Of a DNA stretch of 64,000 bases, positions 1 through 64,000 are shown piece after piece (the stretch's first letter is position 1; every line of letters begins with the position of its first letter). The notes beneath the pieces were generated by a model. It did no database searches and had not been told where the DNA came from. It saw only the letters and a program-made list of their open reading frames with translations. This DNA comes from Octopus sinensis. Lineage: Eukaryota. The position numbers were made by a program, and so were the translations under genes. The DNA lies in contig NC_043010.1 of the NCBI RefSeq assembly GCF_006345805.1, forward strand, positions 67,766,001 through 67,830,000, in the 5' to 3' direction.

Positions 1-161
1 CTCCACCAGTTCCTCACAGGTTTACTCATTTTTGCCAGCTGAGTGGACAGGAGCAACATGAAATGAAGTGTTTTGCTCAAGAACACGGGTCACCCAGTCC
101 AGGAATTGAAACTGCAATCTTACAATCATGAGTCCAACACTCATAAGCCACACACTTCCAC
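1..161 (-). mobile_element. tRNA-derived SINE (family E, Meta-domain-like), partial
   Basis: Reverse complement has a tRNA-like head then gtgttcttgagcaaaacacttcatttcatgttgctcc; homologous to 7045-7382. Confidence 0.7.
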
Positions 162-710
162 TGTGAGTGGATTTGGTAGATGGAAACAGAAAGAAGCCCA
201 TCATGTATGTATGTGTGTGTGTGTGTGCATGTGTATCTTCCATGTGTGTTTGTTCCCCCTCCCACTTGACAACTGGTGTTTGTGTTTTTACATCCCCTTA
301 GCTTAGCGGTTCAGTGAAAGAGACTGACAGAATCAGTTACTAAGCATAAAAAATAAATATTATGGTCAATTGGTTCAACTATAATCCTTCAAGGTGGTGC
401 CCCAGCATGGCCACAGTCTATTCAAAGTTTGTGTATTTACATCCCGTTAGCTTAGCGGTTCAGTGAAAGAGACTGACAGAATCTGTTACCAAGCATAAAA
501 AATAAATATTATGGTCAATTGGTTCAACTATAATCCTTCAAGGTGGTGCCCCAGCATGGCCACAGTCTATTTAAAGTTTGTGTATTTACATCCCATTAGC
601 TTAGCGGTTCAGTGAAAGAGACTGACAGAATCTGTTACCAAGCATAAAAAATAAATATTATGGTCAACTGGTTCAAGGCTGTGCCCCAGCATGGCCACAG
701 AAACAACTGA
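162..710 (+). repeat. SINE family A fragment with its 3' part triplicated as a 150-bp tandem
   Basis: Units start near 278, 428 and 578 (gtttgtgt..tacatccc..cagcatggccacag). Confidence 0.8.
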
Positions 711-835
711 AAAACACAAGATCTTAAACATTTATCACAGCAAATATGGTCCTTCTCCACTCTTTTTCCTTCACCGAAGGAATGTTGGAGAACAGATGTT
801 CTAAATAGTTTCTTTTGCTTTCTCTCTTTTTGCAG

Positions 836-1053
836 GTCACGAACTGTTCACAGCCGCGTCCAGCGAGGTCCGGTCATCTGATCTGAGTTCAGACCCAAAG
901 CACCGAATCGCCTGCTTCAACTTACTTGTTTACATCCCCATGGTGTGTGCCACATTCCAGATGCTCATTTGGCTCCTGAAGTTCCGTCTTCACGGACATC
1001 GACTGCACTGGATCAAAGCTGTTCGCTCTGGATCCTCATCTTTAGCTGTATAA
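836..1053 (+). CDS. MFSD13A: Terminal coding exon of an MFS-fold transporter, MFSD13A/TMEM180-like
   Basis: Strong acceptor (tttcttttgctttctctctttttgcag, AG 834-835). Phase-1 frame is open to TAA 1051-1053: GHELFTAASSEVRSSDLSSDPKHRIACFNLLVYIPMVCATFQMLIWLLKFRLHGHRLHWIKAVRSGSSSLAV*. It matches, from recall, the MFSD13A C-terminus (GHDLF...[37 protein letters not shown]). Upstream exons lie left of the window. Confidence 0.85.
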
Positions 1054-1489
1054 GAACACTGGCTAAATTCATCTGTGTAAATGTATAGGGGCGGGGTGGG
1101 TGGGTGGGAATTATCATTCACATATACTCAGAGGTTGTATTTGGAGAAGGACAAATAATATTTTTTTTTTGTGTGTGTATAACTATGTATATACATATGT
1201 GAGATAGAGAGAAAGAGTGAGAGAAAGAAGGGATGAATGCAAGGATATCAAAATATTGTATAAGGCAGCTACTAAAATAAAACTGCTTTGTATAGACATC
1301 AATTTTACGATAGTCTATTGTCTATTTATTTTTGTAATGGTGCTAGAGGGCTGCCTTCACATATCTTTCTCTCTTTTCCAAATGGTGCAGCCCTTGTGTC
1401 ATATTTTCCAGCAAACTACTAAATTTCTAAATTTCTCATAGGATTTATGGTCTTTCAAAGTCATTCCCTGAGACTCGGTCATCATGTAG

Positions 1490-1925
1490 GTGCAGGCGTG
1501 GCAGAATTGTTAGCACGCAGGGCGAAATGTTTAGCAGTATTTCGTCTGCCGTTATGTTCTGAGTTCAAATTCCGTCGAGGTTGACTTTGCCTTTCATCCT
1601 TTCGGGGTCGATAAATTAAGTACCAGTCACGCACTGGGGTTGATGTAATCGACTTAATCCATTTGCCTGTCCTTGTTTGTCCCCTCTGTGTGTAGCCCCT
1701 TGGGGGCAATAAAGAAATAAGAAACATTAGCATGCCGGGCGAAATGCTTAGCGGTATTTCATCTGCTGTTACGTTCTGAGTTCAAATTCCGCCGTCGACT
1801 ATGCCTGTCATCCTTTCAGGGTCGATAAATCAGGTATCAGTTACACACCGGGGTCGATGTAATTGACCTAATCCCGTTGTTTGTCCCCTCTATGCTTAGC
1901 CCCTTGTGTGTAGTAAAGAAATAAG
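1490..1925 (+). mobile_element. Two tandem tRNA-derived SINEs (family B)
   Basis: ggcagaattgttagcacg...gagttcaaattcc (A/B-box-like) ...gccccttgg..aaagaaataag, present twice. Confidence 0.8.
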
Positions 1926-1928
1926 AAG

Positions 1929-2160
1929 CTTGCTTTTCAACCACATGGTTCTGGCTTCAGTCTCACTGCATGGCACCTTGGGCAAGTGTTTTTTTTCTAT
2001 AGCCTGAGGCTAACCAAAGCCTTGTGAGTGGATTTGGTAGACGGAAACTGAAAGAAGCCCGTTGTATATGTGTATGTATTTGTGCATGCGTCCGACGGAT
2101 AAGTAATAGGTTTACCAAGAATAAGTCCTAGGGTCAATTTCTTTGACTAAAACTAAAGAA
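1929..2160 (+). mobile_element. SINE family A (tRNA head + CORE-like ccttgggcaagtg segment), internally deleted
   Basis: ccacatggttc..ggcaccttgggcaagtg..ttgtgagtggatttggtagacggaaactgaaagaagccc. Confidence 0.75.
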
Positions 2161-2166
2161 TAAAAC

Positions 2167-2413
2167 AATTGCAGCGTGGAAGGTGTTTATAGGCCATTTA
2201 AGAAACACACAAAAACCATTAGATTCACTTCAACATTTAAATTTAATTTGCCAAATAAATGATCACTGATGCAGCGCAGAGTTTTGTCTGTGAACAGGTC
2301 GCGGTCTCAAAGCAAAGAAAATATTTTGACAAATTAAATTTAAATATTGAAGTGAATCTAACAGTTTTTGTGTGTTTCTTAAATAGCTTATAAACACCTT
2401 CCACACTGCAATT
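2167..2413. mobile_element. Fold-back (MITE-like) element with ~90-bp inverted arms
   Basis: aattgcagcgtggaaggtgtttata.. pairs with ..tataaacaccttccacactgcaatt. Confidence 0.75.
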
Positions 2414-2880
2414 ATTTTCATTCCAGCACACGATCTCAGATCAGGTCACTTGCTATGCAAGTACATCTCTGTAATAAAGAATAAAAGTATATCATAATGG
2501 CCTGAAAAATTCAACTTCAATGCCAGAAAATACGAAATCTCCTGCAGAGCAAAACGTTTGTTTCCGTTCCTTGATCTTAACTTGACTTCTTATTTTATTA
2601 GTTTGTTCATCATTGTCGACGATGACCAAAGATATCACCTGGGAGAAGATGAGGCGCAGTATGTCCAGGTATGGCTGATCCGTCTGGTGTGCGCTTGGAA
2701 GGGCTCTGGTGGTTTGCTTGGATTGAAGGCAAGGAGTTAGCTCTGGGCTTGTACAGTCCACCTTTTCTTTGTGCCCCTGCAATACTGTTTTGTTCATAGG
2801 AGGTAGAACTTATGTTGGTGCAGCTTCCCCAGGTAGGATGATCTTATGGTTGCATTTTCCAAGTTTTTGGGGGGTGGGGG

Positions 2881-3141
2881 TTGATCTTAGAGGTCTTCTT
2901 CAGTGAAGCTTTCGTTGAGTCATTGAGAAGAACCCATCTTTTGATTCTTTCCCGTGTCAACTGGAGCTGTGACCTGTCAATGCAGAGGGGTAGCAGCTTG
3001 ACCTGGAGAAACACCCTGATCTCTGCACCCTGTCGAGTAACATTACTTCACACATCGGGTATTGTCTATATGTTAGACATGGCTGAAGCCCACTTAAGGG
3101 ATATCTCTGATCATTTAAATAGATAATACATACATACATAC

Positions 3142-3185
<44 letters not shown>

Positions 3186-3446
3186 GTATGTATGTATGTA
3201 TTATCTATTTAAATGATCAGAGATATCCCTTAAGTGGGCTTCAGCCATGTCTAACATATAGACAATACCCGATGTGTGAAGTAATGTTACTCGACAGGGT
3301 GCAGAGATCAGGGTGTTTCTCCAGGTCAAGCTGCTACCCCTCTGCATTGACAGGTCACAGCTCCAGTTGACACGGGAAAGAATCAAAAGATGGGTTCTTC
3401 TCAATGACTCAACGAAAGCTTCACTGAAGAAGACCTCTAAGATCAA
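2881..3446. repeat. Near-perfect 566-bp palindrome centred on (TA)n
   Basis: The ORF track gives identical mirrored peptides (2881-3126 + and 3201-3446 -). Only one mismatch seen by eye (3152/3175). Confidence 0.95.
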
Positions 3447-3453
3447 CTAAGAT

Positions 3454-5504
3454 TAATTTTCTCCTGTTTACGGAATTAATCTTTATTTGCGGTAGAAGCT
3501 TTGGCTGTTATTTCTAGTGGGTGAATGGCCTATTATAGCCGTTCCTTAATGGTTAATGTTGAACTTAAAAATGGTCTATGACTATTTAATTTTTTCCCAC
3601 TGGGCCGCTGGTGGCAATAAAATTCTACAAAATTTCCCTTGCCACCCTATATTGATTAATTATGAATTTTTGGTAGTTCCGTAATGGAATCGACGGCTGA
3701 TATTTATTTGCTGCCGATAAATTTGGCGCGAGTGCGACGATTTGAAAATTTTAGGTCAGATATTGCCTGGCAAGATTGGTATGCCTCGTGTAAATATCTG
3801 TTCCGACTTGGCTATTTCTTGCTGAAGAATCCGAGGGCTTATGGAAGATTGGCTTGATTTAATTTAATCAGGTTAGTTTACCATTAAACAGCGATGAAAC
3901 GGTATACCGTACAAGAAATTACAGGGTAAATGTTTTTTTAATTTTCTCCTGTTACGGAATTAATCTTATTTCTTTAGAGGTAAGCTTTGGCTGTTATTTC
4001 TAGTGGGTGAATGGCCTATTATAGCCGTTCCTTAATTGTTAATGTTGAACTTAAAAATGGTCTATGACTATTTAATTTTTTCCCACTGGGCCGCTGGTGG
4101 CAATAAAATTCTACAAAATTTTCCTTGCACCCTATATTGATTAATTATGAATTTTTTGTTAGTTCCGTAATGGAATCGACGGCTGATATTTATTTGCTGC
4201 CGATAAATTTGGCGCGAGTGCGACGATTTGAAAATTTTAGGTCAGAATTGCCTTGGCAAGATTGGGTATGCCTCGTGTAAATATCTGTTCCGACTTGGCT
4301 ATTTCTTGCTGAAGAATCCGAGGGCTTATGGAAGATTGGCTTGATTTAATTTAATCAGGTTAGTTTACGTTAAACAGCGGATGAAACGGTATACCGTACA
4401 AGAAATTACAGGGTAAATGTTTTTTTAATTTTCTCCTGTTTACGGAATTAATCTTTATTTGCGGTAGAAGCTTTGGCTGTATTCTAGTGGGTGAATGGCC
4501 TATTATAGCCGTTCCTTAATTGTTAATGTTGAACTTAAAAATGGTCTATGACTATTTAATTTTTTCCCACTGGGCCGCTGGTGGCAATAAAATTCTACAA
4601 AATTTTCCTTGCACCCTATATTGATTAATTATGAATTTTTTGTTAGTTCCGTAATGGAATCGACGGCTGATATTTATTTGCTGCCGATAAATTTGGCGCG
4701 AGTGCGACGATTTGAAAATTTTAGGTCAGAATTGCCTTGGCAAGATTGGTATGCCTCGTGTAAATATCTGTTCCGACTTGGCTATTTCTTGCTGAAGAAT
4801 CCGAGGGCTTATGGAAGATTGGCTTGATTTAATTTAATCAGGTTAGTTTACGTTAAACAGCGGATGAAACGGTATACCGTACAAGAAATTACAGGGTAAA
4901 AATGTTTTTTTAATTTTCTCCTGTTTACGGAATTAATCTTTATTTGCGGTAGTAGAAGCTTTGGCTGTTATTTCTAGTGGGTGAATGGCCTATTATAGCC
5001 GTTCCTTAATGTTAATGTTGAACTTAAAAATGGTCTATGACTATTTAATTTTTTCCCACTGGGCCGCTGGTGGCAATAAAATTCTACAAAATTTTCCTTG
5101 CCACCCTATTTGATTAATTATGAATTTTGGTTAGTTCCGTAATGGAATCGACGGCTGATATTTATTTGCTGCCGATAAATTTGGCGCGAGGTGCGACGAT
5201 TTGAAAATTTTAGGTCAGATATTGCCTTGGCAAGATTGGGTATCCTCGTGTAAATATCTGTTCCGACTTGGCTATTTCTTGCTGAAGAATCCGAGGGCTT
5301 ATGGAAGATTGGCTTGATTTAATTTAATCAGGTTAGTTTACCGTTAAACAGCGGATGAACGGTTTTATACCGTACAAGAAATTACAGGGTAAATGTTTTT
5401 TAATTTTCTCCTGTTTACGGAATTAATCTTTATTGCGGTAGAGTAGAAGCGTTGGTGTTATTTCTAGTGGGTGAATGGCCTATTATAGCCGTTCCTTAAT
5501 TGTT

Positions 5505-5507
<3 letters not shown>
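3454..5507. repeat. Tandem array, ~487-bp unit, about 4.2 copies
   Basis: Unit start taattttctcctgtt at 3454, 3939, 4426, 4911 and 5401; runs into (TA)n at 5506. Confidence 0.95.
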
Positions 5508-5537
<30 letters not shown>

Positions 5538-5619
5538 GGGGTTACTCCATACTTTTCTAGAGTACAAATTTATTATTAAATCTCTGAACGAGATGTAAAC
5601 AGTAACTGCTCGACAACGT

Positions 5620-5885
5620 AAAGTATACTAGCCATCTCAATATGGCTAACCACTAAGGGTGGGTGTTACTGTAGCTTTTAGACCCAGGAGATCATCGTCT
5701 CCAGCTGGCTTTAGGCACACTTTCTGTGCCGTTATGATATTTGCAAAGGGAGGTCATATTGCAAATAGCATAAGAGCACAGAAAGTGTGCCTAAAGCCAG
5801 CTGGAGACGATGATCTCCTGGGGCTAAAAGCTACAGTAACACCCACCCTTAGTGGTTAGCCATATTGAGATGGCTAGTATACTTT
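5620..5885. mobile_element. Fold-back element, 110-bp arms, 46-nt loop
   Basis: 5620-5729 is the reverse complement of 5776-5885 with one mismatch seen. Confidence 0.9.
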
Positions 5886-6182
5886 AAATTTATTATTCTT
5901 AAACAAGAATGTTGTTGATAGTGACTTTGAAGTTTTGGCCAGTTAAGCCATCACCTGACAATGGCTTAAGTGGCCAAAACTTCCAAGTCATTGTCAGTAT
6001 TATTTTTTAAGAATAACCTCATTTGGATGGTGCCTTTTACATGCAAGTCAAGGTGGTGCTGGCATCAGCCATGTTTGGATGGTGCTTGGAAGATGGAGAA
6101 AATAAATAATGGATATATAGGCATATTTCAAGAATTTTCAGAGCCACATCCAACCCATTAACCATCCAGGAATTCATTGCTT

Positions 6183-6478
6183 GTTTGTTCCTTCTCGAGC
6201 CATGCCTGGCTCATAAGGGCCAGTTTCCTGGTTTCCTTGGCGTATAGGTTCCCCACCTGGATGGGACACCGGTTCGTTGCAGGTGACCTGCAGGAGGTAA
6301 GAGTGAGAGAAAGTTGTGGCGAAAGAGTCAGCAGAAGTTCGCCATTACCTTCTGCCGGAGCCGCGTGAAGCTTAGGTGTTTCGCTCATAATCACACGCAT
6401 CGCCCGGTCTGAGATTCGAACCTGTGATCCCCTCGACCGCGAGTCCGCTGCTCTAACCACTAGGCCATGTGCCTCCAC
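6183..6478 (-). mobile_element. tRNA-derived SINE (family D), full length with TSD
   Basis: Head gtggaggcacatggcctagtggttagagcagcggactcgcggtcg..ggttcgaatc; 12-bp TSD aattcattgctt (6171-6182, 6479-6490). Confidence 0.9.
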
Positions 6479-7044
6479 AATTCATTGCTTAAATAGCCAT
6501 TAAATATAGTGGTGTAACATTATTGGACAGAGAGATTAAATAAGAAAGGACACACACACATAAAATCACAAAAGAAATTAAAACAGAAATCATTTCTCAA
6601 ATTTTATTTTAAGTTCTTAAAAAAAAAAACAGGTGAAAAGAAAAATTTGTTAATTTTTTTTTCAATAATATTAAGAATGGGTAAAACAAAAACAAAACAT
6701 AAAACCAGTTATTTAGTTAATATTCCACCCCCCACCCACCCTCATTTGATGTCCTGTTTCACGCTTTTTGTTTCATTGCATGTATGTATGTATGTGTGTG
6801 GGTTTGTATGTATATATGATTGTATGCATATGTGGGAGAATGATAGATTTAATCCGTCCACCCAGCTTCTTTTTTGGGGTTTTTTTTTTGTTTTTAAAAA
6901 AAAAATTACCTCTTGGCCGTAAGTTACCGTTTATTGGAAGAATCTCATCCGTTTTGCAAACACTCGGTCCAAATCTCTTGGGTTCGCTGACAACGTTACA
7001 GTAATCCCTTGCCATATCGTGGTTCACCTATCTGGAATATATCT

Positions 7045-7382
7045 GAGACCCCTTCGGTCACGACACAAACCATGGGATTGCACCTAGGAAGTTACCCTCC
7101 CAGGCACAAGTCCGGGCAAGGTTGTTTATGGAAGACCAGCAGTCGCCCATCATACCGGCCTCCCCTCTTTATGCCACTGATGTTACCCAAGGGAAAGGCA
7201 AAGGGGCCGATACAGTTTGGCACCAGTGACGTCGCAACTCATTTCTACAGCTGAGTGAACTGGAGCAACATGAAGTAAAGTGTCTTGCTCAAGAACACAA
7301 CACACAGCCCGGTCTGGGATTCGAACTCACAACCTCACGATTGTAAGCTCGACGCTCTAACCACTGAGCCATGCGCCTTCAC
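7045..7382 (-). mobile_element. tRNA-derived SINE (family E, Meta-domain-like), full length
   Basis: Head ggcgcatggctcagtggttagagcg..gagttcgaatccc, then gtgttcttgagcaagacactttac..ccagttcactcagctg. Confidence 0.85.
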
Positions 7383-7504
7383 ATATCTATATACATATAT
7401 ATCTGAAACAAATGCAGTTTATATATCAACTAAAAATTGGTTGATACTCACAAACACTCAGCACATCACGGATTTTTCTGGCTAATAGATGTAAATTTAT
7501 ACCT

Positions 7505-7736
7505 CTTTCTTTACTACCCACAAGGGGCTAAACACAGAGAGGACAAACAATGACAGACAAACAGATTAAGTCGATTATATCGACCCCAGTACGTAACTGG
7601 TACTTATTTAATCGACCCCGAAAGGATGAAAGGCAAAGTCGACCTCGGCGGAATTTGAACACAGAACGTAGCGGCAGATGAAATACCGATTAAGCATTTC
7701 GCCCGGCGTGCTAACGATTCTGCCAGCTCGCCGCCT
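7505..7736 (-). mobile_element. SINE family B, full length
   Basis: Reverse complement of the 1490-1722 copy. Confidence 0.85.
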
Positions 7737-9734
7737 TATAGATGTAAATTTATATCATGGACTCTGCAGTATATCGGGAGTTTCTGCAGGTGATGGGACT
7801 TTGCATTTTTTTAGATTTTAATTATTTCTGTGGGAGGTTTCGGAACGTAACGCCCGTGATAGTCAAGGGATTACTGTATAAGAAGCCTTGGTGTACTGCC
7901 TCCTTTTGCAGCAGGCAAACCACGAGTCATGGCATCTTCCGTTTTCTTCCTACAAGTCCTGGAGATTCTGTAAAGAAGATATGGGGACGGGGGGTTCTCC
8001 CCTCCCTTCTCTGACCAAATGCCAGAGGAAAAAAATAAATAAAATGATGGAGATCCAAACAAGAAAACGGGATTTAAAAAAAATTTAAGGGAAATAAATA
8101 AATAAAACTCTCCCAGTTGGCTTCAAATTTTGGCACAAGGCCCGCATGTTTAGTGGGGAACGGATTAAGTCGATTACATCGACTCCAGTGCTCAACTTGT
8201 ACTTATTTTATCGACCCCTGAAAGGGATGAAGGGCAAAGCTGACCTTGGCAGAATTTGAACTCGGAACAAAAAGACAGCCAAAATGCTGCTAAGCATTTT
8301 GCCTGGCACACTAATGATTCTGTCAGTTCACCACCTAATTGATATGAGCCAATAATTGCTAACGAAGGCATCAGAACAGACACAAAAAAAGCAGAGAAGA
8401 ACAGTACTACATACCTGACAATTTCAACTCTCTAAAACACAAACCCTTTAAGGACGGTAAAATAGGAATTTGTTGTCGTATTTACTGTTGCCTCCCCGAC
8501 TCTCCTTCACCGCAAGCCAACTTGTCTTATTTATTCCTGGATTAATGAACCAATGAGGGAGCCCCCTACGTGGTTGCTTGTTCAACAAACAAGAAATAGC
8601 AGCCAAATAAATATTCCCCCAAATCACATCATGTAAATTTAAGAAAAGAAAAATACAGAAAAAAAAAGGGTTACACAAGACAATATAAGCCAGGGATAAG
8701 ATATATATAAATTATGGAATGGTTAAGACTTGAATGATTGTGGTTATAGATAAGTTTGTAACTTGGTTAGCATTGCTAGTTGTTCAAGGAGCTCGTCTAG
8801 TAAACAAATAGACATTGGGTACATCTGCTCTGCTCTCAACCTAGGGGTACAATGATCTGACAGCTGGGGAGAGAGAGATAGAGAAACTGCATCAGTACTT
8901 GGTTGATACTTACAAACAGCTGAGTAAATTGGAGCAACATGAAATGAAGGGACTTACTCAAAAACAATGTACTGCCCACTCCAGGAATTGATCCCCTGAC
9001 CTTGTGATCATCAACTGAACACTCTTACCACTAGGCCCAAGGCCCATGTGCCTTCCCCATCCAAACAGAATATGGCTTTGCATAAGAATAAATTTATGTA
9101 GCCTTGATTCACTGCCATACATATCTTTTACTTGATTCAGTAGTCAGACTGTGGCCAGGCTGGGGCACCGTCTTCAAGAATCTTAGTCAAATGAATCAAT
9201 CCTAGTACTTATCCCATCAGTCTCTCTTGCCAAACTGCTAAGTTAAAGGGATGTAAATACACCAACACTAGCTGTCAAGCAGCAGTGGGGAACAAACACA
9301 CACACACACACATAAAAAAACCTTGATTAATATATTTTTTAGTTATCTTTTGTTATAAAAGTTACAGGTAGAAGATAATCAGTGCCTTACCATGTCTACC
9401 TTCATCAAACACCTTGAAAAATTTTGCAAGGAAACAGAAAACACACCTTAGAGCTTGATGTGAGCAGACCATACGAGAAGGGACCTCAACTCCTGGCCAA
9501 ACCTTCCTCTCATAAGAAACCTACAAAAGTAGCACACCAAACATTTCACACTTTGTTAGTGGGGTTGCAGGATCTGATATAAGGGCCTTGCAAGCAAGAA
9601 CTATTCCAATACAATGAGATATAAGTTTGCTGTGGGGCCATTTCCAACAGCATCTGATTCTGTAGTTCAGCTCTCTCTCTCTACACATACACACATTTAC
9701 CAAGTGGTGAAAATGCTGATGAATTATTTTACAT

Positions 9735-10045
9735 GGCACCTGTGCCGGTGGCACGTAAAAAGCACCATCCATACGTGGTCGATGCCAGCACCACCTTGAC
9801 TGGCTTCCGCACCGGTGGCACATAAAAACCACCAACTGATCGTGGCCATTGCCAGCCTCCCCTGGCACGTAAAAAGCACCCACTACACTCACGGAGTGGT
9901 TGGCATTAGGAAGGGCATCCAGCTGTAGAAACACTGCCAGATCAGACTGGAGCCTGGTGCAGCCTCCTGGCTTCCCAGACCCCAGTTGAACCGTCCAACC
10001 CATGCTAGCATGGAAAACGGATGTTAGATGATGATGATGAATGAA
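9735..10045 (+). mobile_element. SINE-like family C (~60-bp 5' tandem units, (GAT)n tail)
   Basis: ggcacgtaaaaagcac units, then ggagtggttggcattaggaagggcatccagctgtagaaac..ccaacccatgctagcatggaaaacg(gat)n. Confidence 0.85.
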
Positions 10046-10074
10046 ACTTGATATGATATCATCAATAATAATAA

Positions 10075-11285
10075 TAATCCTTTCTACTAAATGCACAGGG
10101 CCTGAAATTTTGTGGAAGGAGGAGACTAGTCGATTACATCGACCCCCAGTCTGTAACTGGTATTTAATTTATTGACCCCGGAAGGATGAAAGGCAAAGTC
10201 AAACTTGGCGGAATTTGAATAATAATCCTTTCTATAAAGGGCACTGGGCCTGAAATTTAGGGGAAGGGATAGTCTTACATTAACCCCCAGGATGTAACTG
10301 GTACTTAATTTATCGACCCCGAAAGGATGAAAGATTAAGTTAACCTCAGAACATAGCGGCAAGCACCATACTGCTAAGCATTTCGCACGGTGTGCTAATG
10401 ATTCTTCTAGCCCACTGCCTTAAGAATAATAAGAATAATGTTTACAAATTTTGCCACAAGGGCAGTGGGGATAGGCAATTACATTGACCCCAGTGTTCAA
10501 CTGCTACTTATTTTATCGATCCCGAAAGGATGAAAGGCAAAGTCAACCTCGGTGGGATTTGAACTCAGAACGCAGTGACAGACGAAATAGCATTAAGCAT
10601 TTCGCCCGGCATTCTAACGATTTTACCAGCTTGCCACCTTAATAATAATCCTTTCTAATATAGGCACAAGGCCTGGAATTTGAGGAGGTGGGGGGGGGGC
10701 TATCCGATCACATCAACCCCAGTACATGACTGGTACTTAATTTATCAACCGTGAAAGGATGAAAGGCAAAGTCGACCTCAGCAGAATTTGAACTCGGAAT
10801 GTAGCGATACGTGAAATACTGCTAAGCATTTTGTCCAGGGTGGTAAAGATTCTGCCTGCTCACTGCTTTAATAATAATAAGTTTTCTAATATAGGCACAA
10901 GGCCCGTAATTTTGTAATAGGGGACTAGCCAAATACATTGACCCCACTGCTGAACTTACTTTATTGACCTTGGAAGAATTTAAACCCAAGATTTAAATGC
11001 CATTAAACTTTGTCCCAGAGGGGTAACAGTTCTGCCAAGCTTGCTGCCTTAAACAATGGTAATAATAATGGCTTCAAATTTTGGCACAAGGCCTGGAATT
11101 TGGGGAACGGGGTCGGTGTAGTTAGTCAATTATATCAACCCAGTGCTCGAATGGTACTTATTTTATTAACCCCAAAAGGATGAAAGGCAAAGTTGACCTT
11201 GGTGGGGTTTGAACACAGGACGTATAGAGCCTGAAGAAATACTGCTAAGCATTTTGTCTGTTGCGCTGCCGATTCTATCATCTTG
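10075..11285 (-). repeat. Head-to-tail array of about 6 diverged family-B-related SINEs separated by (AAT)n
   Basis: Recurring aataataatcctttcta..ggcacaaggcc..gaaaggcaaagt..gaatttgaactc at about 210-bp spacing. Confidence 0.85.
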
Positions 11286-11291
11286 CAGTTT

Positions 11292-11605
11292 TTGGAGAAA
11301 AACTAGAGGTATTACTACACATCAGCTGGATGTATAATTTTAGTAAATATGTATGAATGACATGGTACAGATGAGCTGAGAGATAAACTGGATTTAAGCA
11401 GAATTATTGTATTTTCCAGTATACAAGTTGAATTTTTCAGACCAAAATTTGCAGCCAAAAAGCAGTAGGTTAACTTATACACCAAGATGATTTGGCAGGA
11501 CCAAAAGTTCCATGTTAAATGCAGCGGGATTTGGAAAGACAGATGTTGTTTGTTTACACTAGATGTTTATATTACATACTAAATAGATTTGTATGCCAGA
11601 AAATA
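11292..11605 (+). repeat. 314-bp direct repeat, copy 1
   Basis: Highly similar to 14344-14657. Confidence 0.9.
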
Positions 11606-12774
11606 ACAGTGGGGTGGGAGTGAGAAACTGAAGGGTTTATGAATCTGGAATTTTGGTCACGTTATTTTGAATTGAAGCAAGGCAGGGCAAATAATAATAA
11701 AAAAAAAAAAGAGGAGCATTGCAAGCACCATAAAAATGGCCAAGAGAGGGATACATGGCAGGAAGGAGATAATGGTCAGTATACACTCACACCAGTACAA
11801 CAGGATGACTGGAAGCTAAAAAGAAAGAAAAAAAAAGGATAAAAACGGCCATGGTTGGAGTAAGGATTTATCAACTACACACAACATCACCACATCTGTG
11901 TAAAAGATGGCAGGAGTAAAGTGGTCTCTAAATAACACTAAACAGCACTGCATGAAGATCACAACACAACTAGAATACATGGCAAGAACAAGAAACGGTC
12001 ACTTATTAACAACAGCACCAGAGTATTACCAAAAAAAAAAAAAAAGTGGGTGAGACTTTGCGGCAAAGAGCAAAAAAATGTTAGTCATTCGTTAAATAAT
12101 CAGCACCACAAAATTATCACAATACAGCCGGGGGTTAAATTAAATCGGTTGCCGTTCCTAATGACAACCACCGTTGGAATGAGCAAATAAAAAAACAACA
12201 ATAGCACGTCAGGGTTCGATGGCCGGAGCGGTAAATGGTCATTGCGTACAACAGCAGCACAAGGTGACCACAGTACAACAGGAATACTTGGAATAGCACC
12301 ATAAGATGACCAAAGTACAACAGCAAGGGGTGAGAGTAGGGAATGGCAAGGGTCTATAAATTTACAACAGGATCACAAGCTGATTGCTTCAAGATATGAA
12401 AAAAAATCATTTCAAATTTGTGCACAAGGCCAGTCATTTTGAGAAGAGATGACCAGTCGGTACTAAGTCAGAACTTGAATTTGGCTGGTACTTTATTTCA
12501 ACAAATTCCAGAGAGATGAAAGGCAAGGTTTGAACCTCAGCAGAATTTGAACCCAGAATGTACAGAGCCACAAGAAATACCACAGGGAAACCTCACCAGT
12601 TATTTGCCTGTTTGTATCTTTATTCTATTACACACACACACATACATACATATATGTATGTATATGCATGTATATATATATACATGCATGCATATATATA
12701 CATGCATGCATATATATATATGTACATACACACACACACATATATATATATACATACATGAATATATATATGCA

Positions 12775-12955
12775 GGTGGCACGTAAAAGCACTCACTACA
12801 CTCTCGGAGTGGTTGGCATTAGGAAGGGCATCCAGCTGTAGAAACCCTGCCAGATCAAGATAGGAGCCTGGTGCAACCATCTGGTTCGCCAGTCCTCAGT
12901 CAAATCGTCCAACCCATGCTAGCAGGGAAAGCGGACGTTAAACGATGATGATGAT
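12775..12955 (+). mobile_element. SINE-like family C, 3' part
   Basis: gcacgtaaaagcactcactacactc..gacgttaaacgatgatgatg. Confidence 0.8.
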
Positions 12956-13661
12956 TCTAGTGATTCTGCCAGCTTGCCATAATTCATGGCAGAGCAGCAG
13001 AGAATTATCAGTTGACACAGAAGATAGGCAGGTATTTATATGGCAGGAAGGAGCAGGAGATGGCCATAATGCTTGGCGAAAACTGAAAACCAGTGGACGG
13101 TAAAAACAAGCAGGGAAAGAAAGCATTATAGATCATGCATGAACCAGGAAGCGGGGGAGGGGGTTAATTTACTGGAAGACAGGGTTTTGGGGGTTCTTAT
13201 AGACACAGAATGCAGTAAGGATAGCAAATGAGGAATTAGAACATACAAAATTGGTGAAACAGCTTTTGGGTAGAGGACGGTTGACAACATGGAAGGATCT
13301 TGTGGGTGAGATTGGAGAGCAACAGACAAACAAGATGTCAAACACACACACACAAAAAAAGCAATGGCAGGTGAACAAGTAGACAGAATTATTTAGTAGT
13401 TGTATAATTATTATTATTATGCTTGGGTGATTTTGGTAACTTAGTGCAAATTTGTTGATACAAGCATGGAAAGCCTGAAGTCAAGCAGCCAAGGTTCAAA
13501 GGACGTTTTCTATTTACTTATATATATATCTGTGTGTGAATTCAATTTGGGTATAAACCTTGTAGTTTACAAAGCTCATCTGCAGGTATTGGCTAGCAAA
13601 TGCTATCGTACAATGAGATTTATCATATCGCTGGATACACATTTGCCATCCTGTGATATAT

Positions 13662-13960
13662 TGTTCATTCTCGAGCCATACCTGGCTCATAAGGGCCAGT
13701 TTCCCGGCTTCCTTGGCGTATAGGTTCCCCACCTGGATGGGACGATGGTCCATCGCAGGTGAGTTGCAAGATGCAGAAGGAAAGGGTGAGAGAATGTTGT
13801 GGCAAAAGAGTCAGCAGAAGTTCGCCATTAGCTTCTGCCGGAGCCGTGTAGAGCTTAGGTGTTTCACTCATAAATACACACATCGCCCGGTCTGAGATTC
13901 GAACCCGCGATCCCTCGACTGCGAGTCCACTGCTCTAACCACGAGGCCATGTGCCTCCAC
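13662..13960 (-). mobile_element. SINE family D, full length with TSD
   Basis: 14-bp TSD atcctgtgatatat (13648-13661, 13961-13974); homologous to 6183-6478. Confidence 0.9.
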
Positions 13961-14343
13961 ATCCTGTGATATATAGAGTTTAAACATATAATAATGCCAG
14001 CGTGAGTAAAGATAAAAAAAAAATCCAACTTTACAGCAGACTACACCCCCTACCTTTAACTACTCAGTCGTGAAATGCGAACAGACCTGGCAAGCTGGAG
14101 CAAACAGTGTTGTGTGCCTTGCTCAAGGTGACGAATGGCTCTTCAGAATTAGTTGATAGCTCCTGTCACTTAAGCATCCAAATCAGCTGTGGATTAGGGG
14201 TAATCTAAAAGCAGAATACGCAAAATAAGAACAAAGTGAAAAACATTCTGGGAACCATCACACCAGATAAAAACGAGGAGATTTTCTCTTTGAGCCAAGG
14301 GTGGAGTGAGATGTGGGTATTGAATGGAAAAGATGCGAAAAGG

Positions 14344-14657
14344 TTGGAGAAAAACTTGAGGTATTACTACACGTCTGCTGGATGTATAATTTTAGTAAGT
14401 ATGTACGAATGACATGGTACAGATGAGCTGAGAGATAAACTGGATTTAAGCGCAATTATTGTATTTTCCAGTATACAAGTTGAATTTTTCAGACCAAAAT
14501 TTGCAGCCAAAAAGAGGTAGGTTAACTTATACACCAAGATGATTTGGGAGGACCAAATATTCCATGTTAAATGCAGTGGGATTTGGAAAGACAGATGTTG
14601 TTTGTTTACATTAGATGTTTATATTACATACTAAATAGATTTGTATGCCAGAAAATA
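14344..14657 (+). repeat. 314-bp direct repeat, copy 2
   Basis: Highly similar to 11292-11605. Confidence 0.9.
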
Positions 14658-15315
14658 TGATACACATAGCACTAAGAGTACCATATGAGTGAGATCGTTG
14701 CCAGAGCAACAAGCTAGCCTTCGTGCCGATGGCACGTTAAAAACACCATTCGAGCGTGAGGGCATATTGGACAAAGAGAGGATGGTCTCGTTTGCAACAT
14801 CTACGATCATAGGTTGCATAAGCAGAGTTGTCTTGGGGGTTAAAGAACAACATGGAAGCCTCAATGAAAACGTAGTAACCTCCTGTTATTGGAAAGGCAT
14901 AACTGCCAACACACCTTCATGCAATATGACTGTCTATTTTGAAGTAGGCAATGGAATGGGAGGGGGTGACGGAGATACAGGGGAAAAAAAAACTGGTTGG
15001 TCATGGTGGGAAAGATTTCGATCATAGGTCTGCTTGATCTATCAAAGGTGACCTAGGGTTGTAAAACAATAATAACGATACAGGCTATGCTGATGAGAAT
15101 TAAATTAGTGTAATTTTGTTGAGCAAGTCGGCTGGACACAGAGATGTGAAAATTACTTTGAATTAAATAAAAAGTATAAAGATAAAAATCCGAGATAGCT
15201 TTATCGGGAAAAAGTTTAAACCTCGACAGCGTATCAATATGAGATTCAAAATAAACACGAGAATTTAATAGATGTAGGATGTCACATGTGGGAGGGAGAC
15301 AGAGAGAGAGAGAGA

Positions 15316-15611
15316 GATCATCTTTCGGAAACATTTTTTCACGCTAAGAGTTGCTGAAGCATGGAACAAACTGCCGGCATCAGTTTTTAGTTGTCGGAGC
15401 ACTGCGTCCTTCAAAACTTCCATGCTTCCTGAGATTCATCAACACTACACCTGATTTCCTCCCCTCCATACACACGCAAGCATGTATCTGACTCGTACAC
15501 TGTTCGCTTTCCAGACATTTTTACATTACTGCATATGCTTTATACGCACTTTTGACAAGTTGTGGTGCACCTGAGCACTGTATACAATAATTTCATTATT
15601 ATTATTATTAA
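15316..15611 (+). mobile_element. CR1-clade LINE 3' end with (ATT)n tail
   Basis: Encodes RKHFFTLRVAEAWNKLPASV..SFKTSMLPEIHQHYT*, the typical CR1/L2 C-terminal FF..RV...WN.LP motif, then a 3' UTR and (att)n. Confidence 0.85.
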
Positions 15612-15972
15612 ATAAAAGTCAATGAAAATTTTAATAAGTATGTGTGTGTATATAAATGTTAATGTTATTACAAAAAGCCAGTTCAAAGAAGGATAGCAAC
15701 TGAACATCTACCAATAAGGAGATCACTACTAAAACAAATTTTATAATATATACATAGCATTTTGTATATCATACTTTATGCAAAAATACTGTAGAAATAC
15801 ACACACACACACTATATATATATATATGTATCTCTTGAGATCATGATTTCAGTACCTAGACCAGGTAGTGTGTTATGTTCTCGAGCAGAACACATCATGC
15901 CATGTTGCTCCTGCGATCACTTTGACACCTGATTCGTGGTACACAGTGCACCTGTTCAGGTAACATCGGCTT

Positions 15973-16005
<33 letters not shown>

Positions 16006-16119
16006 AGGTGACATGCTGCACGAACATTTGATCACTATAAACAAATAATTTTGGCAGGTCGTTTGGTGAAAGCTGGACACTCATATGCAGTCTTCAATGT
16101 GAGAGTCCATCTTTTAGGC

Positions 16120-16474
16120 TTTTACTTGTTTCAGTCATTTGACTGCGGCCATGCTGGAGCACCGCCTTTTAGTCGAGCGAATCGACCCCCGGGACTTATT
16201 CTTTGTAAGCCTAGTACTTATTCTATCGGCCCCTTTTGCTGAACCGCTAAGTTACGGGGGCGTAAACACACCAGCATCGGTTGTCAAGTGATGTTGGGGG
16301 GGACAAGCACAGACACACAAACATATACACACACATAAATATATACACACATACATATATATGACAGGCTTCTTTCAGTTTCCATCTACCAAATCCACTC
16401 ACAAGGTGCCACACAGTGGGACTGAGCCCGGAACCATGTGGTTGGTAAGCAAGCTACTTACCACACAGCCACTC
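16120..16474 (-). mobile_element. SINE family A
   Basis: Reverse complement of the 25229-25625 copy. Confidence 0.85.
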
Positions 16475-17647
16475 ATATATATATATATAATCATGCACAC
16501 TCATAAGTGGACAAATTAAAAATTGGCACTCAATGCATTTAGTAGGGGTTACAATTATTTTTTTAAGTAATAGTTTCGACATAAGCTCCATGTGACTTAA
16601 AGGGTTCATGGGCTCATAGAATAAACTCATCTGATACCGAGAGAAGAAGTAGATTTGTCCTACATGTCCATGAAACTTTAAGTCACATGGAACTGAGCCA
16701 AATTCTCATTAATATATATGTGCCACAGAAACCAGGAAAACCGATCTCATGAGTCTATAGGGATCAGAAAGAATCTTTATCCTATATACACAGGTACACA
16801 AACGTGTGACAGGAGTATGAGAGATGGACACTGGATTCAGGGGCAGTCAGCTGACTGGCCAAAGAAATCATTTAACCCTCAGCATTTTGTCTCTCCTATC
16901 CCCACTGGGTCTACTCACTTCTGCAAATCAGGTTGCTCCAGTCGAACCAGAATAAAATGAAAAAAAAAGGGGGGGGGGCATATGAAGAGGTCCAGCCCAA
17001 GCAAGGAGGCAAATGCATTGTTTGCACCAACGTTTTGTGCAAATCTTTTAGTTTGGGGTTCAAGTCTACTCCACCCCTGCCTCCCACCACAGTATCAAAA
17101 GAATTTTTATGAGATGAAGAGGCATTCCCTCAAGTCAACAGAACCATTGGTTCATGGATGGATGCATACGAATGGAGAAAAAGTTGAGAGAAATTGACAT
17201 TATTTATAACCCCTGTGCCTGATGTACAAATATTGGAATCAGTATAAACTGAAATCACGTCAGTGTGCTCCCAACATATAAAGTACATTCTAAGCATATG
17301 GTCTTTCCCATGCTGCATCACTAATTAATGACTTTAGTGCTGGATTCCTAATTACACATAACTAATTATAGACCCTGGTTAAGAGGCTGACACCAATGAA
17401 TGTAGATATCTCTTATCTATTAAACAAGGAACAAGCGTGTTCACGCACACATAATGGAATTTCTGCCTATCACAGAAATTTTTCCGCAAGGCTTTGGTTG
17501 GCCCAAGGCTGAAGAAGTCACTTGCCCAAGGTGCCGCACAGTGGGACTGAACCCCAAACCATGTGACTGGGAAGCAAGCTTCTTAACCACACAGCCAAAC
17601 TTGATTACATAACAATTATTATACACAAACACACACACACACAAAAA

Positions 17648-17857
17648 AGGGTGCTGAAAAGTTCTTGGCTTTAAGAGTATTGTAAAAGGCGTAGTGGGAA
17701 GCCCAACCTTATGAGGTCTTTTGCAGGGTTCAGAAAAACTGAAGGACCGCTGCAATAAGTGTATGAATCTGAGAGGGGAATATATTGAATAAAATCATAA
17801 TTAACTGATCCTCTTGTATCATTTTTATCCAAACCCAGGAACTTTCCAGTACCCCCT
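17648..17857 (+). mobile_element. Mariner-derived non-autonomous element
   Basis: Imperfect TIRs agggtgctgaaaagttcttgg / ccaggaactttccagtaccccct. Internal remnant of the transposase end (EKL..RCNKCMNLRGEYIE). Confidence 0.7.
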
Positions 17858-17887
17858 TGTGTGTGTGTGTGTATATATATATATATT

Positions 17888-18115
17888 TCGGCCAGGCTTG
17901 AAATCTGGCTGATGACAGTCAAGGCTGATCTGGAACCCAACCTAGGCCCCCATATCTACGGCGTTCGCCGCTGGAATAAGGAGTGGTTGGAGATCACGCG
18001 GTCGTTAGCCTCAAATCGCCAGGCCTGGTCGGCGTTTGTGAGAGATGCAGCATTGAAGGTGAATGAAGCCAGCTTAACCCACCCCGGGTGAATGCTGTCT
18101 CAAGACAAGGAGAAA
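17888..18115 (+). mobile_element. RTE-clade LINE 3' end
   Basis: WLMTVKADLEPNLGPHIYGVRRWNKEWLEITRSLASNRQAWSAFVRDA..THPG*; homologous to 22820-23105. Confidence 0.8.
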
Positions 18116-18715
18116 GAAGATATATACACACACACACACACACAGTTGATGATAATCCTTTATCCAAAATTCAGAATCTTGTAAGGCAAAAGAAAAAAAA
18201 AAAAAAACAACTCTAAAAACCTGAAATGCTTCCTCTGCCCCACTCAAGTGAGAGAAGTGCGATACGTATAAAATTCCAGAAAGTGCTAAGAAAATTCCTT
18301 AGGAACGTGAACAGCTATTGTGAACCATGCTTCTAGCCATCAGCTGTTGCCCAACCTAAGGAATCGTCATCTGACTGAGGTTGGTCGATCAAAAGAGTAA
18401 ATGGACAGATTTGTTTTGGTGAAAAGCACAAGCCTATCTCCACGGCCCCACAGCAGAGCAAACCTTTTTACAAGTGCATAATTGGAAATTAGTGCCAAAT
18501 TTATATAAAATTATCTTCAAGGGTATACGTATGCATATTAGCTGGGTTGTGGATCTGTGAATGGATAAATATGTTTAGATAGGAGGGCTGTTTTCCTTCC
18601 TAAGATGTCCCATTTTATAAATGTAAATATACAACCATTAGAAACCCCAGAAACTGAAACAATTCTGGTCTTAAGCCTTTTGGAAAAAGGATTATCAATT
18701 GTGTGAGTCTGTGCA

Positions 18716-19108
18716 TTTTACTTGTTTCAGTCATTAGACTGGCCATACTGGGGCGTCACCTTGAAGAGCTTTTAGCTGAATGAATTGACCCCAGGACCTT
18801 TTTTTTTTTTAAAACCTGGTATTCGTTCTATTGCTATCGTTTGCCAAACTGCTAAGTAATGGGGGACATAAACATACCAACACTGGTTTTCAAGTGGTAG
18901 TGGGAGATAAACACAGGCACAAAGATACACACAAATGTAAATATATATGATGGGCTTCTTTCAGTTTTCATCTACCAAACTTCCTCACAAGGCTTTGGGC
19001 AACCCGAGGCTATAGGTAGAAGACACTTGCCCAAGATGTCACACAGTGGGACTGAACCTGGAGCCATGCAGTTGGGAAGCTTCTTCTCACACAGCCATAC
19101 CTACCCCT
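18716..19108 (-). mobile_element. SINE family A, diverged
   Basis: Family A motifs in reverse orientation. Confidence 0.8.
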
Positions 19109-19257
19109 ATATATATATATATAAAATATAAATTAGAGATAAAACCACTATTATGCAATTCAAACAGCGATAGACATATTTATACTGTGAAATTTGATTT
19201 AATACTAAATTGAATTTTTCCCTGTAAGTTTGGAGATATACTTCCTAATATTATTAT

Positions 19258-19295
<38 letters not shown>

Positions 19296-20045
19296 GTATG
19301 TATATATATACACACACATATACATACATACATACACATATAATTTAACACACATGTGTATGATATTTATGCTTAGCCATACAGGGCAAATAGTAATCCT
19401 AACAAACCGTACGTTAGAATTCACAATAATACTCAAAATCACCGCTCTGCACACATGCATTGACCATGAGGTAGTGAGGATATCAGAGTAATCCATCCAT
19501 CCATTCATTCAGACTTGCAGACACACACCCACCCACAACACAACAGAAGTACAATGATTGGCAGGGGTTGAGGAAGCGAGTTTTTTTTTTTAAATATCGT
19601 CAATAATAAACGACAAAATAACCGTAATTACATAAATAAAAATCCATCAGCTTTCAAAAAAAAACCAAAAAAAAAAACCACCAATATCAATGCTGGAATG
19701 AATTTAACATGTTAACCGCCCATGGCCGGTTACTGGCGTTTTTGTGAAATTTGTGACGAACCACCAACAGCACATGTAGCGGCTAACACGTTAATTACAT
19801 TAATTCATGTTCTTTTGTCCTATTATTATTATTATTATTAGTAGTAGTAGTAGTAGTAGTATATAAGAGCAGTTGAAGTTTAGAACTCCACACACGATTA
19901 TCGTTATCATCATCCAGTCTGCTTTTAGTAAAGTGGTTTGCTTATTACCATACTTAGAAGTAACAGTAGTACAAAGTATAGTAGCCGCTAGTATCATTTA
20001 GTGGTATCACCATGTGCATTGCACCACAGCCATAAAACATATATA

Positions 20046-20252
20046 CTCTTTTACTTGTTTCAGTCATTTGACTGCGACCATACTGGAGCACCGTCTTTAG
20101 TCGAGCAAATCGACCCCAGGACTTATTCTTTGTAAGCCTAGTAGTTATTCTATCAGTCTCTTTTGCCGAACTGCTAAGTTATGGGGACGTAAACACACCA
20201 GCATCGGTTGTCAAGCAATGTTGGGGGAACAAACACAGACACACAAACATAT

Positions 20253-20288
<36 letters not shown>

Positions 20289-20459
20289 ATATATATGACA
20301 GGCTTCTTTCAGTTTCCGTCTTCTAAATCCGCTCACAAGGCTTTGATCGGCCCGAAGCTATAGTAGAAGACACTTGCCCAAGGTGCCACGCAGTGGGACT
20401 GAACCCAGAACCATGTGGTTCGTAAGCAAGCTACTTACCACACAGCCACTCTACGCCTA
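20046..20459 (-). mobile_element. SINE family A, full length
   Basis: Family A motifs in reverse, with an internal (TA)/(CA) microsatellite. Confidence 0.88.
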
Positions 20460-21108
20460 TATATAGGGAGTAAACTATATAAAATTGTATTTATCATAAT
20501 AATTTCTCTTATATGTGTATATGTGTGTATGAATTTTTTTAATTCTTTTACTCGTTTCAGTTGTTTTCCCATGGTTGGGAAGCAAGCTTCTTACCACACA
20601 GCGATGCCTGCACCTATATATATATATATATATAATATATATATATATATTATATATATATATATATTATATATATAGAGAGAGAGAGAGAGAGAGCGAC
20701 TGACAGACAGACAGAGAGAGAGGAGTTAAGCTGGAAGCCAGGAAGAGCTGACAAGCAGTGATTTGGCCATATCTGCTGACCCATCAACAGAAGGATGTTA
20801 TTGTTCAGGCCTGAGACACCTGATGACCATTGGATACTGTCTGATGGTTTCAGTTCCTCCTGGCCAAAGCTCCATTCTCTTTGGTGAGTGGAAAAGAAGG
20901 TGCCTTCTTCTAGGTATTATCAATAATGGATAGATAGAGACACACACATACACACACACACATACAGTTCTTCACACGAGCTGTGGTGTTAATGCTTGGT
21001 GTTACGTTTGACTGAATCTTAGAGCAATCCAGCCTCTTAGACTGGGTGATAAAGTGAATTATAGTCGAGACTCCCCACCACCACTAACAAACTAAATAGG
21101 TTTCATAT

Positions 21109-21163
<55 letters not shown>

Positions 21164-21649
21164 TATATATATGTCACCCACTGTTAATGGGAGTGGGGGG
21201 GGTCTAGGAGAATATAGAATAGGGGTTTTGTTTTGTGTGTTGTCTGTACTGAATTGCGTTTCACTGGCTGGTAAAGAGCAGAGTATCAAGTAATCATAGA
21301 CATGAAGGAGTAGTGCATCCACGTCGATGACCATGCACTCAACAAACACATATACACACATATAAGAATATGTGTTCTCTCTCTCTTTCTCAGACACACA
21401 CACACACATGCGTTTACCGTATCACACACACACACACAGTCAATGAAAAATATACATGGGACACTGACAAAGAAAGAAAAGAAAGACGTATTGCCTGGCA
21501 AAGAAGTCAGCTGGGAATAGGAGATGAAGCCCAAATCATTACAAAAGGTCCTATTTGTGGGTTCCATTTTTTTAGCTTGTTTCCTCTTGATTTTTTTTTC
21601 TCTTTCTTAGCCCATTCTTTTTTTTACCTAAGTTCATGCACACACACAA

Positions 21650-21681
<32 letters not shown>

Positions 21682-21918
21682 ACATACATACACACACAAA
21701 TGAGCACATGCTTAGTACAATTGCACCCTGCATAAACTGATGCTATGCTGCAGCAAATATAAACATGTAGACCGTATCACACACACACACACACACATGG
21801 TGGGTGTTGCCGTTGCCTCTGACATAATATTTTAACTTTTCAAGCTCAGAATTATGTTTTCCTTAATTCTGTTTTTTCCCTCAAGTACGAAAAAAAAATA
21901 ACAAAATTTGTTAAATCA

Positions 21919-21963
<45 letters not shown>

Positions 21964-22107
21964 AAGACATTGATATCATGTGCATATATGGATGCGCAAG
22001 TGTGTGCATGGGTGTAAGGTAGATACAATGTGTGTATGCCTATAGGTGTGTATGTGTGTTTGTGTGTGAGTGTGTGTATATAGAAAATGAAAGAAAATAC
22101 AGCAATC

Positions 22108-22542
22108 TTAGCCGAGAAGCATCTGAATGTCTTCATCCCCGTTGCCGGCCGGAGAGTCTGCAGCGATCCGAGTATATGCTAACGTTACTGGCTGCTTCCT
22201 TCGTGTGAGGCGGTAGCGAACGGCAACGAGCACAACTCCACCGATTATGCAGAAGAAAATGACAAAGACTAAGACCAGGCAGGTGACGAGGAGCCAGTTC
22301 TTTTGCCCTTTGGTGTGCGTACCTGACGGCTGTACACCTGGTCTGATTAGCTGTTGCACTGTGGTTGTTGCTTTCGGAGAAGCAGTGTCGCTGTTTCCAT
22401 GATCGGAGCCGGAGTCCTGTGATGGTGGTATGGAGGACAATTCCCCATTATTGTTGTTGGAGTTGTTGGTGAACCAGGTAGGGACGAAACACAGATCAAA
22501 AGGACAGCAACAAATTTCACTGGTTGCAGGTGGGTTTGTAAT
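22108..22542 (-). CDS. Exon 5 (terminal) of three-finger membrane protein: end of domain 2, stalk, TM, cytoplasmic tail
   Basis: Acceptor tctccttttttaatctag, phase 0. ITNPPATSEICCCPFDLCFVPTWF...KNWLLVTCLVLVFVIFFCIIGGVVLVAVRYRLTRRKQPVTLAYTRIAADSPAGNGDEDIQMLLG*. The five exons sum to 1092 nt (363 aa + stop). Confidence 0.93.
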   Translation of the reverse strand: MTNPPATSEICCCPFDLCFVPTWFTNNSNNNNGELSSIPPSQDSGSDHGNSDTASPKATTTVQQLIRPGVQPSGTHTKGQKNWLLVTCLVLVFVIFFCIIGGVVLVAVRYRLTRRKQPVTLAYTRIAADSPAGNGDEDIQMLLG

Positions 22543-22819
22543 CTAGATTAAAAAAGGAGAGGAAAAAAAAAAATGAGATCAGTTAAACGATAAAATCTTG
22601 ACCATATAGAGATAAGTTCAGATCATACTGCACTCATTATGAAAGAAAGTAGCACTCAATACATTTGGTTGGTGTTACATGTATTTTTTATAACAGTTTT
22701 GACTTGGCTTCACATGAAAACTAAAAATTTTGTGGATAGATAGGATATGTTCACCTCATCAAATGCAGAGACAGAGCAAAGGTTTTGTAAGAAATCTAAT
22801 TGTCATCTGCTGTAGACCC

Positions 22820-23105
22820 TTACTTGTACTTATGACGGCGGTCACCCAGGGCAGGTTGAGCCAGCTTCTTCTCTGGTCCTGAGGGCATCACAAACCATGG
22901 CGACCCACGCTCAACGGTCCTGTGCGAGGTCACTGGAGATAGCGAGCCATTCGCGATTCCATCTGCGCAGACCGACCACCTGCGGACCTGAGAGTTCGGA
23001 GAGGTCCTCCTTTATCGTCGTTGCCCAGGTCTTCAGCTGCCCGCCCTTGCGTTCACGCCAGCTGGCACGTAGAGGTGGAAGGAGGACATCGTGAATCAGC
23101 TCACC
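22820..23105 (-). mobile_element. RTE-clade LINE 3' end in intron 4
   Basis: SWRERKGGQLKTWATTIKEDLSELSGPQVVGLRRWNREWLAISSDLAQDR*AWVAMV..AGSTCPG*, then a (caagta)-like tail. Confidence 0.85.
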
Positions 23106-23474
23106 ACCTGTAAAACAAGCTCAACCAAAACCTTTGAGCGAATTTAGATGGAAACTGAAAGAAGCCCATCATATGTGTATGAGGGTGTCAAGTATGTATA
23201 CGGAGGCTCGTGGCTTAGTGAGTTCGATACCCAATGTGTTGTGTCCTTGAGCAAGACCCTTTATTTCACACTACTCCAGTTCACACAACTGGCAAACTGT
23301 TCAGTGTATTTGTGTTTCGAGGGGCAAGCCTTGTCGTATATTGACTTTATATCACTTTTTTCTTAAGAAATTTACATGAAAAAACTAAATCTCAATTTCA
23401 GTCAATTTATCCAACTTTACATCGATCTTAGCAAAAATAAGACAATTAAGCAACACCTAGAAATCAATACTTAT

Positions 23475-24350
23475 TTCTTTACTGCCCACAAGGGGCTACA
23501 CACAGAGGGGACAGACAAACGGATTAAGTCGATTATATCGACCCCAGTGCATAACTGGTACTTAATTAATCGAACCCGAAAGGATAAAAGGCAAAGGCGA
23601 CCTCAGCGGAATTTGAACTCAGAACATAGCAGCAGACGAAATACCTATTTCTTTACTACCCACAAGGGGCTAAACACAGAAGGGACAAACGGATTAAGTC
23701 GATTATATCGACCCCAGTACATAACTGGTACTTATTTAATCGAGCCCGAAAGAATGAAAGGCAAAGTTGAACTTGGAACATAGCGACAGACGAAATACCT
23801 ATTTCTTTACTACCCACAAGGGGCTAAACACAGAAGGGACAAACAAGGAAAGACAAACGGATTAAGTCGATTATATCGACCCCAGTGCATAACTGGTACT
23901 TAATTAATCGAACCCGAAAGGATAAAAGGCAAAGGCGACCTCAGCGGAATTTGAACTCAGAACGTAGCAGCAGACGAAATACCTATTTCTTTACTACCCA
24001 CAAGGGGCTAAACACAGAAGGGACAAACGGATTAAGTCGATTATATCGACCCCAGTACATAACTGGTACTTATTTAATCGAGCCCGAAAGAATGAAAGGC
24101 AAAGTTGAACTCGGAACATAGCGACAGACGAAATACCTATTTCTTTACTACCCACAAGGGGCTAAACACAGAAGGGACAAACAAGGAAAGACAAACGTAT
24201 TAAGTCGATTATATCAACCCCAGTGCATCCGAAAGGATGAAAGGCAAAGTCGACCTTGGTGGAATTTGAACTCAGAATGTAACGGCAGACGAAATACCGC
24301 TGAGCATTTCGCCCGGCGTGCTAACGTCTCTGCCAGCTCGTCGCCTAACT
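23475..24350 (-). repeat. Multimer of family B SINEs including a ~339-bp direct duplication
   Basis: ggattaagtcgattatatcgaccccagtgcataac at 23521 and 23860; alternating unit variants. Confidence 0.85.
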
Positions 24351-24451
24351 ATAAATCAATACTGAAGTGGAAAAAATCAAATAAATTATGTGCGAAAATA
24401 CAGATAAACTATTTATTAAAACAGATATAAGGTAATAAATTTTTACAAACG

Positions 24452-24848
24452 ACTAGCAGTATCGCCCGGCGTTGCTCGGGTTTGTAAGGGAAATAACTAT
24501 ATAAGCATTTCTAGAGATGTAAAGTATAATAGCCATCTCAATATGGCTAACCACAAAGGGGGGTGGTGTTACTGTAGCTTTTTACGTTCTGAGATTTAAT
24601 AATAAAGTTTTAGAGAGTTACTTCCCTTATATATGACAAAAATGCATTAAAAATGGGAAAAATTGATAGCAAATTTTTTTTTAAATCGTAGACTCATCGT
24701 AGACGCGTGCTTATACCCAGAAGGGCTTGATATGAATCACAACTATAAGATACCCGGTTTTGGTTAAACTGCACCGCAAAATGTGGGAGTAGTTAGGAAT
24801 CTAAATCGTAGGAGACAGACACACAACTTGACTTTTATTTATAAAGAT
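24452..24848 (+). mobile_element. Non-autonomous Helitron/Helentron-like element
   Basis: Starts actagcagtatcgcccggcgttgctcggg (short hairpin) and ends ..gacagacacacaac..ttttatttataaagat, followed by T. No TSD seen. Confidence 0.6.
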
Positions 24849-25228
24849 TTTTCGTGTTAGGTTTTATCTTTTTTCTTTCTCTTCTTAATTCGCATGTCTT
24901 AGAACTCATTACAGCCTTAAGATGAAGTTTGCCAGTATTGCGTTGTGAGTTATCTCCCTTTACGCCAAGGATAACTCCATGATTTTCAATTCGCTACCAA
25001 CCAAAGAAACAGGGAGGAAGGAGGTAAGGAGGACAAATTAACTGAAAGTGATGCTCCAGAATGACCACAGACTAATGGCTGAAACCAGTGACAGGAACTA
25101 TGTTCTTTAACTTTGGCATACCTATCCAATTGTGCGCATCCCGACTCCTGTCTGTTTCTTTATCATTTTCAGAAAAATGGGTATTTCAGTAAATGAAATT
25201 TTCTACAAATACCTGAAAGAAGCCCGTC

Positions 25229-25381
25229 GCTGTGTGGTAAGTAGCTTGTTTACCAACCACATGGTTCCGGGTTCAGTCCCACTGCGTGGCACCTTGGGCA
25301 AGTGTCTTCTGCTATAGCCCCGAGCCGACCAAAGCCTTGTGAGTGGATTTGGTAGACAGAAACTGAAAGAAGCCTGTCGTA

Positions 25382-25424
<43 letters not shown>

Positions 25425-25625
25425 TTGTGTGTCTGTGTTTGTCCCCCTAGCATTGCTTGACAACCGATGCTGGTGTGTTTACGTCCCTGACACTTAGCGG
25501 TTCGGCAAAACAGACCGATAGAACAAGTACTGGGCTTACAAAGAATAAGTCCCGGGGTCGATTTGCTCGACTAAAGGCGGTGCTCCAGCATGGCCGCAGT
25601 CAAATGACTGAAACAAGTAAAAGAG
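25229..25625 (+). mobile_element. SINE family A, near full length
   Basis: tgtggtaagtagcttg..ggttcagtccc..ccttgggcaagtg..(TA)n..cagcatggccgcagtcaaatgactgaaacaagtaaaagag. Confidence 0.9.
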
Positions 25626-26119
25626 AGAGAGTAAGAGTATATGTATGTGTGTCTTTGTGCCTGTGTTTGTCCCTCGACCATCACTTGACAACCGATGTTG
25701 ATGCATTTATGTCCCTAGCAGTTCAGCAAAAGAGACCAATAGAATAAGTATTAGGTTTACAAAGCGTAAGTCCCGGGGTTGATTTCTTCAGCTAAAAACC
25801 CTTTAAGGCAGTGCTCCAGCATGGCCACAGTCAAATGACCGAAACATATAAATGAATAAACTATGTTATACGAGCACTGTATTTCAACTCTACCTTTCAT
25901 ACCATCTGTATGTTGTTGTTTACATTTTGGTCAAGAGGATTGCCATACAAGATGTAATACTTGTATTTCTGATCAGGATGTTTTATGTAACTGCAACTGA
26001 GCACCAAGATGTCATGCGACACTGCTATGATTTTGTTGTCATCCATCTGTTGCCAAAAAACTGACAGATGAATGAAAGTTTAATATTTCTCTCATTTTTC
26101 TAGGATGTTTCATTTAGAT

Positions 26120-26369
26120 CAGAGATTCTCAACCATTTTTTACTTTTCATCTCTTTTGATTCTTCTATTTACTCAGATCTGCCCTCCTAGCCATTCGATG
26201 TCTAAAAAATTATATATTTATAATAAAATATAAGGAATTGTATGTTAAAAAATTGCTAAAATATTTTGTGTATTTTAGAAGTATAACCAATTTATAGCAC
26301 ATAAATTTTAACAAGAAAATCTTACGTGGAACCCTAAGGGTCCTAAAGGACTCCAGATGGGAACCACTG
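26120..26369. mobile_element. hAT-type MITE with 8-bp TSD
   Basis: Ends cagagattctcaacc / gggaaccactg; perfect TSD atttagat at 26112-26119 and 26370-26377. Confidence 0.85.
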
Positions 26370-26397
26370 ATTTAGATAATAAAAAAATATTTCTTAA

Positions 26398-26618
26398 CCC
26401 TTTCGATACCAACCCGGCTGAAACCAGCTCTGGCTCTGAGAACAAATGTCTTGTTTTTATAAGTTTTTAATTAAAATTTTCCACCAAACCTTAGTCACAA
26501 GTTATGTTCCTAACACTAGCTGAATGATAACTAAGTTATTTTACTAAATTCCTTGTTATATTTAAAATTAATTGAAAGAAACACAGAGCATCTCAAAATA
26601 AATACAGTAACGAAAGGG
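26398..26618. mobile_element. TTAA-flanked piggyBac-type MITE (a partial second copy at 26650-26770)
   Basis: TTAA|ccctttcga..tac ... gtaacgaaaggg|TTAA. Confidence 0.8.
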
Positions 26619-26899
26619 TTAAAATATATAATAGAGAAACAATTTTTAACCCTTTTGATACCCACCCAGGTGAAACTGCCTCTGGTTCTGTAGTACAAAT
26701 GTCTCAAAAATCTTCCACCAAACCTTAGTCACAATTTATGTTCCTAACACTAGCTTAATGATAACTAAGATCATCATCAAACATCCATTGTCCATACTAG
26801 CATGGGCTGCACAGTTTGTCTTGGCTGGCTTGTGACAAGTGGCCGTGACCTTTGGCAATATACTATGCTTGAGATGACCTGTCAGGCCAAGTGAAATTG

Positions 26900-27415
26900 T
26901 CGTGGCTGATGCTGGTGTTACAGAACTGGCACCCATGTCAGTGATACATAAAAACCACCCATTACACTCTTGCAGCAGTTAGCATCAGGAAGGGCATCCA
27001 GTCGTAGAAACCATGCCAAATCAGATTGGACACTGGTGATTTTAGCACAGCTGTCTGGACGTTGAGCCTATTTTGGTGACTGTGGATTTGGTGCTGGTGA
27101 CAAATTTACACGCTTGTACATGATGCTTGCATATGTAGAAATAGATACGGGCTTGAGAAGACCTGTCAAGCCAAGTGAGATCATAGTTTTGGGGAGTGCT
27201 GGTGTTTCGTAACTGGCACCCATGCTGGTGGCATGTAGAAAGCACCCACTACATGCTTGGAGTGGTTGGCATTAGGAAGGTCATCCAGCTGTAGAAACCA
27301 TGCCGAATTTGATCAGAACCTGGTGTGGCTCCCCCAGCTTACCAGCTTTAAGTCAAACTGTCCAACCCATGCCAGCATGGAAAATGGACGTTAAATGATG
27401 ATGCTGATGATGATG
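26900..27415 (+). mobile_element. Two diverged family C SINE-like copies
   Basis: ggaagggcatccag..gtagaaaccatgcc twice; (gat)n tail at 27398-27415. Confidence 0.7.
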
Positions 27416-27498
27416 TTACCGTGCTTTGAAATATTAAGAGGTTGTGGGTTAGAAAACAAAAACAAAAAAGTTACTGTTAGTTTGGTGTGGTTACCTAC

Positions 27499-27662
27499 AT
27501 TGGCACAGGAAATATGAGTAGTAGTCAAGTTCAAATTATCGCAGAGATCTACAGGTTGGCAGGAGTAGCGTTCCTGGACAGATAGTGCTCCGCTGATCAA
27601 GGCAACAGTAGTATTTTTCACACACATGCCATCCGTTAGATGGCATTCTTCGTACTGTTGAC
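27499..27662 (-). CDS. Exon 4 of three-finger membrane protein (domain 2)
   Basis: Acceptor tattgtattttcag, donor gtaggt, 164 nt, phase 1 to 0. (G)QQYEECHLTDGMCVKNTTVALISGALSVQERYSCQPVDLCDNLNLTTTHISCAN. Confidence 0.92.
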
Positions 27663-27859
27663 CTGAAAATACAATATAGAGATTTAGAAAATGAAATCAT
27701 CATTGTATGTTACATGAGCAGAAGGAAGTAATAAGAGGGCAAAAGCCAGGGTGTTTCCCAACCTTTTTAACACCAAGACCTATGGATCTTTACCTTTTGA
27801 CCGACAGATTTAAAAAATAATTTTTTGTAACTAAACACTTTCAAAGTTGCTGCCTGACT

Positions 27860-29095
27860 CAGCTCCTACAACACTATGACTGGGTGTTGAAACAGCTGCT
27901 CAACCACTCAAATGTGGAAGTGATATATCTCGACTTTGCAAAGGCCTTTGATAAAGTCGATCATGGAATGATATGTCACAGACTGTGTGTTCCTGGCATG
28001 GGGCCATCTCCAATGACATGCAAATAGTGAGCGGTGTTCTGCAAGGCACTGTTTTGGGACCACTACTGTTCATAATGGCCCTCTCAGACATGCTTTCACC
28101 CACACAGAGAGCCATGTTCACAAGTTATGCAAATGATACAAAAGTTTCACAGGTAATACAGAACCCTGAAGACACTATGCACCTGCAATGTGAGCTGGAC
28201 GAAATATACAAGTGGGCTGAAAAGAATAGCATTCAGTTTAATACTGAAAAGTTTCAAGTCTTATGCTATCAGAATGCAAAAACTAAATGCAATATCAATT
28301 AAATAAACTGGACCTGCAGAGATTGCAATCCCAGAGGCACAGTCAGTGCGAGACCTGGGCATTTACATGAGTAATGCTGCAACCTTTCATGTGCATGTTG
28401 CTAAATTGGCAACGGAATGCAGGTGGTTGACCGGATGGATTCTTAGAACTTTTAGAACAAGAGACCAGGAAACCATGATGGTCGTCTGGAGGACACTTGT
28501 CCTAGGCCACTTTGACTATTGCTCTCAGCTATGGTCACCAACAAGTGTCAAATTAGTCTCAGAACTTGAGGCAATCCAACGAAGCTACACAAAGAAGATA
28601 TCCTCTATGCAGCATATAAGCTACTGGGAAAGACTCAAGAGATTAAGACTATTCCTTAGAGTGTAGGCGAGAAAGATATGCCTTAATATATATCTGGAAG
28701 GACTTGTCCCAAACTTTGGCATCGAGAGTTACACAAATACTAGAACTAGGCACCACTGCATAGTGCCAAGGACTCCAAATTTGCCATCAAGATGTAGGAC
28801 AAGATACTGCAATAGCCTAGGCTTCAGAGGTCCACAGCTCTTTAATATCCTCCTGAAGGACCTGAGAGACCTGCATGGGGTAGATGTAAGTATCTTTAAA
28901 ACAAAGCTGGACCTCTTCCCATCAAGTGTCCCAGATGAACCAACTTCGCGGTAGGAGGTGCAGATGAGGGCAGCTGCATCAAACTCTCTCATGCACCAAA
29001 TGTCAATTCCTAAAAAGCATTCGTGAAGTAAAATTATGTAGCAACACCAAATGGCGGTGCCCCAGCGTGGCCACAGCTTGTGAGCTGAAACTAGA
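27860..29095 (+). mobile_element. CR1-clade LINE, 5'-truncated reverse transcriptase remnant (pseudogenised)
   Basis: VIYLDFAKAFDKVDHG, SGVLQGTVLGPLLF, YANDTKV, RDLGIYM, FDYCSQLWSP, LEAIQRSYTK, GPQLFNIL; several frameshifts and stops. Confidence 0.92.
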
Positions 29096-29284
29096 TAAAA
29101 TAAAATAAAATAAAAATAATATATATATATATATATCATTATATATATTATATATATATATATATAATATATAAAACTTAGATATGTTTCGACCAAAGAT
29201 TGGTCCAGGCCATGTCTAACTTAATAACACCACCTGATAGGATTATCTAAATCCTGTTTAAGTCAAGTTTTGTTTATGGTCCAT

Positions 29285-29590
29285 TCAAGTAGTGAGCTTT
29301 TGTTGGGTGAGTTGTATCCAATTATGGGTGGCTTATCTGGTATTTTTTGAAAGAATCTATCCAGACTCCGTTGGGATCCTTTTCCTCTTTGATCTCCCTC
29401 GGGACAATGTTAAATAGGGCAGGGCCTGTTGATGAAAAGAAATTATGTTGCAGTGTACATGTATGCTGTGATCTTGAATTGGGCAGGGGACGTATGGCCC
29501 GTGGTCCCAGTCTTGGATGAACCTTGAAGCTAATGTTCAGGTCGTTTGGGCAAAGTTGGCGGTATATTCTCCACATCGTACAAATGATGT
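29285..29590 (-). mobile_element. Second CR1-clade LINE 3' fragment, inverted relative to the first
   Basis: HPRLGPRAIRPLP..HNFFSSTGPALFNIVPREIKEEKDP. Confidence 0.75.
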
Positions 29591-29768
29591 ACCATTATAT
29601 AATATATATATATATATATCACCCTGTACAAGTAAACAACATCATCAACAGGGCAGTGATGATGGGGCTGATGAGGATGATACAAACTACTGCCTCTGTA
29701 AATATACATCAGTCAACAATTGGTGCACATCACAGGAAACAATACTGAGGAAACCCAGCTGTACGTAC

Positions 29769-29904
29769 CTACAACAGTACCATTGAGCCTGGAGGCCTGG
29801 TAACATGTGGCAGTTATTGGTGGTTCTGGACCGGCTAGAGTATGGTTATTGCACTTGTTTCCCTCACAACAGATTAGCTGACCAGTAAGACCTTGATAAG
29901 ATGT
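29769..29904 (-). CDS. Exon 3 of three-finger membrane protein (end of domain 1, start of domain 2)
   Basis: Acceptor ctattttctttgcag, donor gtacgt, 136 nt, phase 0 to 1. TSYQGLTGQLICCEGNKCNNHTLAGPEPPITATCYQASRLNGTVV(G); contains the canonical CCx4CN end motif. Confidence 0.92.
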
Positions 29905-30037
29905 CTGCAAAGAAAATAGAATTATAAGCAGTTACATCAAAATTGCGAATGTGATTTTTCAAGCCTGTTTTTTTTATCGTAATAAACTTAACTGATACAA
30001 AAAAGATAAAGTTTGAACTTAGATTTTTAAAAAAAGT

Positions 30038-30495
30038 AGACGTAGGAGTGGCTGTGTGGTAAGTACCTTGCTTACGAACCACATGGTTCCAAGTTCAGTC
30101 CCAGTGCGTGGCACCTTGGGCAAGTGTCTTCTACTATAGCTTCGGGCTGACCAAAGCCTTGTGAGTGGATTTGGTAGACGGAAACTGAAAGAAGCCCATC
30201 GTGGTGCTATTAAGTTAGACATGGCCTGGGCCAATAATGGCCGAAACCTATCAAAGTATCAAAGTATCAAAGTATATATGTATATGTATATATATGTATG
30301 TGTGTGTGTGTATATGTTTGTGTGTCAGTGTTTGTTCCCCCCAACATCACTTGACAACTAATGCTGGTGTATTTACGTCCCCATCACCGATAGAATAAGT
30401 ACTAGGCTTACAAAGAATAAGTCCTAGGGTCGATTTGCTTGACTAAATGCGGTGCTCCAGCATGGCCACAATCAAATGACTGAAACAAGTAAAAA
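30038..30495 (+). mobile_element. SINE family A with a short foreign insert at about 30200-30275
   Basis: Family A head and tail; internal gtggtgctattaagttagacatggcc..gccgaaac segment. Confidence 0.85.
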
Positions 30496-30967
30496 CATAT
30501 AATAATGAGGTTTTATCACCCTCATCTTTTAATGTCCATCTTCTATGCTGATATGGGTCAAAGAATTTGACAGGATCTGATAGGACCAAGGACTTCATCA
30601 TACTCTAGTGTCTGTTTTGGTAGGGTTTCTACAGCAAGATGTCCTACCTAATGCCAACTACTTTACAGGGTGCAGTGAGTGCTTTATTTCATGTTGCTCC
30701 AGTCCACAATATTGTTTGAAAAAAACGTTATATGATATAATGTAAGAGGTAGCCTATCGAAAGAGGAAGAATACTTTTAGTGAATGTTAAATATAAAAGA
30801 AAATTAATGTTTAAATTATATATAATGATAGAGATTACTTATATGAACTAAAGGTGTGTTTTTGCCAATGTTTACATCGGTATGCACGCTCTATAACTGT
30901 TGTTTACTAGGGGATTTTTAGAAAAAATAATGAAAAATAGCTCAGAATTATTGACAAGTTTCATTTT

Positions 30968-31061
30968 TTCACTTCCCTGAAGAGAAGATTGCATTGTTTT
31001 ATACCATTTATTCTTTTGAATAATATCAGTGAAATCTTCGAAACATGTGTCGAAAGTAAAA
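30968..31061 (+). ncRNA. Type I hammerhead ribozyme motif with long stem II
   Basis: ACUUCC-CUGAAGA-GAAGAUU...AAUCUUC-GAAA-CAUGU-GUC|GAAAGU. Core intact (30977-30983, 31040-31043); one mismatch in stem I. Confidence 0.7.
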
Positions 31062-31089
31062 GTATTTGATTTATACCTGCGTTAAACTC

Positions 31090-31665
31090 CCGTTTGCCAG
31101 CTCTGTCTGGCCCCGTGTCGGTGGCACGTAAAAGCACCATCAGTTCGTGTCCGTTGCCAGCCTCGGCTGGCCCCCGTGCCGGTGACACGTAAAAGCACCG
31201 TCCGCTCGTGGCCGTTTGCCAGCTCTGTCTGGCCCCGTGTCGGTGGCACGTAAAAGCACCATCCGTTCGTGTCCGTTGCCAGCCTCGGCTGGCCCCCGTG
31301 CCGGTGACACATAAAAGCACCGTCCGTTCGTGGCCGGTTGCCAGCTCTGTCTGGCCCCGTGTCGGTGGCACGTAAAAGCACCATCCGTTCGTGTCCGTTG
31401 CCAGCATCGCCTGGCCCCGTGCCGGTGACACGTAAAAGCACCATCCGTTCGTGGCCGTTAGCCAGCTCTGTCTGGCACCTGTGCAGGTGGCACGTAAAAA
31501 ACACCTACTACACTCGCGGAGTGGTTGGCGTTAGGAAGGGCATCCAGCCGTAGAAACACTGCCAGATCTGACTGGGCCTGACGAAGCCTTCCAGCTTCAC
31601 AGACCCCAGTTGACCCGTCCAACCCATGCTAGCATGGAAAGCGGACGCTAAACGATGATGATGAT
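31090..31665 (+). repeat. Family C element with an expanded ~60-bp minisatellite (121-bp higher-order repeat)
   Basis: Alternating units gccagctctgtctggccccgtgtcggtggcacg and gccagcctcggctggcccccgtgccggtgacac, followed by the family C body. Confidence 0.9.
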
Positions 31666-31837
31666 GATATTATACAAAATGTTCCACATAAACCCGAAGT
31701 TTCTACCTTTAAAAACAAGGAGTTACAACCTTTTTACTTGTGTGATTTTTTGCTACCCTGGTAACTATTTATATATTTTTTCCGTGTTAATTGTTAACAA
31801 GGGTAAAATATACTCATCTATATATATATATATATAT

Positions 31838-32148
31838 GGCACGTAAAAAGCACCATCCGAATTGTGGCCGAAGCCAGTGCCGCCTCGACTGGCTTCCGTG
31901 CAGGTGGCACGTAAAATGCATCAATCCGACCGTGGCCGATGCCAGCCTCGCCTGGCACCAGTGCAGGTGGCACGTAAAAAGCACCCGCTACACTCACGGA
32001 GTGGTTGGCATTAGGAAGGGCATCCAGCTGTAGAAACATTGTCAGATAAGACCGGAGCCTGGTGCAGCCTTCTGGCTTCCCAGATCCCCGGTCGAACTGT
32101 CCAACCCATGCTAGCATGGAGAACGGACGTTAAACGATGATGATGATA
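31838..32148 (+). mobile_element. SINE-like family C
   Basis: Family motifs and (gat)n tail; very similar to 42868-43190 in inverted orientation. Confidence 0.88.
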
Positions 32149-32249
32149 TATATATAAAATTTAATAAGGGTAGAAATTGATATTAATCAATTAAAACCAG
32201 TGGCCTAGCATATTAAAAAAATCTGAAGATTAAAATATTTTTACATACA

Positions 32250-32411
32250 AAATTTAAAGCACTGACCACTAAAAGTGGACGGTCAACATGCTAGATATAG
32301 ACGTCAGAATTGCTATTTTGTGAAGAACACATTCTTTGTGGAAAATAACGATTTTCACATCTATATCTAGCATGTTGACCGTCCACTTTTAGTGGTCAGT
32401 CCTTTAAATTT
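32250..32411. mobile_element. Fold-back element with ~52-bp inverted arms
   Basis: aaatttaaagcactgaccactaaaagtggacggtcaacatgctagatataga and its reverse complement at 32360-32411. Confidence 0.85.
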
Positions 32412-32414
32412 CCC

Positions 32415-32670
32415 CGTGCCGGTGGCACATAAAAAGCACCATCCGATCGTGGCCGTCTGCCAGCCTCGTCTGGCATCTGTGCAGGTGGCACGTAAAAAGC
32501 ACCCAACTACACTCACGGAGTGGTTGGCGTTAGGAAGGGCATCCAGCTGTAGAAACACTGCCAGATCAGACTGGGCCTGGTGCAGCCTTCTGGCTTCCCA
32601 GACCCCAGTTGAACCGTCCAACCCATGCCAGCATGGAAAGTGGATGTTAAATGATGATGATGATGATGAT
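32415..32670 (+). mobile_element. SINE-like family C
   Basis: Family motifs and (gat)n tail. Confidence 0.85.
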
Positions 32671-32760
32671 ATATATAAGCTTTTCTCAATTTCTGGCTAT
32701 CAAGTGAATAAAAAGAAAAAGAGAAAAATAAAAAGAAAAGAAAAAAAAGCAGCAACTTAC

Positions 32761-32998
32761 ATTATTCTGAATGGTGATTGATGCTTGCTTACAAAGAAGC
32801 TGGTGGTCACAGGCAAACAAGATTCCTTGTGTCTTGTTGCCACTGATACCATTATTCTGGCTGGTGGTGTTGACATATTTAAAGACAATACAGTGTGAAA
32901 CCTTTGGCTCTGAACAGGCTACAATCCGGGTATTTGTGAAGTTGTCCCAGCTTCCGACGAAACAGCTCAGGGTAGAGTTGTCTTTATTTGTCAGGACA
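32761..32998 (-). CDS. Exon 2 of three-finger membrane protein (most of domain 1)
   Basis: Acceptor tttctttccgtatttcttcttcag, donor gtaagt, 238 nt, phase 2 to 0. (N)VLTNKDNSTLSCFVGSWDNFTNTRIVACSEPKVSHCIVFKYVNTTSQNNGISGNKTQGILFACDHQLLCKQASITIQNN. Confidence 0.9.
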
Positions 32999-33476
32999 CT
33001 GAAGAAGAAATACGGAAAGAAATAAGATTGGGATTTATAAAAACCTTTTTTTTTTTGTTTTGGAAAAGAGATTCAGTCAGAGGTCTGTCCCTTATGCCCA
33101 AAATGAAAAGATTTACTTTGGGTACAAGTCACACTCAAGAAGCAAAATACTATTTATGTTCCTTCCATGAAAAGGGTATTATAAAAGGAGAAAGGGACTC
33201 TCTACCCCCCTTTTGACCAGGCTCCCATGGCTTTTATGGGTTTTTCCACGTGAGACCTTTATTTTTTTCGAAGCGTCTCCTCTATTGGGAGTATTGTAAA
33301 TTGTTGAATTTTTTCGTTGTTGTAAAGCTTGTTTACACGGACTTTTTCCTTTCGAAAAACGGACAAAACCTTTTGTAACCTTTCGTCCTGTTTTGTCCCT
33401 TTATGTTTTCCAATCGTGTGTGTCAGCCCTTGTGGCCAATAAAAAGAATTAATTATTATTAACCTCGGTCCCTTAA

Positions 33477-33895
33477 AGGCGGTGAGCTGGCAGAAATGTT
33501 AGCACGCCGGGCGAAATGCTTAGCGGTATTTCGTCTGCCGCTACGTTCTGAGTTCAAATTCTGCCAATGTCGACTTTACCTATCATCCTTTCGGGGTCGA
33601 TTAAATAAGTACCAGTTATGCACTGGGGTCGATGTAATCGACTTAATCCCTCTGTCTATCCTTATTTGTCTCCTCTCTGTTTAGCCCCTTCTGGGTAGTA
33701 AAGAAATAGGTATTTCGTCTGCCGCTATGTTCTGAGTTCAAATTCCGCTGAGGTCGACTTTGCCTATCATCCTTTCGGGGTTGATTAAATAAGTACCAGT
33801 TACGCACTGGGGTCGATGTAATCGACTTAATCCCTTTGTCTGTCCTTGTTTGTCCTCTCTGTGTGTAGCCCCTTGGGGGCAGTAAAGAAATAAGA
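33477..33895 (+). mobile_element. Dimer of family B SINEs
   Basis: Two consecutive B units. Confidence 0.85.
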
Positions 33896-34074
33896 ATCAT
33901 TTGTGCACAGGATGAAATGCTTAGTGGTATTTCACCTGTCACAGCGTTTTGGGCTCAAATTCCACCGAGGTCGACAAATTAAGTACCAGTGAAACACTGG
34001 GGTCAATATAATCAACTAGTCCCTATCCCCCAAATTTCAGGTCTTGTGCCTATAGTAGAAAGGATTATTATTAA

Positions 34075-34453
34075 CCCACTAGCATTTAAACCAGTCAAAA
34101 TATTCTCCTTGTTTTATGCTCAACCCAGCCAGATCTGGCCTCTCACACCTACCTTACAATGTCATTCTAAAAGCATACAATCACATCACTGACATCTCAA
34201 AGCTACATGATGTACGAGTAATTCAAAACAATGTGAGTCAATAAGCATTACATTTGACAGAATATACCGTATTTTAACATGTATAAAGAACCCACATATA
34301 TAAGGAATCCCCTAATTTGGGGGGTTTAAAATTTGGAAAAAAGGTTTTGTAAAGGATTACAATACTATTTACAATAATATTTTTTAACATAATTTTTGAC
34401 AAAAAAAGTGTTCCTTATACACGTTAAAATATGGTAATCTGAATGGTAAAGGG
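34075..34453. mobile_element. TTAA-flanked MITE (related copies at about 35808-35997 and 39340-39545)
   Basis: TTAA|cccactagcattt...atctgaatggtaaaggg|TTAA; interrupted by a nested MITE. Confidence 0.7.
34267..34434. mobile_element. pogo/Tigger-type MITE with TA TSD, nested
   Basis: TA|ccgtattttaacatgtataa...ttatacacgttaaaatatgg|TA. Confidence 0.85.
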
Positions 34454-35219
34454 TTAAGGCATTGAGCTTGCAGAATTATTAGCATGCTAGGGAAAATGCT
34501 TGGCAGCATTTTGTCTGCTTTTACATCCCTAAGTATAAATTTGGTAGAGGCCAAATTTACCTTTCATCCCTTCAGGAGCGATAAAATTAAGTACCTGTTG
34601 CATACGGGGGTCGATGTAGCAACTAACCAGCTCTGCCAATATTTCAAGCCTTAAAGAAGCAGTAATCAATCAATCAATCATTAAATTAATGGGTTAATTA
34701 GTTAATTCAGTGAATAACAACAACAATAAGGCCAGAAATTGTGAGGGAAGGCACCAGTCGATTACATTAACACCAGTTCTCAACCCTGAAAGGATGAAAG
34801 GCAAAGTTGACCTCAGCAGAAATTGAACTCAGAATGTTAAGACTGACGAAATGACACTTAGTATTCTGCCCTGAGTGAAAACAATTCTGCCAGCTCACCA
34901 CTTCAGTATGATAAAAGAAACAAAGGTAACCAACATGTGTATTTCTACAAGCAAAATGACCCTCCCAAAGTACAACATCTGTTTCAACAAGATTTCATAT
35001 TTAAAAAAAAAGTTGCATAACAAATACAAAAATGATTACTTCCAACATCGTATGTTTAAACTAAAACAGTTACATTGTGGTACAGTCACAGTAGCCATTA
35101 AAACACACACGCACACAATATATTCGCTTGTTGTTCATACACCTGTCTTCATCTTTTGTAAATTTGAACTCTCTCTCAATCTTATGGCTAAGATCAAGGT
35201 CTAATATCTACTCCTAACA

Positions 35220-35254
<35 letters not shown>

Positions 35255-35350
35255 GTGGCTGAAGAAGGCTTTTGATCTATCTGTTATATCGATTATGCAT
35301 TGATGTGAGAATAAGTTGTTCTATAAAGCCCGAAACATATGTACTGCAAC
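35255..35350 (+). ncRNA. Partly decayed type I hammerhead motif between (TA)n tracts
   Basis: GUGG-CUGAAGA-AGGCUUU...AAAGCCC-GAAA-CAUAU-GUA|CUGC. Palindromic ACAUAUGU stem III; weak stem I; A.C mismatch at 10.1/11.1. Confidence 0.55.
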
Positions 35351-35387
35351 ATCCTTTGCGTCCTGTTTTTTTCATTTATTTCATTTG

Positions 35388-35422
<35 letters not shown>

Positions 35423-35668
35423 ATATATTATATATATATATATATTTATATATAAATTTATAAATAAGGATAATATCGATAGTTAAATATCGATCTTGTG
35501 GTTTTAAGGTCAGGGTTTTGACTGCTATTTCAGCATGGTGGTATCTCTCAGATACCCTAATTTATAGTTTTTATATATTATTATATACTCTTTACTTTTT
35601 TACTTGTTTCAGTCATTTGACTGCGGCCATGCTGGAGCACTGCCTTTAGTCGAGCAAATCGAGCCCAG

Positions 35669-35792
35669 GACACCTGATGAAGGCTGGAGGGTATATCAGC
35701 CGAAACATTGTGTTAACAACAAACAAGATGAAGACAAATATTCATGAAATATAAATAATGTACATAATTCCTCATCTCTTAAATATAGAACT
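35669..35792 (+). ncRNA. Minimal hammerhead motif plus downstream tail, same family as 58349-58443
   Basis: GACAC-CUGAUGA-A-GGCUG gaggguauau CAGCC-GAAACAUU-GUGUU. Near-identical to the 58349-58394 copy; fused at its 5' side to a SINE-A fragment. Confidence 0.55.
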
Positions 35793-36195
35793 GTATAAAT
35801 TAACACATTAACATTTAGACTGGCCATATCCAACCAAACTATTCTACTTGTTTTGTGTTTAAACCAACTAGATCCAGCTTCTTACACCTACCCTACAATG
35901 TCATTCTAAAAATAAACAGTAACAACACTGAAATCTCAAAGACATGGAAAGAGAGAAGCCTTACATTTGCCAGAGTAATATGAATGCTAAAGGGTTACAG
36001 GCAGTGGTCCCTTAACGTCATAACTTCATTTTATCTAACCACGTTTAAGAACCTTAATTACCACCAAACAATTGTGTGAGCTTTCTTCCTACCTTTAACA
36101 GGTACAGGAAACAGATACCAATCTACCCCAGTCTACAACGGAAACCACAACAGGTCCAAAAACCTTGGGCTGCCATCACAATATATACATACACA

Positions 36196-36590
36196 GGCAT
36201 GGCTGTGTAGTAAATAAGCGTGCTTTGCAACCGCATGGATTCGGGTTCAGTCTCACTGTGTGGAATTTTGGGCAAGTGTCTTCTACTATAGCCTCGGACT
36301 GACAAAAGCCTTGTGAGTGGATTTGGTAGATGGAAACTGAAAGAAGCTTGTCGTATGTATATATTTATGTGTGTATGTGTTTCTGTTTATCCTCACACTG
36401 CTTGACAACCAACGTTGGTGTGTTTACATCCCTGTAACTTAGCAGTTCGGCAAGAGAGACCAATGGACTAAGTACTAAGCTTACAAAGATTAATTCCTGG
36501 GATTGCTTTCTTTGACCGAAAAAATCCTATAAGGCAGTGCTCCAGCATGGCCGCAGTCAAATGAGTGGAAACGAATAAAAGAATACATGC
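36196..36590 (+). mobile_element. SINE family A, diverged
   Basis: Family A motifs. Confidence 0.8.
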
Positions 36591-36624
36591 ATACATACTA
36601 GCACTCTGTCGGTCACAAGAGCAA

Positions 36625-36930
36625 AGGTTGCAGTCGATCTGATCAACGGAAGGAACAGCCTGCTCATGAGATTAACGTGCAAGTGGCTGAGCGCTCCACC
36701 GACACACGTACCCTTAATGTAGTTCCCAGGGAGATTCAGCATGACACAGAATGCAACAACAAGACTGGTCCCTTTGAATTACTGGTACAACTGGTACAGT
36801 TTTGCCAGCTGAATGGACTGGAGTAACATGAAGTAAAGAGTCTTGCTCAAGGACACAACATGTCACCAGGAATTGAACTCACGACCTTACAGTCGTGAGC
36901 CGAATGCCCAAACCACTAACCTATGCACCT
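36625..36930 (-). mobile_element. SINE family E-related
   Basis: gtcttgctcaaggacac core; tail shared with 47341-47704. Confidence 0.7.
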
Positions 36931-36944
36931 TCATATGTCTTATC

Positions 36945-37340
36945 TTTTACTTGATTCAGTCATTTGACTGTGGCCATGCTGGGGCACTGCCTAAAAGAAT
37001 TTTAGTAGAAAAAAGTCAATCCCACGACTTATTTTTTTAAAGCCAGGTACTTATTTTATCAGTCTCTTTTACTGAACCGCTAAGTTATGTTGATGTAAAT
37101 GCACCAACACCGGTTATCAAGCAGTGCTGGGAGACAAACAGACACAAAGACACATATATATACACACACGAGCGCACGCAGTGGGCTTCTTTCAGTTTCC
37201 GTCTACCAAATCCACTCACAAGGCTTTGGTCGGGGCCAAAACTATAGTAGAAGACACTTGCCCAAGGTGCCATGCAGTGGGACTGAACCCGGAACCATGT
37301 GGCCGGGAAGCTAACCTCTAACCACACAGCCACACCGGAT
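36945..37340 (-). mobile_element. SINE family A
   Basis: Family A motifs in reverse. Confidence 0.85.
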
Positions 37341-37544
37341 ATATACATGTACAGCCACTTTTTCTCTATAACAGTAAATATTATCCCTCGTCTAATAATA
37401 TCTTATCTTCACACCCCTGCCTATTCTGGTAGTTATCTCCCAACCATGGAACTTATCCTACAAGAATATGAAAAAAAAAAAAAACCCTTCCCCCCTCCAC
37501 ACACCCATTCCATTCCAGCAACAGCCATCAATGCCAAATTATAT

Positions 37545-37756
37545 ACTCTTTTACTCGTTTCAGTCATTTGACGGCGGCCATGCTGGAGCACCGCCTTTTA
37601 GTCGAGCAACTCGACCCCGGGACTTATTCTTTTTGTAAGCCCAGTATTTATTCTATCGGTCTCTTTTTGCCGAACTGCTAAGTGACGGGGACGTAAACAC
37701 ACCAGCATCGGTTGTCAAGCAATGCTAGGGGAACAAACACAGACACACAAACATAT

Positions 37757-37787
<31 letters not shown>

Positions 37788-37959
37788 CATAAATACGACA
37801 GGCTTCTTTCAGTTTCCGTCTACCAAATCCACTCACAAGCCATTGGTCGGCCCGGGGCTATAGCAGAAGACACTTGCCCAAGATGCCACCCAGTGGGACT
37901 GAACCCGGAACCATGTGGTTGGTTAGCAAGCTACTTACCACACAGCCACTCCTATGCCT
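37545..37959 (-). mobile_element. SINE family A, full length
   Basis: Family A motifs in reverse. Confidence 0.88.
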
Positions 37960-38936
37960 GATATATGAACTTTTTGATGAAGACTTTAACAGAATGCAAT
38001 ATTTTGATAGAGAAGAAAAGAAATACCTCAGAACACTCACAACGAAGAATTTGATATTGATCCGGCAGAATATGGAAACCGAAACAGAAAGGTGAGAATG
38101 AAGAGAAGCGGAAGCCGTAGACAGTGGTTTAAGAAAAGGTTGAAGAATTAGTTTGCAGAATCTACAACATTTTCGCTAATATTAGTAAAACAGATCTACT
38201 GGATTGCCTAAGAAAAAAAAGAAAAAAAACAAAATAATATTTTTCTTGTGGCCATGCTGGGGCACCACCTTCAAGGGTTTTAGAAGAACAAATTGATCCC
38301 AGTATTTTTTTAAAGCCTGGTACTTATATCAGGCTATTTTGTCAAGTTGCTAAGTTACATGGACACAAACAAACCAACAGCTGTTGTCAAGCTGTGTTGG
38401 AGTGGGGTGGTGGAAAAGACATAGATATATGTGAAGGGCTTCTTTCAGTTTCTGTCAACCAAATCCCCTCACAAGATTTTGATCAGCCCAGGGCATTAAT
38501 AAAAAAAAACACTTGCGGAAAGTGCCATGCAATGGGACTGAACTCAGAACCATGTGGTTGGGAAGCAAACTTCTTACCACACAGCCACACCTGCAATAAT
38601 AATAATAATCGTTATTTAACGTCTGCTTTCTATGTTGGCATGGAAAAAGGAGGTTGGGAAGCAAGCTTCTTACCACACAGCCACATCATTTTATGTCTAG
38701 TTTTCCATGGGCCAGAGACAGAATTTGTTGAGGCAGGTGTCTTCTACAGCTGGGATGCCCTTCCTGTCACCAATCCTCACCCGTTACCAAGCAAAGTAAT
38801 ATTTTCGCCACAGCTAGACATGCTACTCATGGAACACTGGAACCAAGCAACCTTACATGTACGAAGATTATACACATTTACAGCAATCATATGATGCCGA
38901 AACAAAGGCACGCACACACCAGATTATAAATATGAC

Positions 38937-39310
38937 AGGCGGCGAGCTGGCAGAACCGTTAGCACGCCGGGCGAAATGCGTAGCCGTATTTCGTCTGCCG
39001 TTACGTTCTGAGTTCAAATTACGCCAAGGTCGACTTTGCCTTTCATCCTTTCGGGGTTGATAAATTAAGTACCAGTTATGCACTGGGGGTCAATGTAATC
39101 GACTTAATTCGGTTGTCTGTCCTTTCTATGTTTAGCCCCTTGTGGGTAGTAAAGAAATAGGTATCTTGCCCGTCTTTACGTTCTAAGTTCAAATTCCGCC
39201 GGGGTCGATAAATTAAGTACCAGTTATGCATTGGAGTCAATATAATCGACTTAATTCATTTGTCTGTCCTTGTTTGTCCTTTCTATGTTTAGCCCATTGT
39301 GTATAATAAA
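38937..39310 (+). mobile_element. Family B SINE plus a partial second unit
   Basis: ggcggcgagctggcagaaccgttagcacg..gagttcaaatt. Confidence 0.85.
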
Positions 39311-40107
39311 GAAACAGCTTATAAATATGACACACTAACCACTAGGCCAGGAACCTTCACAAATGTAATGCTTATTTATTCACATTGCTTTGAATGACTC
39401 ACTATTTCAGAGCTTCAAGATTTCAATGATGTGATTGTTTGTTTCCAGAATGCCGTTTTAGGGTTAAGTGTTAGAGGTCAGAATCTGGTCAGTTTTAACA
39501 AAAAAAAAGCACGTAGAATATTTAAGCCGGATACAGCTGGCTTAAATGCTAAAGGGCAATATGTAAATGTAAGTATCCATTAGCAAAAGTATTATCTTCC
39601 TCGGAATAGACAGACTGCCAAGAATAACACATTATTGGGCAGCACAAATAAGCATATCTGCATATTACAACACAAATATAATCAGCAGATTGTGTTTTAT
39701 ATATGTGTATGTGTGTATATATCTGTAATGCATTATTTTCATTTGAAGAGCACTTTTTTTTTTTTTTTTTTTTTTTTACACCCATATATTGACCTTCTGT
39801 GTAACGAGTGACCTCTGATTAAATCAGTGGGGAAAAAAAAATGACTGCAGTAAATAAAGCTATCTGCTGATGGAAACAGGAATGTATTCAAAAGTAGGTG
39901 ATAAAAAAAAAAAGAATTGCACTCGTACATACCCGGGTAGCCAAGCAAATGATGCATAACAACAATTTAGTCAATATGTTGATAAGGTGCGTCAAGCTAA
40001 GTAAAAGTCTTCCACATATATTGGCTTGTCCTTTTACCTGTTGGTGCTAATTAAAAAAAAACTGTGCCAGAGGTGCATGGACACACCTTGGTGTTGTGTT
40101 GACGCAC

Positions 40108-40440
40108 CCATCATCATCATCATCATCGTTTAACGTCCGTTTTCCATGCTAGCATGGGTTGGGCGGTTCAACCGGGGGTCTGGGAAGCCAGGAGGCTGCG
40201 CCAGGCTCCAGTCTGATCTGGCAGTGTTTCTACAGCTGGATGTCCTTCCTAATGCCAACCACTCCGTGAGTGTAGCGGGTGCTTTGTACGTGCCACCGAC
40301 ACAGGGCCCAGAGGAGGCTGGCAAACGGCCACATTTGGTTGGAGCATTTTATGTGTCACAGACACGGACGCCAGTCAGGCGGCACTGGCATCAGCCATGT
40401 TCGGATGGTGCTTTTTACATGCCACCAGCACGGGTATCAG
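40108..40440 (-). mobile_element. SINE-like family C
   Basis: (cat)n, then the family C body in reverse. Confidence 0.85.
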
Positions 40441-40627
40441 AGTGCTAAATGGATGCACCCATGCTGGTGCTGTATGGGACGTACCCATGCCTGTGGGAGG
40501 TTAAAAGCACCCAACATACACTTAAGTGGTTGGCATTAGGAAGGGCATCCAGCTGTAGGAACCATGCCATAAGAGACAGTTGGGGGGTCTGGACAGCTCC
40601 TTGCTAGCCACTTCCATGTCAAACCCA

Positions 40628-40853
40628 TTTCTTTATTACCCACAAGGGGCTAAACATAGAAGGGACAAACAAGGACAGACATAGGTATTAAGTCGATTAC
40701 ATCGACCCCAGTGCGTAACTGGTACTTAATTTATCAACCCCGAAAGGATGAAAGGTAAAGTCGACCTCGGCGGAATTTGAACTCACAACGTAACGGCAGA
40801 CAAAATACCGCTAAGCATTTTGCCCGAAGTGCTAATGTTTCTGCCAGCTCGCC
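40628..40853 (-). mobile_element. Family B SINE inserted into a family C copy
   Basis: The family C body (40500-40625) resumes after 40853 (caaaccatccaacccatgcc). Confidence 0.8.
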
Positions 40854-41209
40854 AAACCATCCAACCCATGCCAGCATGGAAAATAGACATTAAACAATTA
40901 TGATTTCGCAAGCATGGCTGAGTGGAAAGACGGTTGCTTCCCAACCACATGGTTTCAGATTCAGTGCTGCTGAGCGAGTGTCATCTACCATAGCCCCAGG
41001 CTGACCAAAGCCTTGTGAGTGGATTTGGTAGATGGAAACTGAAAGAAGCTCATCGTGTGAATATATTGGTGCATGCACATGCCTGCATTGCATTATGTAA
41101 GTGAGTTTCACTGTCATGCAAATGTTGTACTATGTTTCTAATCTTCCAAGACATGTCTGGCCATGGAGACTTATTACCTCGCTTGTGTATATATGCATTC
41201 TCTTTACAC

Positions 41210-41442
41210 TTTACTCTCTTACTTGTTTCAGTCATTTGACTGCGGCCATGCTGGAGCACCGCCTTTGGTCGAGCAAATCGACCCCAAGACTTATTCTTTG
41301 TAAGCCCAGTACTTATTCTATCGGTCTCTTTTGCCGAACCGCTAAGTGACGGGGACGTAAACACACCAGCACCGGTTGTCAAGCAATGCTATAGGGACAA
41401 ACACAGACACACAAACATATACACACACATACATACATACAA

Positions 41443-41475
<33 letters not shown>

Positions 41476-41632
41476 TACGACAGGCTTCTTTCAGTTTCCG
41501 TCTACCAAATCCACTCACAAGGCTTTGGTCGGCCCGAGGCTATAGTAGAAGACACTTGCCCAAGATGCCACGCAGTAGGACTGAACCCGGAACCATGTGG
41601 TTGGTTAGCAAGCTACTTACCACACAGCCACT
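41210..41632 (-). mobile_element. SINE family A, full length
   Basis: Family A motifs in reverse. Confidence 0.88.
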
Positions 41633-42150
41633 TTTAAAATGACATTGTCGGGTAGGTGTGAGAAGCTGAATGTGGTCAGTGTCAGCACAAAAGAGGTTAT
41701 GGCCGGAATGAATGCTAAAATGTTAAATTTAAAACCCAGTTTTCATTATTCAATAAAGGCCGATTTGGAGCAAAAGGTTAAAAAAAGCAAAAAAAAAAAA
41801 AAACCCATTCTACCTATTCTTTATTTAAGTAGCGGACTTTTGTATGCAGTGGTAAATCACTACGGCTGGTGTTGGTGCTTTCTAGGAAATACCTAAATAG
41901 TTTGGTCCTAATTGAATTCACAATTTTTAATACAAGATCAATCACTTGTTGAATTTTTGCCAACATTCTGCACCGTATTTATTGGTGAATAATATTCTGG
42001 CAAGATGGTGAGCTAGACAAGTTGTTAAAGTAACAGATTACCTCTTGGCATTCATTCTGCCTTTCTGTACTCCAAGTTCAAATGCCACCAAGGTCAACTT
42101 TGCCTTTTATACTTTCGAGGTCGATACACAAAGCACTGTTCCTGGAGTTG

Positions 42151-42218
<68 letters not shown>

Positions 42219-42225
42219 TGGCTTC

Positions 42226-42525
42226 TGTGCCGGTGGCATGTAAAAAGCACCATCCAAGCGTGACCGATGCCAGCGCCGCCTTGACTGGCTTCCGTACCAA
42301 TGGCATTTTAAAAGCACCAACTGATCATGGCCACTGCCAGACTCCCCTGGCACGTAAAAAGCACCCACTACACTCGAGGAATGGTTGGCGTAAGGAAGGG
42401 CATCCAGCTGTAGAAACACTGCCAGATCAGACTGGAGCTGCCTCCTGGCTTCCCAGACCCCGGTCGAACCGTCCAACCCGTGCTAGCGCGGAAAACAGAC
42501 GTTAAACGATGATGATGATGATGAT
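42226..42525 (+). mobile_element. SINE-like family C
   Basis: Family motifs and (gat)n tail. Confidence 0.85.
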
Positions 42526-42628
42526 ATATATACATATATATAAAATAATAATTTGAGAGAATATTATTCCTAACTTACAGCGAAAAATTCAATTTAGAAA
42601 TACTAAATCAAATTTCACAAAATATAAT

Positions 42629-42868
42629 ATATATATAAATTAGAAAAACACACCTTTTATCAATTCAAAATGAAAAATTAAATTACACCATCTAGAAAAT
42701 TATATATAACAGAAATATTAAATATAAGATAAAAATTACTTAATCATCGGTATATTATTTTTATCTTATATTTAATTTTTCTATTATATGTAATTTTCTA
42801 GATAGTGTAATTTAATTTTTTCATTTTGAATTGATAAAAGGATTTTTTTTCTAATTTATACATATATA
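42629..42868. repeat. AT-rich fold-back with ~110-bp arms
   Basis: ccttttatcaattcaaaatgaaaaattaaattacaccatctagaaaatt pairs with aattttctagatagtgtaatttaattttttcattttgaattgataaaagg. Confidence 0.85.
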
Positions 42869-43190
42869 TCATCATCATCATCATCGTTTAACGTCCGTTC
42901 TCCATGCTAGCATGGGTTGGACGGTTCGACCGGGGATCTGGGAAGCCAGAAGGCTGCACCAGGCTCCAGTCTTATCTGGCAATGTTTCTACAGCTGGATG
43001 CCCTTCCTAACGCCAACCACTCCGTGAGTGTAGTGGGTGCTTTTTACGTGCCACCTGCACAGGTGCCAGGCGAGGCTGGCAACGGCCACGGTCGGATTGG
43101 TGTATTTTATGTGCCACCGGCACGGAAGCCAGTCGAGGCGGAGCTGGCATCGGCCACGAGTCGGATAGTGCTTTTTACGTACCACCAGAC
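42868..43190 (-). mobile_element. SINE-like family C
   Basis: (cat)n, then the family C body in reverse. Confidence 0.88.
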
Positions 43191-43657
43191 CAGGGATCCT
43201 GGCTGGTTCAATTCGATTTCGATTGCCCCAACATGTCTTCGCAAGCATATATATATATATATATACACATATATATATATCTGTCTTTTTTCTAGTCTGC
43301 TTGCTTCTCTCCTTTTCTGGAAGGAATCGACTGTGGCCAGACCTGGAGAGAGATGGACACGATCTAAAAGACGACCAAGACACTCTGTATGTCAGAACAG
43401 TACCTCTACAACTCCATCAACAGCTGAGAGCTCGACGCAAAGCAAGGCAGTAACTATGGTATGAATCAGATTTTGGAAACTCAGAATGCATTTTTTTTTC
43501 CTTCTTTCTTGGCAAAAGCAATATATTCCTTTGCTGCAAGCCAGCACCCTTATTGGCACACTGTTAATAGTAATCAATACAAGTTTCTCAAGTGATAAAC
43601 TGTCAATAATCACTATTTATTATTATTAAGGTAGCAAGCTGGTAGAATCATTAGCAT

Positions 43658-43818
43658 GTGCAGGAGTGTCTGTGTGGTAAGTAACTTGCTTATCAACCAC
43701 ATAGCTCCGGGTTCAGTCCCACTGCGAGGCACCTTAGGCAAGTGTCTTCTACTATAGCCTTGGGCCAAACGAAGCCTTGTGAGTGGATTTGGTAGACGGA
43801 AACTGAAAGAAGTTCGTC

Positions 43819-43868
<50 letters not shown>

Positions 43869-44030
43869 GTTGGTGTAATTACGTCCCTGTAACTTAGCAG
43901 TTTGGCAAAAGAGACCAGTAGTAGAATAAGTACTAGGCCTACAAAGAATAAGTCCTGGGGTTGACTTACTCGACTAAAGGCGGTGCTCCAGCATGGCCAC
44001 AGTCAAATGGCTGAAACAAGTAAAAGAGAG
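43658..44030 (+). mobile_element. SINE family A
   Basis: Family A motifs. Confidence 0.85.
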
Positions 44031-44615
44031 TATGCCTGACAAAATGATTTGCAACATTTCTGTCGTCTTCACATTCTGAGTTCAAATTCAACTGAAGTCC
44101 ACTCAATCTTTCAAAATTTTGGGGTTGATAAAAATAACTACCAGTTGAACACTGGGGTTAATGCTTTCGACTAGGGCCCCAACGACTTCACAATTAAGGC
44201 CATGTGCAGATAGCAGAAAAGGATTATTATTATTATTATTATTATTATTATCCAGCCGTAGAAACACTGCCAGATCAGACTGGGCCTGATGCAGCCTTCT
44301 GGCTTCACAGACCCCAGTTGAACCGTCCAACCCATGCTAGCATGGAAAACGGATGCTAAATGATGATGATGATTAAGGGGGTGAGCTGGCGGGATTGCTA
44401 GCATGCCAGACAAAGCTTAGCAGCATTTCATCTGACTTTGCATTCAGAGTTCAAATTCCACTGAGGTCAACTTTGCCTTTCTTCCTTCTGGGTCAATAGA
44501 ATAAGTACCAGTCGAGCACTTGGAGCAATAATACTGACTAACCTCTTTCCCTAAAATTCAAACTATTATTAAAGGCAGTAAGCAGGCACTATGCTTAGTG
44601 GCATTTCATTCATCT

Positions 44616-45031
44616 CGTTTCAGCGAGCTGGCAGAACCGTTAGCACGGCGGGCGAAATGCGTAGCCGTATTTCGTCTACCATTACGTTCTGAGTTCAAAT
44701 TCCGCCGAGGTCGACTTTGCCTTTCATCCTTTCAGGGTCGATAAATTAAGTACCAGTTACGCACTGGGGTCGATGTAATTTGCTTGGCGTATAGGTTCCA
44801 CACCTGGACGGGATGCCGATCCGTCGCAGGTGAGCTGCAAGATGCACGAGGAAAGAGTGAGAGAAATTTGTGACGAAAGAGTCAGCAGAAGTTGGCCATT
44901 ACCTTCTGCCAGACCTACATGAAGATTAGGTGTTTCGCTCATAAACACACACATCGCCCAGTCTGAGATTCGAACCCAAAATCCCTCGACCGCGAGTCCG
45001 CTGCTCTAACCACTAGGCCATGTGCCTCTAC
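44616..45031. mobile_element. Family B SINE (+) abutting a 3'-truncated family D SINE (-)
   Basis: B head at 44620; D head ends at 45031. Confidence 0.8.
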
Positions 45032-45745
45032 ATCACTGTACAATTCCATTATTATGGATTTGAATTGGGACCTTGAATCATAGTGACTCTTACATTAGGT
45101 GAGTCACAACCATGGACACCACTCCTATGCAGTTTACTCTCTTCATAGAGCTTGGTGATCCTGAACGGTCATCTTCTCGGATTCCTCTGCTCAAGGCCAA
45201 TGTAAGAAGCACCGTTGGTTCAGCTGAGCTCGGCTACTGCCTCTTTACAATCCACCAAAGTCCTATGACTTTGCCGTATCCCAGACAGAGTGGCCAAAGC
45301 AGGGCCGTCGCATGACTTTTAGAGACCCCTTGCAACTTTCTGTTTTGAGGCCCCATCTCGTCAATCAAAATTCATGATCTACGCACCTTTATTAACTGCA
45401 AAAATCAAACAGTCCCTTACAGCTTGCTGTATTTTAGAATCCCCACAGCAGATTCTGCTCTGATGATTCTAAAATACAATACATAAAAAACTAACGGTAT
45501 ATCTTTTTCTACCCCTCTGTACTTAGATACACACATACACACAAACTTGTGTGTGTGTTTTCACATGCACACAAACTTGTGTGTGTGTTTTCACATGCAC
45601 ACACCTTGTTTTTGGCACAGGAAGAATTTTGTCTCCAGTTTTTATTGCCTTAGGAGGTCAAAGGCCACTGTTCTGGGTACAAAGTGACCAGCTTTTCAAC
45701 AATGTCAAATAACGCCATATATATATATATATATATATATATTAT

Positions 45746-46140
45746 GAGTGGCTGTGCGGTAAGTAACTTGCTTACCAACCACATGGTTCAGGGTTCAGTC
45801 CCACTGCATGGCACCTTGGGCAAGTGTCTTCTACTATAGCCTTGGGCCAACCAAAGCCTTGTGAGTGGATTTGGTAGACGGAAACCAAAAGAAGGCTGTC
45901 ATATATATACATATATGTATGTGCATGTATATGTTTATGTGTCTGTGTTTGTCCCCCCAACATCGCTTGACAACCGATGCTGGTGTGTTTACGTCCCCGT
46001 AACTTAGTGGTTCAGCAAGAGAGACCGATAGAATAAGTACTAGGCTTAGAAAGAATAAGTCCTGGAGTCGATTTGCTCAACTAAAGGTGGTGCTCCAGCA
46101 TGACCGCAGTCAAACAAGTAAAAGAGTTAAGAGAGTAAAG
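45746..46140 (+). mobile_element. SINE family A
   Basis: Family A motifs. Confidence 0.85.
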
Positions 46141-46524
46141 AGTAAGGGGAGAGAGCAGCAGATGGTCAGAAATTTTGGTGGAGGGGGTTAAGAATAAGTA
46201 TAACATAGGCGGAAGTGTTGTTTGAGAAATATCAGTGAGGAGAGAGAGGGGGGGATAAGGTGAGAGGGACTGATCAGAAAGTAGGGGTGATGTGTGGGTG
46301 GGTGTGTAGTTATAAATATCTTTTCATGGGAATTTTGTTATTAATTTAGTTTCATTTTCAAATGTGGTGTAAAACGGAAGTGCACAAATAAAAGAAAGAA
46401 AAGAAATTCTTCAAACATCAGAAACGCACACATAAAAAAAACAGATGCAATAAATTTTGGTTGCATTCTGGAAGAGATACCGTTACCCCACGGGGGGAAG
46501 GAAAAAGGTATGGAATTGGAAGTG

Positions 46525-46580
<56 letters not shown>

Positions 46581-47340
46581 AAAACAGAGAAATTTTCTGG
46601 GAGAAAAATATCTTTCAGACTTGTAATTCCGTGGCAGGAAACAGAGAAAAAAAACCCTTTTTTTTTTAATGAAAAAGAAACCCCCCCACCACCACCACCA
46701 ATTCCTTACTCCCTTTCTTAAAAAAAAAAAAAAAAAAATTTTGTTGTGGTAGTTACTCCAAAATTCGAACTCCCCATCTTCTCAAACACACGAACATATT
46801 TTGATTTTTAAAATGTTACTAGCAGCAGATATTTGGAATTGTAGTGGAGGTGGAGGGAGAGGCGGTTCTCCAATATGATTAACGTCATTGGAACTTGGAC
46901 GAAAGAATGTTGCAAAACAAAACATTTAGCAGAATTAGTGACAAATAAAAAATACAACCAACACGAGGTGTAATTAATTCAAAATTTGGACAGCAAAACT
47001 GTAATTAGAATCAAAAGAAAATGACAGTGAGTAAGCCTTGACCCGTGTGGAATAAACAAGATGTTTGTACAAATCTTCAAACCAAGGAAGGAGCTAAGAT
47101 GGAAATAGGGAGAGGAGGGGGATGATATTCAGGGTCACGACGCTCTTCTAGCTTTTAGTTCACGGAGGTGAGACGGCTTATATTAGTATCTTGTCCCACC
47201 TTCCTAACTCCATCCTTGCGGACTTTAACGTATACTGGTCGGTAGTTCTCAATAGCTATTTGATTTGCATTACATCTTAGGACTTTCCTTAGCACAACGG
47301 TAGGCGTAACATTTAGGACGTTATGCAATTCTGTAATATA

Positions 47341-47704
47341 AATTGTGGCACTCGGTCGGTTACGACGGTGAGAGTTCCTGTTGATCCGATCGACAGGAAA
47401 TTAACGTGCAAGTGGCTGAGCACTCCACAGACACGTGTACCCTTAACGTAGTTCTCGGGGAAGATTCAGCGTGACACAGAGTGTGACAAGGCTGGCCCCT
47501 TTGAAATACAGGTACAACAGAAACATGAAGAAAGAGTGAGAGCAAGTTGTGGTGAAAGAGTATAGCAGGGTTCGCCACCACCCCCTGCCGGAGCCTCGTG
47601 GAACTTTGTAGGTGTTTTCGTTCAATAAACACTCACTAGGAATCGAAACTGCGATCCTACGACCGCGAGTCTGTTGCCCTAACCACTGGGCCATTGCGCT
47701 TCCA
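47341..47704 (-). mobile_element. tRNA-derived SINE: family D-related head with an E-type tail
   Basis: Head gtggaagcgcaatggcccagtggttagggc..gtttcgattcc; TSD ctgtaatata (47331-47340, 47705-47714). Confidence 0.85.
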
Positions 47705-50700
47705 CTGTAATATACACAGCAGTAACTGAATCGTGTATATCAACAATAAATACTATTGAATCCTGCGACCCGCGGGATTTTATGAAATGGCATGATTTTT
47801 GGTTGTTTTTAGTAGTGACTCCTGCCTGATAAGCCCTGTCGCATGCAGGCCGCTTCTCGGGAAGGGCTACTCATGTCTGATTTAAATATTTTCAGCTGAC
47901 GTCGGGACATAAACAGCTCAACTTTCGCGCGATGCATCCTGTTTTACTACAAATACCATCTTAAATCGTGTATACACAGGGCAATTTTCTAGGGGGACCC
48001 CACCGTTCTACAGACCCAGAGCTTATCAAGGTATGCCGTGGCTTGCTGTCAATAAATAAAGACTATAGGCCTCGGCTCCTAGAGTCTGCCTTCACCCACT
48101 ATACTAATGATTTCTTTCAATTAAGACGGCCAGTCAAATGAATCGACCCAGTTTACATTTCCGGTGTTTATTTCCAATGTCACAGGTGGGTTGTGAGATA
48201 ATAAACACAGACGATGGAGACGAGATAGTGAACCAGGGACCAAGAAGAACGAAACTAAATACTTCAATAGTACAATTCGATGATACACGGTTTGCTGTCC
48301 GAGAAATCAATCAACAGCTGGTACTTTCCACGTATTATCAATCATGAAATTAATCAAATTTACTCAAGCTATTATATCCTCTCTATGTTTATATTAGCTA
48401 TATTTCATACACACACACAACTCTATTAAACGCACTGAATATATACATTGTTTAATATGAGTTGCTTTTGTTTGTTTAGTTCCAAAACCTAAGGCGGTGA
48501 TGGGCAAAATGCGGCCAGCAGGATTTTCTGAACGGCACGACTAAATTAAATATCTTGATTTTTTGTTTAGTAGTTGTGACCCGTTTTTCGATTAAGGTTA
48601 CTCATACTTGCACTAAAATGTTATTATTTAAAAAAAAAAAAAAGAGAGAGAGATTTGGCTGTTGTTTCTAGTAGGTTAACGACCGCGGTAAGCAAGAGCG
48701 GGCAACGTTACCCACTGGCAAAATCTCGTGAAAGAAAAACAAAACTATTTGATGTTTTTACAACCAAAACAGCAATTTAAGTTGTGTGCCTGTTATTAAA
48801 TCAAAAAGATTTGTAATTTCCTCGATGCATTTGCGCTTGACACTCGCCCCTCTCACTGAAAAAGCCTCCCCGTTTTGGTCCAGAGGCCTCACTCAAGTCA
48901 GCCTTAATTGAGCAAAAAGTCATGGTGATACCTTATTCACCAAGTTTTAACAGCCGAACAAAATCCCCCATGGGGGCAAAAAAAGAAACCTCAATTAAAA
49001 TGCAAAGAGAAAAAAAATGTATAAAATAAAACTTCTTTGTTTAAAGTTTTTCAACAACAAAAACGAAAACCCATTTTTTCGGGTAAAATAATGAAAGTGG
49101 TAAATGCATTCAATAAATGGTACTTCAGCACTTTTTTCATTCTACTAAAAAAATTGAATATTTAATTATCACATAAATCTTTTTCTCCTATTTAAAATCT
49201 TTAATTACTGAGTGTTTTTTTTTAAATCTCATTACAAGATTTCGGTTCTACTTCACATTTTAAAAGTGAAATTTGTTTGTCCCAGTCAGGTGGGTTGTAC
49301 AAAAACTCAGGTAGGATATAACACTGTCTTTATCTAAAGAGCTAAATCAAGTTAACGCGTAAAGGATTGCCTTGCTGGTTTCGATAGTGTATATAATTAC
49401 ACATACCGTCATTTTGTGTGTATTTGTATACACACGCATACCTCAACTTACGTCATTTCGAGTTGTCTTTTTTCGACTTTACATTTTTTTTTTTAAAAGA
49501 AAAACCTCACCTTCATTTGATTTAGTCAACTTTACGTCGGCATATTCAAACACAGGTGAAAAAAAACAAATAATACTGAAGCGGAAAATCACAATAAATG
49601 TGAAAATATGTACAAACAAATTAAAACAGATATGAGCTAATGAAATTTTTAAACTGTCTTTTCGTGTTACGTCGTTTTTTCGAGTTAAGTCGCATGTCTT
49701 GGCACCATTACAAAAGCAAGTTGAAGTATGCCTGCATGTGTACACACACATTATATATATATATATATAGACTATAAAAACACTGGACTACCTGTCGTGC
49801 AATGTCTTACGTAATGTCTTAAACAGTTCTTTCACTATTTAGCAGTTTCCGTCGTTCAATTTCTAAACTCAAATCCGGCCAGGGTTGACAGATCGATATA
49901 CTTTTTAATGTTCCAAGGGAGGGAGCGGGGATGAGATGAGAGGGGGAGAAAATGGATTAAATAAATACCAGGTATCTACTAGGACTAACCCAATATCAAC
50001 GACATCCAAATATACCATATTTAACACAAAATACGAGGCCGTATGCTGTTGTTTTAAAAAAACAAAAAGAAATCTCAATTCAATGCAAAGGACACGAACA
50101 ATATGGAACGTGTGGGGGTGTATAAAATAAAGGATTGTGTGTGTGTGTGTGTAGAAAATGAGAATTTGGATTTAAATTAGATTTAAATTGAGCGAACTAA
50201 TTATCTGTAAGGAAATTAGAATGGATCATATACAGAGCTGTATAACCCCAAGTAAGTCCTGGCTTACCAGACAGAGCTAATAACCACAGGTGTTCCAAAC
50301 ATGGCAATCACATTTGTTTTTCCTTTTCGGGTATAAGCTACCTAGGATTACATTATCCAATGTGTTGTTCTCTTTTTAAAGTAACGTCGGATTTGAATAA
50401 GATTTGGCTGGGGTTTCTTTATTCTATTTTCTTGGTTTTTTTTTAAAGCAAAACCGAGTGACTGACTGCACAGAGGTTTTCTGTCCTTCCCTCATTAACT
50501 CTCCACAGCACCTGAAGTTGTTTATTTCACCGCAAGCCAGCCTCGCTTGAGAAGAGCTATGACGAAAAACGTTCCAACTATGACCATCCCACCTTTTTAT
50601 TTATTTATTTATTTATTTATTTATTTTTTGTTATGAGTATCTAGGACAACTACAGGTAAACTGCGGCTCGTAGGACTTTGTAAATGATACATCTAACAAA

Positions 50701-51364
50701 ATATTTGAATTCTTTAAGCAGTGCGGCCCACCTGACGATGAGCCACGTCTCATGCGGCCCGCTTTTCCAAAAAAGGTTGCCTACTATCAAATGAATCGCT
50801 TCTTTTTAAAAGATAGCTGTATGTAATCTGAGGGATATATTGCTGTTATTTCTAACTCAGAAGCGGTCACATAAAAGCTAATCTTATCGCTATGTAATAG
50901 AGCTGGTGTTTAGCCCAAGGCCTGACTCAGCAGTTCTCTCTTATCGAAAGCATTCTGACCGTGACCACTCCGTCCGTTTTCTCGCAGTGTCCTTTCAGTA
51001 TTTAAGACGGTAAGGTGTCTTTTGAAGGATATTTAGCTGCCTTTTTTTTTCTTTAGCCAGCCAAACGACCATAGAGAGATTCCAAGTTGAACAAAGCATA
51101 ATAAAGATTGTAAATTTTTATATTAAAATAATGGCATTCTTTCGTTTAAACCCGCAGAATGCCAAAATAATCGTGTCCTAGCAGTATCATAACAATTACC
51201 TGGTCGTAATTTCCTTTCACAAAACAAAAGCAAAGATTAAGTTAGCTTTAAGTTGTAATTACATACAGAAATAGATTAAAGTTTGTATATTTATAATATT
51301 TAATACCACAGTCTTGGTTTCAAACACGGCAGGTAAGTACACCGTAACACCAATTGCCATAAAC

Positions 51365-51407
<43 letters not shown>

Positions 51408-52230
51408 GAAAATACAAGGAGCAATTTACTGGGGTAAACAACCCTTTGAAAAAATAAATAAAATATATATGTTGGTAGAAAGCCTGTCATGTTTACAGAA
51501 GGTGTGGGTTCGTGTCCCACGGGTAGCCTTCGATTTTTTTCCCCTATCCAAAGGGTTCTGAAACCCACATTTACACGCTATTATTTATAGCTGTATTTGC
51601 TTCGAGATTCACCGTTTATATATATATTTATATATTAGTAAAATACATAAGGAGGATATGGCAGGAATTTCCCGCCTGCTCTTTTACAGCCAAACATCTC
51701 ATGGAGGTGTGGTCAAGCCATACCAAACAATGACCAGTCTGTTCGTGTGCACGTCTCATGTATTATGTAAGAATAACTGTGCACTTTAGATACAATATGT
51801 ATTCGTTCTGAAGGGTGAAGATAATGATTAAAAGAACAAAACAAGTCTTAACATTTTTTATCCTATGTGTGTGTGTTGGTCACGACTTGTTTACAACCGA
51901 ATACTTGATGAAATCGCATATCCGTCTATGTATAGATATACATGTTATATACACAGGCATAATTTTAGTAATGTGCTAGTGTCATCTCAAAAATAAGTTT
52001 TATGTATGTTATGCAGTTTTATATAAAGCAGTTGAACGTTGGAATTAAAGAGTCTCTCAATACCAAATTAATTTTTACAAGAAAAAGGTTAAGTTTATAT
52101 ATATGTATACATATATAGAGAGAGGTTAAATCTAATTACACACGTTTACTGTTTGACTCGTTAAAAAGATTACTCGATACCATAGTATAAAGATTAACAA
52201 GATTAATGAGAGATTTTATTTTGGTCATAA

Positions 52231-52280
52231 CTTGCCTGAAGAAGCTGTGAGCACTCACAAGCGAAACTCGGAGTAGCAAG
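52231..52280 (+). ncRNA. Compact type I hammerhead ribozyme motif
   Basis: CUUGC-CUGAAGA-A-GCUGUGAG CAC UCACAAGC-GAAA-CUC G GA-GUA|GCAAG. Perfect 5-bp stem I, near-palindromic stem III, one extra A after A9. Confidence 0.75.
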
Positions 52281-52421
52281 AGGCTGACTTGATGAAAATT
52301 ACATACATATATTCAAAATAAGCAACAGAATCAGTCTTATAATGTAAACACTATCAGTAATAGAATACAAACGTAAATGTTATTTAAACGCCAGGATTTT
52401 TAGAATGTGTGTGTGCGCGTG

Positions 52422-52463
<42 letters not shown>

Positions 52464-52759
52464 AGAAAAAAATCTATCAGAAAGGAACTCTATCTCTCTT
52501 AAAAATATATCTTTTGATAAGCATAACAAATGCGCAACCGGTAAAAAGAACTTTCACCTAATTAAATACACTCTCCCTTGCTTAAATTATTTTGTCAGCA
52601 TTTTCTTCATTTCCTTTTTATATATATATATATGTGTGTGTGCGTGTGTATAGGGAGAATTCACAAAGAAAAAGAACAAAAGACGAAGACAGGTGGTGTA
52701 GAAAACAAACAAATGTATTAGTATAACGCTCGGGAATTGAAAAAAGTCTTTAACGTTAT

Positions 52760-52798
<39 letters not shown>

Positions 52799-53265
52799 AA
52801 TATATATATCAAAAAGGTATGTGTTTGTAAATAATGATATAGAAAAAATAAAATAAAGTAACGACATAATTCAGTTGCAAGGACCTACAAGTGAGTTTAA
52901 AATGGGAACTTTCAAAAGTGAAAGTAAGAAGAAACTAGCATTGAAGTAATAATCTTCCATGTTTTTGTGTAAAATAGGATTAGAATAATTTTTAAAACCA
53001 TAAGCCAACCCATATTGTAAACATGAGTAAAGAAAAAAAATACATTTACAACATCACGACGTATTCACGAAAGCTTCCACGAATATAAAAATTAAACTAA
53101 ATGACAGAATAAAATAATAATAATAATATACAGAATGGGAAAGGTGTATGAAAACATGTTGAAGGGACATTGGCAAGAAGTGCGGATACGAGACATGCAC
53201 AGAGAGAGAGAGAAGGTTTCCCATTAATGTGTGTGTCTCTGAGATAAATATAACAACAAACTTAC

Positions 53266-53384
53266 TTGTCTGAAGGGGAAACCTCGCTGCACACGACAAA
53301 GAACAAGAGGAAAGCACCAAGTAGATACCATCGATCCAATGTATACAACAGACTTCGAGATACACGTGAGGCTACTGCAGCCAT
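53266..53384 (-). CDS. Exon 1 of tandem three-finger (Ly6/uPAR-like) type I membrane protein; signal peptide
   Basis: ATG in gcggcaaaATGG context. Encodes MAAVASRVSRSLLYTLDRWYLLGAFLLFFVVCSEVSPSD + AA. Donor gtaagt at 53265-53260, phase 2, matching the phase-2 acceptor of exon 2. Confidence 0.85.
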
Positions 53385-53600
53385 TTTGCCGCACTGTTTT
53401 GGATTTGCTACAATGAAAAACCTTCATCGGGTTTTCATCGCCGGAACGAAACAATATTTACATGACCTCGAACTTTGGTGTCACAGTTTCGCTTATTTCC
53501 TCTTTCTATTCATCGAGCTGAGCCGAAAGACAAATAATGTGTGTCTGTGTGTGTATGAATCTATGTAAATTATTCGTAGGCACGCATGATATAACAGCTT
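53385..53600 (-). promoter_or_regulatory. Probable 5' UTR / promoter of the three-finger membrane protein gene
   Basis: Repeat-free, CpG-containing stretch directly upstream of the ATG. TSS cannot be determined from sequence. Confidence 0.45.
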
Positions 53601-53714
53601 ATGCTAGTGAAGACAGTTGCTTCGTTAAACTGTCGACTAGAGAACACGTATTTTAACGGGTTTCGAAATACTTATATATGTATATATATATTATATGTAT
53701 GTACATTTCTTCAT

Positions 53715-54090
53715 ATTTACTTGTTTCAGTCATTAGACTACAGCTATGATTGGGGCCCGTTTTCAAGGGTTTAATCCAACAAATGGACCCCAATACTTAT
53801 TTCTTGTGCGTGCGTGTAATAATCCTGATACTTATTCTATGGGTCTCATTTTGCCGAAGTGATAGAATATTGGAAAGTAAACAAACTAACACCGGTTACC
53901 AATCAGTGGCGGGGGGGGGGACAAATTCAAAAACACACATAGATATATGCATATGCGTGAGTGAGTGAGAGAGAGAGAGAGCTTCTGTTTACGAAATTTA
54001 CTCAACAGGCTTTGGTCAGCCAGGAGATCTTGTAGAAAACTGAGCCCGGAACCCTGTGGCTGGGAGGTAAACTTGTCACCACAGGGCGCC
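53715..54090 (-). mobile_element. SINE family A, old
   Basis: Diverged family A motifs in reverse. Confidence 0.65.
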
Positions 54091-54686
54091 CCTCTCGGGA
54101 AAATTACCTATCAGGTAGGTGTGTGTTTGTGTGCGCGTAAATATTTATCGTGTTGGCTTTCTGCACCTGCACTGGACTGCAGATATGCAACTGGCTTTAG
54201 CCAATTATCTGGCCACAAGTTATCCTGTTATAATCAATCATATGGTCGCTAGTAATCCTATTGTTAAGACTAATTGATAGACCGGTCGAACTTACATATT
54301 GTCGCTATTGTTAAGAGTTTTCCCCCTTTAGTAACATATTCTAAAAGAATTCGCACGAATTTACATATATCTTTCCCAGACGAATACATATATGTCTTTT
54401 GATTGTTTCATTCATTAGACTGTGTCCATACTGGGGCACTACCTTGAAGAACCTTTAGTTGAATGAATTGACTCCAGTACTTTTTTTTAACCTGGTGTGC
54501 GTAAATATCTATCGGACCGTTTTGTCGCACTGCTAGTCTACGTAGACGTAAACACGCCAACACCGGTGATATGGGGACAAACACTCACACACACACACTT
54601 TGTTGGTGGATCATATATATATCCGAAAAAGAAGCACGCTCTAACGGTTAGAGCAGTAATGTATTTACATGTAGTCAAATATATGT

Positions 54687-54761
54687 CCGGTGATAGAGTG
54701 ACCAGTGGTTTCGCATCCATAAAGCGGTTAGACTTATAGATGACTCGTCAGACTCCAGCGG
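54687..54761 (-). ncRNA. Type I hammerhead ribozyme motif, canonical core
   Basis: Minus strand GGAGU-CUGACGA-G(U)CAUCUAUAAG..CUUUAUGGAUGC-GAAA-CCA C UG-GUC|ACUCU. Stems I, II and III all pair; predicted cleavage after 54700. Confidence 0.8.
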
Positions 54762-54850
54762 TAACAGCTACAACTCTAGGCCCCAAACCAACAGAACACA
54801 ACCAGCACTCAAGTTCAGAGATACATCAGGTCAGCTGGAACTGCCTTTAA

Positions 54851-55830
54851 CCTTCTGTCTACCAATGTGTCCAGTGGACCCATTTCAGATTTTTTCAACT
54901 GCTCATTTCTACTGTTTATATTATTTGATTCAGCTTATTTCTCATGACTCATATTTGTCAAATGGGAAATTTTCCGTATATTTATAAGAGCTAGAAAATT
55001 TCACTTTATACATCAATTACTGTATGGGTCCATTAGACCCTTGACTTAAATTCTGATAATACTCTTGTCATTAACAGAATAAAAGCAGTGTCAAATATTA
55101 TTTTCCTAGATATTTATCAGATAAAATGGCTAAAATTGTATTCAATTCATTTGCTGAATTTTGGATAAGATAGGAAAAATTATGAAAACATTCCTGTAAA
55201 TTTGTGTGGTATTGCATTGCCTTCAATCAGCTAGGTTGTAGGGTGATGCAATATATATATATATGATGACACAATTCTTACAATATATTGTAGTCTTTCA
55301 GGAGAGTATTAATTTGTGAGAGAGCAATATCTCTCTTTAGTCTGCTATCAAGTTTCAATTGAGTTTTCCAATATGCCTAGACATGAAAACTTGAGAAAAG
55401 ACCAAATATCGCAAAGGTTATTGGAATTAGATGAAGAATGGGAAGAAGATGGTAGTGATTCCTTCTATTGCTATGAAGACGATGGTGAAAGTGATTGTGT
55501 GCTGGACAGTTTAGGTTCTGTGTCATCAGATGAGGAAGATACTGAAAACCAATTATCTGCAAGCCACCCAATTATGAATGAGCAATATGTTTCTAGAGAC
55601 AGACAAGAAGTTTGGCATTCTAATCCTCTTACTCAAGCAACAGTAAGAACTTTATCTTGCAATACTGTGCACCATCCTGTTTTGCTAAAAGGTCTTGTGA
55701 TAGCATTGACAAATGTTTTACTATCTTTATGCACCAGAATCTTGAAGTAATTCGTAAATGGACAAATGTTGAAAGTCAGGTTGTTTACATGTGTGGCATC
55801 ATAAGGATGAAGGAACTTCATACAAAATTA
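54851..55830 (+). mobile_element. piggyBac transposon 5' remnant
   Basis: TTAA at 54847-54850, then ccttctgtctacc. Acidic N-terminus (MPRHENLRKDQISQRLLELDEEWEEDGSDS..SRDRQEVWHSNP), then frameshifted FAKRSCDSIDKCFTIFM..VIRKWTNVES, typical of piggyBac/PGBD N-terminal domains. Confidence 0.8.
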
Positions 55831-56329
55831 AATGGAGGATCATAGATTGGTCAGGGTCCTATATAAACAGGAGCAGATAATGCAAGGCTTGCATAGCAGA
55901 ACGAACAAGGATCCATAAAGATTCGCTGGATCTGAAAGGTCTCTTAAACTCAAGACACAAGATCTGTAGTCCCTGCCCCATTTCAAATGCTACCTGCTGC
56001 AGGCATGGGATTCCCCCATTCATTGATTAGGGCTAAAAATTATTTGCAGACTGTAACCAGCCTAAGGGCAGAGATACCCTGTTTGCCCTTTATGTCCATA
56101 AAATTTGCCAACTGGAACAGTGTAAGGGTCCTATTTCTTTTGATCATGTTGTCTTACTGATTGTCATTTCTTAGACTGGACACAGGCAACCTTTACCAAG
56201 AAATGGGTTGCATGAGGCATGGCTTATCATCTGGTTGGCCAAGCAACTAGAACAAAAAGCGAAGGTAATTTTACATTAGATGTGTAATTCTGAACCTTCT
56301 GCAAGCTGCTATAAGCACAAGGCCCGGGT

Positions 56330-57075
56330 ATACTTGATTACAGCGACCTCAGTACTCAACTGGTACATATTCTATCAACCCTGAAAAGACGAAAGGCAAA
56401 GTCAACCTTGGCAGAATTTGAACTCAGAACGTAAGATGGATGAAATTTCAACAAGCATTTTGTTCGGTGCTGTAACAATTCAGCCAGCTTGCCACCCTGA
56501 TTGTCTTAGATATGATATTCTTTTCTACTCTAGGCACAAGGCCTGAAATTTTGGGGGAGGGGGCCAATTGATTAAATCAACTCCAGTATGCAACAGGTAC
56601 TTAATTTATCGACTCTGAAAGGATGAAAGGGAAAGTTAACCTTGGTGGAATTTGAACTTTAATGTAAAGACAAACAAAATACCTATTTCTTTATTGCCCA
56701 CAAGGGGCTAAACCAGAGAGGACAAACAAACAGATTAAGTTGATTATATCGACCCCAGTGTGTAACTGGTACTTTTTTAATCGACCCCGAAAGGATGAAA
56801 GGCAAAGTTGACCTTGGTGGAATTTGAACTCAGAATGTAGCGGCAGACGAAATACCGCTAAGTATTTTGCCCGGTGAGCTAACGTTTCTGCCAGCTCACC
56901 GACGTCCACACATGTGTATTCTTTTCTACTCTAGGCCGAAGGTCCAAAATTTTGAGTAAGGGGGCCACTCGATTACATCGACCTCGGTGAAATTTGAACT
57001 CAGAACATAAAGACAGATGAAATACCGCTGAGTATTTCGCCCGGTGTGCTAATGTTTCTGCCAGCTTGCCGCCTT
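56330..57075 (-). repeat. Cluster of family B-related SINEs
   Basis: About four B-type units in reverse orientation. Confidence 0.8.
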
Positions 57076-57586
57076 TGTCTTAGATATTATTAAGCTCATA
57101 TTGATGAAGACGTGTGGCTAAGTAGTTTGGGTATTCAGCCTAAGAATTCCTGCCAGTGAGTGGTGTTCTTTATTTCATGTTGCTCCAGTCCACCCAGCTG
57201 ATAAAAATGAGTTGTACCTGCATTACAAAGGGCCAACCTGGTCAAATTCTATATCACACTGAATATCTGAAAGCTACATTAAGGGTACGTGTGTTGATGG
57301 AATGCTGAGATCAGCCAGAACCTTTGTCGTCCTAACTGATGGAATGCCAGTAGTATCTGTTCCAACCTTTTACATTCAGGACTCAATTCCGTACATGTTG
57401 AGCTTGTTGTTGCTGTGAATGTGCATGCTTAACGATTAGGGTATTTGGATCACTGAATCTCCACAAGAACTCTATTAGGGGTACACATGTCTGTGGAGTG
57501 CTCAGCCACTTGCATATTAATTTCATGAACAGACTTTACCACTGAGTGAATGAACAAGAATAATTGTTGTCATAACTGATAGAATG

Positions 57587-57889
57587 TGGAGGCACAATGG
57601 CCCAGTGGTTAGGGCAGCGGACTCGTGATTGTAGGATCGTGGTTTCGATTCCCAGACTAGGAGTTGTGAACATTTGTTGAGTGGAAACATCTAAAGCTCC
57701 ATGAGGCTCTGGCAGGGGGTGGTGGCGATCCCTGTTGTACTCTTCTGCCCCAACTTTCTCTCACTCTCTCTTCCTATTTCTTGAGTAACGCTGCGATGGA
57801 CTGGCGTCCCGTCAAGCCAGTGGGAACACATACGCCATAGAAACTGGGCCCATGAGCCTGGCTAGGCTTGAAAAGGGTGCAAAATAAAT
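57587..57889 (+). mobile_element. SINE family D with TSD
   Basis: 15-bp TSD ataactgatagaatg (57572-57586, 57890-57904). Confidence 0.88.
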
Positions 57890-57944
57890 ATAACTGATAG
57901 AATGCCATGGTATCAAAGAGTATCCAGACTAATTATGTTTGATA

Positions 57945-58715
57945 AAATAGAACTTATTTACCTGTTTTAAAATAGTCACTTTGGGCAACAATGCACCAAT
58001 CCTAATATTCCTGCCACTTTTGGAATCTGGCTTGGAAGTCATTTCTGTAAGTGAACACAACGGTATTAAAATGATGACCTTTCAGCTGCATTTTCATCTT
58101 GGGGAAGAGATGGAAGTCTACAGGTGCTAAATCTGGTGAATGAGGGGGATGTGTGCAGAAGCAATACCATGTTAACCACTACACCATATGCCGATGGGCA
58201 TATAGCATAGTGGTTAAGAGTGCTGGCTACTAAGCCCGAGATTCTGAGTCAGATTCCAAGCAGTGACCTGAACGATGATAATAATAATAATAATAACAAT
58301 ATCGAAAAATACCTTAGGAATGAGAACCCAGGTTCGAAATTTCCCCAAGACACCTGATGATGGCTGGAGGGTATATCAGCCGAAACATTGTGTTAACAAC
58401 AAACAAGAGGAGGACAAATATCCGTCAAATGTAAATAATGTAAGTAAGGGTGCATTGTTGTCATGAAGAATCCAATTCTTCGCGTTCCACCGGTCTAGTC
58501 GCTCTTGCCAAATGTCCTTCTTCATTCACGTCAAAACATCACAGTAGAACTCTCAATTGATGATCTGGCTCTAGGGGAAGAATTGTCGATGCACGGTACC
58601 ACATTTCCAGAGGTGACGCTCATAGCAAGTCTTCCGCATTTGAGGCACCAGTGCCCCTCAAAACATTGACATACAACCCATTGCCTCATCGCCATAAGCA
58701 TACTTAATGCCACTG
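57945..58715 (-). mobile_element. Internally deleted mariner transposase remnant, interrupted at about 58172-58443
   Basis: AYGDEAMG..CFEGH (HTH region), EFYCDVLT..KNWILHDNNAP and HPPHSPDLAPVDFHLFPKMK (the mariner YSPDLAP motif). Confidence 0.85.
58197..58443 (+). mobile_element. tRNA-headed SINE-like element carrying a minimal hammerhead motif
   Basis: A-box-like TAGCATAGTGG and a degenerate B-box (GAGTCAGATTCC), then (AAT)n, then GACAC-CTGATGA-T-GGCTG..CAGCC-GAAACATT-GTGTT (58349-58394). Interrupts a mariner remnant. Confidence 0.65.
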
Positions 58716-58721
58716 TAGCAG

Positions 58722-59140
58722 AAAATATAGAGATCTGCTTATCGAAATCAAAAAGATGTGCCATCTCAAGATGGTTACAATACCAGTGATTGTAGGAGCA
58801 CTTAGAATGATCAAAAAAAGGAACTGAAAATTATTTGAGAATGATCCCAGGTTTACAATCCATGCAGGAAGTGCAACAGATTGTCTTAACTGGGACGACA
58901 CACATACAGAGAAGAGCAGTGTCACTGTAAATTTTCTTTCTTTTCTATTTTTTTCCCCTTTTTCTGTCTTTCTTCCTCTTTTTCTCTATCACATGGCTTT
59001 GTAAATGAACAATCTGGTGTGTTTATTTTAATGGCTTACCAATGTATACAGGGCATTTCTCTGCCCTAGGTGTCAGGAAGACACTCAGCAAGAAATGGCA
59101 ACAATTAAAAGAAGATAATGAAAATAATAATAACAATAAT
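58722..59140 (+). mobile_element. 3' end of an R4/Dong-like (restriction-like endonuclease) non-LTR retrotransposon
   Basis: KYRDLLIEIKKMCHLKMVTIPVIVGAL.MIKK/GTENYLRMIPG..VQQIVLTGTTHIQRR, then a 3' UTR and (AAT)n. Confidence 0.75.
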
Positions 59141-59357
59141 AGGTTCAAATTTGGCACAAGGCCAGCAATTTCTTTGCAGGGATAAGTCGATTGCATCAAC
59201 CCCAGCGCTCAACTGGTACTTATTTTATCGAGTCCAAAAGGATGAAAGGCAAAGTTGACCTCGGAGAAACTTGAACTTGGAACAAAGACAGATGAAATGC
59301 CACTAAGCATTTTGCCCAACTTGCTAAAAATTCTGCCAGCTCTCCTTCCTAATAATA

Positions 59358-59713
59358 AACAAGAGCACTCAGAAAGCACAAACCTCCGCCAAGGCAACTC
59401 CAACGTCCCTTCAATGATTTTTAAACTGAGAATATCAGAAATAAACTCGACTGCTCTCACAAACAAGAATACTGAAAATGAATCCAATCGCTCTCAAAAA
59501 TTAAGTGAAAAAAAAGAAACAGGAAAAATAATCCAGAAGCCTTGTCCGGTACCGGAACGATCCCAAAACCTAATGAGTTTGTGCCAGTCATGAGGCCAAA
59601 CATCCCTGAAAGTTTCATTCAAATCCACCCAGCAGTTCTTGAGATATCTTGTCCATGGACAAAAAAATACAACTGAAAATAATACCTCTGCCTTCGTTAA
59701 GGTGGAGTTAATA
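59358..59713 (+). mobile_element. Helentron-associated (HINE-like) non-autonomous element
   Basis: 5' subterminal acctccgccaagg (59382-59394) and 3' hairpin acctctgcctt-cgtt-aaggtggagtt; sits in (AAT)n without a TSD. Confidence 0.7.
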
Positions 59714-60469
59714 ATAATAACAACAAGAGCAATAATGATGACTGTTTTTTTTTTTTTAATTAAATGAGAAAACTTTTTACAAAAGTTTTTTTTTTTTTTG
59801 TCTTTTTCATAGATCTGATTGACCTTGAAACATACCTTCTTAATTATAATACATGTAATATTTTAACACATGCTTCACTCCTCTAACAAACACACACACA
59901 CACAATTTCTTTTTTTTTTTTTTTTGACTAGGCACAAAAAAAAAGGCCCTATTATTTTATGGAAAGAATAAAAAATAAATAAATATAGAGGGCAGGTGTG
60001 GAGGGGGGGGGGGGCAGGGAAAAATTTTGTTGCAGGCATTTTTATATTGTCTCTTGTTCCTAAACGCATTTTGACAAATGCAAAAAGAAGACAAGCGAAT
60101 TGGTCAGATGCAGCAGGAAAGTGAAAGTAGACTGCCGAGCTGTCTTCCTGGAAGCTTAACAGCCCCACCCCCCACCCCCACCCAACCTCCACCAGCTCTG
60201 ATGTTTGTGTCAGGAAAAAAAAAAAAAAAAAAAAAGAAAAAATTAGGGAAGATGATAATAGTGATGATGATGATGATGATGATGATGATGTTCATCCATC
60301 TCCTTTTCCTCCTTAACCATCATCACCATCATCATTATCATCGTCAAAGGGGTTAACAGCATGAAAACAGCTCTTGCTATTTTTTTACTTTTACAGGTTC
60401 TGGTTTGTGTTTTCTTCCAACTGATTTGTTCTGAGTTCAAATCCCACGACATACATACATACATATATC

Positions 60470-60779
60470 ACGTGATCACGTGACCACCGACCAGACCCTC
60501 AGATGTTGTTACACATCGCTGGTCACAATGCGTTCGCATGGTTTTAGCCTTCGAATGACGCCACCCCGCTGGCTAAGCGAGCAGGCCAACAGAAGAAAGA
60601 GTGAGAGAAAGAGTGGTGAAAGAGTACAGCAGGGATCGCCACCACCCCCTGCCGGAGCCTCGTGGAGCTTTTAGGTGTTTTCGCTCAATAAACACTCAGA
60701 ATGCCCGGTCTGGGAATCGAAACCGCGAACCTGCGACCGCGAGTCCGCTACCCTAACCACTAGGCCATTGCGCCTCCAC
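60470..60779 (-). mobile_element. tRNA-derived SINE, family D-related
   Basis: Head gtggaggcgcaatggcctagtggttagggtagcggactcgcggtcgc..gtttcgattccc. Confidence 0.85.
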
Positions 60780-60789
60780 ACACACACAC

Positions 60790-60877
<88 letters not shown>

Positions 60878-60889
60878 TATATATATACT

Positions 60890-61016
60890 CAAAATAAGCA
60901 ACAAGAATGACTCCGGCAATTTGGCACAATTGTTTCGCACTACATCATTTTATTAAATGTTAAATGTTTTGTACAATTGTACCAAATTACCAGAGTCATT
61001 CTTGTTGCTTATTTTG
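60890..61016. mobile_element. Fold-back element with 44-bp arms, next to a long (TA)n
   Basis: caaaataagcaacaagaatgactccggcaatttggcacaattgt / acaattgtaccaaattaccagagtcattcttgttgcttattttg. Confidence 0.85.
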
Positions 61017-61955
61017 ATTATAATCACCCCACAAATTTTTATGGATAACACCATACAAAATTCTGGTGCATCTAAATTAAGTACCATATTCATTCGAATC
61101 TAAATTTTCACTTTATATATATATATATAAATAAGGATAAGATCGTTAATTAAAAATAAAACGATTCTTATCATGAGTGGCCAGCATGGAAAAAAATAAC
61201 CTTCAAAGGTGATAATTATTAAAATTACAACTTAGGGTATCTATGAGATACCACCATGCTGAAAACCACCTTAAGTATTCATATAGCAACACGGAGAGAA
61301 GACAAAGAGACAAGATAAAACTAGTAAAAAATTACCAGTAATTACCAGGTGGTTTTAGAGTCAGATCATGGCTGCTATTTTCAGCATGGCAGTATCTCGT
61401 ATATATATATATAATTTCTGATATACAGTCATATAATGAGTTAATTTGTTCCTGGAGAATGCTCATAAAATGAAAACTCATAAACCGAGGGCCTCGTAAA
61501 GCAAAGTATTACTGTATTTGGAAGGCACGATGCCTCAGATTCAAGTGTAAGAAAAAGGGCCATTGTTGTTGATGAAGCAGCCTCTGCATGGTCATCCACC
61601 TTGTTAGAAGCAGTAGCCAAGTCCCTCACAGATCACATCCTACCACCTTTTAAAACAGACATGATGGTTGTGAGCTGGGATGGTTCTTTTGACCATGGGT
61701 CTGCTTGATCAGGACTGATCTACAGCTAATCTTCGACTTTTTTAGTCAAAGAAATCGACCCTAGGACTTATTCTTTGTAAGTCAAGTACTTATTCTATCT
61801 GACTATTTTGCAGAACTGCTAAATAACAGGGATGTAAACACACCAACATTGGTTTTGGGGAAGGGAGGAAACAGACATACACACATATATATAATCTAGT
61901 AGCTCTGCGTTGGTAAAACTTGAAAAAATATAGAAAAAAGTGAAAGAGGTACTCT

Positions 61956-61995
61956 GCGCCCTGACAAAGGATTGAATCCGAAACGTTGGATATTC
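61956..61995 (+). ncRNA. Degenerate minimal hammerhead-like motif
   Basis: CC-CUGACAA-A-GGAU UGA AUCC-GAAAC-GUU|GG. The G8 position is A and stem I is only 2 bp. Confidence 0.35.
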
Positions 61996-62354
61996 CACTC
62001 CTCACGGCAAGTTCACTGTACCCCTTTCACTTTTTGTATATATACATATATATATATGATGGGCTTCTTTCAGTTTCTGTCTACCAAGTCTAGTCACAAG
62101 GCTTTAGTCGGCCCAGGGCTATAGTTGAAGACACTTGTTCAAGGTGCCACATAAGAGGACTGAACCCAGAACCACGTGGTTGGGAAGCAAGCTTCTTACT
62201 ACACACCCATGAAAAAAAAAAAAAAAAAAAAAGGGAGTACAAGGCCAGTAATTTTAGTAGGACCATTTCTCAAACTGGGACTTTTTTTTGACTTTGGAAG
62301 GACGAGAGGATTTTTGTCTGATGCTGTAACTATTCTACCATCTCACCATCGTTA

Positions 62355-64000
62355 ATAATAATAATAATAATCCTTTCTAATAAAAGCACAAGGCTCGAAA
62401 TTTTTGGAGGAGGGGACTAATTGATTACATCAACCCCAGTACTTGACAGGTACTTATTGACCTCAAGGGGATGAAAATCAAAGTCAACCATGGTGGGATT
62501 TGAACTCAGAACGTGAAGATGGATGAAATGCTGCTAAGCATACTGCCTGGTGTGCTAATGATTCTGCCAGCTCGCCCTCTTAATAATAATGCTTCTTGGC
62601 ACAAGGCCAGCAATTTCGGGGAAGGAATGGGTTGATTAGGTTAACCCCAGTACTCAACTGGTACTTATTTTATCATTCCCCGGAAGGGTGAAAGGCAAAG
62701 TCGACCGCAGCAGGATTTGAACTCAGAATGTAAAGACAGATGAAATACCACTAAGCAACTTGCCTGGCGTGCTAACGATTCTGCCAGCTCACTGCCTTAA
62801 TAATAATAATAATAATAATAATCCTTTCTACCGAAAGCACACGGCCATGAAATTTTGTGGGAGGGGACTAGTTGATTACATCAACCCTAGTGTTTGACAA
62901 GTTCTCAATTTATTGACCCCGAAAGGATGAAAGGCAAAGTTGACCTTGGTGTAATTTGAACTCAGAACGTAGTGACGGGTGAAATACCGCTAGGCATTTT
63001 GGTCGGTGTGCTAATGATTCTGCCAGCTCACCACCTTAATAATAATGATAACAACAACAACAACAATAATCTTTAAATAAGGATTTCTCAACATGAGACA
63101 TTGCCTTAAATTTCGAGGCTCAGAACAATCAATAAATATCGACCTCAGTATATTGCTGGTACTTTCTACTTTCTTCACCCCGCCTGCTGCCCCAGAAAGG
63201 ATGAAAGGCAAAGTCAACAACTATAGAATGAAAATATTAATAATGGTTTCTGGTTCCGGCACAAGGATAGCAAATTTAAAGGGGGGCATGGTAAAGCAGA
63301 TACCAACAGCCTGGTTGTTGACTGGTCCATTACTTTGGCAACACCCCTCCAAAAAGAAAAAAAAAAAGACATGAAAGGCATAGCTGACCTTGGCGGGAAT
63401 AATAATAATAATAATAATCCTTTCTACTATAGGCACAAGGCCTGGATTTTGTGAGGAGGGGGAACAGTCAATTACATCGACCCCAGTTTCAACTGGTACT
63501 TATTTTATCGACCCTGAAAGGGTGAAAGGCAAAGTCAACCTCAGCAGAATTTGAACTCAGAATGTAGCGAATGTGTGAAATACCGCTATGCATTTTGTCC
63601 AGCATGCTAACGATTCCGCCAGCTTGCCACCTTTATAATAATAATAATCTTTTCTACTATAGGTACAAGGCTTGAAATTTTTGGGGTGGGGAGCGGGGCT
63701 AGTTTATCATAGTGATCCCCAAAAGTATAAAAGGTGAAGTTGACTTCGGGAGATGAAATGCTGCTAAGCAATGTTGTCTGGTGTACTAAAGGTTCAACCT
63801 GCTAATTTAGATACAAGGCCAAGGGAGGTGGTTAGTTGATTACATTGGTCCCAGTATATGACTGGTACTCTTATTTTTTTTTTTTTTATCGACCAAGGAG
63901 AGATGAAAGGCAAAGTCGACCCCGGTAGGATTTGAACCCAGAAAGCAAAAAAAAAAAAAAAAATCAGAAGAAATACCACAAAGCATTGATCAAACACACT
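62355..64000 (-). repeat. Head-to-tail array of about 8 family-B-related SINEs separated by (AAT)n
   Basis: Same unit structure as 10075-11285; runs off the window end. Confidence 0.88.

Follow-up and report, generated by a model that had tools for sequence, protein, structure and literature searches.

A survey (PMC13719153) describes invertebrate 'LU-only' proteins, composed of a signal peptide, 1-3 LU domains and a transmembrane (TM) helix, as a standard architecture in animals from sponges to bilaterians, and gives a mean of ~83 three-finger-protein genes in a mollusc genome. The ET module (PF01684) is found in FSTR-1 and FSTR-2 (F57F4.3 and F57F4.4) of C. elegans, proteins of about 2000 aa with 21 such modules that are predicted to be N-glycosylated at the cell surface and to carry a C-terminal TM domain (PMC2660839, PMC3039406). 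TGF-beta and activin receptors have a single three-finger ectodomain module on a single-pass type I protein. BAMBI likewise has one module and is without a kinase, and human C4.4A (LYPD3) has two tandem three-finger domains, a membrane-proximal stalk rich in Ser, Thr and Pro, and a GPI anchor. Among proteins with unrelated ectodomains, the transferrin receptor (YTRF), TGN38 (SDYQRL) and furin-type cargo contain a YxRPhi signal at endocytic distance from the membrane; in furin the tyrosine signal is followed by an acidic cluster. Here we compare these systems with a minus-strand gene (53384-22108) in a 64-kb window of Octopus sinensis DNA, the window being the whole stretch analysed.

Five GT-AG exons join in frame to encode 363 aa and a TAA stop (Table 1), with intron phases of 2/0/1/0, canonical GT..AG ends and good polypyrimidine tracts. 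This phase-matched model had been proposed from the sequence alone, and it is borne out by RefSeq, in which 'uncharacterized protein LOC115219222 [Octopus sinensis]' is 100% identical to the product over its full length, including the N-terminus encoded by exon 1. A 1.4-kb cuttlefish contig of RNA-seq type contains the orthologous ORF, unbroken across all four junction positions, and gastropod and bivalve orthologue proteins match the same octopus exons separately by tblastn. The orthologue genes of scallop and the gastropod Gigantopelta have introns at the same alignment columns and in the same phases as octopus: the phase-2 intron in the signal-peptide region occurs in both, the phase-0 intron after exon 2 lies at column 181 in three classes, and the positions of the phase-1 intron after exon 3 (column 249/250) and the phase-0 intron after exon 4 (column 310) are also kept. 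The start ATG has an A-3/G+4 Kozak context and is preceded, 13 codons before it, by an in-frame stop, and no exon overlaps the abundant repeats of the window, within which the gene is single-copy. Because the RefSeq identity, the cuttlefish contig, the orthologue exon matches, the conserved introns, the ATG context and the lack of repeat overlap all agree, chance assembly of the exons is excluded and the five-exon model is a real gene.

Table 1. Features of the octopus gene and its product, in window coordinates.
Feature	Position	Strand	Description
Coding exon 1	53266..53384	-	ATG 53384-53382; signal peptide (residues 1-39 + 2 nt of codon 40); donor GTAAGT
Intron 1	32999..53265	-	20.3 kb; phase 2; rich in repeats
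Coding exon 2	32761..32998	-	initial two-thirds of D1 (Cys52, 68, 76, 103, 109)
Coding exon 3	29769..29904	-	D1 third finger (CCEGNKCN), linker, D2 first strand (Cys153)
Coding exon 4	27499..27662	-	D2 middle part (Cys171, 178, 199, 205, 217)
Coding exon 5	22108..22542	-	D2 end, S/T/N/P-rich stalk (~241-300), TM, tail; TAA stop 22110-22108
D1	29848..32964	-	residues 52-138, intron 2 inside; predicted divergent three-finger module; 8 Cys; ends CCEGNKCN
D2	22483..29805	-	residues 153-239, introns 3 and 4 inside; ET module, predicted three-finger fold; ends CCCPFDLC
Transmembrane helix	22219..22296	-	residues ~302-327; Kyte-Doolittle 19-residue window up to 3.3; model helix 301-335
Cytoplasmic tail	22111..22218	-	R328-G363, 36 residues
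YTRI	22176-22165	-	residues 342-345
DIQMLL	22131-22114	-	residues 357-362

The protein consists, in order, of a cleavable-type signal peptide (hydrophobic h-region at residues 19-38; helix 3-33 in the structure model), two tandem disulphide-rich domains (D1 and D2), an S/T/N/P-rich stalk, one TM segment, which is found in 16/16 aligned members of the family, and the tail. The sequence-only reading had listed these parts together with eight cysteines in D1, ten in D2, about 12 N-x-S/T sequons and the motifs CCEGNKCN, CCCPFDLC, YTRI and DIQMLL, and every item was recovered, the motifs each on the minus strand at the place claimed for it. The cysteines of D1 are at positions 52, 68, 76, 103, 109, 131, 132 and 137 and those of D2 fall within residues 153-237; the domains begin C-F-V-G and C-Y-Q-A respectively, in keeping with the C-[FY]-x-x start attributed to both. 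There are 12 sequons in the octopus protein and 3-14 across the family. The stalk, which has a pLDDT below 50 in the AlphaFold2 model and is only 20% identical between octopus and cuttlefish, is disordered and probably glycosylated. Gene structure and every ectodomain cysteine are kept in cephalopods, gastropods and bivalves, and the locus encodes a type I membrane glycoprotein with orthologues across the molluscs. When 1.84 billion proteins were searched exhaustively with HMMER, about 18 true relatives emerged, none of them characterised, and every named one is molluscan, agreeing with the earlier suspicion of a mollusc-restricted family lacking a recognised orthologue. By these searches the family appears to be unstudied, and it is detected so far solely in molluscs.

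In the full-length AlphaFold2 model both Cys-rich domains are confident all-beta modules (domain pLDDT 85-95). The best Foldseek match of the whole protein is C4.4A (PDB 6iom; E 8.8e-6, probability 1.00, ~210 columns over both domains), followed by CD177, TEX101 and uPAR, and single-domain matches of the same model include GPIHBP1 and erabutoxin (TMt 0.72); the best single-domain E-values, with the whole protein or D2 alone, are only ~0.015-0.05. No significant sequence match of the octopus protein to any solved structure was found, and weak Pfam matches of the isolated domains are confined to ET, UPAR_LY6, QVR and Activin_recp. The predicted structures thus suggest that both ectodomain modules are three-finger, as had been proposed in the description of the protein as double three-finger (LU-like). 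The likeness to C4.4A has limits: identity is 14-17%, undetected at the sequence level, and the superposition gives a global TM-score of 0.18-0.33 with an rmsd of ~20 A, which shows that the two domains are arranged differently relative to one another or that their arrangement is not defined. Moreover, C4.4A is GPI-anchored, whereas the octopus protein spans the membrane with a TM helix and its cytosolic tail is conserved.

D2 matches PF01684 from end to end (profile positions 1-77/78) and exceeds the gathering threshold of 25 bits both in a search with the full-length protein (31 bits) and as an isolated domain (26.4-26.7 bits); its ten cysteines lie within the 8-10-Cys definition of the module. 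Modelled by itself, it reaches a pLDDT of 87.4 and a pTM of 0.78; the first 47 Foldseek matches all belong to the three-finger superfamily, with the TbRII ectodomain on top and GPIHBP1 (TM 0.60-0.74), CD177, uPAR and Lynx1 among them. D2 is therefore a bona fide Pfam ET module that, according to the model, takes a three-finger fold, and the ET module and the three-finger fold, which had been offered as alternatives, are not an either/or here: the first was right for D2, the opposition was not. D1 closes in a CCxxNxCN box, matches ET only below threshold (17.5-18.5 bits), has a pLDDT of ~85-92 and superposes on LU domain(s) of C4.4A; from its hhalign kinship with D2 (probability 81.7%, E 1.1e-5) it appears to be a weaker, divergent relative of the same kind. 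As in FSTR-1/2, the protein is predicted to be N-glycosylated at the cell surface with a C-terminal TM segment, but the octopus family pairs a single clear ET module with one divergent copy, and has in addition a stalk and a sorting tail that is conserved. Since phmmer with the octopus protein reached no nematode protein at E<=1e-3, kinship to FSTR-type proteins is at the domain level only.

The position of TbRII raises the question of whether the protein could be a decoy or pseudoreceptor for TGF-beta/BMP/activin ligands, which, in the manner of BAMBI, would capture ligand with its ectodomain and clear it through an endocytic tail. The absence of a kinase, a tail of merely 36 residues, the weak Activin_recp matches of D1 (15-15.6 bits, E 0.03-0.05) and the UniRef name of the Elysia orthologues ('Activin types I and II receptor domain-containing protein') fit this idea, as does the CCxxxxCN box that D1 has in common with activin-receptor ectodomains; that box, however, is general to the three-finger superfamily and therefore not specific evidence. 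Activin_recp stays below its 20.9-bit threshold in all tests and is matched by one of 12 D1 sequences, no BAMBI or ecTbetaR2 family match appeared in the Pfam searches, the full-length fold is closer to uPAR-type multi-LU proteins, and the octopus protein has two domains where those receptors have one, with an unrelated tail. We consider a decoy unlikely; of the activin-receptor alternative raised earlier, the resemblance of D2 alone persists, and the sequence assignment and the overall fold do not support it.

The tail is the best conserved region. Its final 26 residues are identical (26/26) in octopus and cuttlefish with 19/26 codons differing, all synonymously and with zero non-synonymous changes, whereas the ectodomain domains are 45-54% identical; by this sequence comparison it is the most constrained portion of the protein, under very strong purifying selection. 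Such identity exceeds the need of two short AP motifs, which hints at further or different partners. Tail length is 29-44 residues across the family. Tyr342 is invariant among the 16 aligned members, all of which have [LM]xYxx[ILV] at a Tyr-to-membrane distance of 12-19 residues; 14/16 have Arg at Y+2, and in none is the Tyr preceded by Gly. After the motif, 16/16 also have an acidic spacer (net charge -2 to -5) and a hydrophobic pair at the terminus. The canonical dileucine element is restricted to cephalopods, bivalves and Haliotis, and the tails of the remaining gastropods terminate in EDAVVL, DSVQML or ETAHIL; its presence in only part of the family weighs against a recycling reading, as do the frequent occurrence and the context dependence of short linear motifs. 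We also note that [LM]xYxx[ILV] fits an ITIM-like phosphotyrosine motif, and that DxE with a C-terminal hydrophobic pair, present here as DED/EED motifs, can serve as an ER-export signal.

The mu2 subunit prefers Arg at the second X, as in the YTRF of the transferrin receptor, and mu3A an acidic residue there (PMC2133128). YxxPhi signals for endocytosis are found 10-40 residues from the TM segment; those for lysosomal targeting are nearer, at 6-8 residues, and combine acidic X with a preceding Gly (PMC4584282). [ED]xxxL[LI] binds AP-2 sigma2 (PMC3655264). The very strong purifying selection supports the tail motifs as functional signals, and because of the Arg at Y+2, the distance of the Tyr and the lack of a preceding Gly they appear to fit AP-2-type endocytosis and recycling better than lysosomal residence; the two tail motifs recognised earlier are real, but the lysosomal destination is the less favoured one. 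On balance we lean towards a surface receptor or co-receptor that is internalised constitutively and recycles. Like three-finger modules in general, its ectodomain would bind a protein ligand outside the cell; [LM]-x-Y-x-R-[ILV] would act as a mu2-optimal AP-2 signal like those of the transferrin receptor and TGN38; and this motif, the acidic stretch and the [DE]xxxL[LI]-like hydrophobic pair would jointly drive constitutive clathrin-mediated uptake and endosome/TGN-to-surface cycling. The parallel with the transferrin receptor, TGN38 and furin is one of functional analogy, as these are not homologous and the likeness is in short linear motifs alone.

A resident lysosomal or late-endosomal glycoprotein, LAMP- or endolyn-like, with glycans shielding it from hydrolases and AP-3 delivery through the tail, would account for the 12 sequons, the S/T-rich stalk and a short tail with YxxPhi and acidic dileucine, and [DE]xxxL[LI] signals can bind AP-3 (PMC2173715). 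Such a role nonetheless seems improbable: a typical lysosomal Tyr is close to the membrane (6-13 residues in another account), with acidic X and often a preceding Gly, which is not the pattern of this family, and the range of sequon number means that the family has no conserved need for dense glycosylation.

The tail might alternatively be a phosphotyrosine module that recruits SH2 phosphatases or kinases after ligand binding, endocytosis being secondary. AP-2 binding needs no hydrophobic residue at Y-2, a position included in the ITIM consensus [SIVL]xYxx[IVL], and Y-2 is Leu or Met in 16/16 members; conservation also extends past minimal AP motifs. Met, which is outside the ITIM consensus, occupies Y-2 in 7/16, however, the near-invariant Arg is a mu2 preference and no ITIM feature, and the acidic stretch and terminal pair are without a role in ITIM signalling. 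We regard phosphotyrosine signalling as the primary role as quite unlikely, and note that the two functions can coexist, for example in the L1 YRSL motif (PMC2173551). A membrane-tethered Ly6-type cis modulator of a channel, receptor or junction (Lynx, Quiver, septate-junction Ly6 proteins), with the tail mainly an ER-export and trafficking code, is very unlikely: it draws on the predicted fold, the acidic motifs with the hydrophobic pair and weak QVR and UPAR_LY6 matches of isolated D2 and D1 sequences, but those matches are all sub-threshold, in two members each and with no significant sequence kinship, characterised modulators are single-domain and GPI-anchored (PMC4839075), and ER export leaves the invariant YxR[ILV] unexplained.

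The octopus protein has the same architecture as the LU-only class with a TM helix as described in PMC13719153, the main text of which mentions neither the ET module, octopus, this family nor a conserved sorting tail; among LU-only proteins, anchoring by a TM helix is already regarded as standard for invertebrates. As a recycling receptor, the protein would be neither a resident lysosomal protein nor a GPI-anchored modulator; it may serve as an endocytic/recycling receptor, or trafficking may set the surface level at which it acts as a co-receptor.

The gene lies on the minus strand, where all four peptide motifs quoted in the sequence-only reading are found, and a stop-to-stop scan of the locus gives five open segments. 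As that reading had proposed, these are joined by canonical GT..AG introns with polypyrimidine tracts into one in-frame product of 363 residues; the donor of intron 4 is GTAGGT (phase 0), which keeps the frame, whereas the adjacent GTAACC (phase 1) breaks it. The start ATG has a strong Kozak context with an in-frame stop 13 codons upstream, and from end to end the protein shows 100% identity with the RefSeq entry titled uncharacterized protein LOC115219222 (Octopus sinensis), a locus for which we found no paper in the literature. Counting gives the composition that had been described, with eight cysteines in domain 1 (D1, residues 52-138), which ends CCEGNKCN, ten in domain 2 (D2, residues 153-239), which ends CCCPFDLC, and 12 N-x-S/T sequons in all; there is one strong transmembrane (TM) segment at about 302-327, followed by a 36-residue tail with YTRI at 342-345 and DIQMLL at 357-362.

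Coordinates in the window of the coding exons and of the other sequence features described
Feature	Coordinates	Strand	Remark
Coding exon 1	53384-53266	-	canonical splice sites
Coding exon 2	32998-32761	-	canonical splice sites
Coding exon 3	29904-29769	-	canonical splice sites
Coding exon 4	27662-27499	-	canonical splice sites
Coding exon 5	22542-22108	-	canonical splice sites, ends TAA
Open reading frame	55316-55750	+	144 aa
Repeat (example)	1499-2079		
Repeat (example)	10069-10880		
Repeat (example)	23467-24340		
Repeat (example)	33476-33897		
Repeat (example)	56512-56900		
Repeat (example)	62363-63046		
AT-rich microsatellite (example)	52590-52808		
AT-rich microsatellite (example)	43700-43880		
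AT-rich microsatellite (example)	25300-25480		

Two Logan contigs of 1.3-1.4 kb (SRR8281669 and SRR8281693) contain the uninterrupted reading frame of a cuttlefish orthologue, which shares a 90% cluster with a protein of Acanthosepion pharaonis and is collinear with the octopus protein over all four splice junctions; because the octopus gene extends over 31 kb, contigs of this length can only be spliced transcripts. Gastropod and bivalve proteins match exons 2-5 and no other site in the window by tblastn. The scallop and Gigantopelta genes, mapped on their genomic loci, likewise have five coding exons with intron phases 2/0/1/0, and introns 2, 3 and 4 fall at alignment columns 181, 249/250 and 310 in all three species; the mapping used an exact-block method in which short spurious blocks intervened, the Gigantopelta intron 3 junction is based on its acceptor and the protein coordinate, its donor not being directly placed, and the two solutions for scallop intron 4 describe one and the same junction (nt 711). 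The shared structure indicates that the gene and its five-exon organization predate the divergence of cephalopods, gastropods and bivalves.

The cuttlefish protein encoded by these contigs (P0021) continues for five residues (TRVYR) past the MLLG end common with octopus, and another member of its cluster (P0022), known by its length alone, has 347 residues and is five residues shorter; this difference could be allelic, or reflect isoforms or assembly variation.

No paralogue or tandem duplicate of the gene was found in the window by tblastn, no other Pfam-recognisable gene among the long reading frames tested there, and no tRNA. Interspersed repeats that recur within the window make up 41.5% of its 64,000 nt (26% for families with at least five copies); they give recurrent '...ALPNANHSVSVVGAFYVP...' pseudo-ORFs on both strands and overlap none of the five exons. 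AT-rich microsatellites at many sites read as 'IYIYIY...', and CT/GA-type repeats as 'SLSLSL' or 'RERERE' runs, a pattern typical of cephalopod genomes with many repeats. The gene start is preceded, at a distance of about 2 kb, by a reading frame with an acidic, Ser-rich middle (…DEEWEEDGSDSFYCYEDDGESD…SSDEEDTEN…) and no Pfam match, which could be a transposon remnant or due to chance. At the Gigantopelta locus (L004) the adjoining upstream gene, at 1-589 (-), encodes an RNase_T/SAP-domain protein.

With the octopus protein as single query, phmmer was run exhaustively against 1.84 billion representative proteins and returned 20 matches at E<=1e-3, including one repeat artefact and two fragments; P0019, a pseudo-protein of tandem repeats, was excluded, as was the mis-spliced cuttlefish fragment P0011, and P0020 is a C-terminal fragment only. 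Every family member with a named source is molluscan and is titled uncharacterised or hypothetical; they come from Cephalopoda (Octopus, Acanthosepion), Gastropoda (Gigantopelta, Haliotis, Patella, Pomacea, Lymnaea, Biomphalaria, Candidula, Elysia) and Bivalvia (Mizuhopecten, Pecten, Ylistrum, Argopecten, Tegillarca, Sinanodonta), and the UniRef title of the Elysia orthologues is 'Activin types I and II receptor domain-containing'. Searches of a word-indexed database with a profile of 16 aligned members and with a scallop seed added only Elysia and other scallops and found no non-mollusc relative. Since all named phmmer matches are molluscan, the earlier suggestion of a mollusc-restricted family is supported within the reach of single-sequence HMMER.

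One member (P0014) is represented by 16 sequences in environmental or metagenome assemblies of ENA, JGI and Logan, many of them 126-aa fragments. These sequences probably stem from a marine bivalve abundant enough for its DNA or RNA to contaminate environmental samples.

The second domain is a member of the Pfam ET family (PF01684). Its score is 31 bits with the full protein as query and 26.4-26.7 bits in isolation, above the gathering threshold of 25 bits, and the match is full-length, with profile positions 1-77 of 78 aligned to octopus residues 153-239. The cuttlefish orthologue scores 26.4 bits, and 7 of the 16 family members match at E<=0.01. Nine of the ten D2 cysteines are invariant in the family and the other is conserved in at least 90%, in agreement with the 8-10-Cys definition of ET; at the CCCPFDLC end the cysteines are conserved and the terminal Asn is absent. 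The ET module has been described only as an 8-10-Cys domain of unknown function, present in 21 copies together with a C-terminal TM segment in C. elegans FSTR-1/2 (PMC2660839, PMC3039406). Literature searches on PF01684, and on the ET module together with the three-finger fold, found nothing.

The first domain scores 17.5-18.5 bits against ET, which is below threshold, and the match is limited to positions 33-77, the profile's C-terminal half. Comparison of the D1 and D2 family profiles with hhalign gives a probability of 81.7% (E 1.1e-5) over the third finger and CC..C box, showing that the two domains are related. Within CCEGNKCN the CC, C and N are invariant, and the domain has the 8-10 cysteines and C-terminal CC-x(4)-C-N box by which the three-finger superfamily is recognised. 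Purely by analogy, its disulphide pairs would be 52-76, 68-103, 109-131 and 132-137. When isolated D1 and D2 sequences were searched across the family, the weak Pfam matches that recur in more than one member were all to three-finger families (ET, UPAR_LY6, QVR); a single weak match was to Activin_recp, and the remainder are single-member, unrelated matches with E >= 0.017. Between the second and third cysteines of D1 (octopus residues 68-76) most gastropod and bivalve orthologues have a conserved 'C-x-T-G' followed by 30-50 inserted residues that vary and include many Ser, Thr and sequons; this insertion is absent from octopus and to a lesser degree from cuttlefish, so that the length of the first or second D1 finger varies.

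An AlphaFold2 model built from the 16-sequence family alignment predicts two all-beta domains (pLDDT about 85-95) and a TM helix (301-335), with disorder in both the stalk (247-299) and the distal tail. The best Foldseek match of the full model in the PDB is human C4.4A/LYPD3 (E 8.8e-6, probability 1.00), and as about 210 columns are aligned the match covers both domains; CD177, TEX101 and uPAR follow, and with a single domain aligned, GPIHBP1 and erabutoxin match at target-normalised TM scores of up to 0.72. A model of D2 alone (pLDDT 87.4, pTM 0.78) has modest Foldseek E-values (best 0.015), and its first 47 matches all belong to the three-finger superfamily, among them the TbRII ectodomain, GPIHBP1 (TM score 0.60-0.74, at best 0.65/0.74), CD177, uPAR, C4.4A, Lynx1, SLURP-2 and ActRII. 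At the level of predicted structure, these matches support placing both domains in the three-finger superfamily, as the sequence-only reading had claimed; that reading had also set an ET module against a three-finger fold, and this opposition falls away since D2 is an ET module with a predicted three-finger fold. Sequence searches of the PDB with the whole protein and with family, D1 and D2 profiles gave no significant homologue, the output consisting of TM or low-complexity noise and non-significant matches to the CCxxxCN box. Matches to dopamine and taurine transporters (E ~0.01-0.1) align only the stalk and TM segment and were set aside as compositional, and one to TMEM154 (13 bits, cutoff 30.3) as a TM/low-complexity match.

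Among known proteins the closest structural analogue, judged from the model, would be C4.4A, which likewise has two LU (Ly6/uPAR-type) domains. C4.4A has a Ser/Thr/Pro-rich stalk and a GPI anchor, in contrast to the TM helix and cytosolic tail of the octopus protein. All 16 members have 29-44 further residues after the hydrophobic segment, forming a conserved charged tail that is incompatible with a C-terminal GPI signal. The octopus protein does not match UPAR_LY6 (PF00021) even at E<=10, and the family reaches no match at threshold, with weak ones for two of the 12 D1 sequences (E at best 0.032) and two of the 16 D2 sequences (E at best 0.49). A 2026 survey (PMC13719153) presents LU domains with a GPI site or a C-terminal TM helix as a standard invertebrate architecture, and gives about 83 three-finger-protein genes per mollusc genome; a TM anchor alone is therefore no novelty. 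The new elements are the orthologous family as defined here, the connection of ET with the three-finger fold, and a sorting tail that is ultra-conserved.

Identity between octopus and cuttlefish is 45% in the signal peptide, 45% in D1, 53% in D2, 20% in the stalk and 57% in the TM segment, and rises to 89% in the tail. Its last 26 residues are identical at 26 of 26 positions while the codons differ at 19, and all 21 nucleotide differences are synonymous; silent divergence is thus near saturation with no amino-acid change, the mark of strong purifying selection. The tail is recognisably alike in bivalves. Its tyrosine is invariant in the 16 aligned members and lies 12-19 residues past the first charged residue after the TM segment, with Arg at Y+2 in 14 and a preceding Gly in none. 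The spacer after the motif is net acidic (-2 to -5), and in all 16 only 0-3 residues separate a hydrophobic pair from the C-terminus. A canonical [DE]xxxL[LI] is present in octopus and cuttlefish (DIQMLL), scallop, Tegillarca, P0014 and Haliotis (DEDVLI), and gastropods other than Haliotis have looser forms (EDAVVL, DSVQML, ENVHMI, ETAHIL).

Two other assignments of the C-terminus were rejected: a GGA-type DxxLL signal, as the Asp is at -4 rather than -3 from the first Leu, and a class II PDZ ligand, as several members have Q or H at position -2 and LL is followed by one more residue in cephalopods and bivalves.

Judging from its tail motifs, we think it somewhat probable that the protein is an endocytic or recycling receptor or co-receptor. 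The tyrosine motif would direct rapid internalisation via AP-2, the acidic-dileucine element would provide additional sorting at endosomes or the TGN, and the ectodomain would bind a ligand. The combination of YxxPhi and an acidic cluster recalls cycling proteins of the furin and TGN38 type. The mu2 subunit of AP-2 needs the Tyr and a bulky hydrophobic residue and prefers Arg at the second X, mu3A prefers acidic residues there, and the transferrin receptor signal is YTRF (PMC2133128); AP-2 sigma2 is bound by [ED]xxxL[LI] (PMC3655264). Endocytic YxxPhi signals lie 10-40 residues from the membrane, and lysosomal ones 6-8 residues away with acidic X and often a preceding Gly (PMC4584282), a distance given elsewhere as 6-13 (PMC3442409). 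The octopus YTRI, in the cytosolic tail 14 residues from the TM segment, falls within the endocytic range (PMC2133128, PMC4584282). The spacing of the tail Tyr, the Arg at Y+2 and the lack of Gly are all unlike lysosomal signals, so that a lysosomal resident protein is unlikely and AP-2-mediated internalisation fits the tail better than direct lysosomal residence. Where an endosomal/lysosomal or recycling receptor had been suggested, the motif details favour endocytosis and recycling over direct lysosomal residence.

A decoy for the TGF-beta family is similarly doubtful. TbRII and ActRII are among the structural matches of D2, and Activin_recp (PF01064) scores 8.8 bits with the whole protein and 15.0-15.6 bits with isolated D1, both short of the 20.9-bit threshold; there is no BAMBI or ecTbetaR2 match in the octopus protein or isolated D1, and no Pfam kinase match in the octopus protein, whose tail has only 36 residues. 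These sub-threshold scores, the lack of a Ser/Thr kinase and the presence of two domains place the protein outside the TGF-beta receptor and BAMBI families. ITIM-like signalling from the tail, where all 16 members have [LM]-x-Y-x-x-[ILV], appears slightly less likely again. A Ly6-type cis-modulator with an ER-export tail is very unlikely; as it shows neither a GPI signal nor a match to UPAR_LY6 that reaches threshold, the protein is outside the Ly6/uPAR family proper.

The endocytic receptor and these alternatives are not all mutually exclusive, and the invariance of 26 residues is far more constraint than two AP motifs need. The tail might be a docking module dedicated to a cytosolic partner that is conserved and perhaps specific to molluscs, and might unite ITIM-like and endocytic functions with those of a phospho-regulated acidic cluster, in a protein acting as a lineage-specific endocytic receptor or decoy for a secreted ligand, such as one of the TGF-beta family; we regard this joint reading as improbable, and if true it would provide the first ligand-binding role for the so far function-less ET module.

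Nothing is overturned here: molluscs are rich in three-finger proteins, and forms anchored by a TM segment are known already. The octopus protein is nonetheless a solid candidate for a lineage-specific receptor, belonging to a previously undescribed, mollusc-wide orthologous family of transmembrane proteins with two predicted three-finger domains, present in at least 12 genera of Cephalopoda, Gastropoda and Bivalvia. The ET module gains structural meaning through its predicted three-finger fold, a link that we did not find in the literature searched, and the extreme conservation of the tail yields a sharp and cheaply tested hypothesis of motif-dependent endocytosis, as well as a handle for a ligand search.
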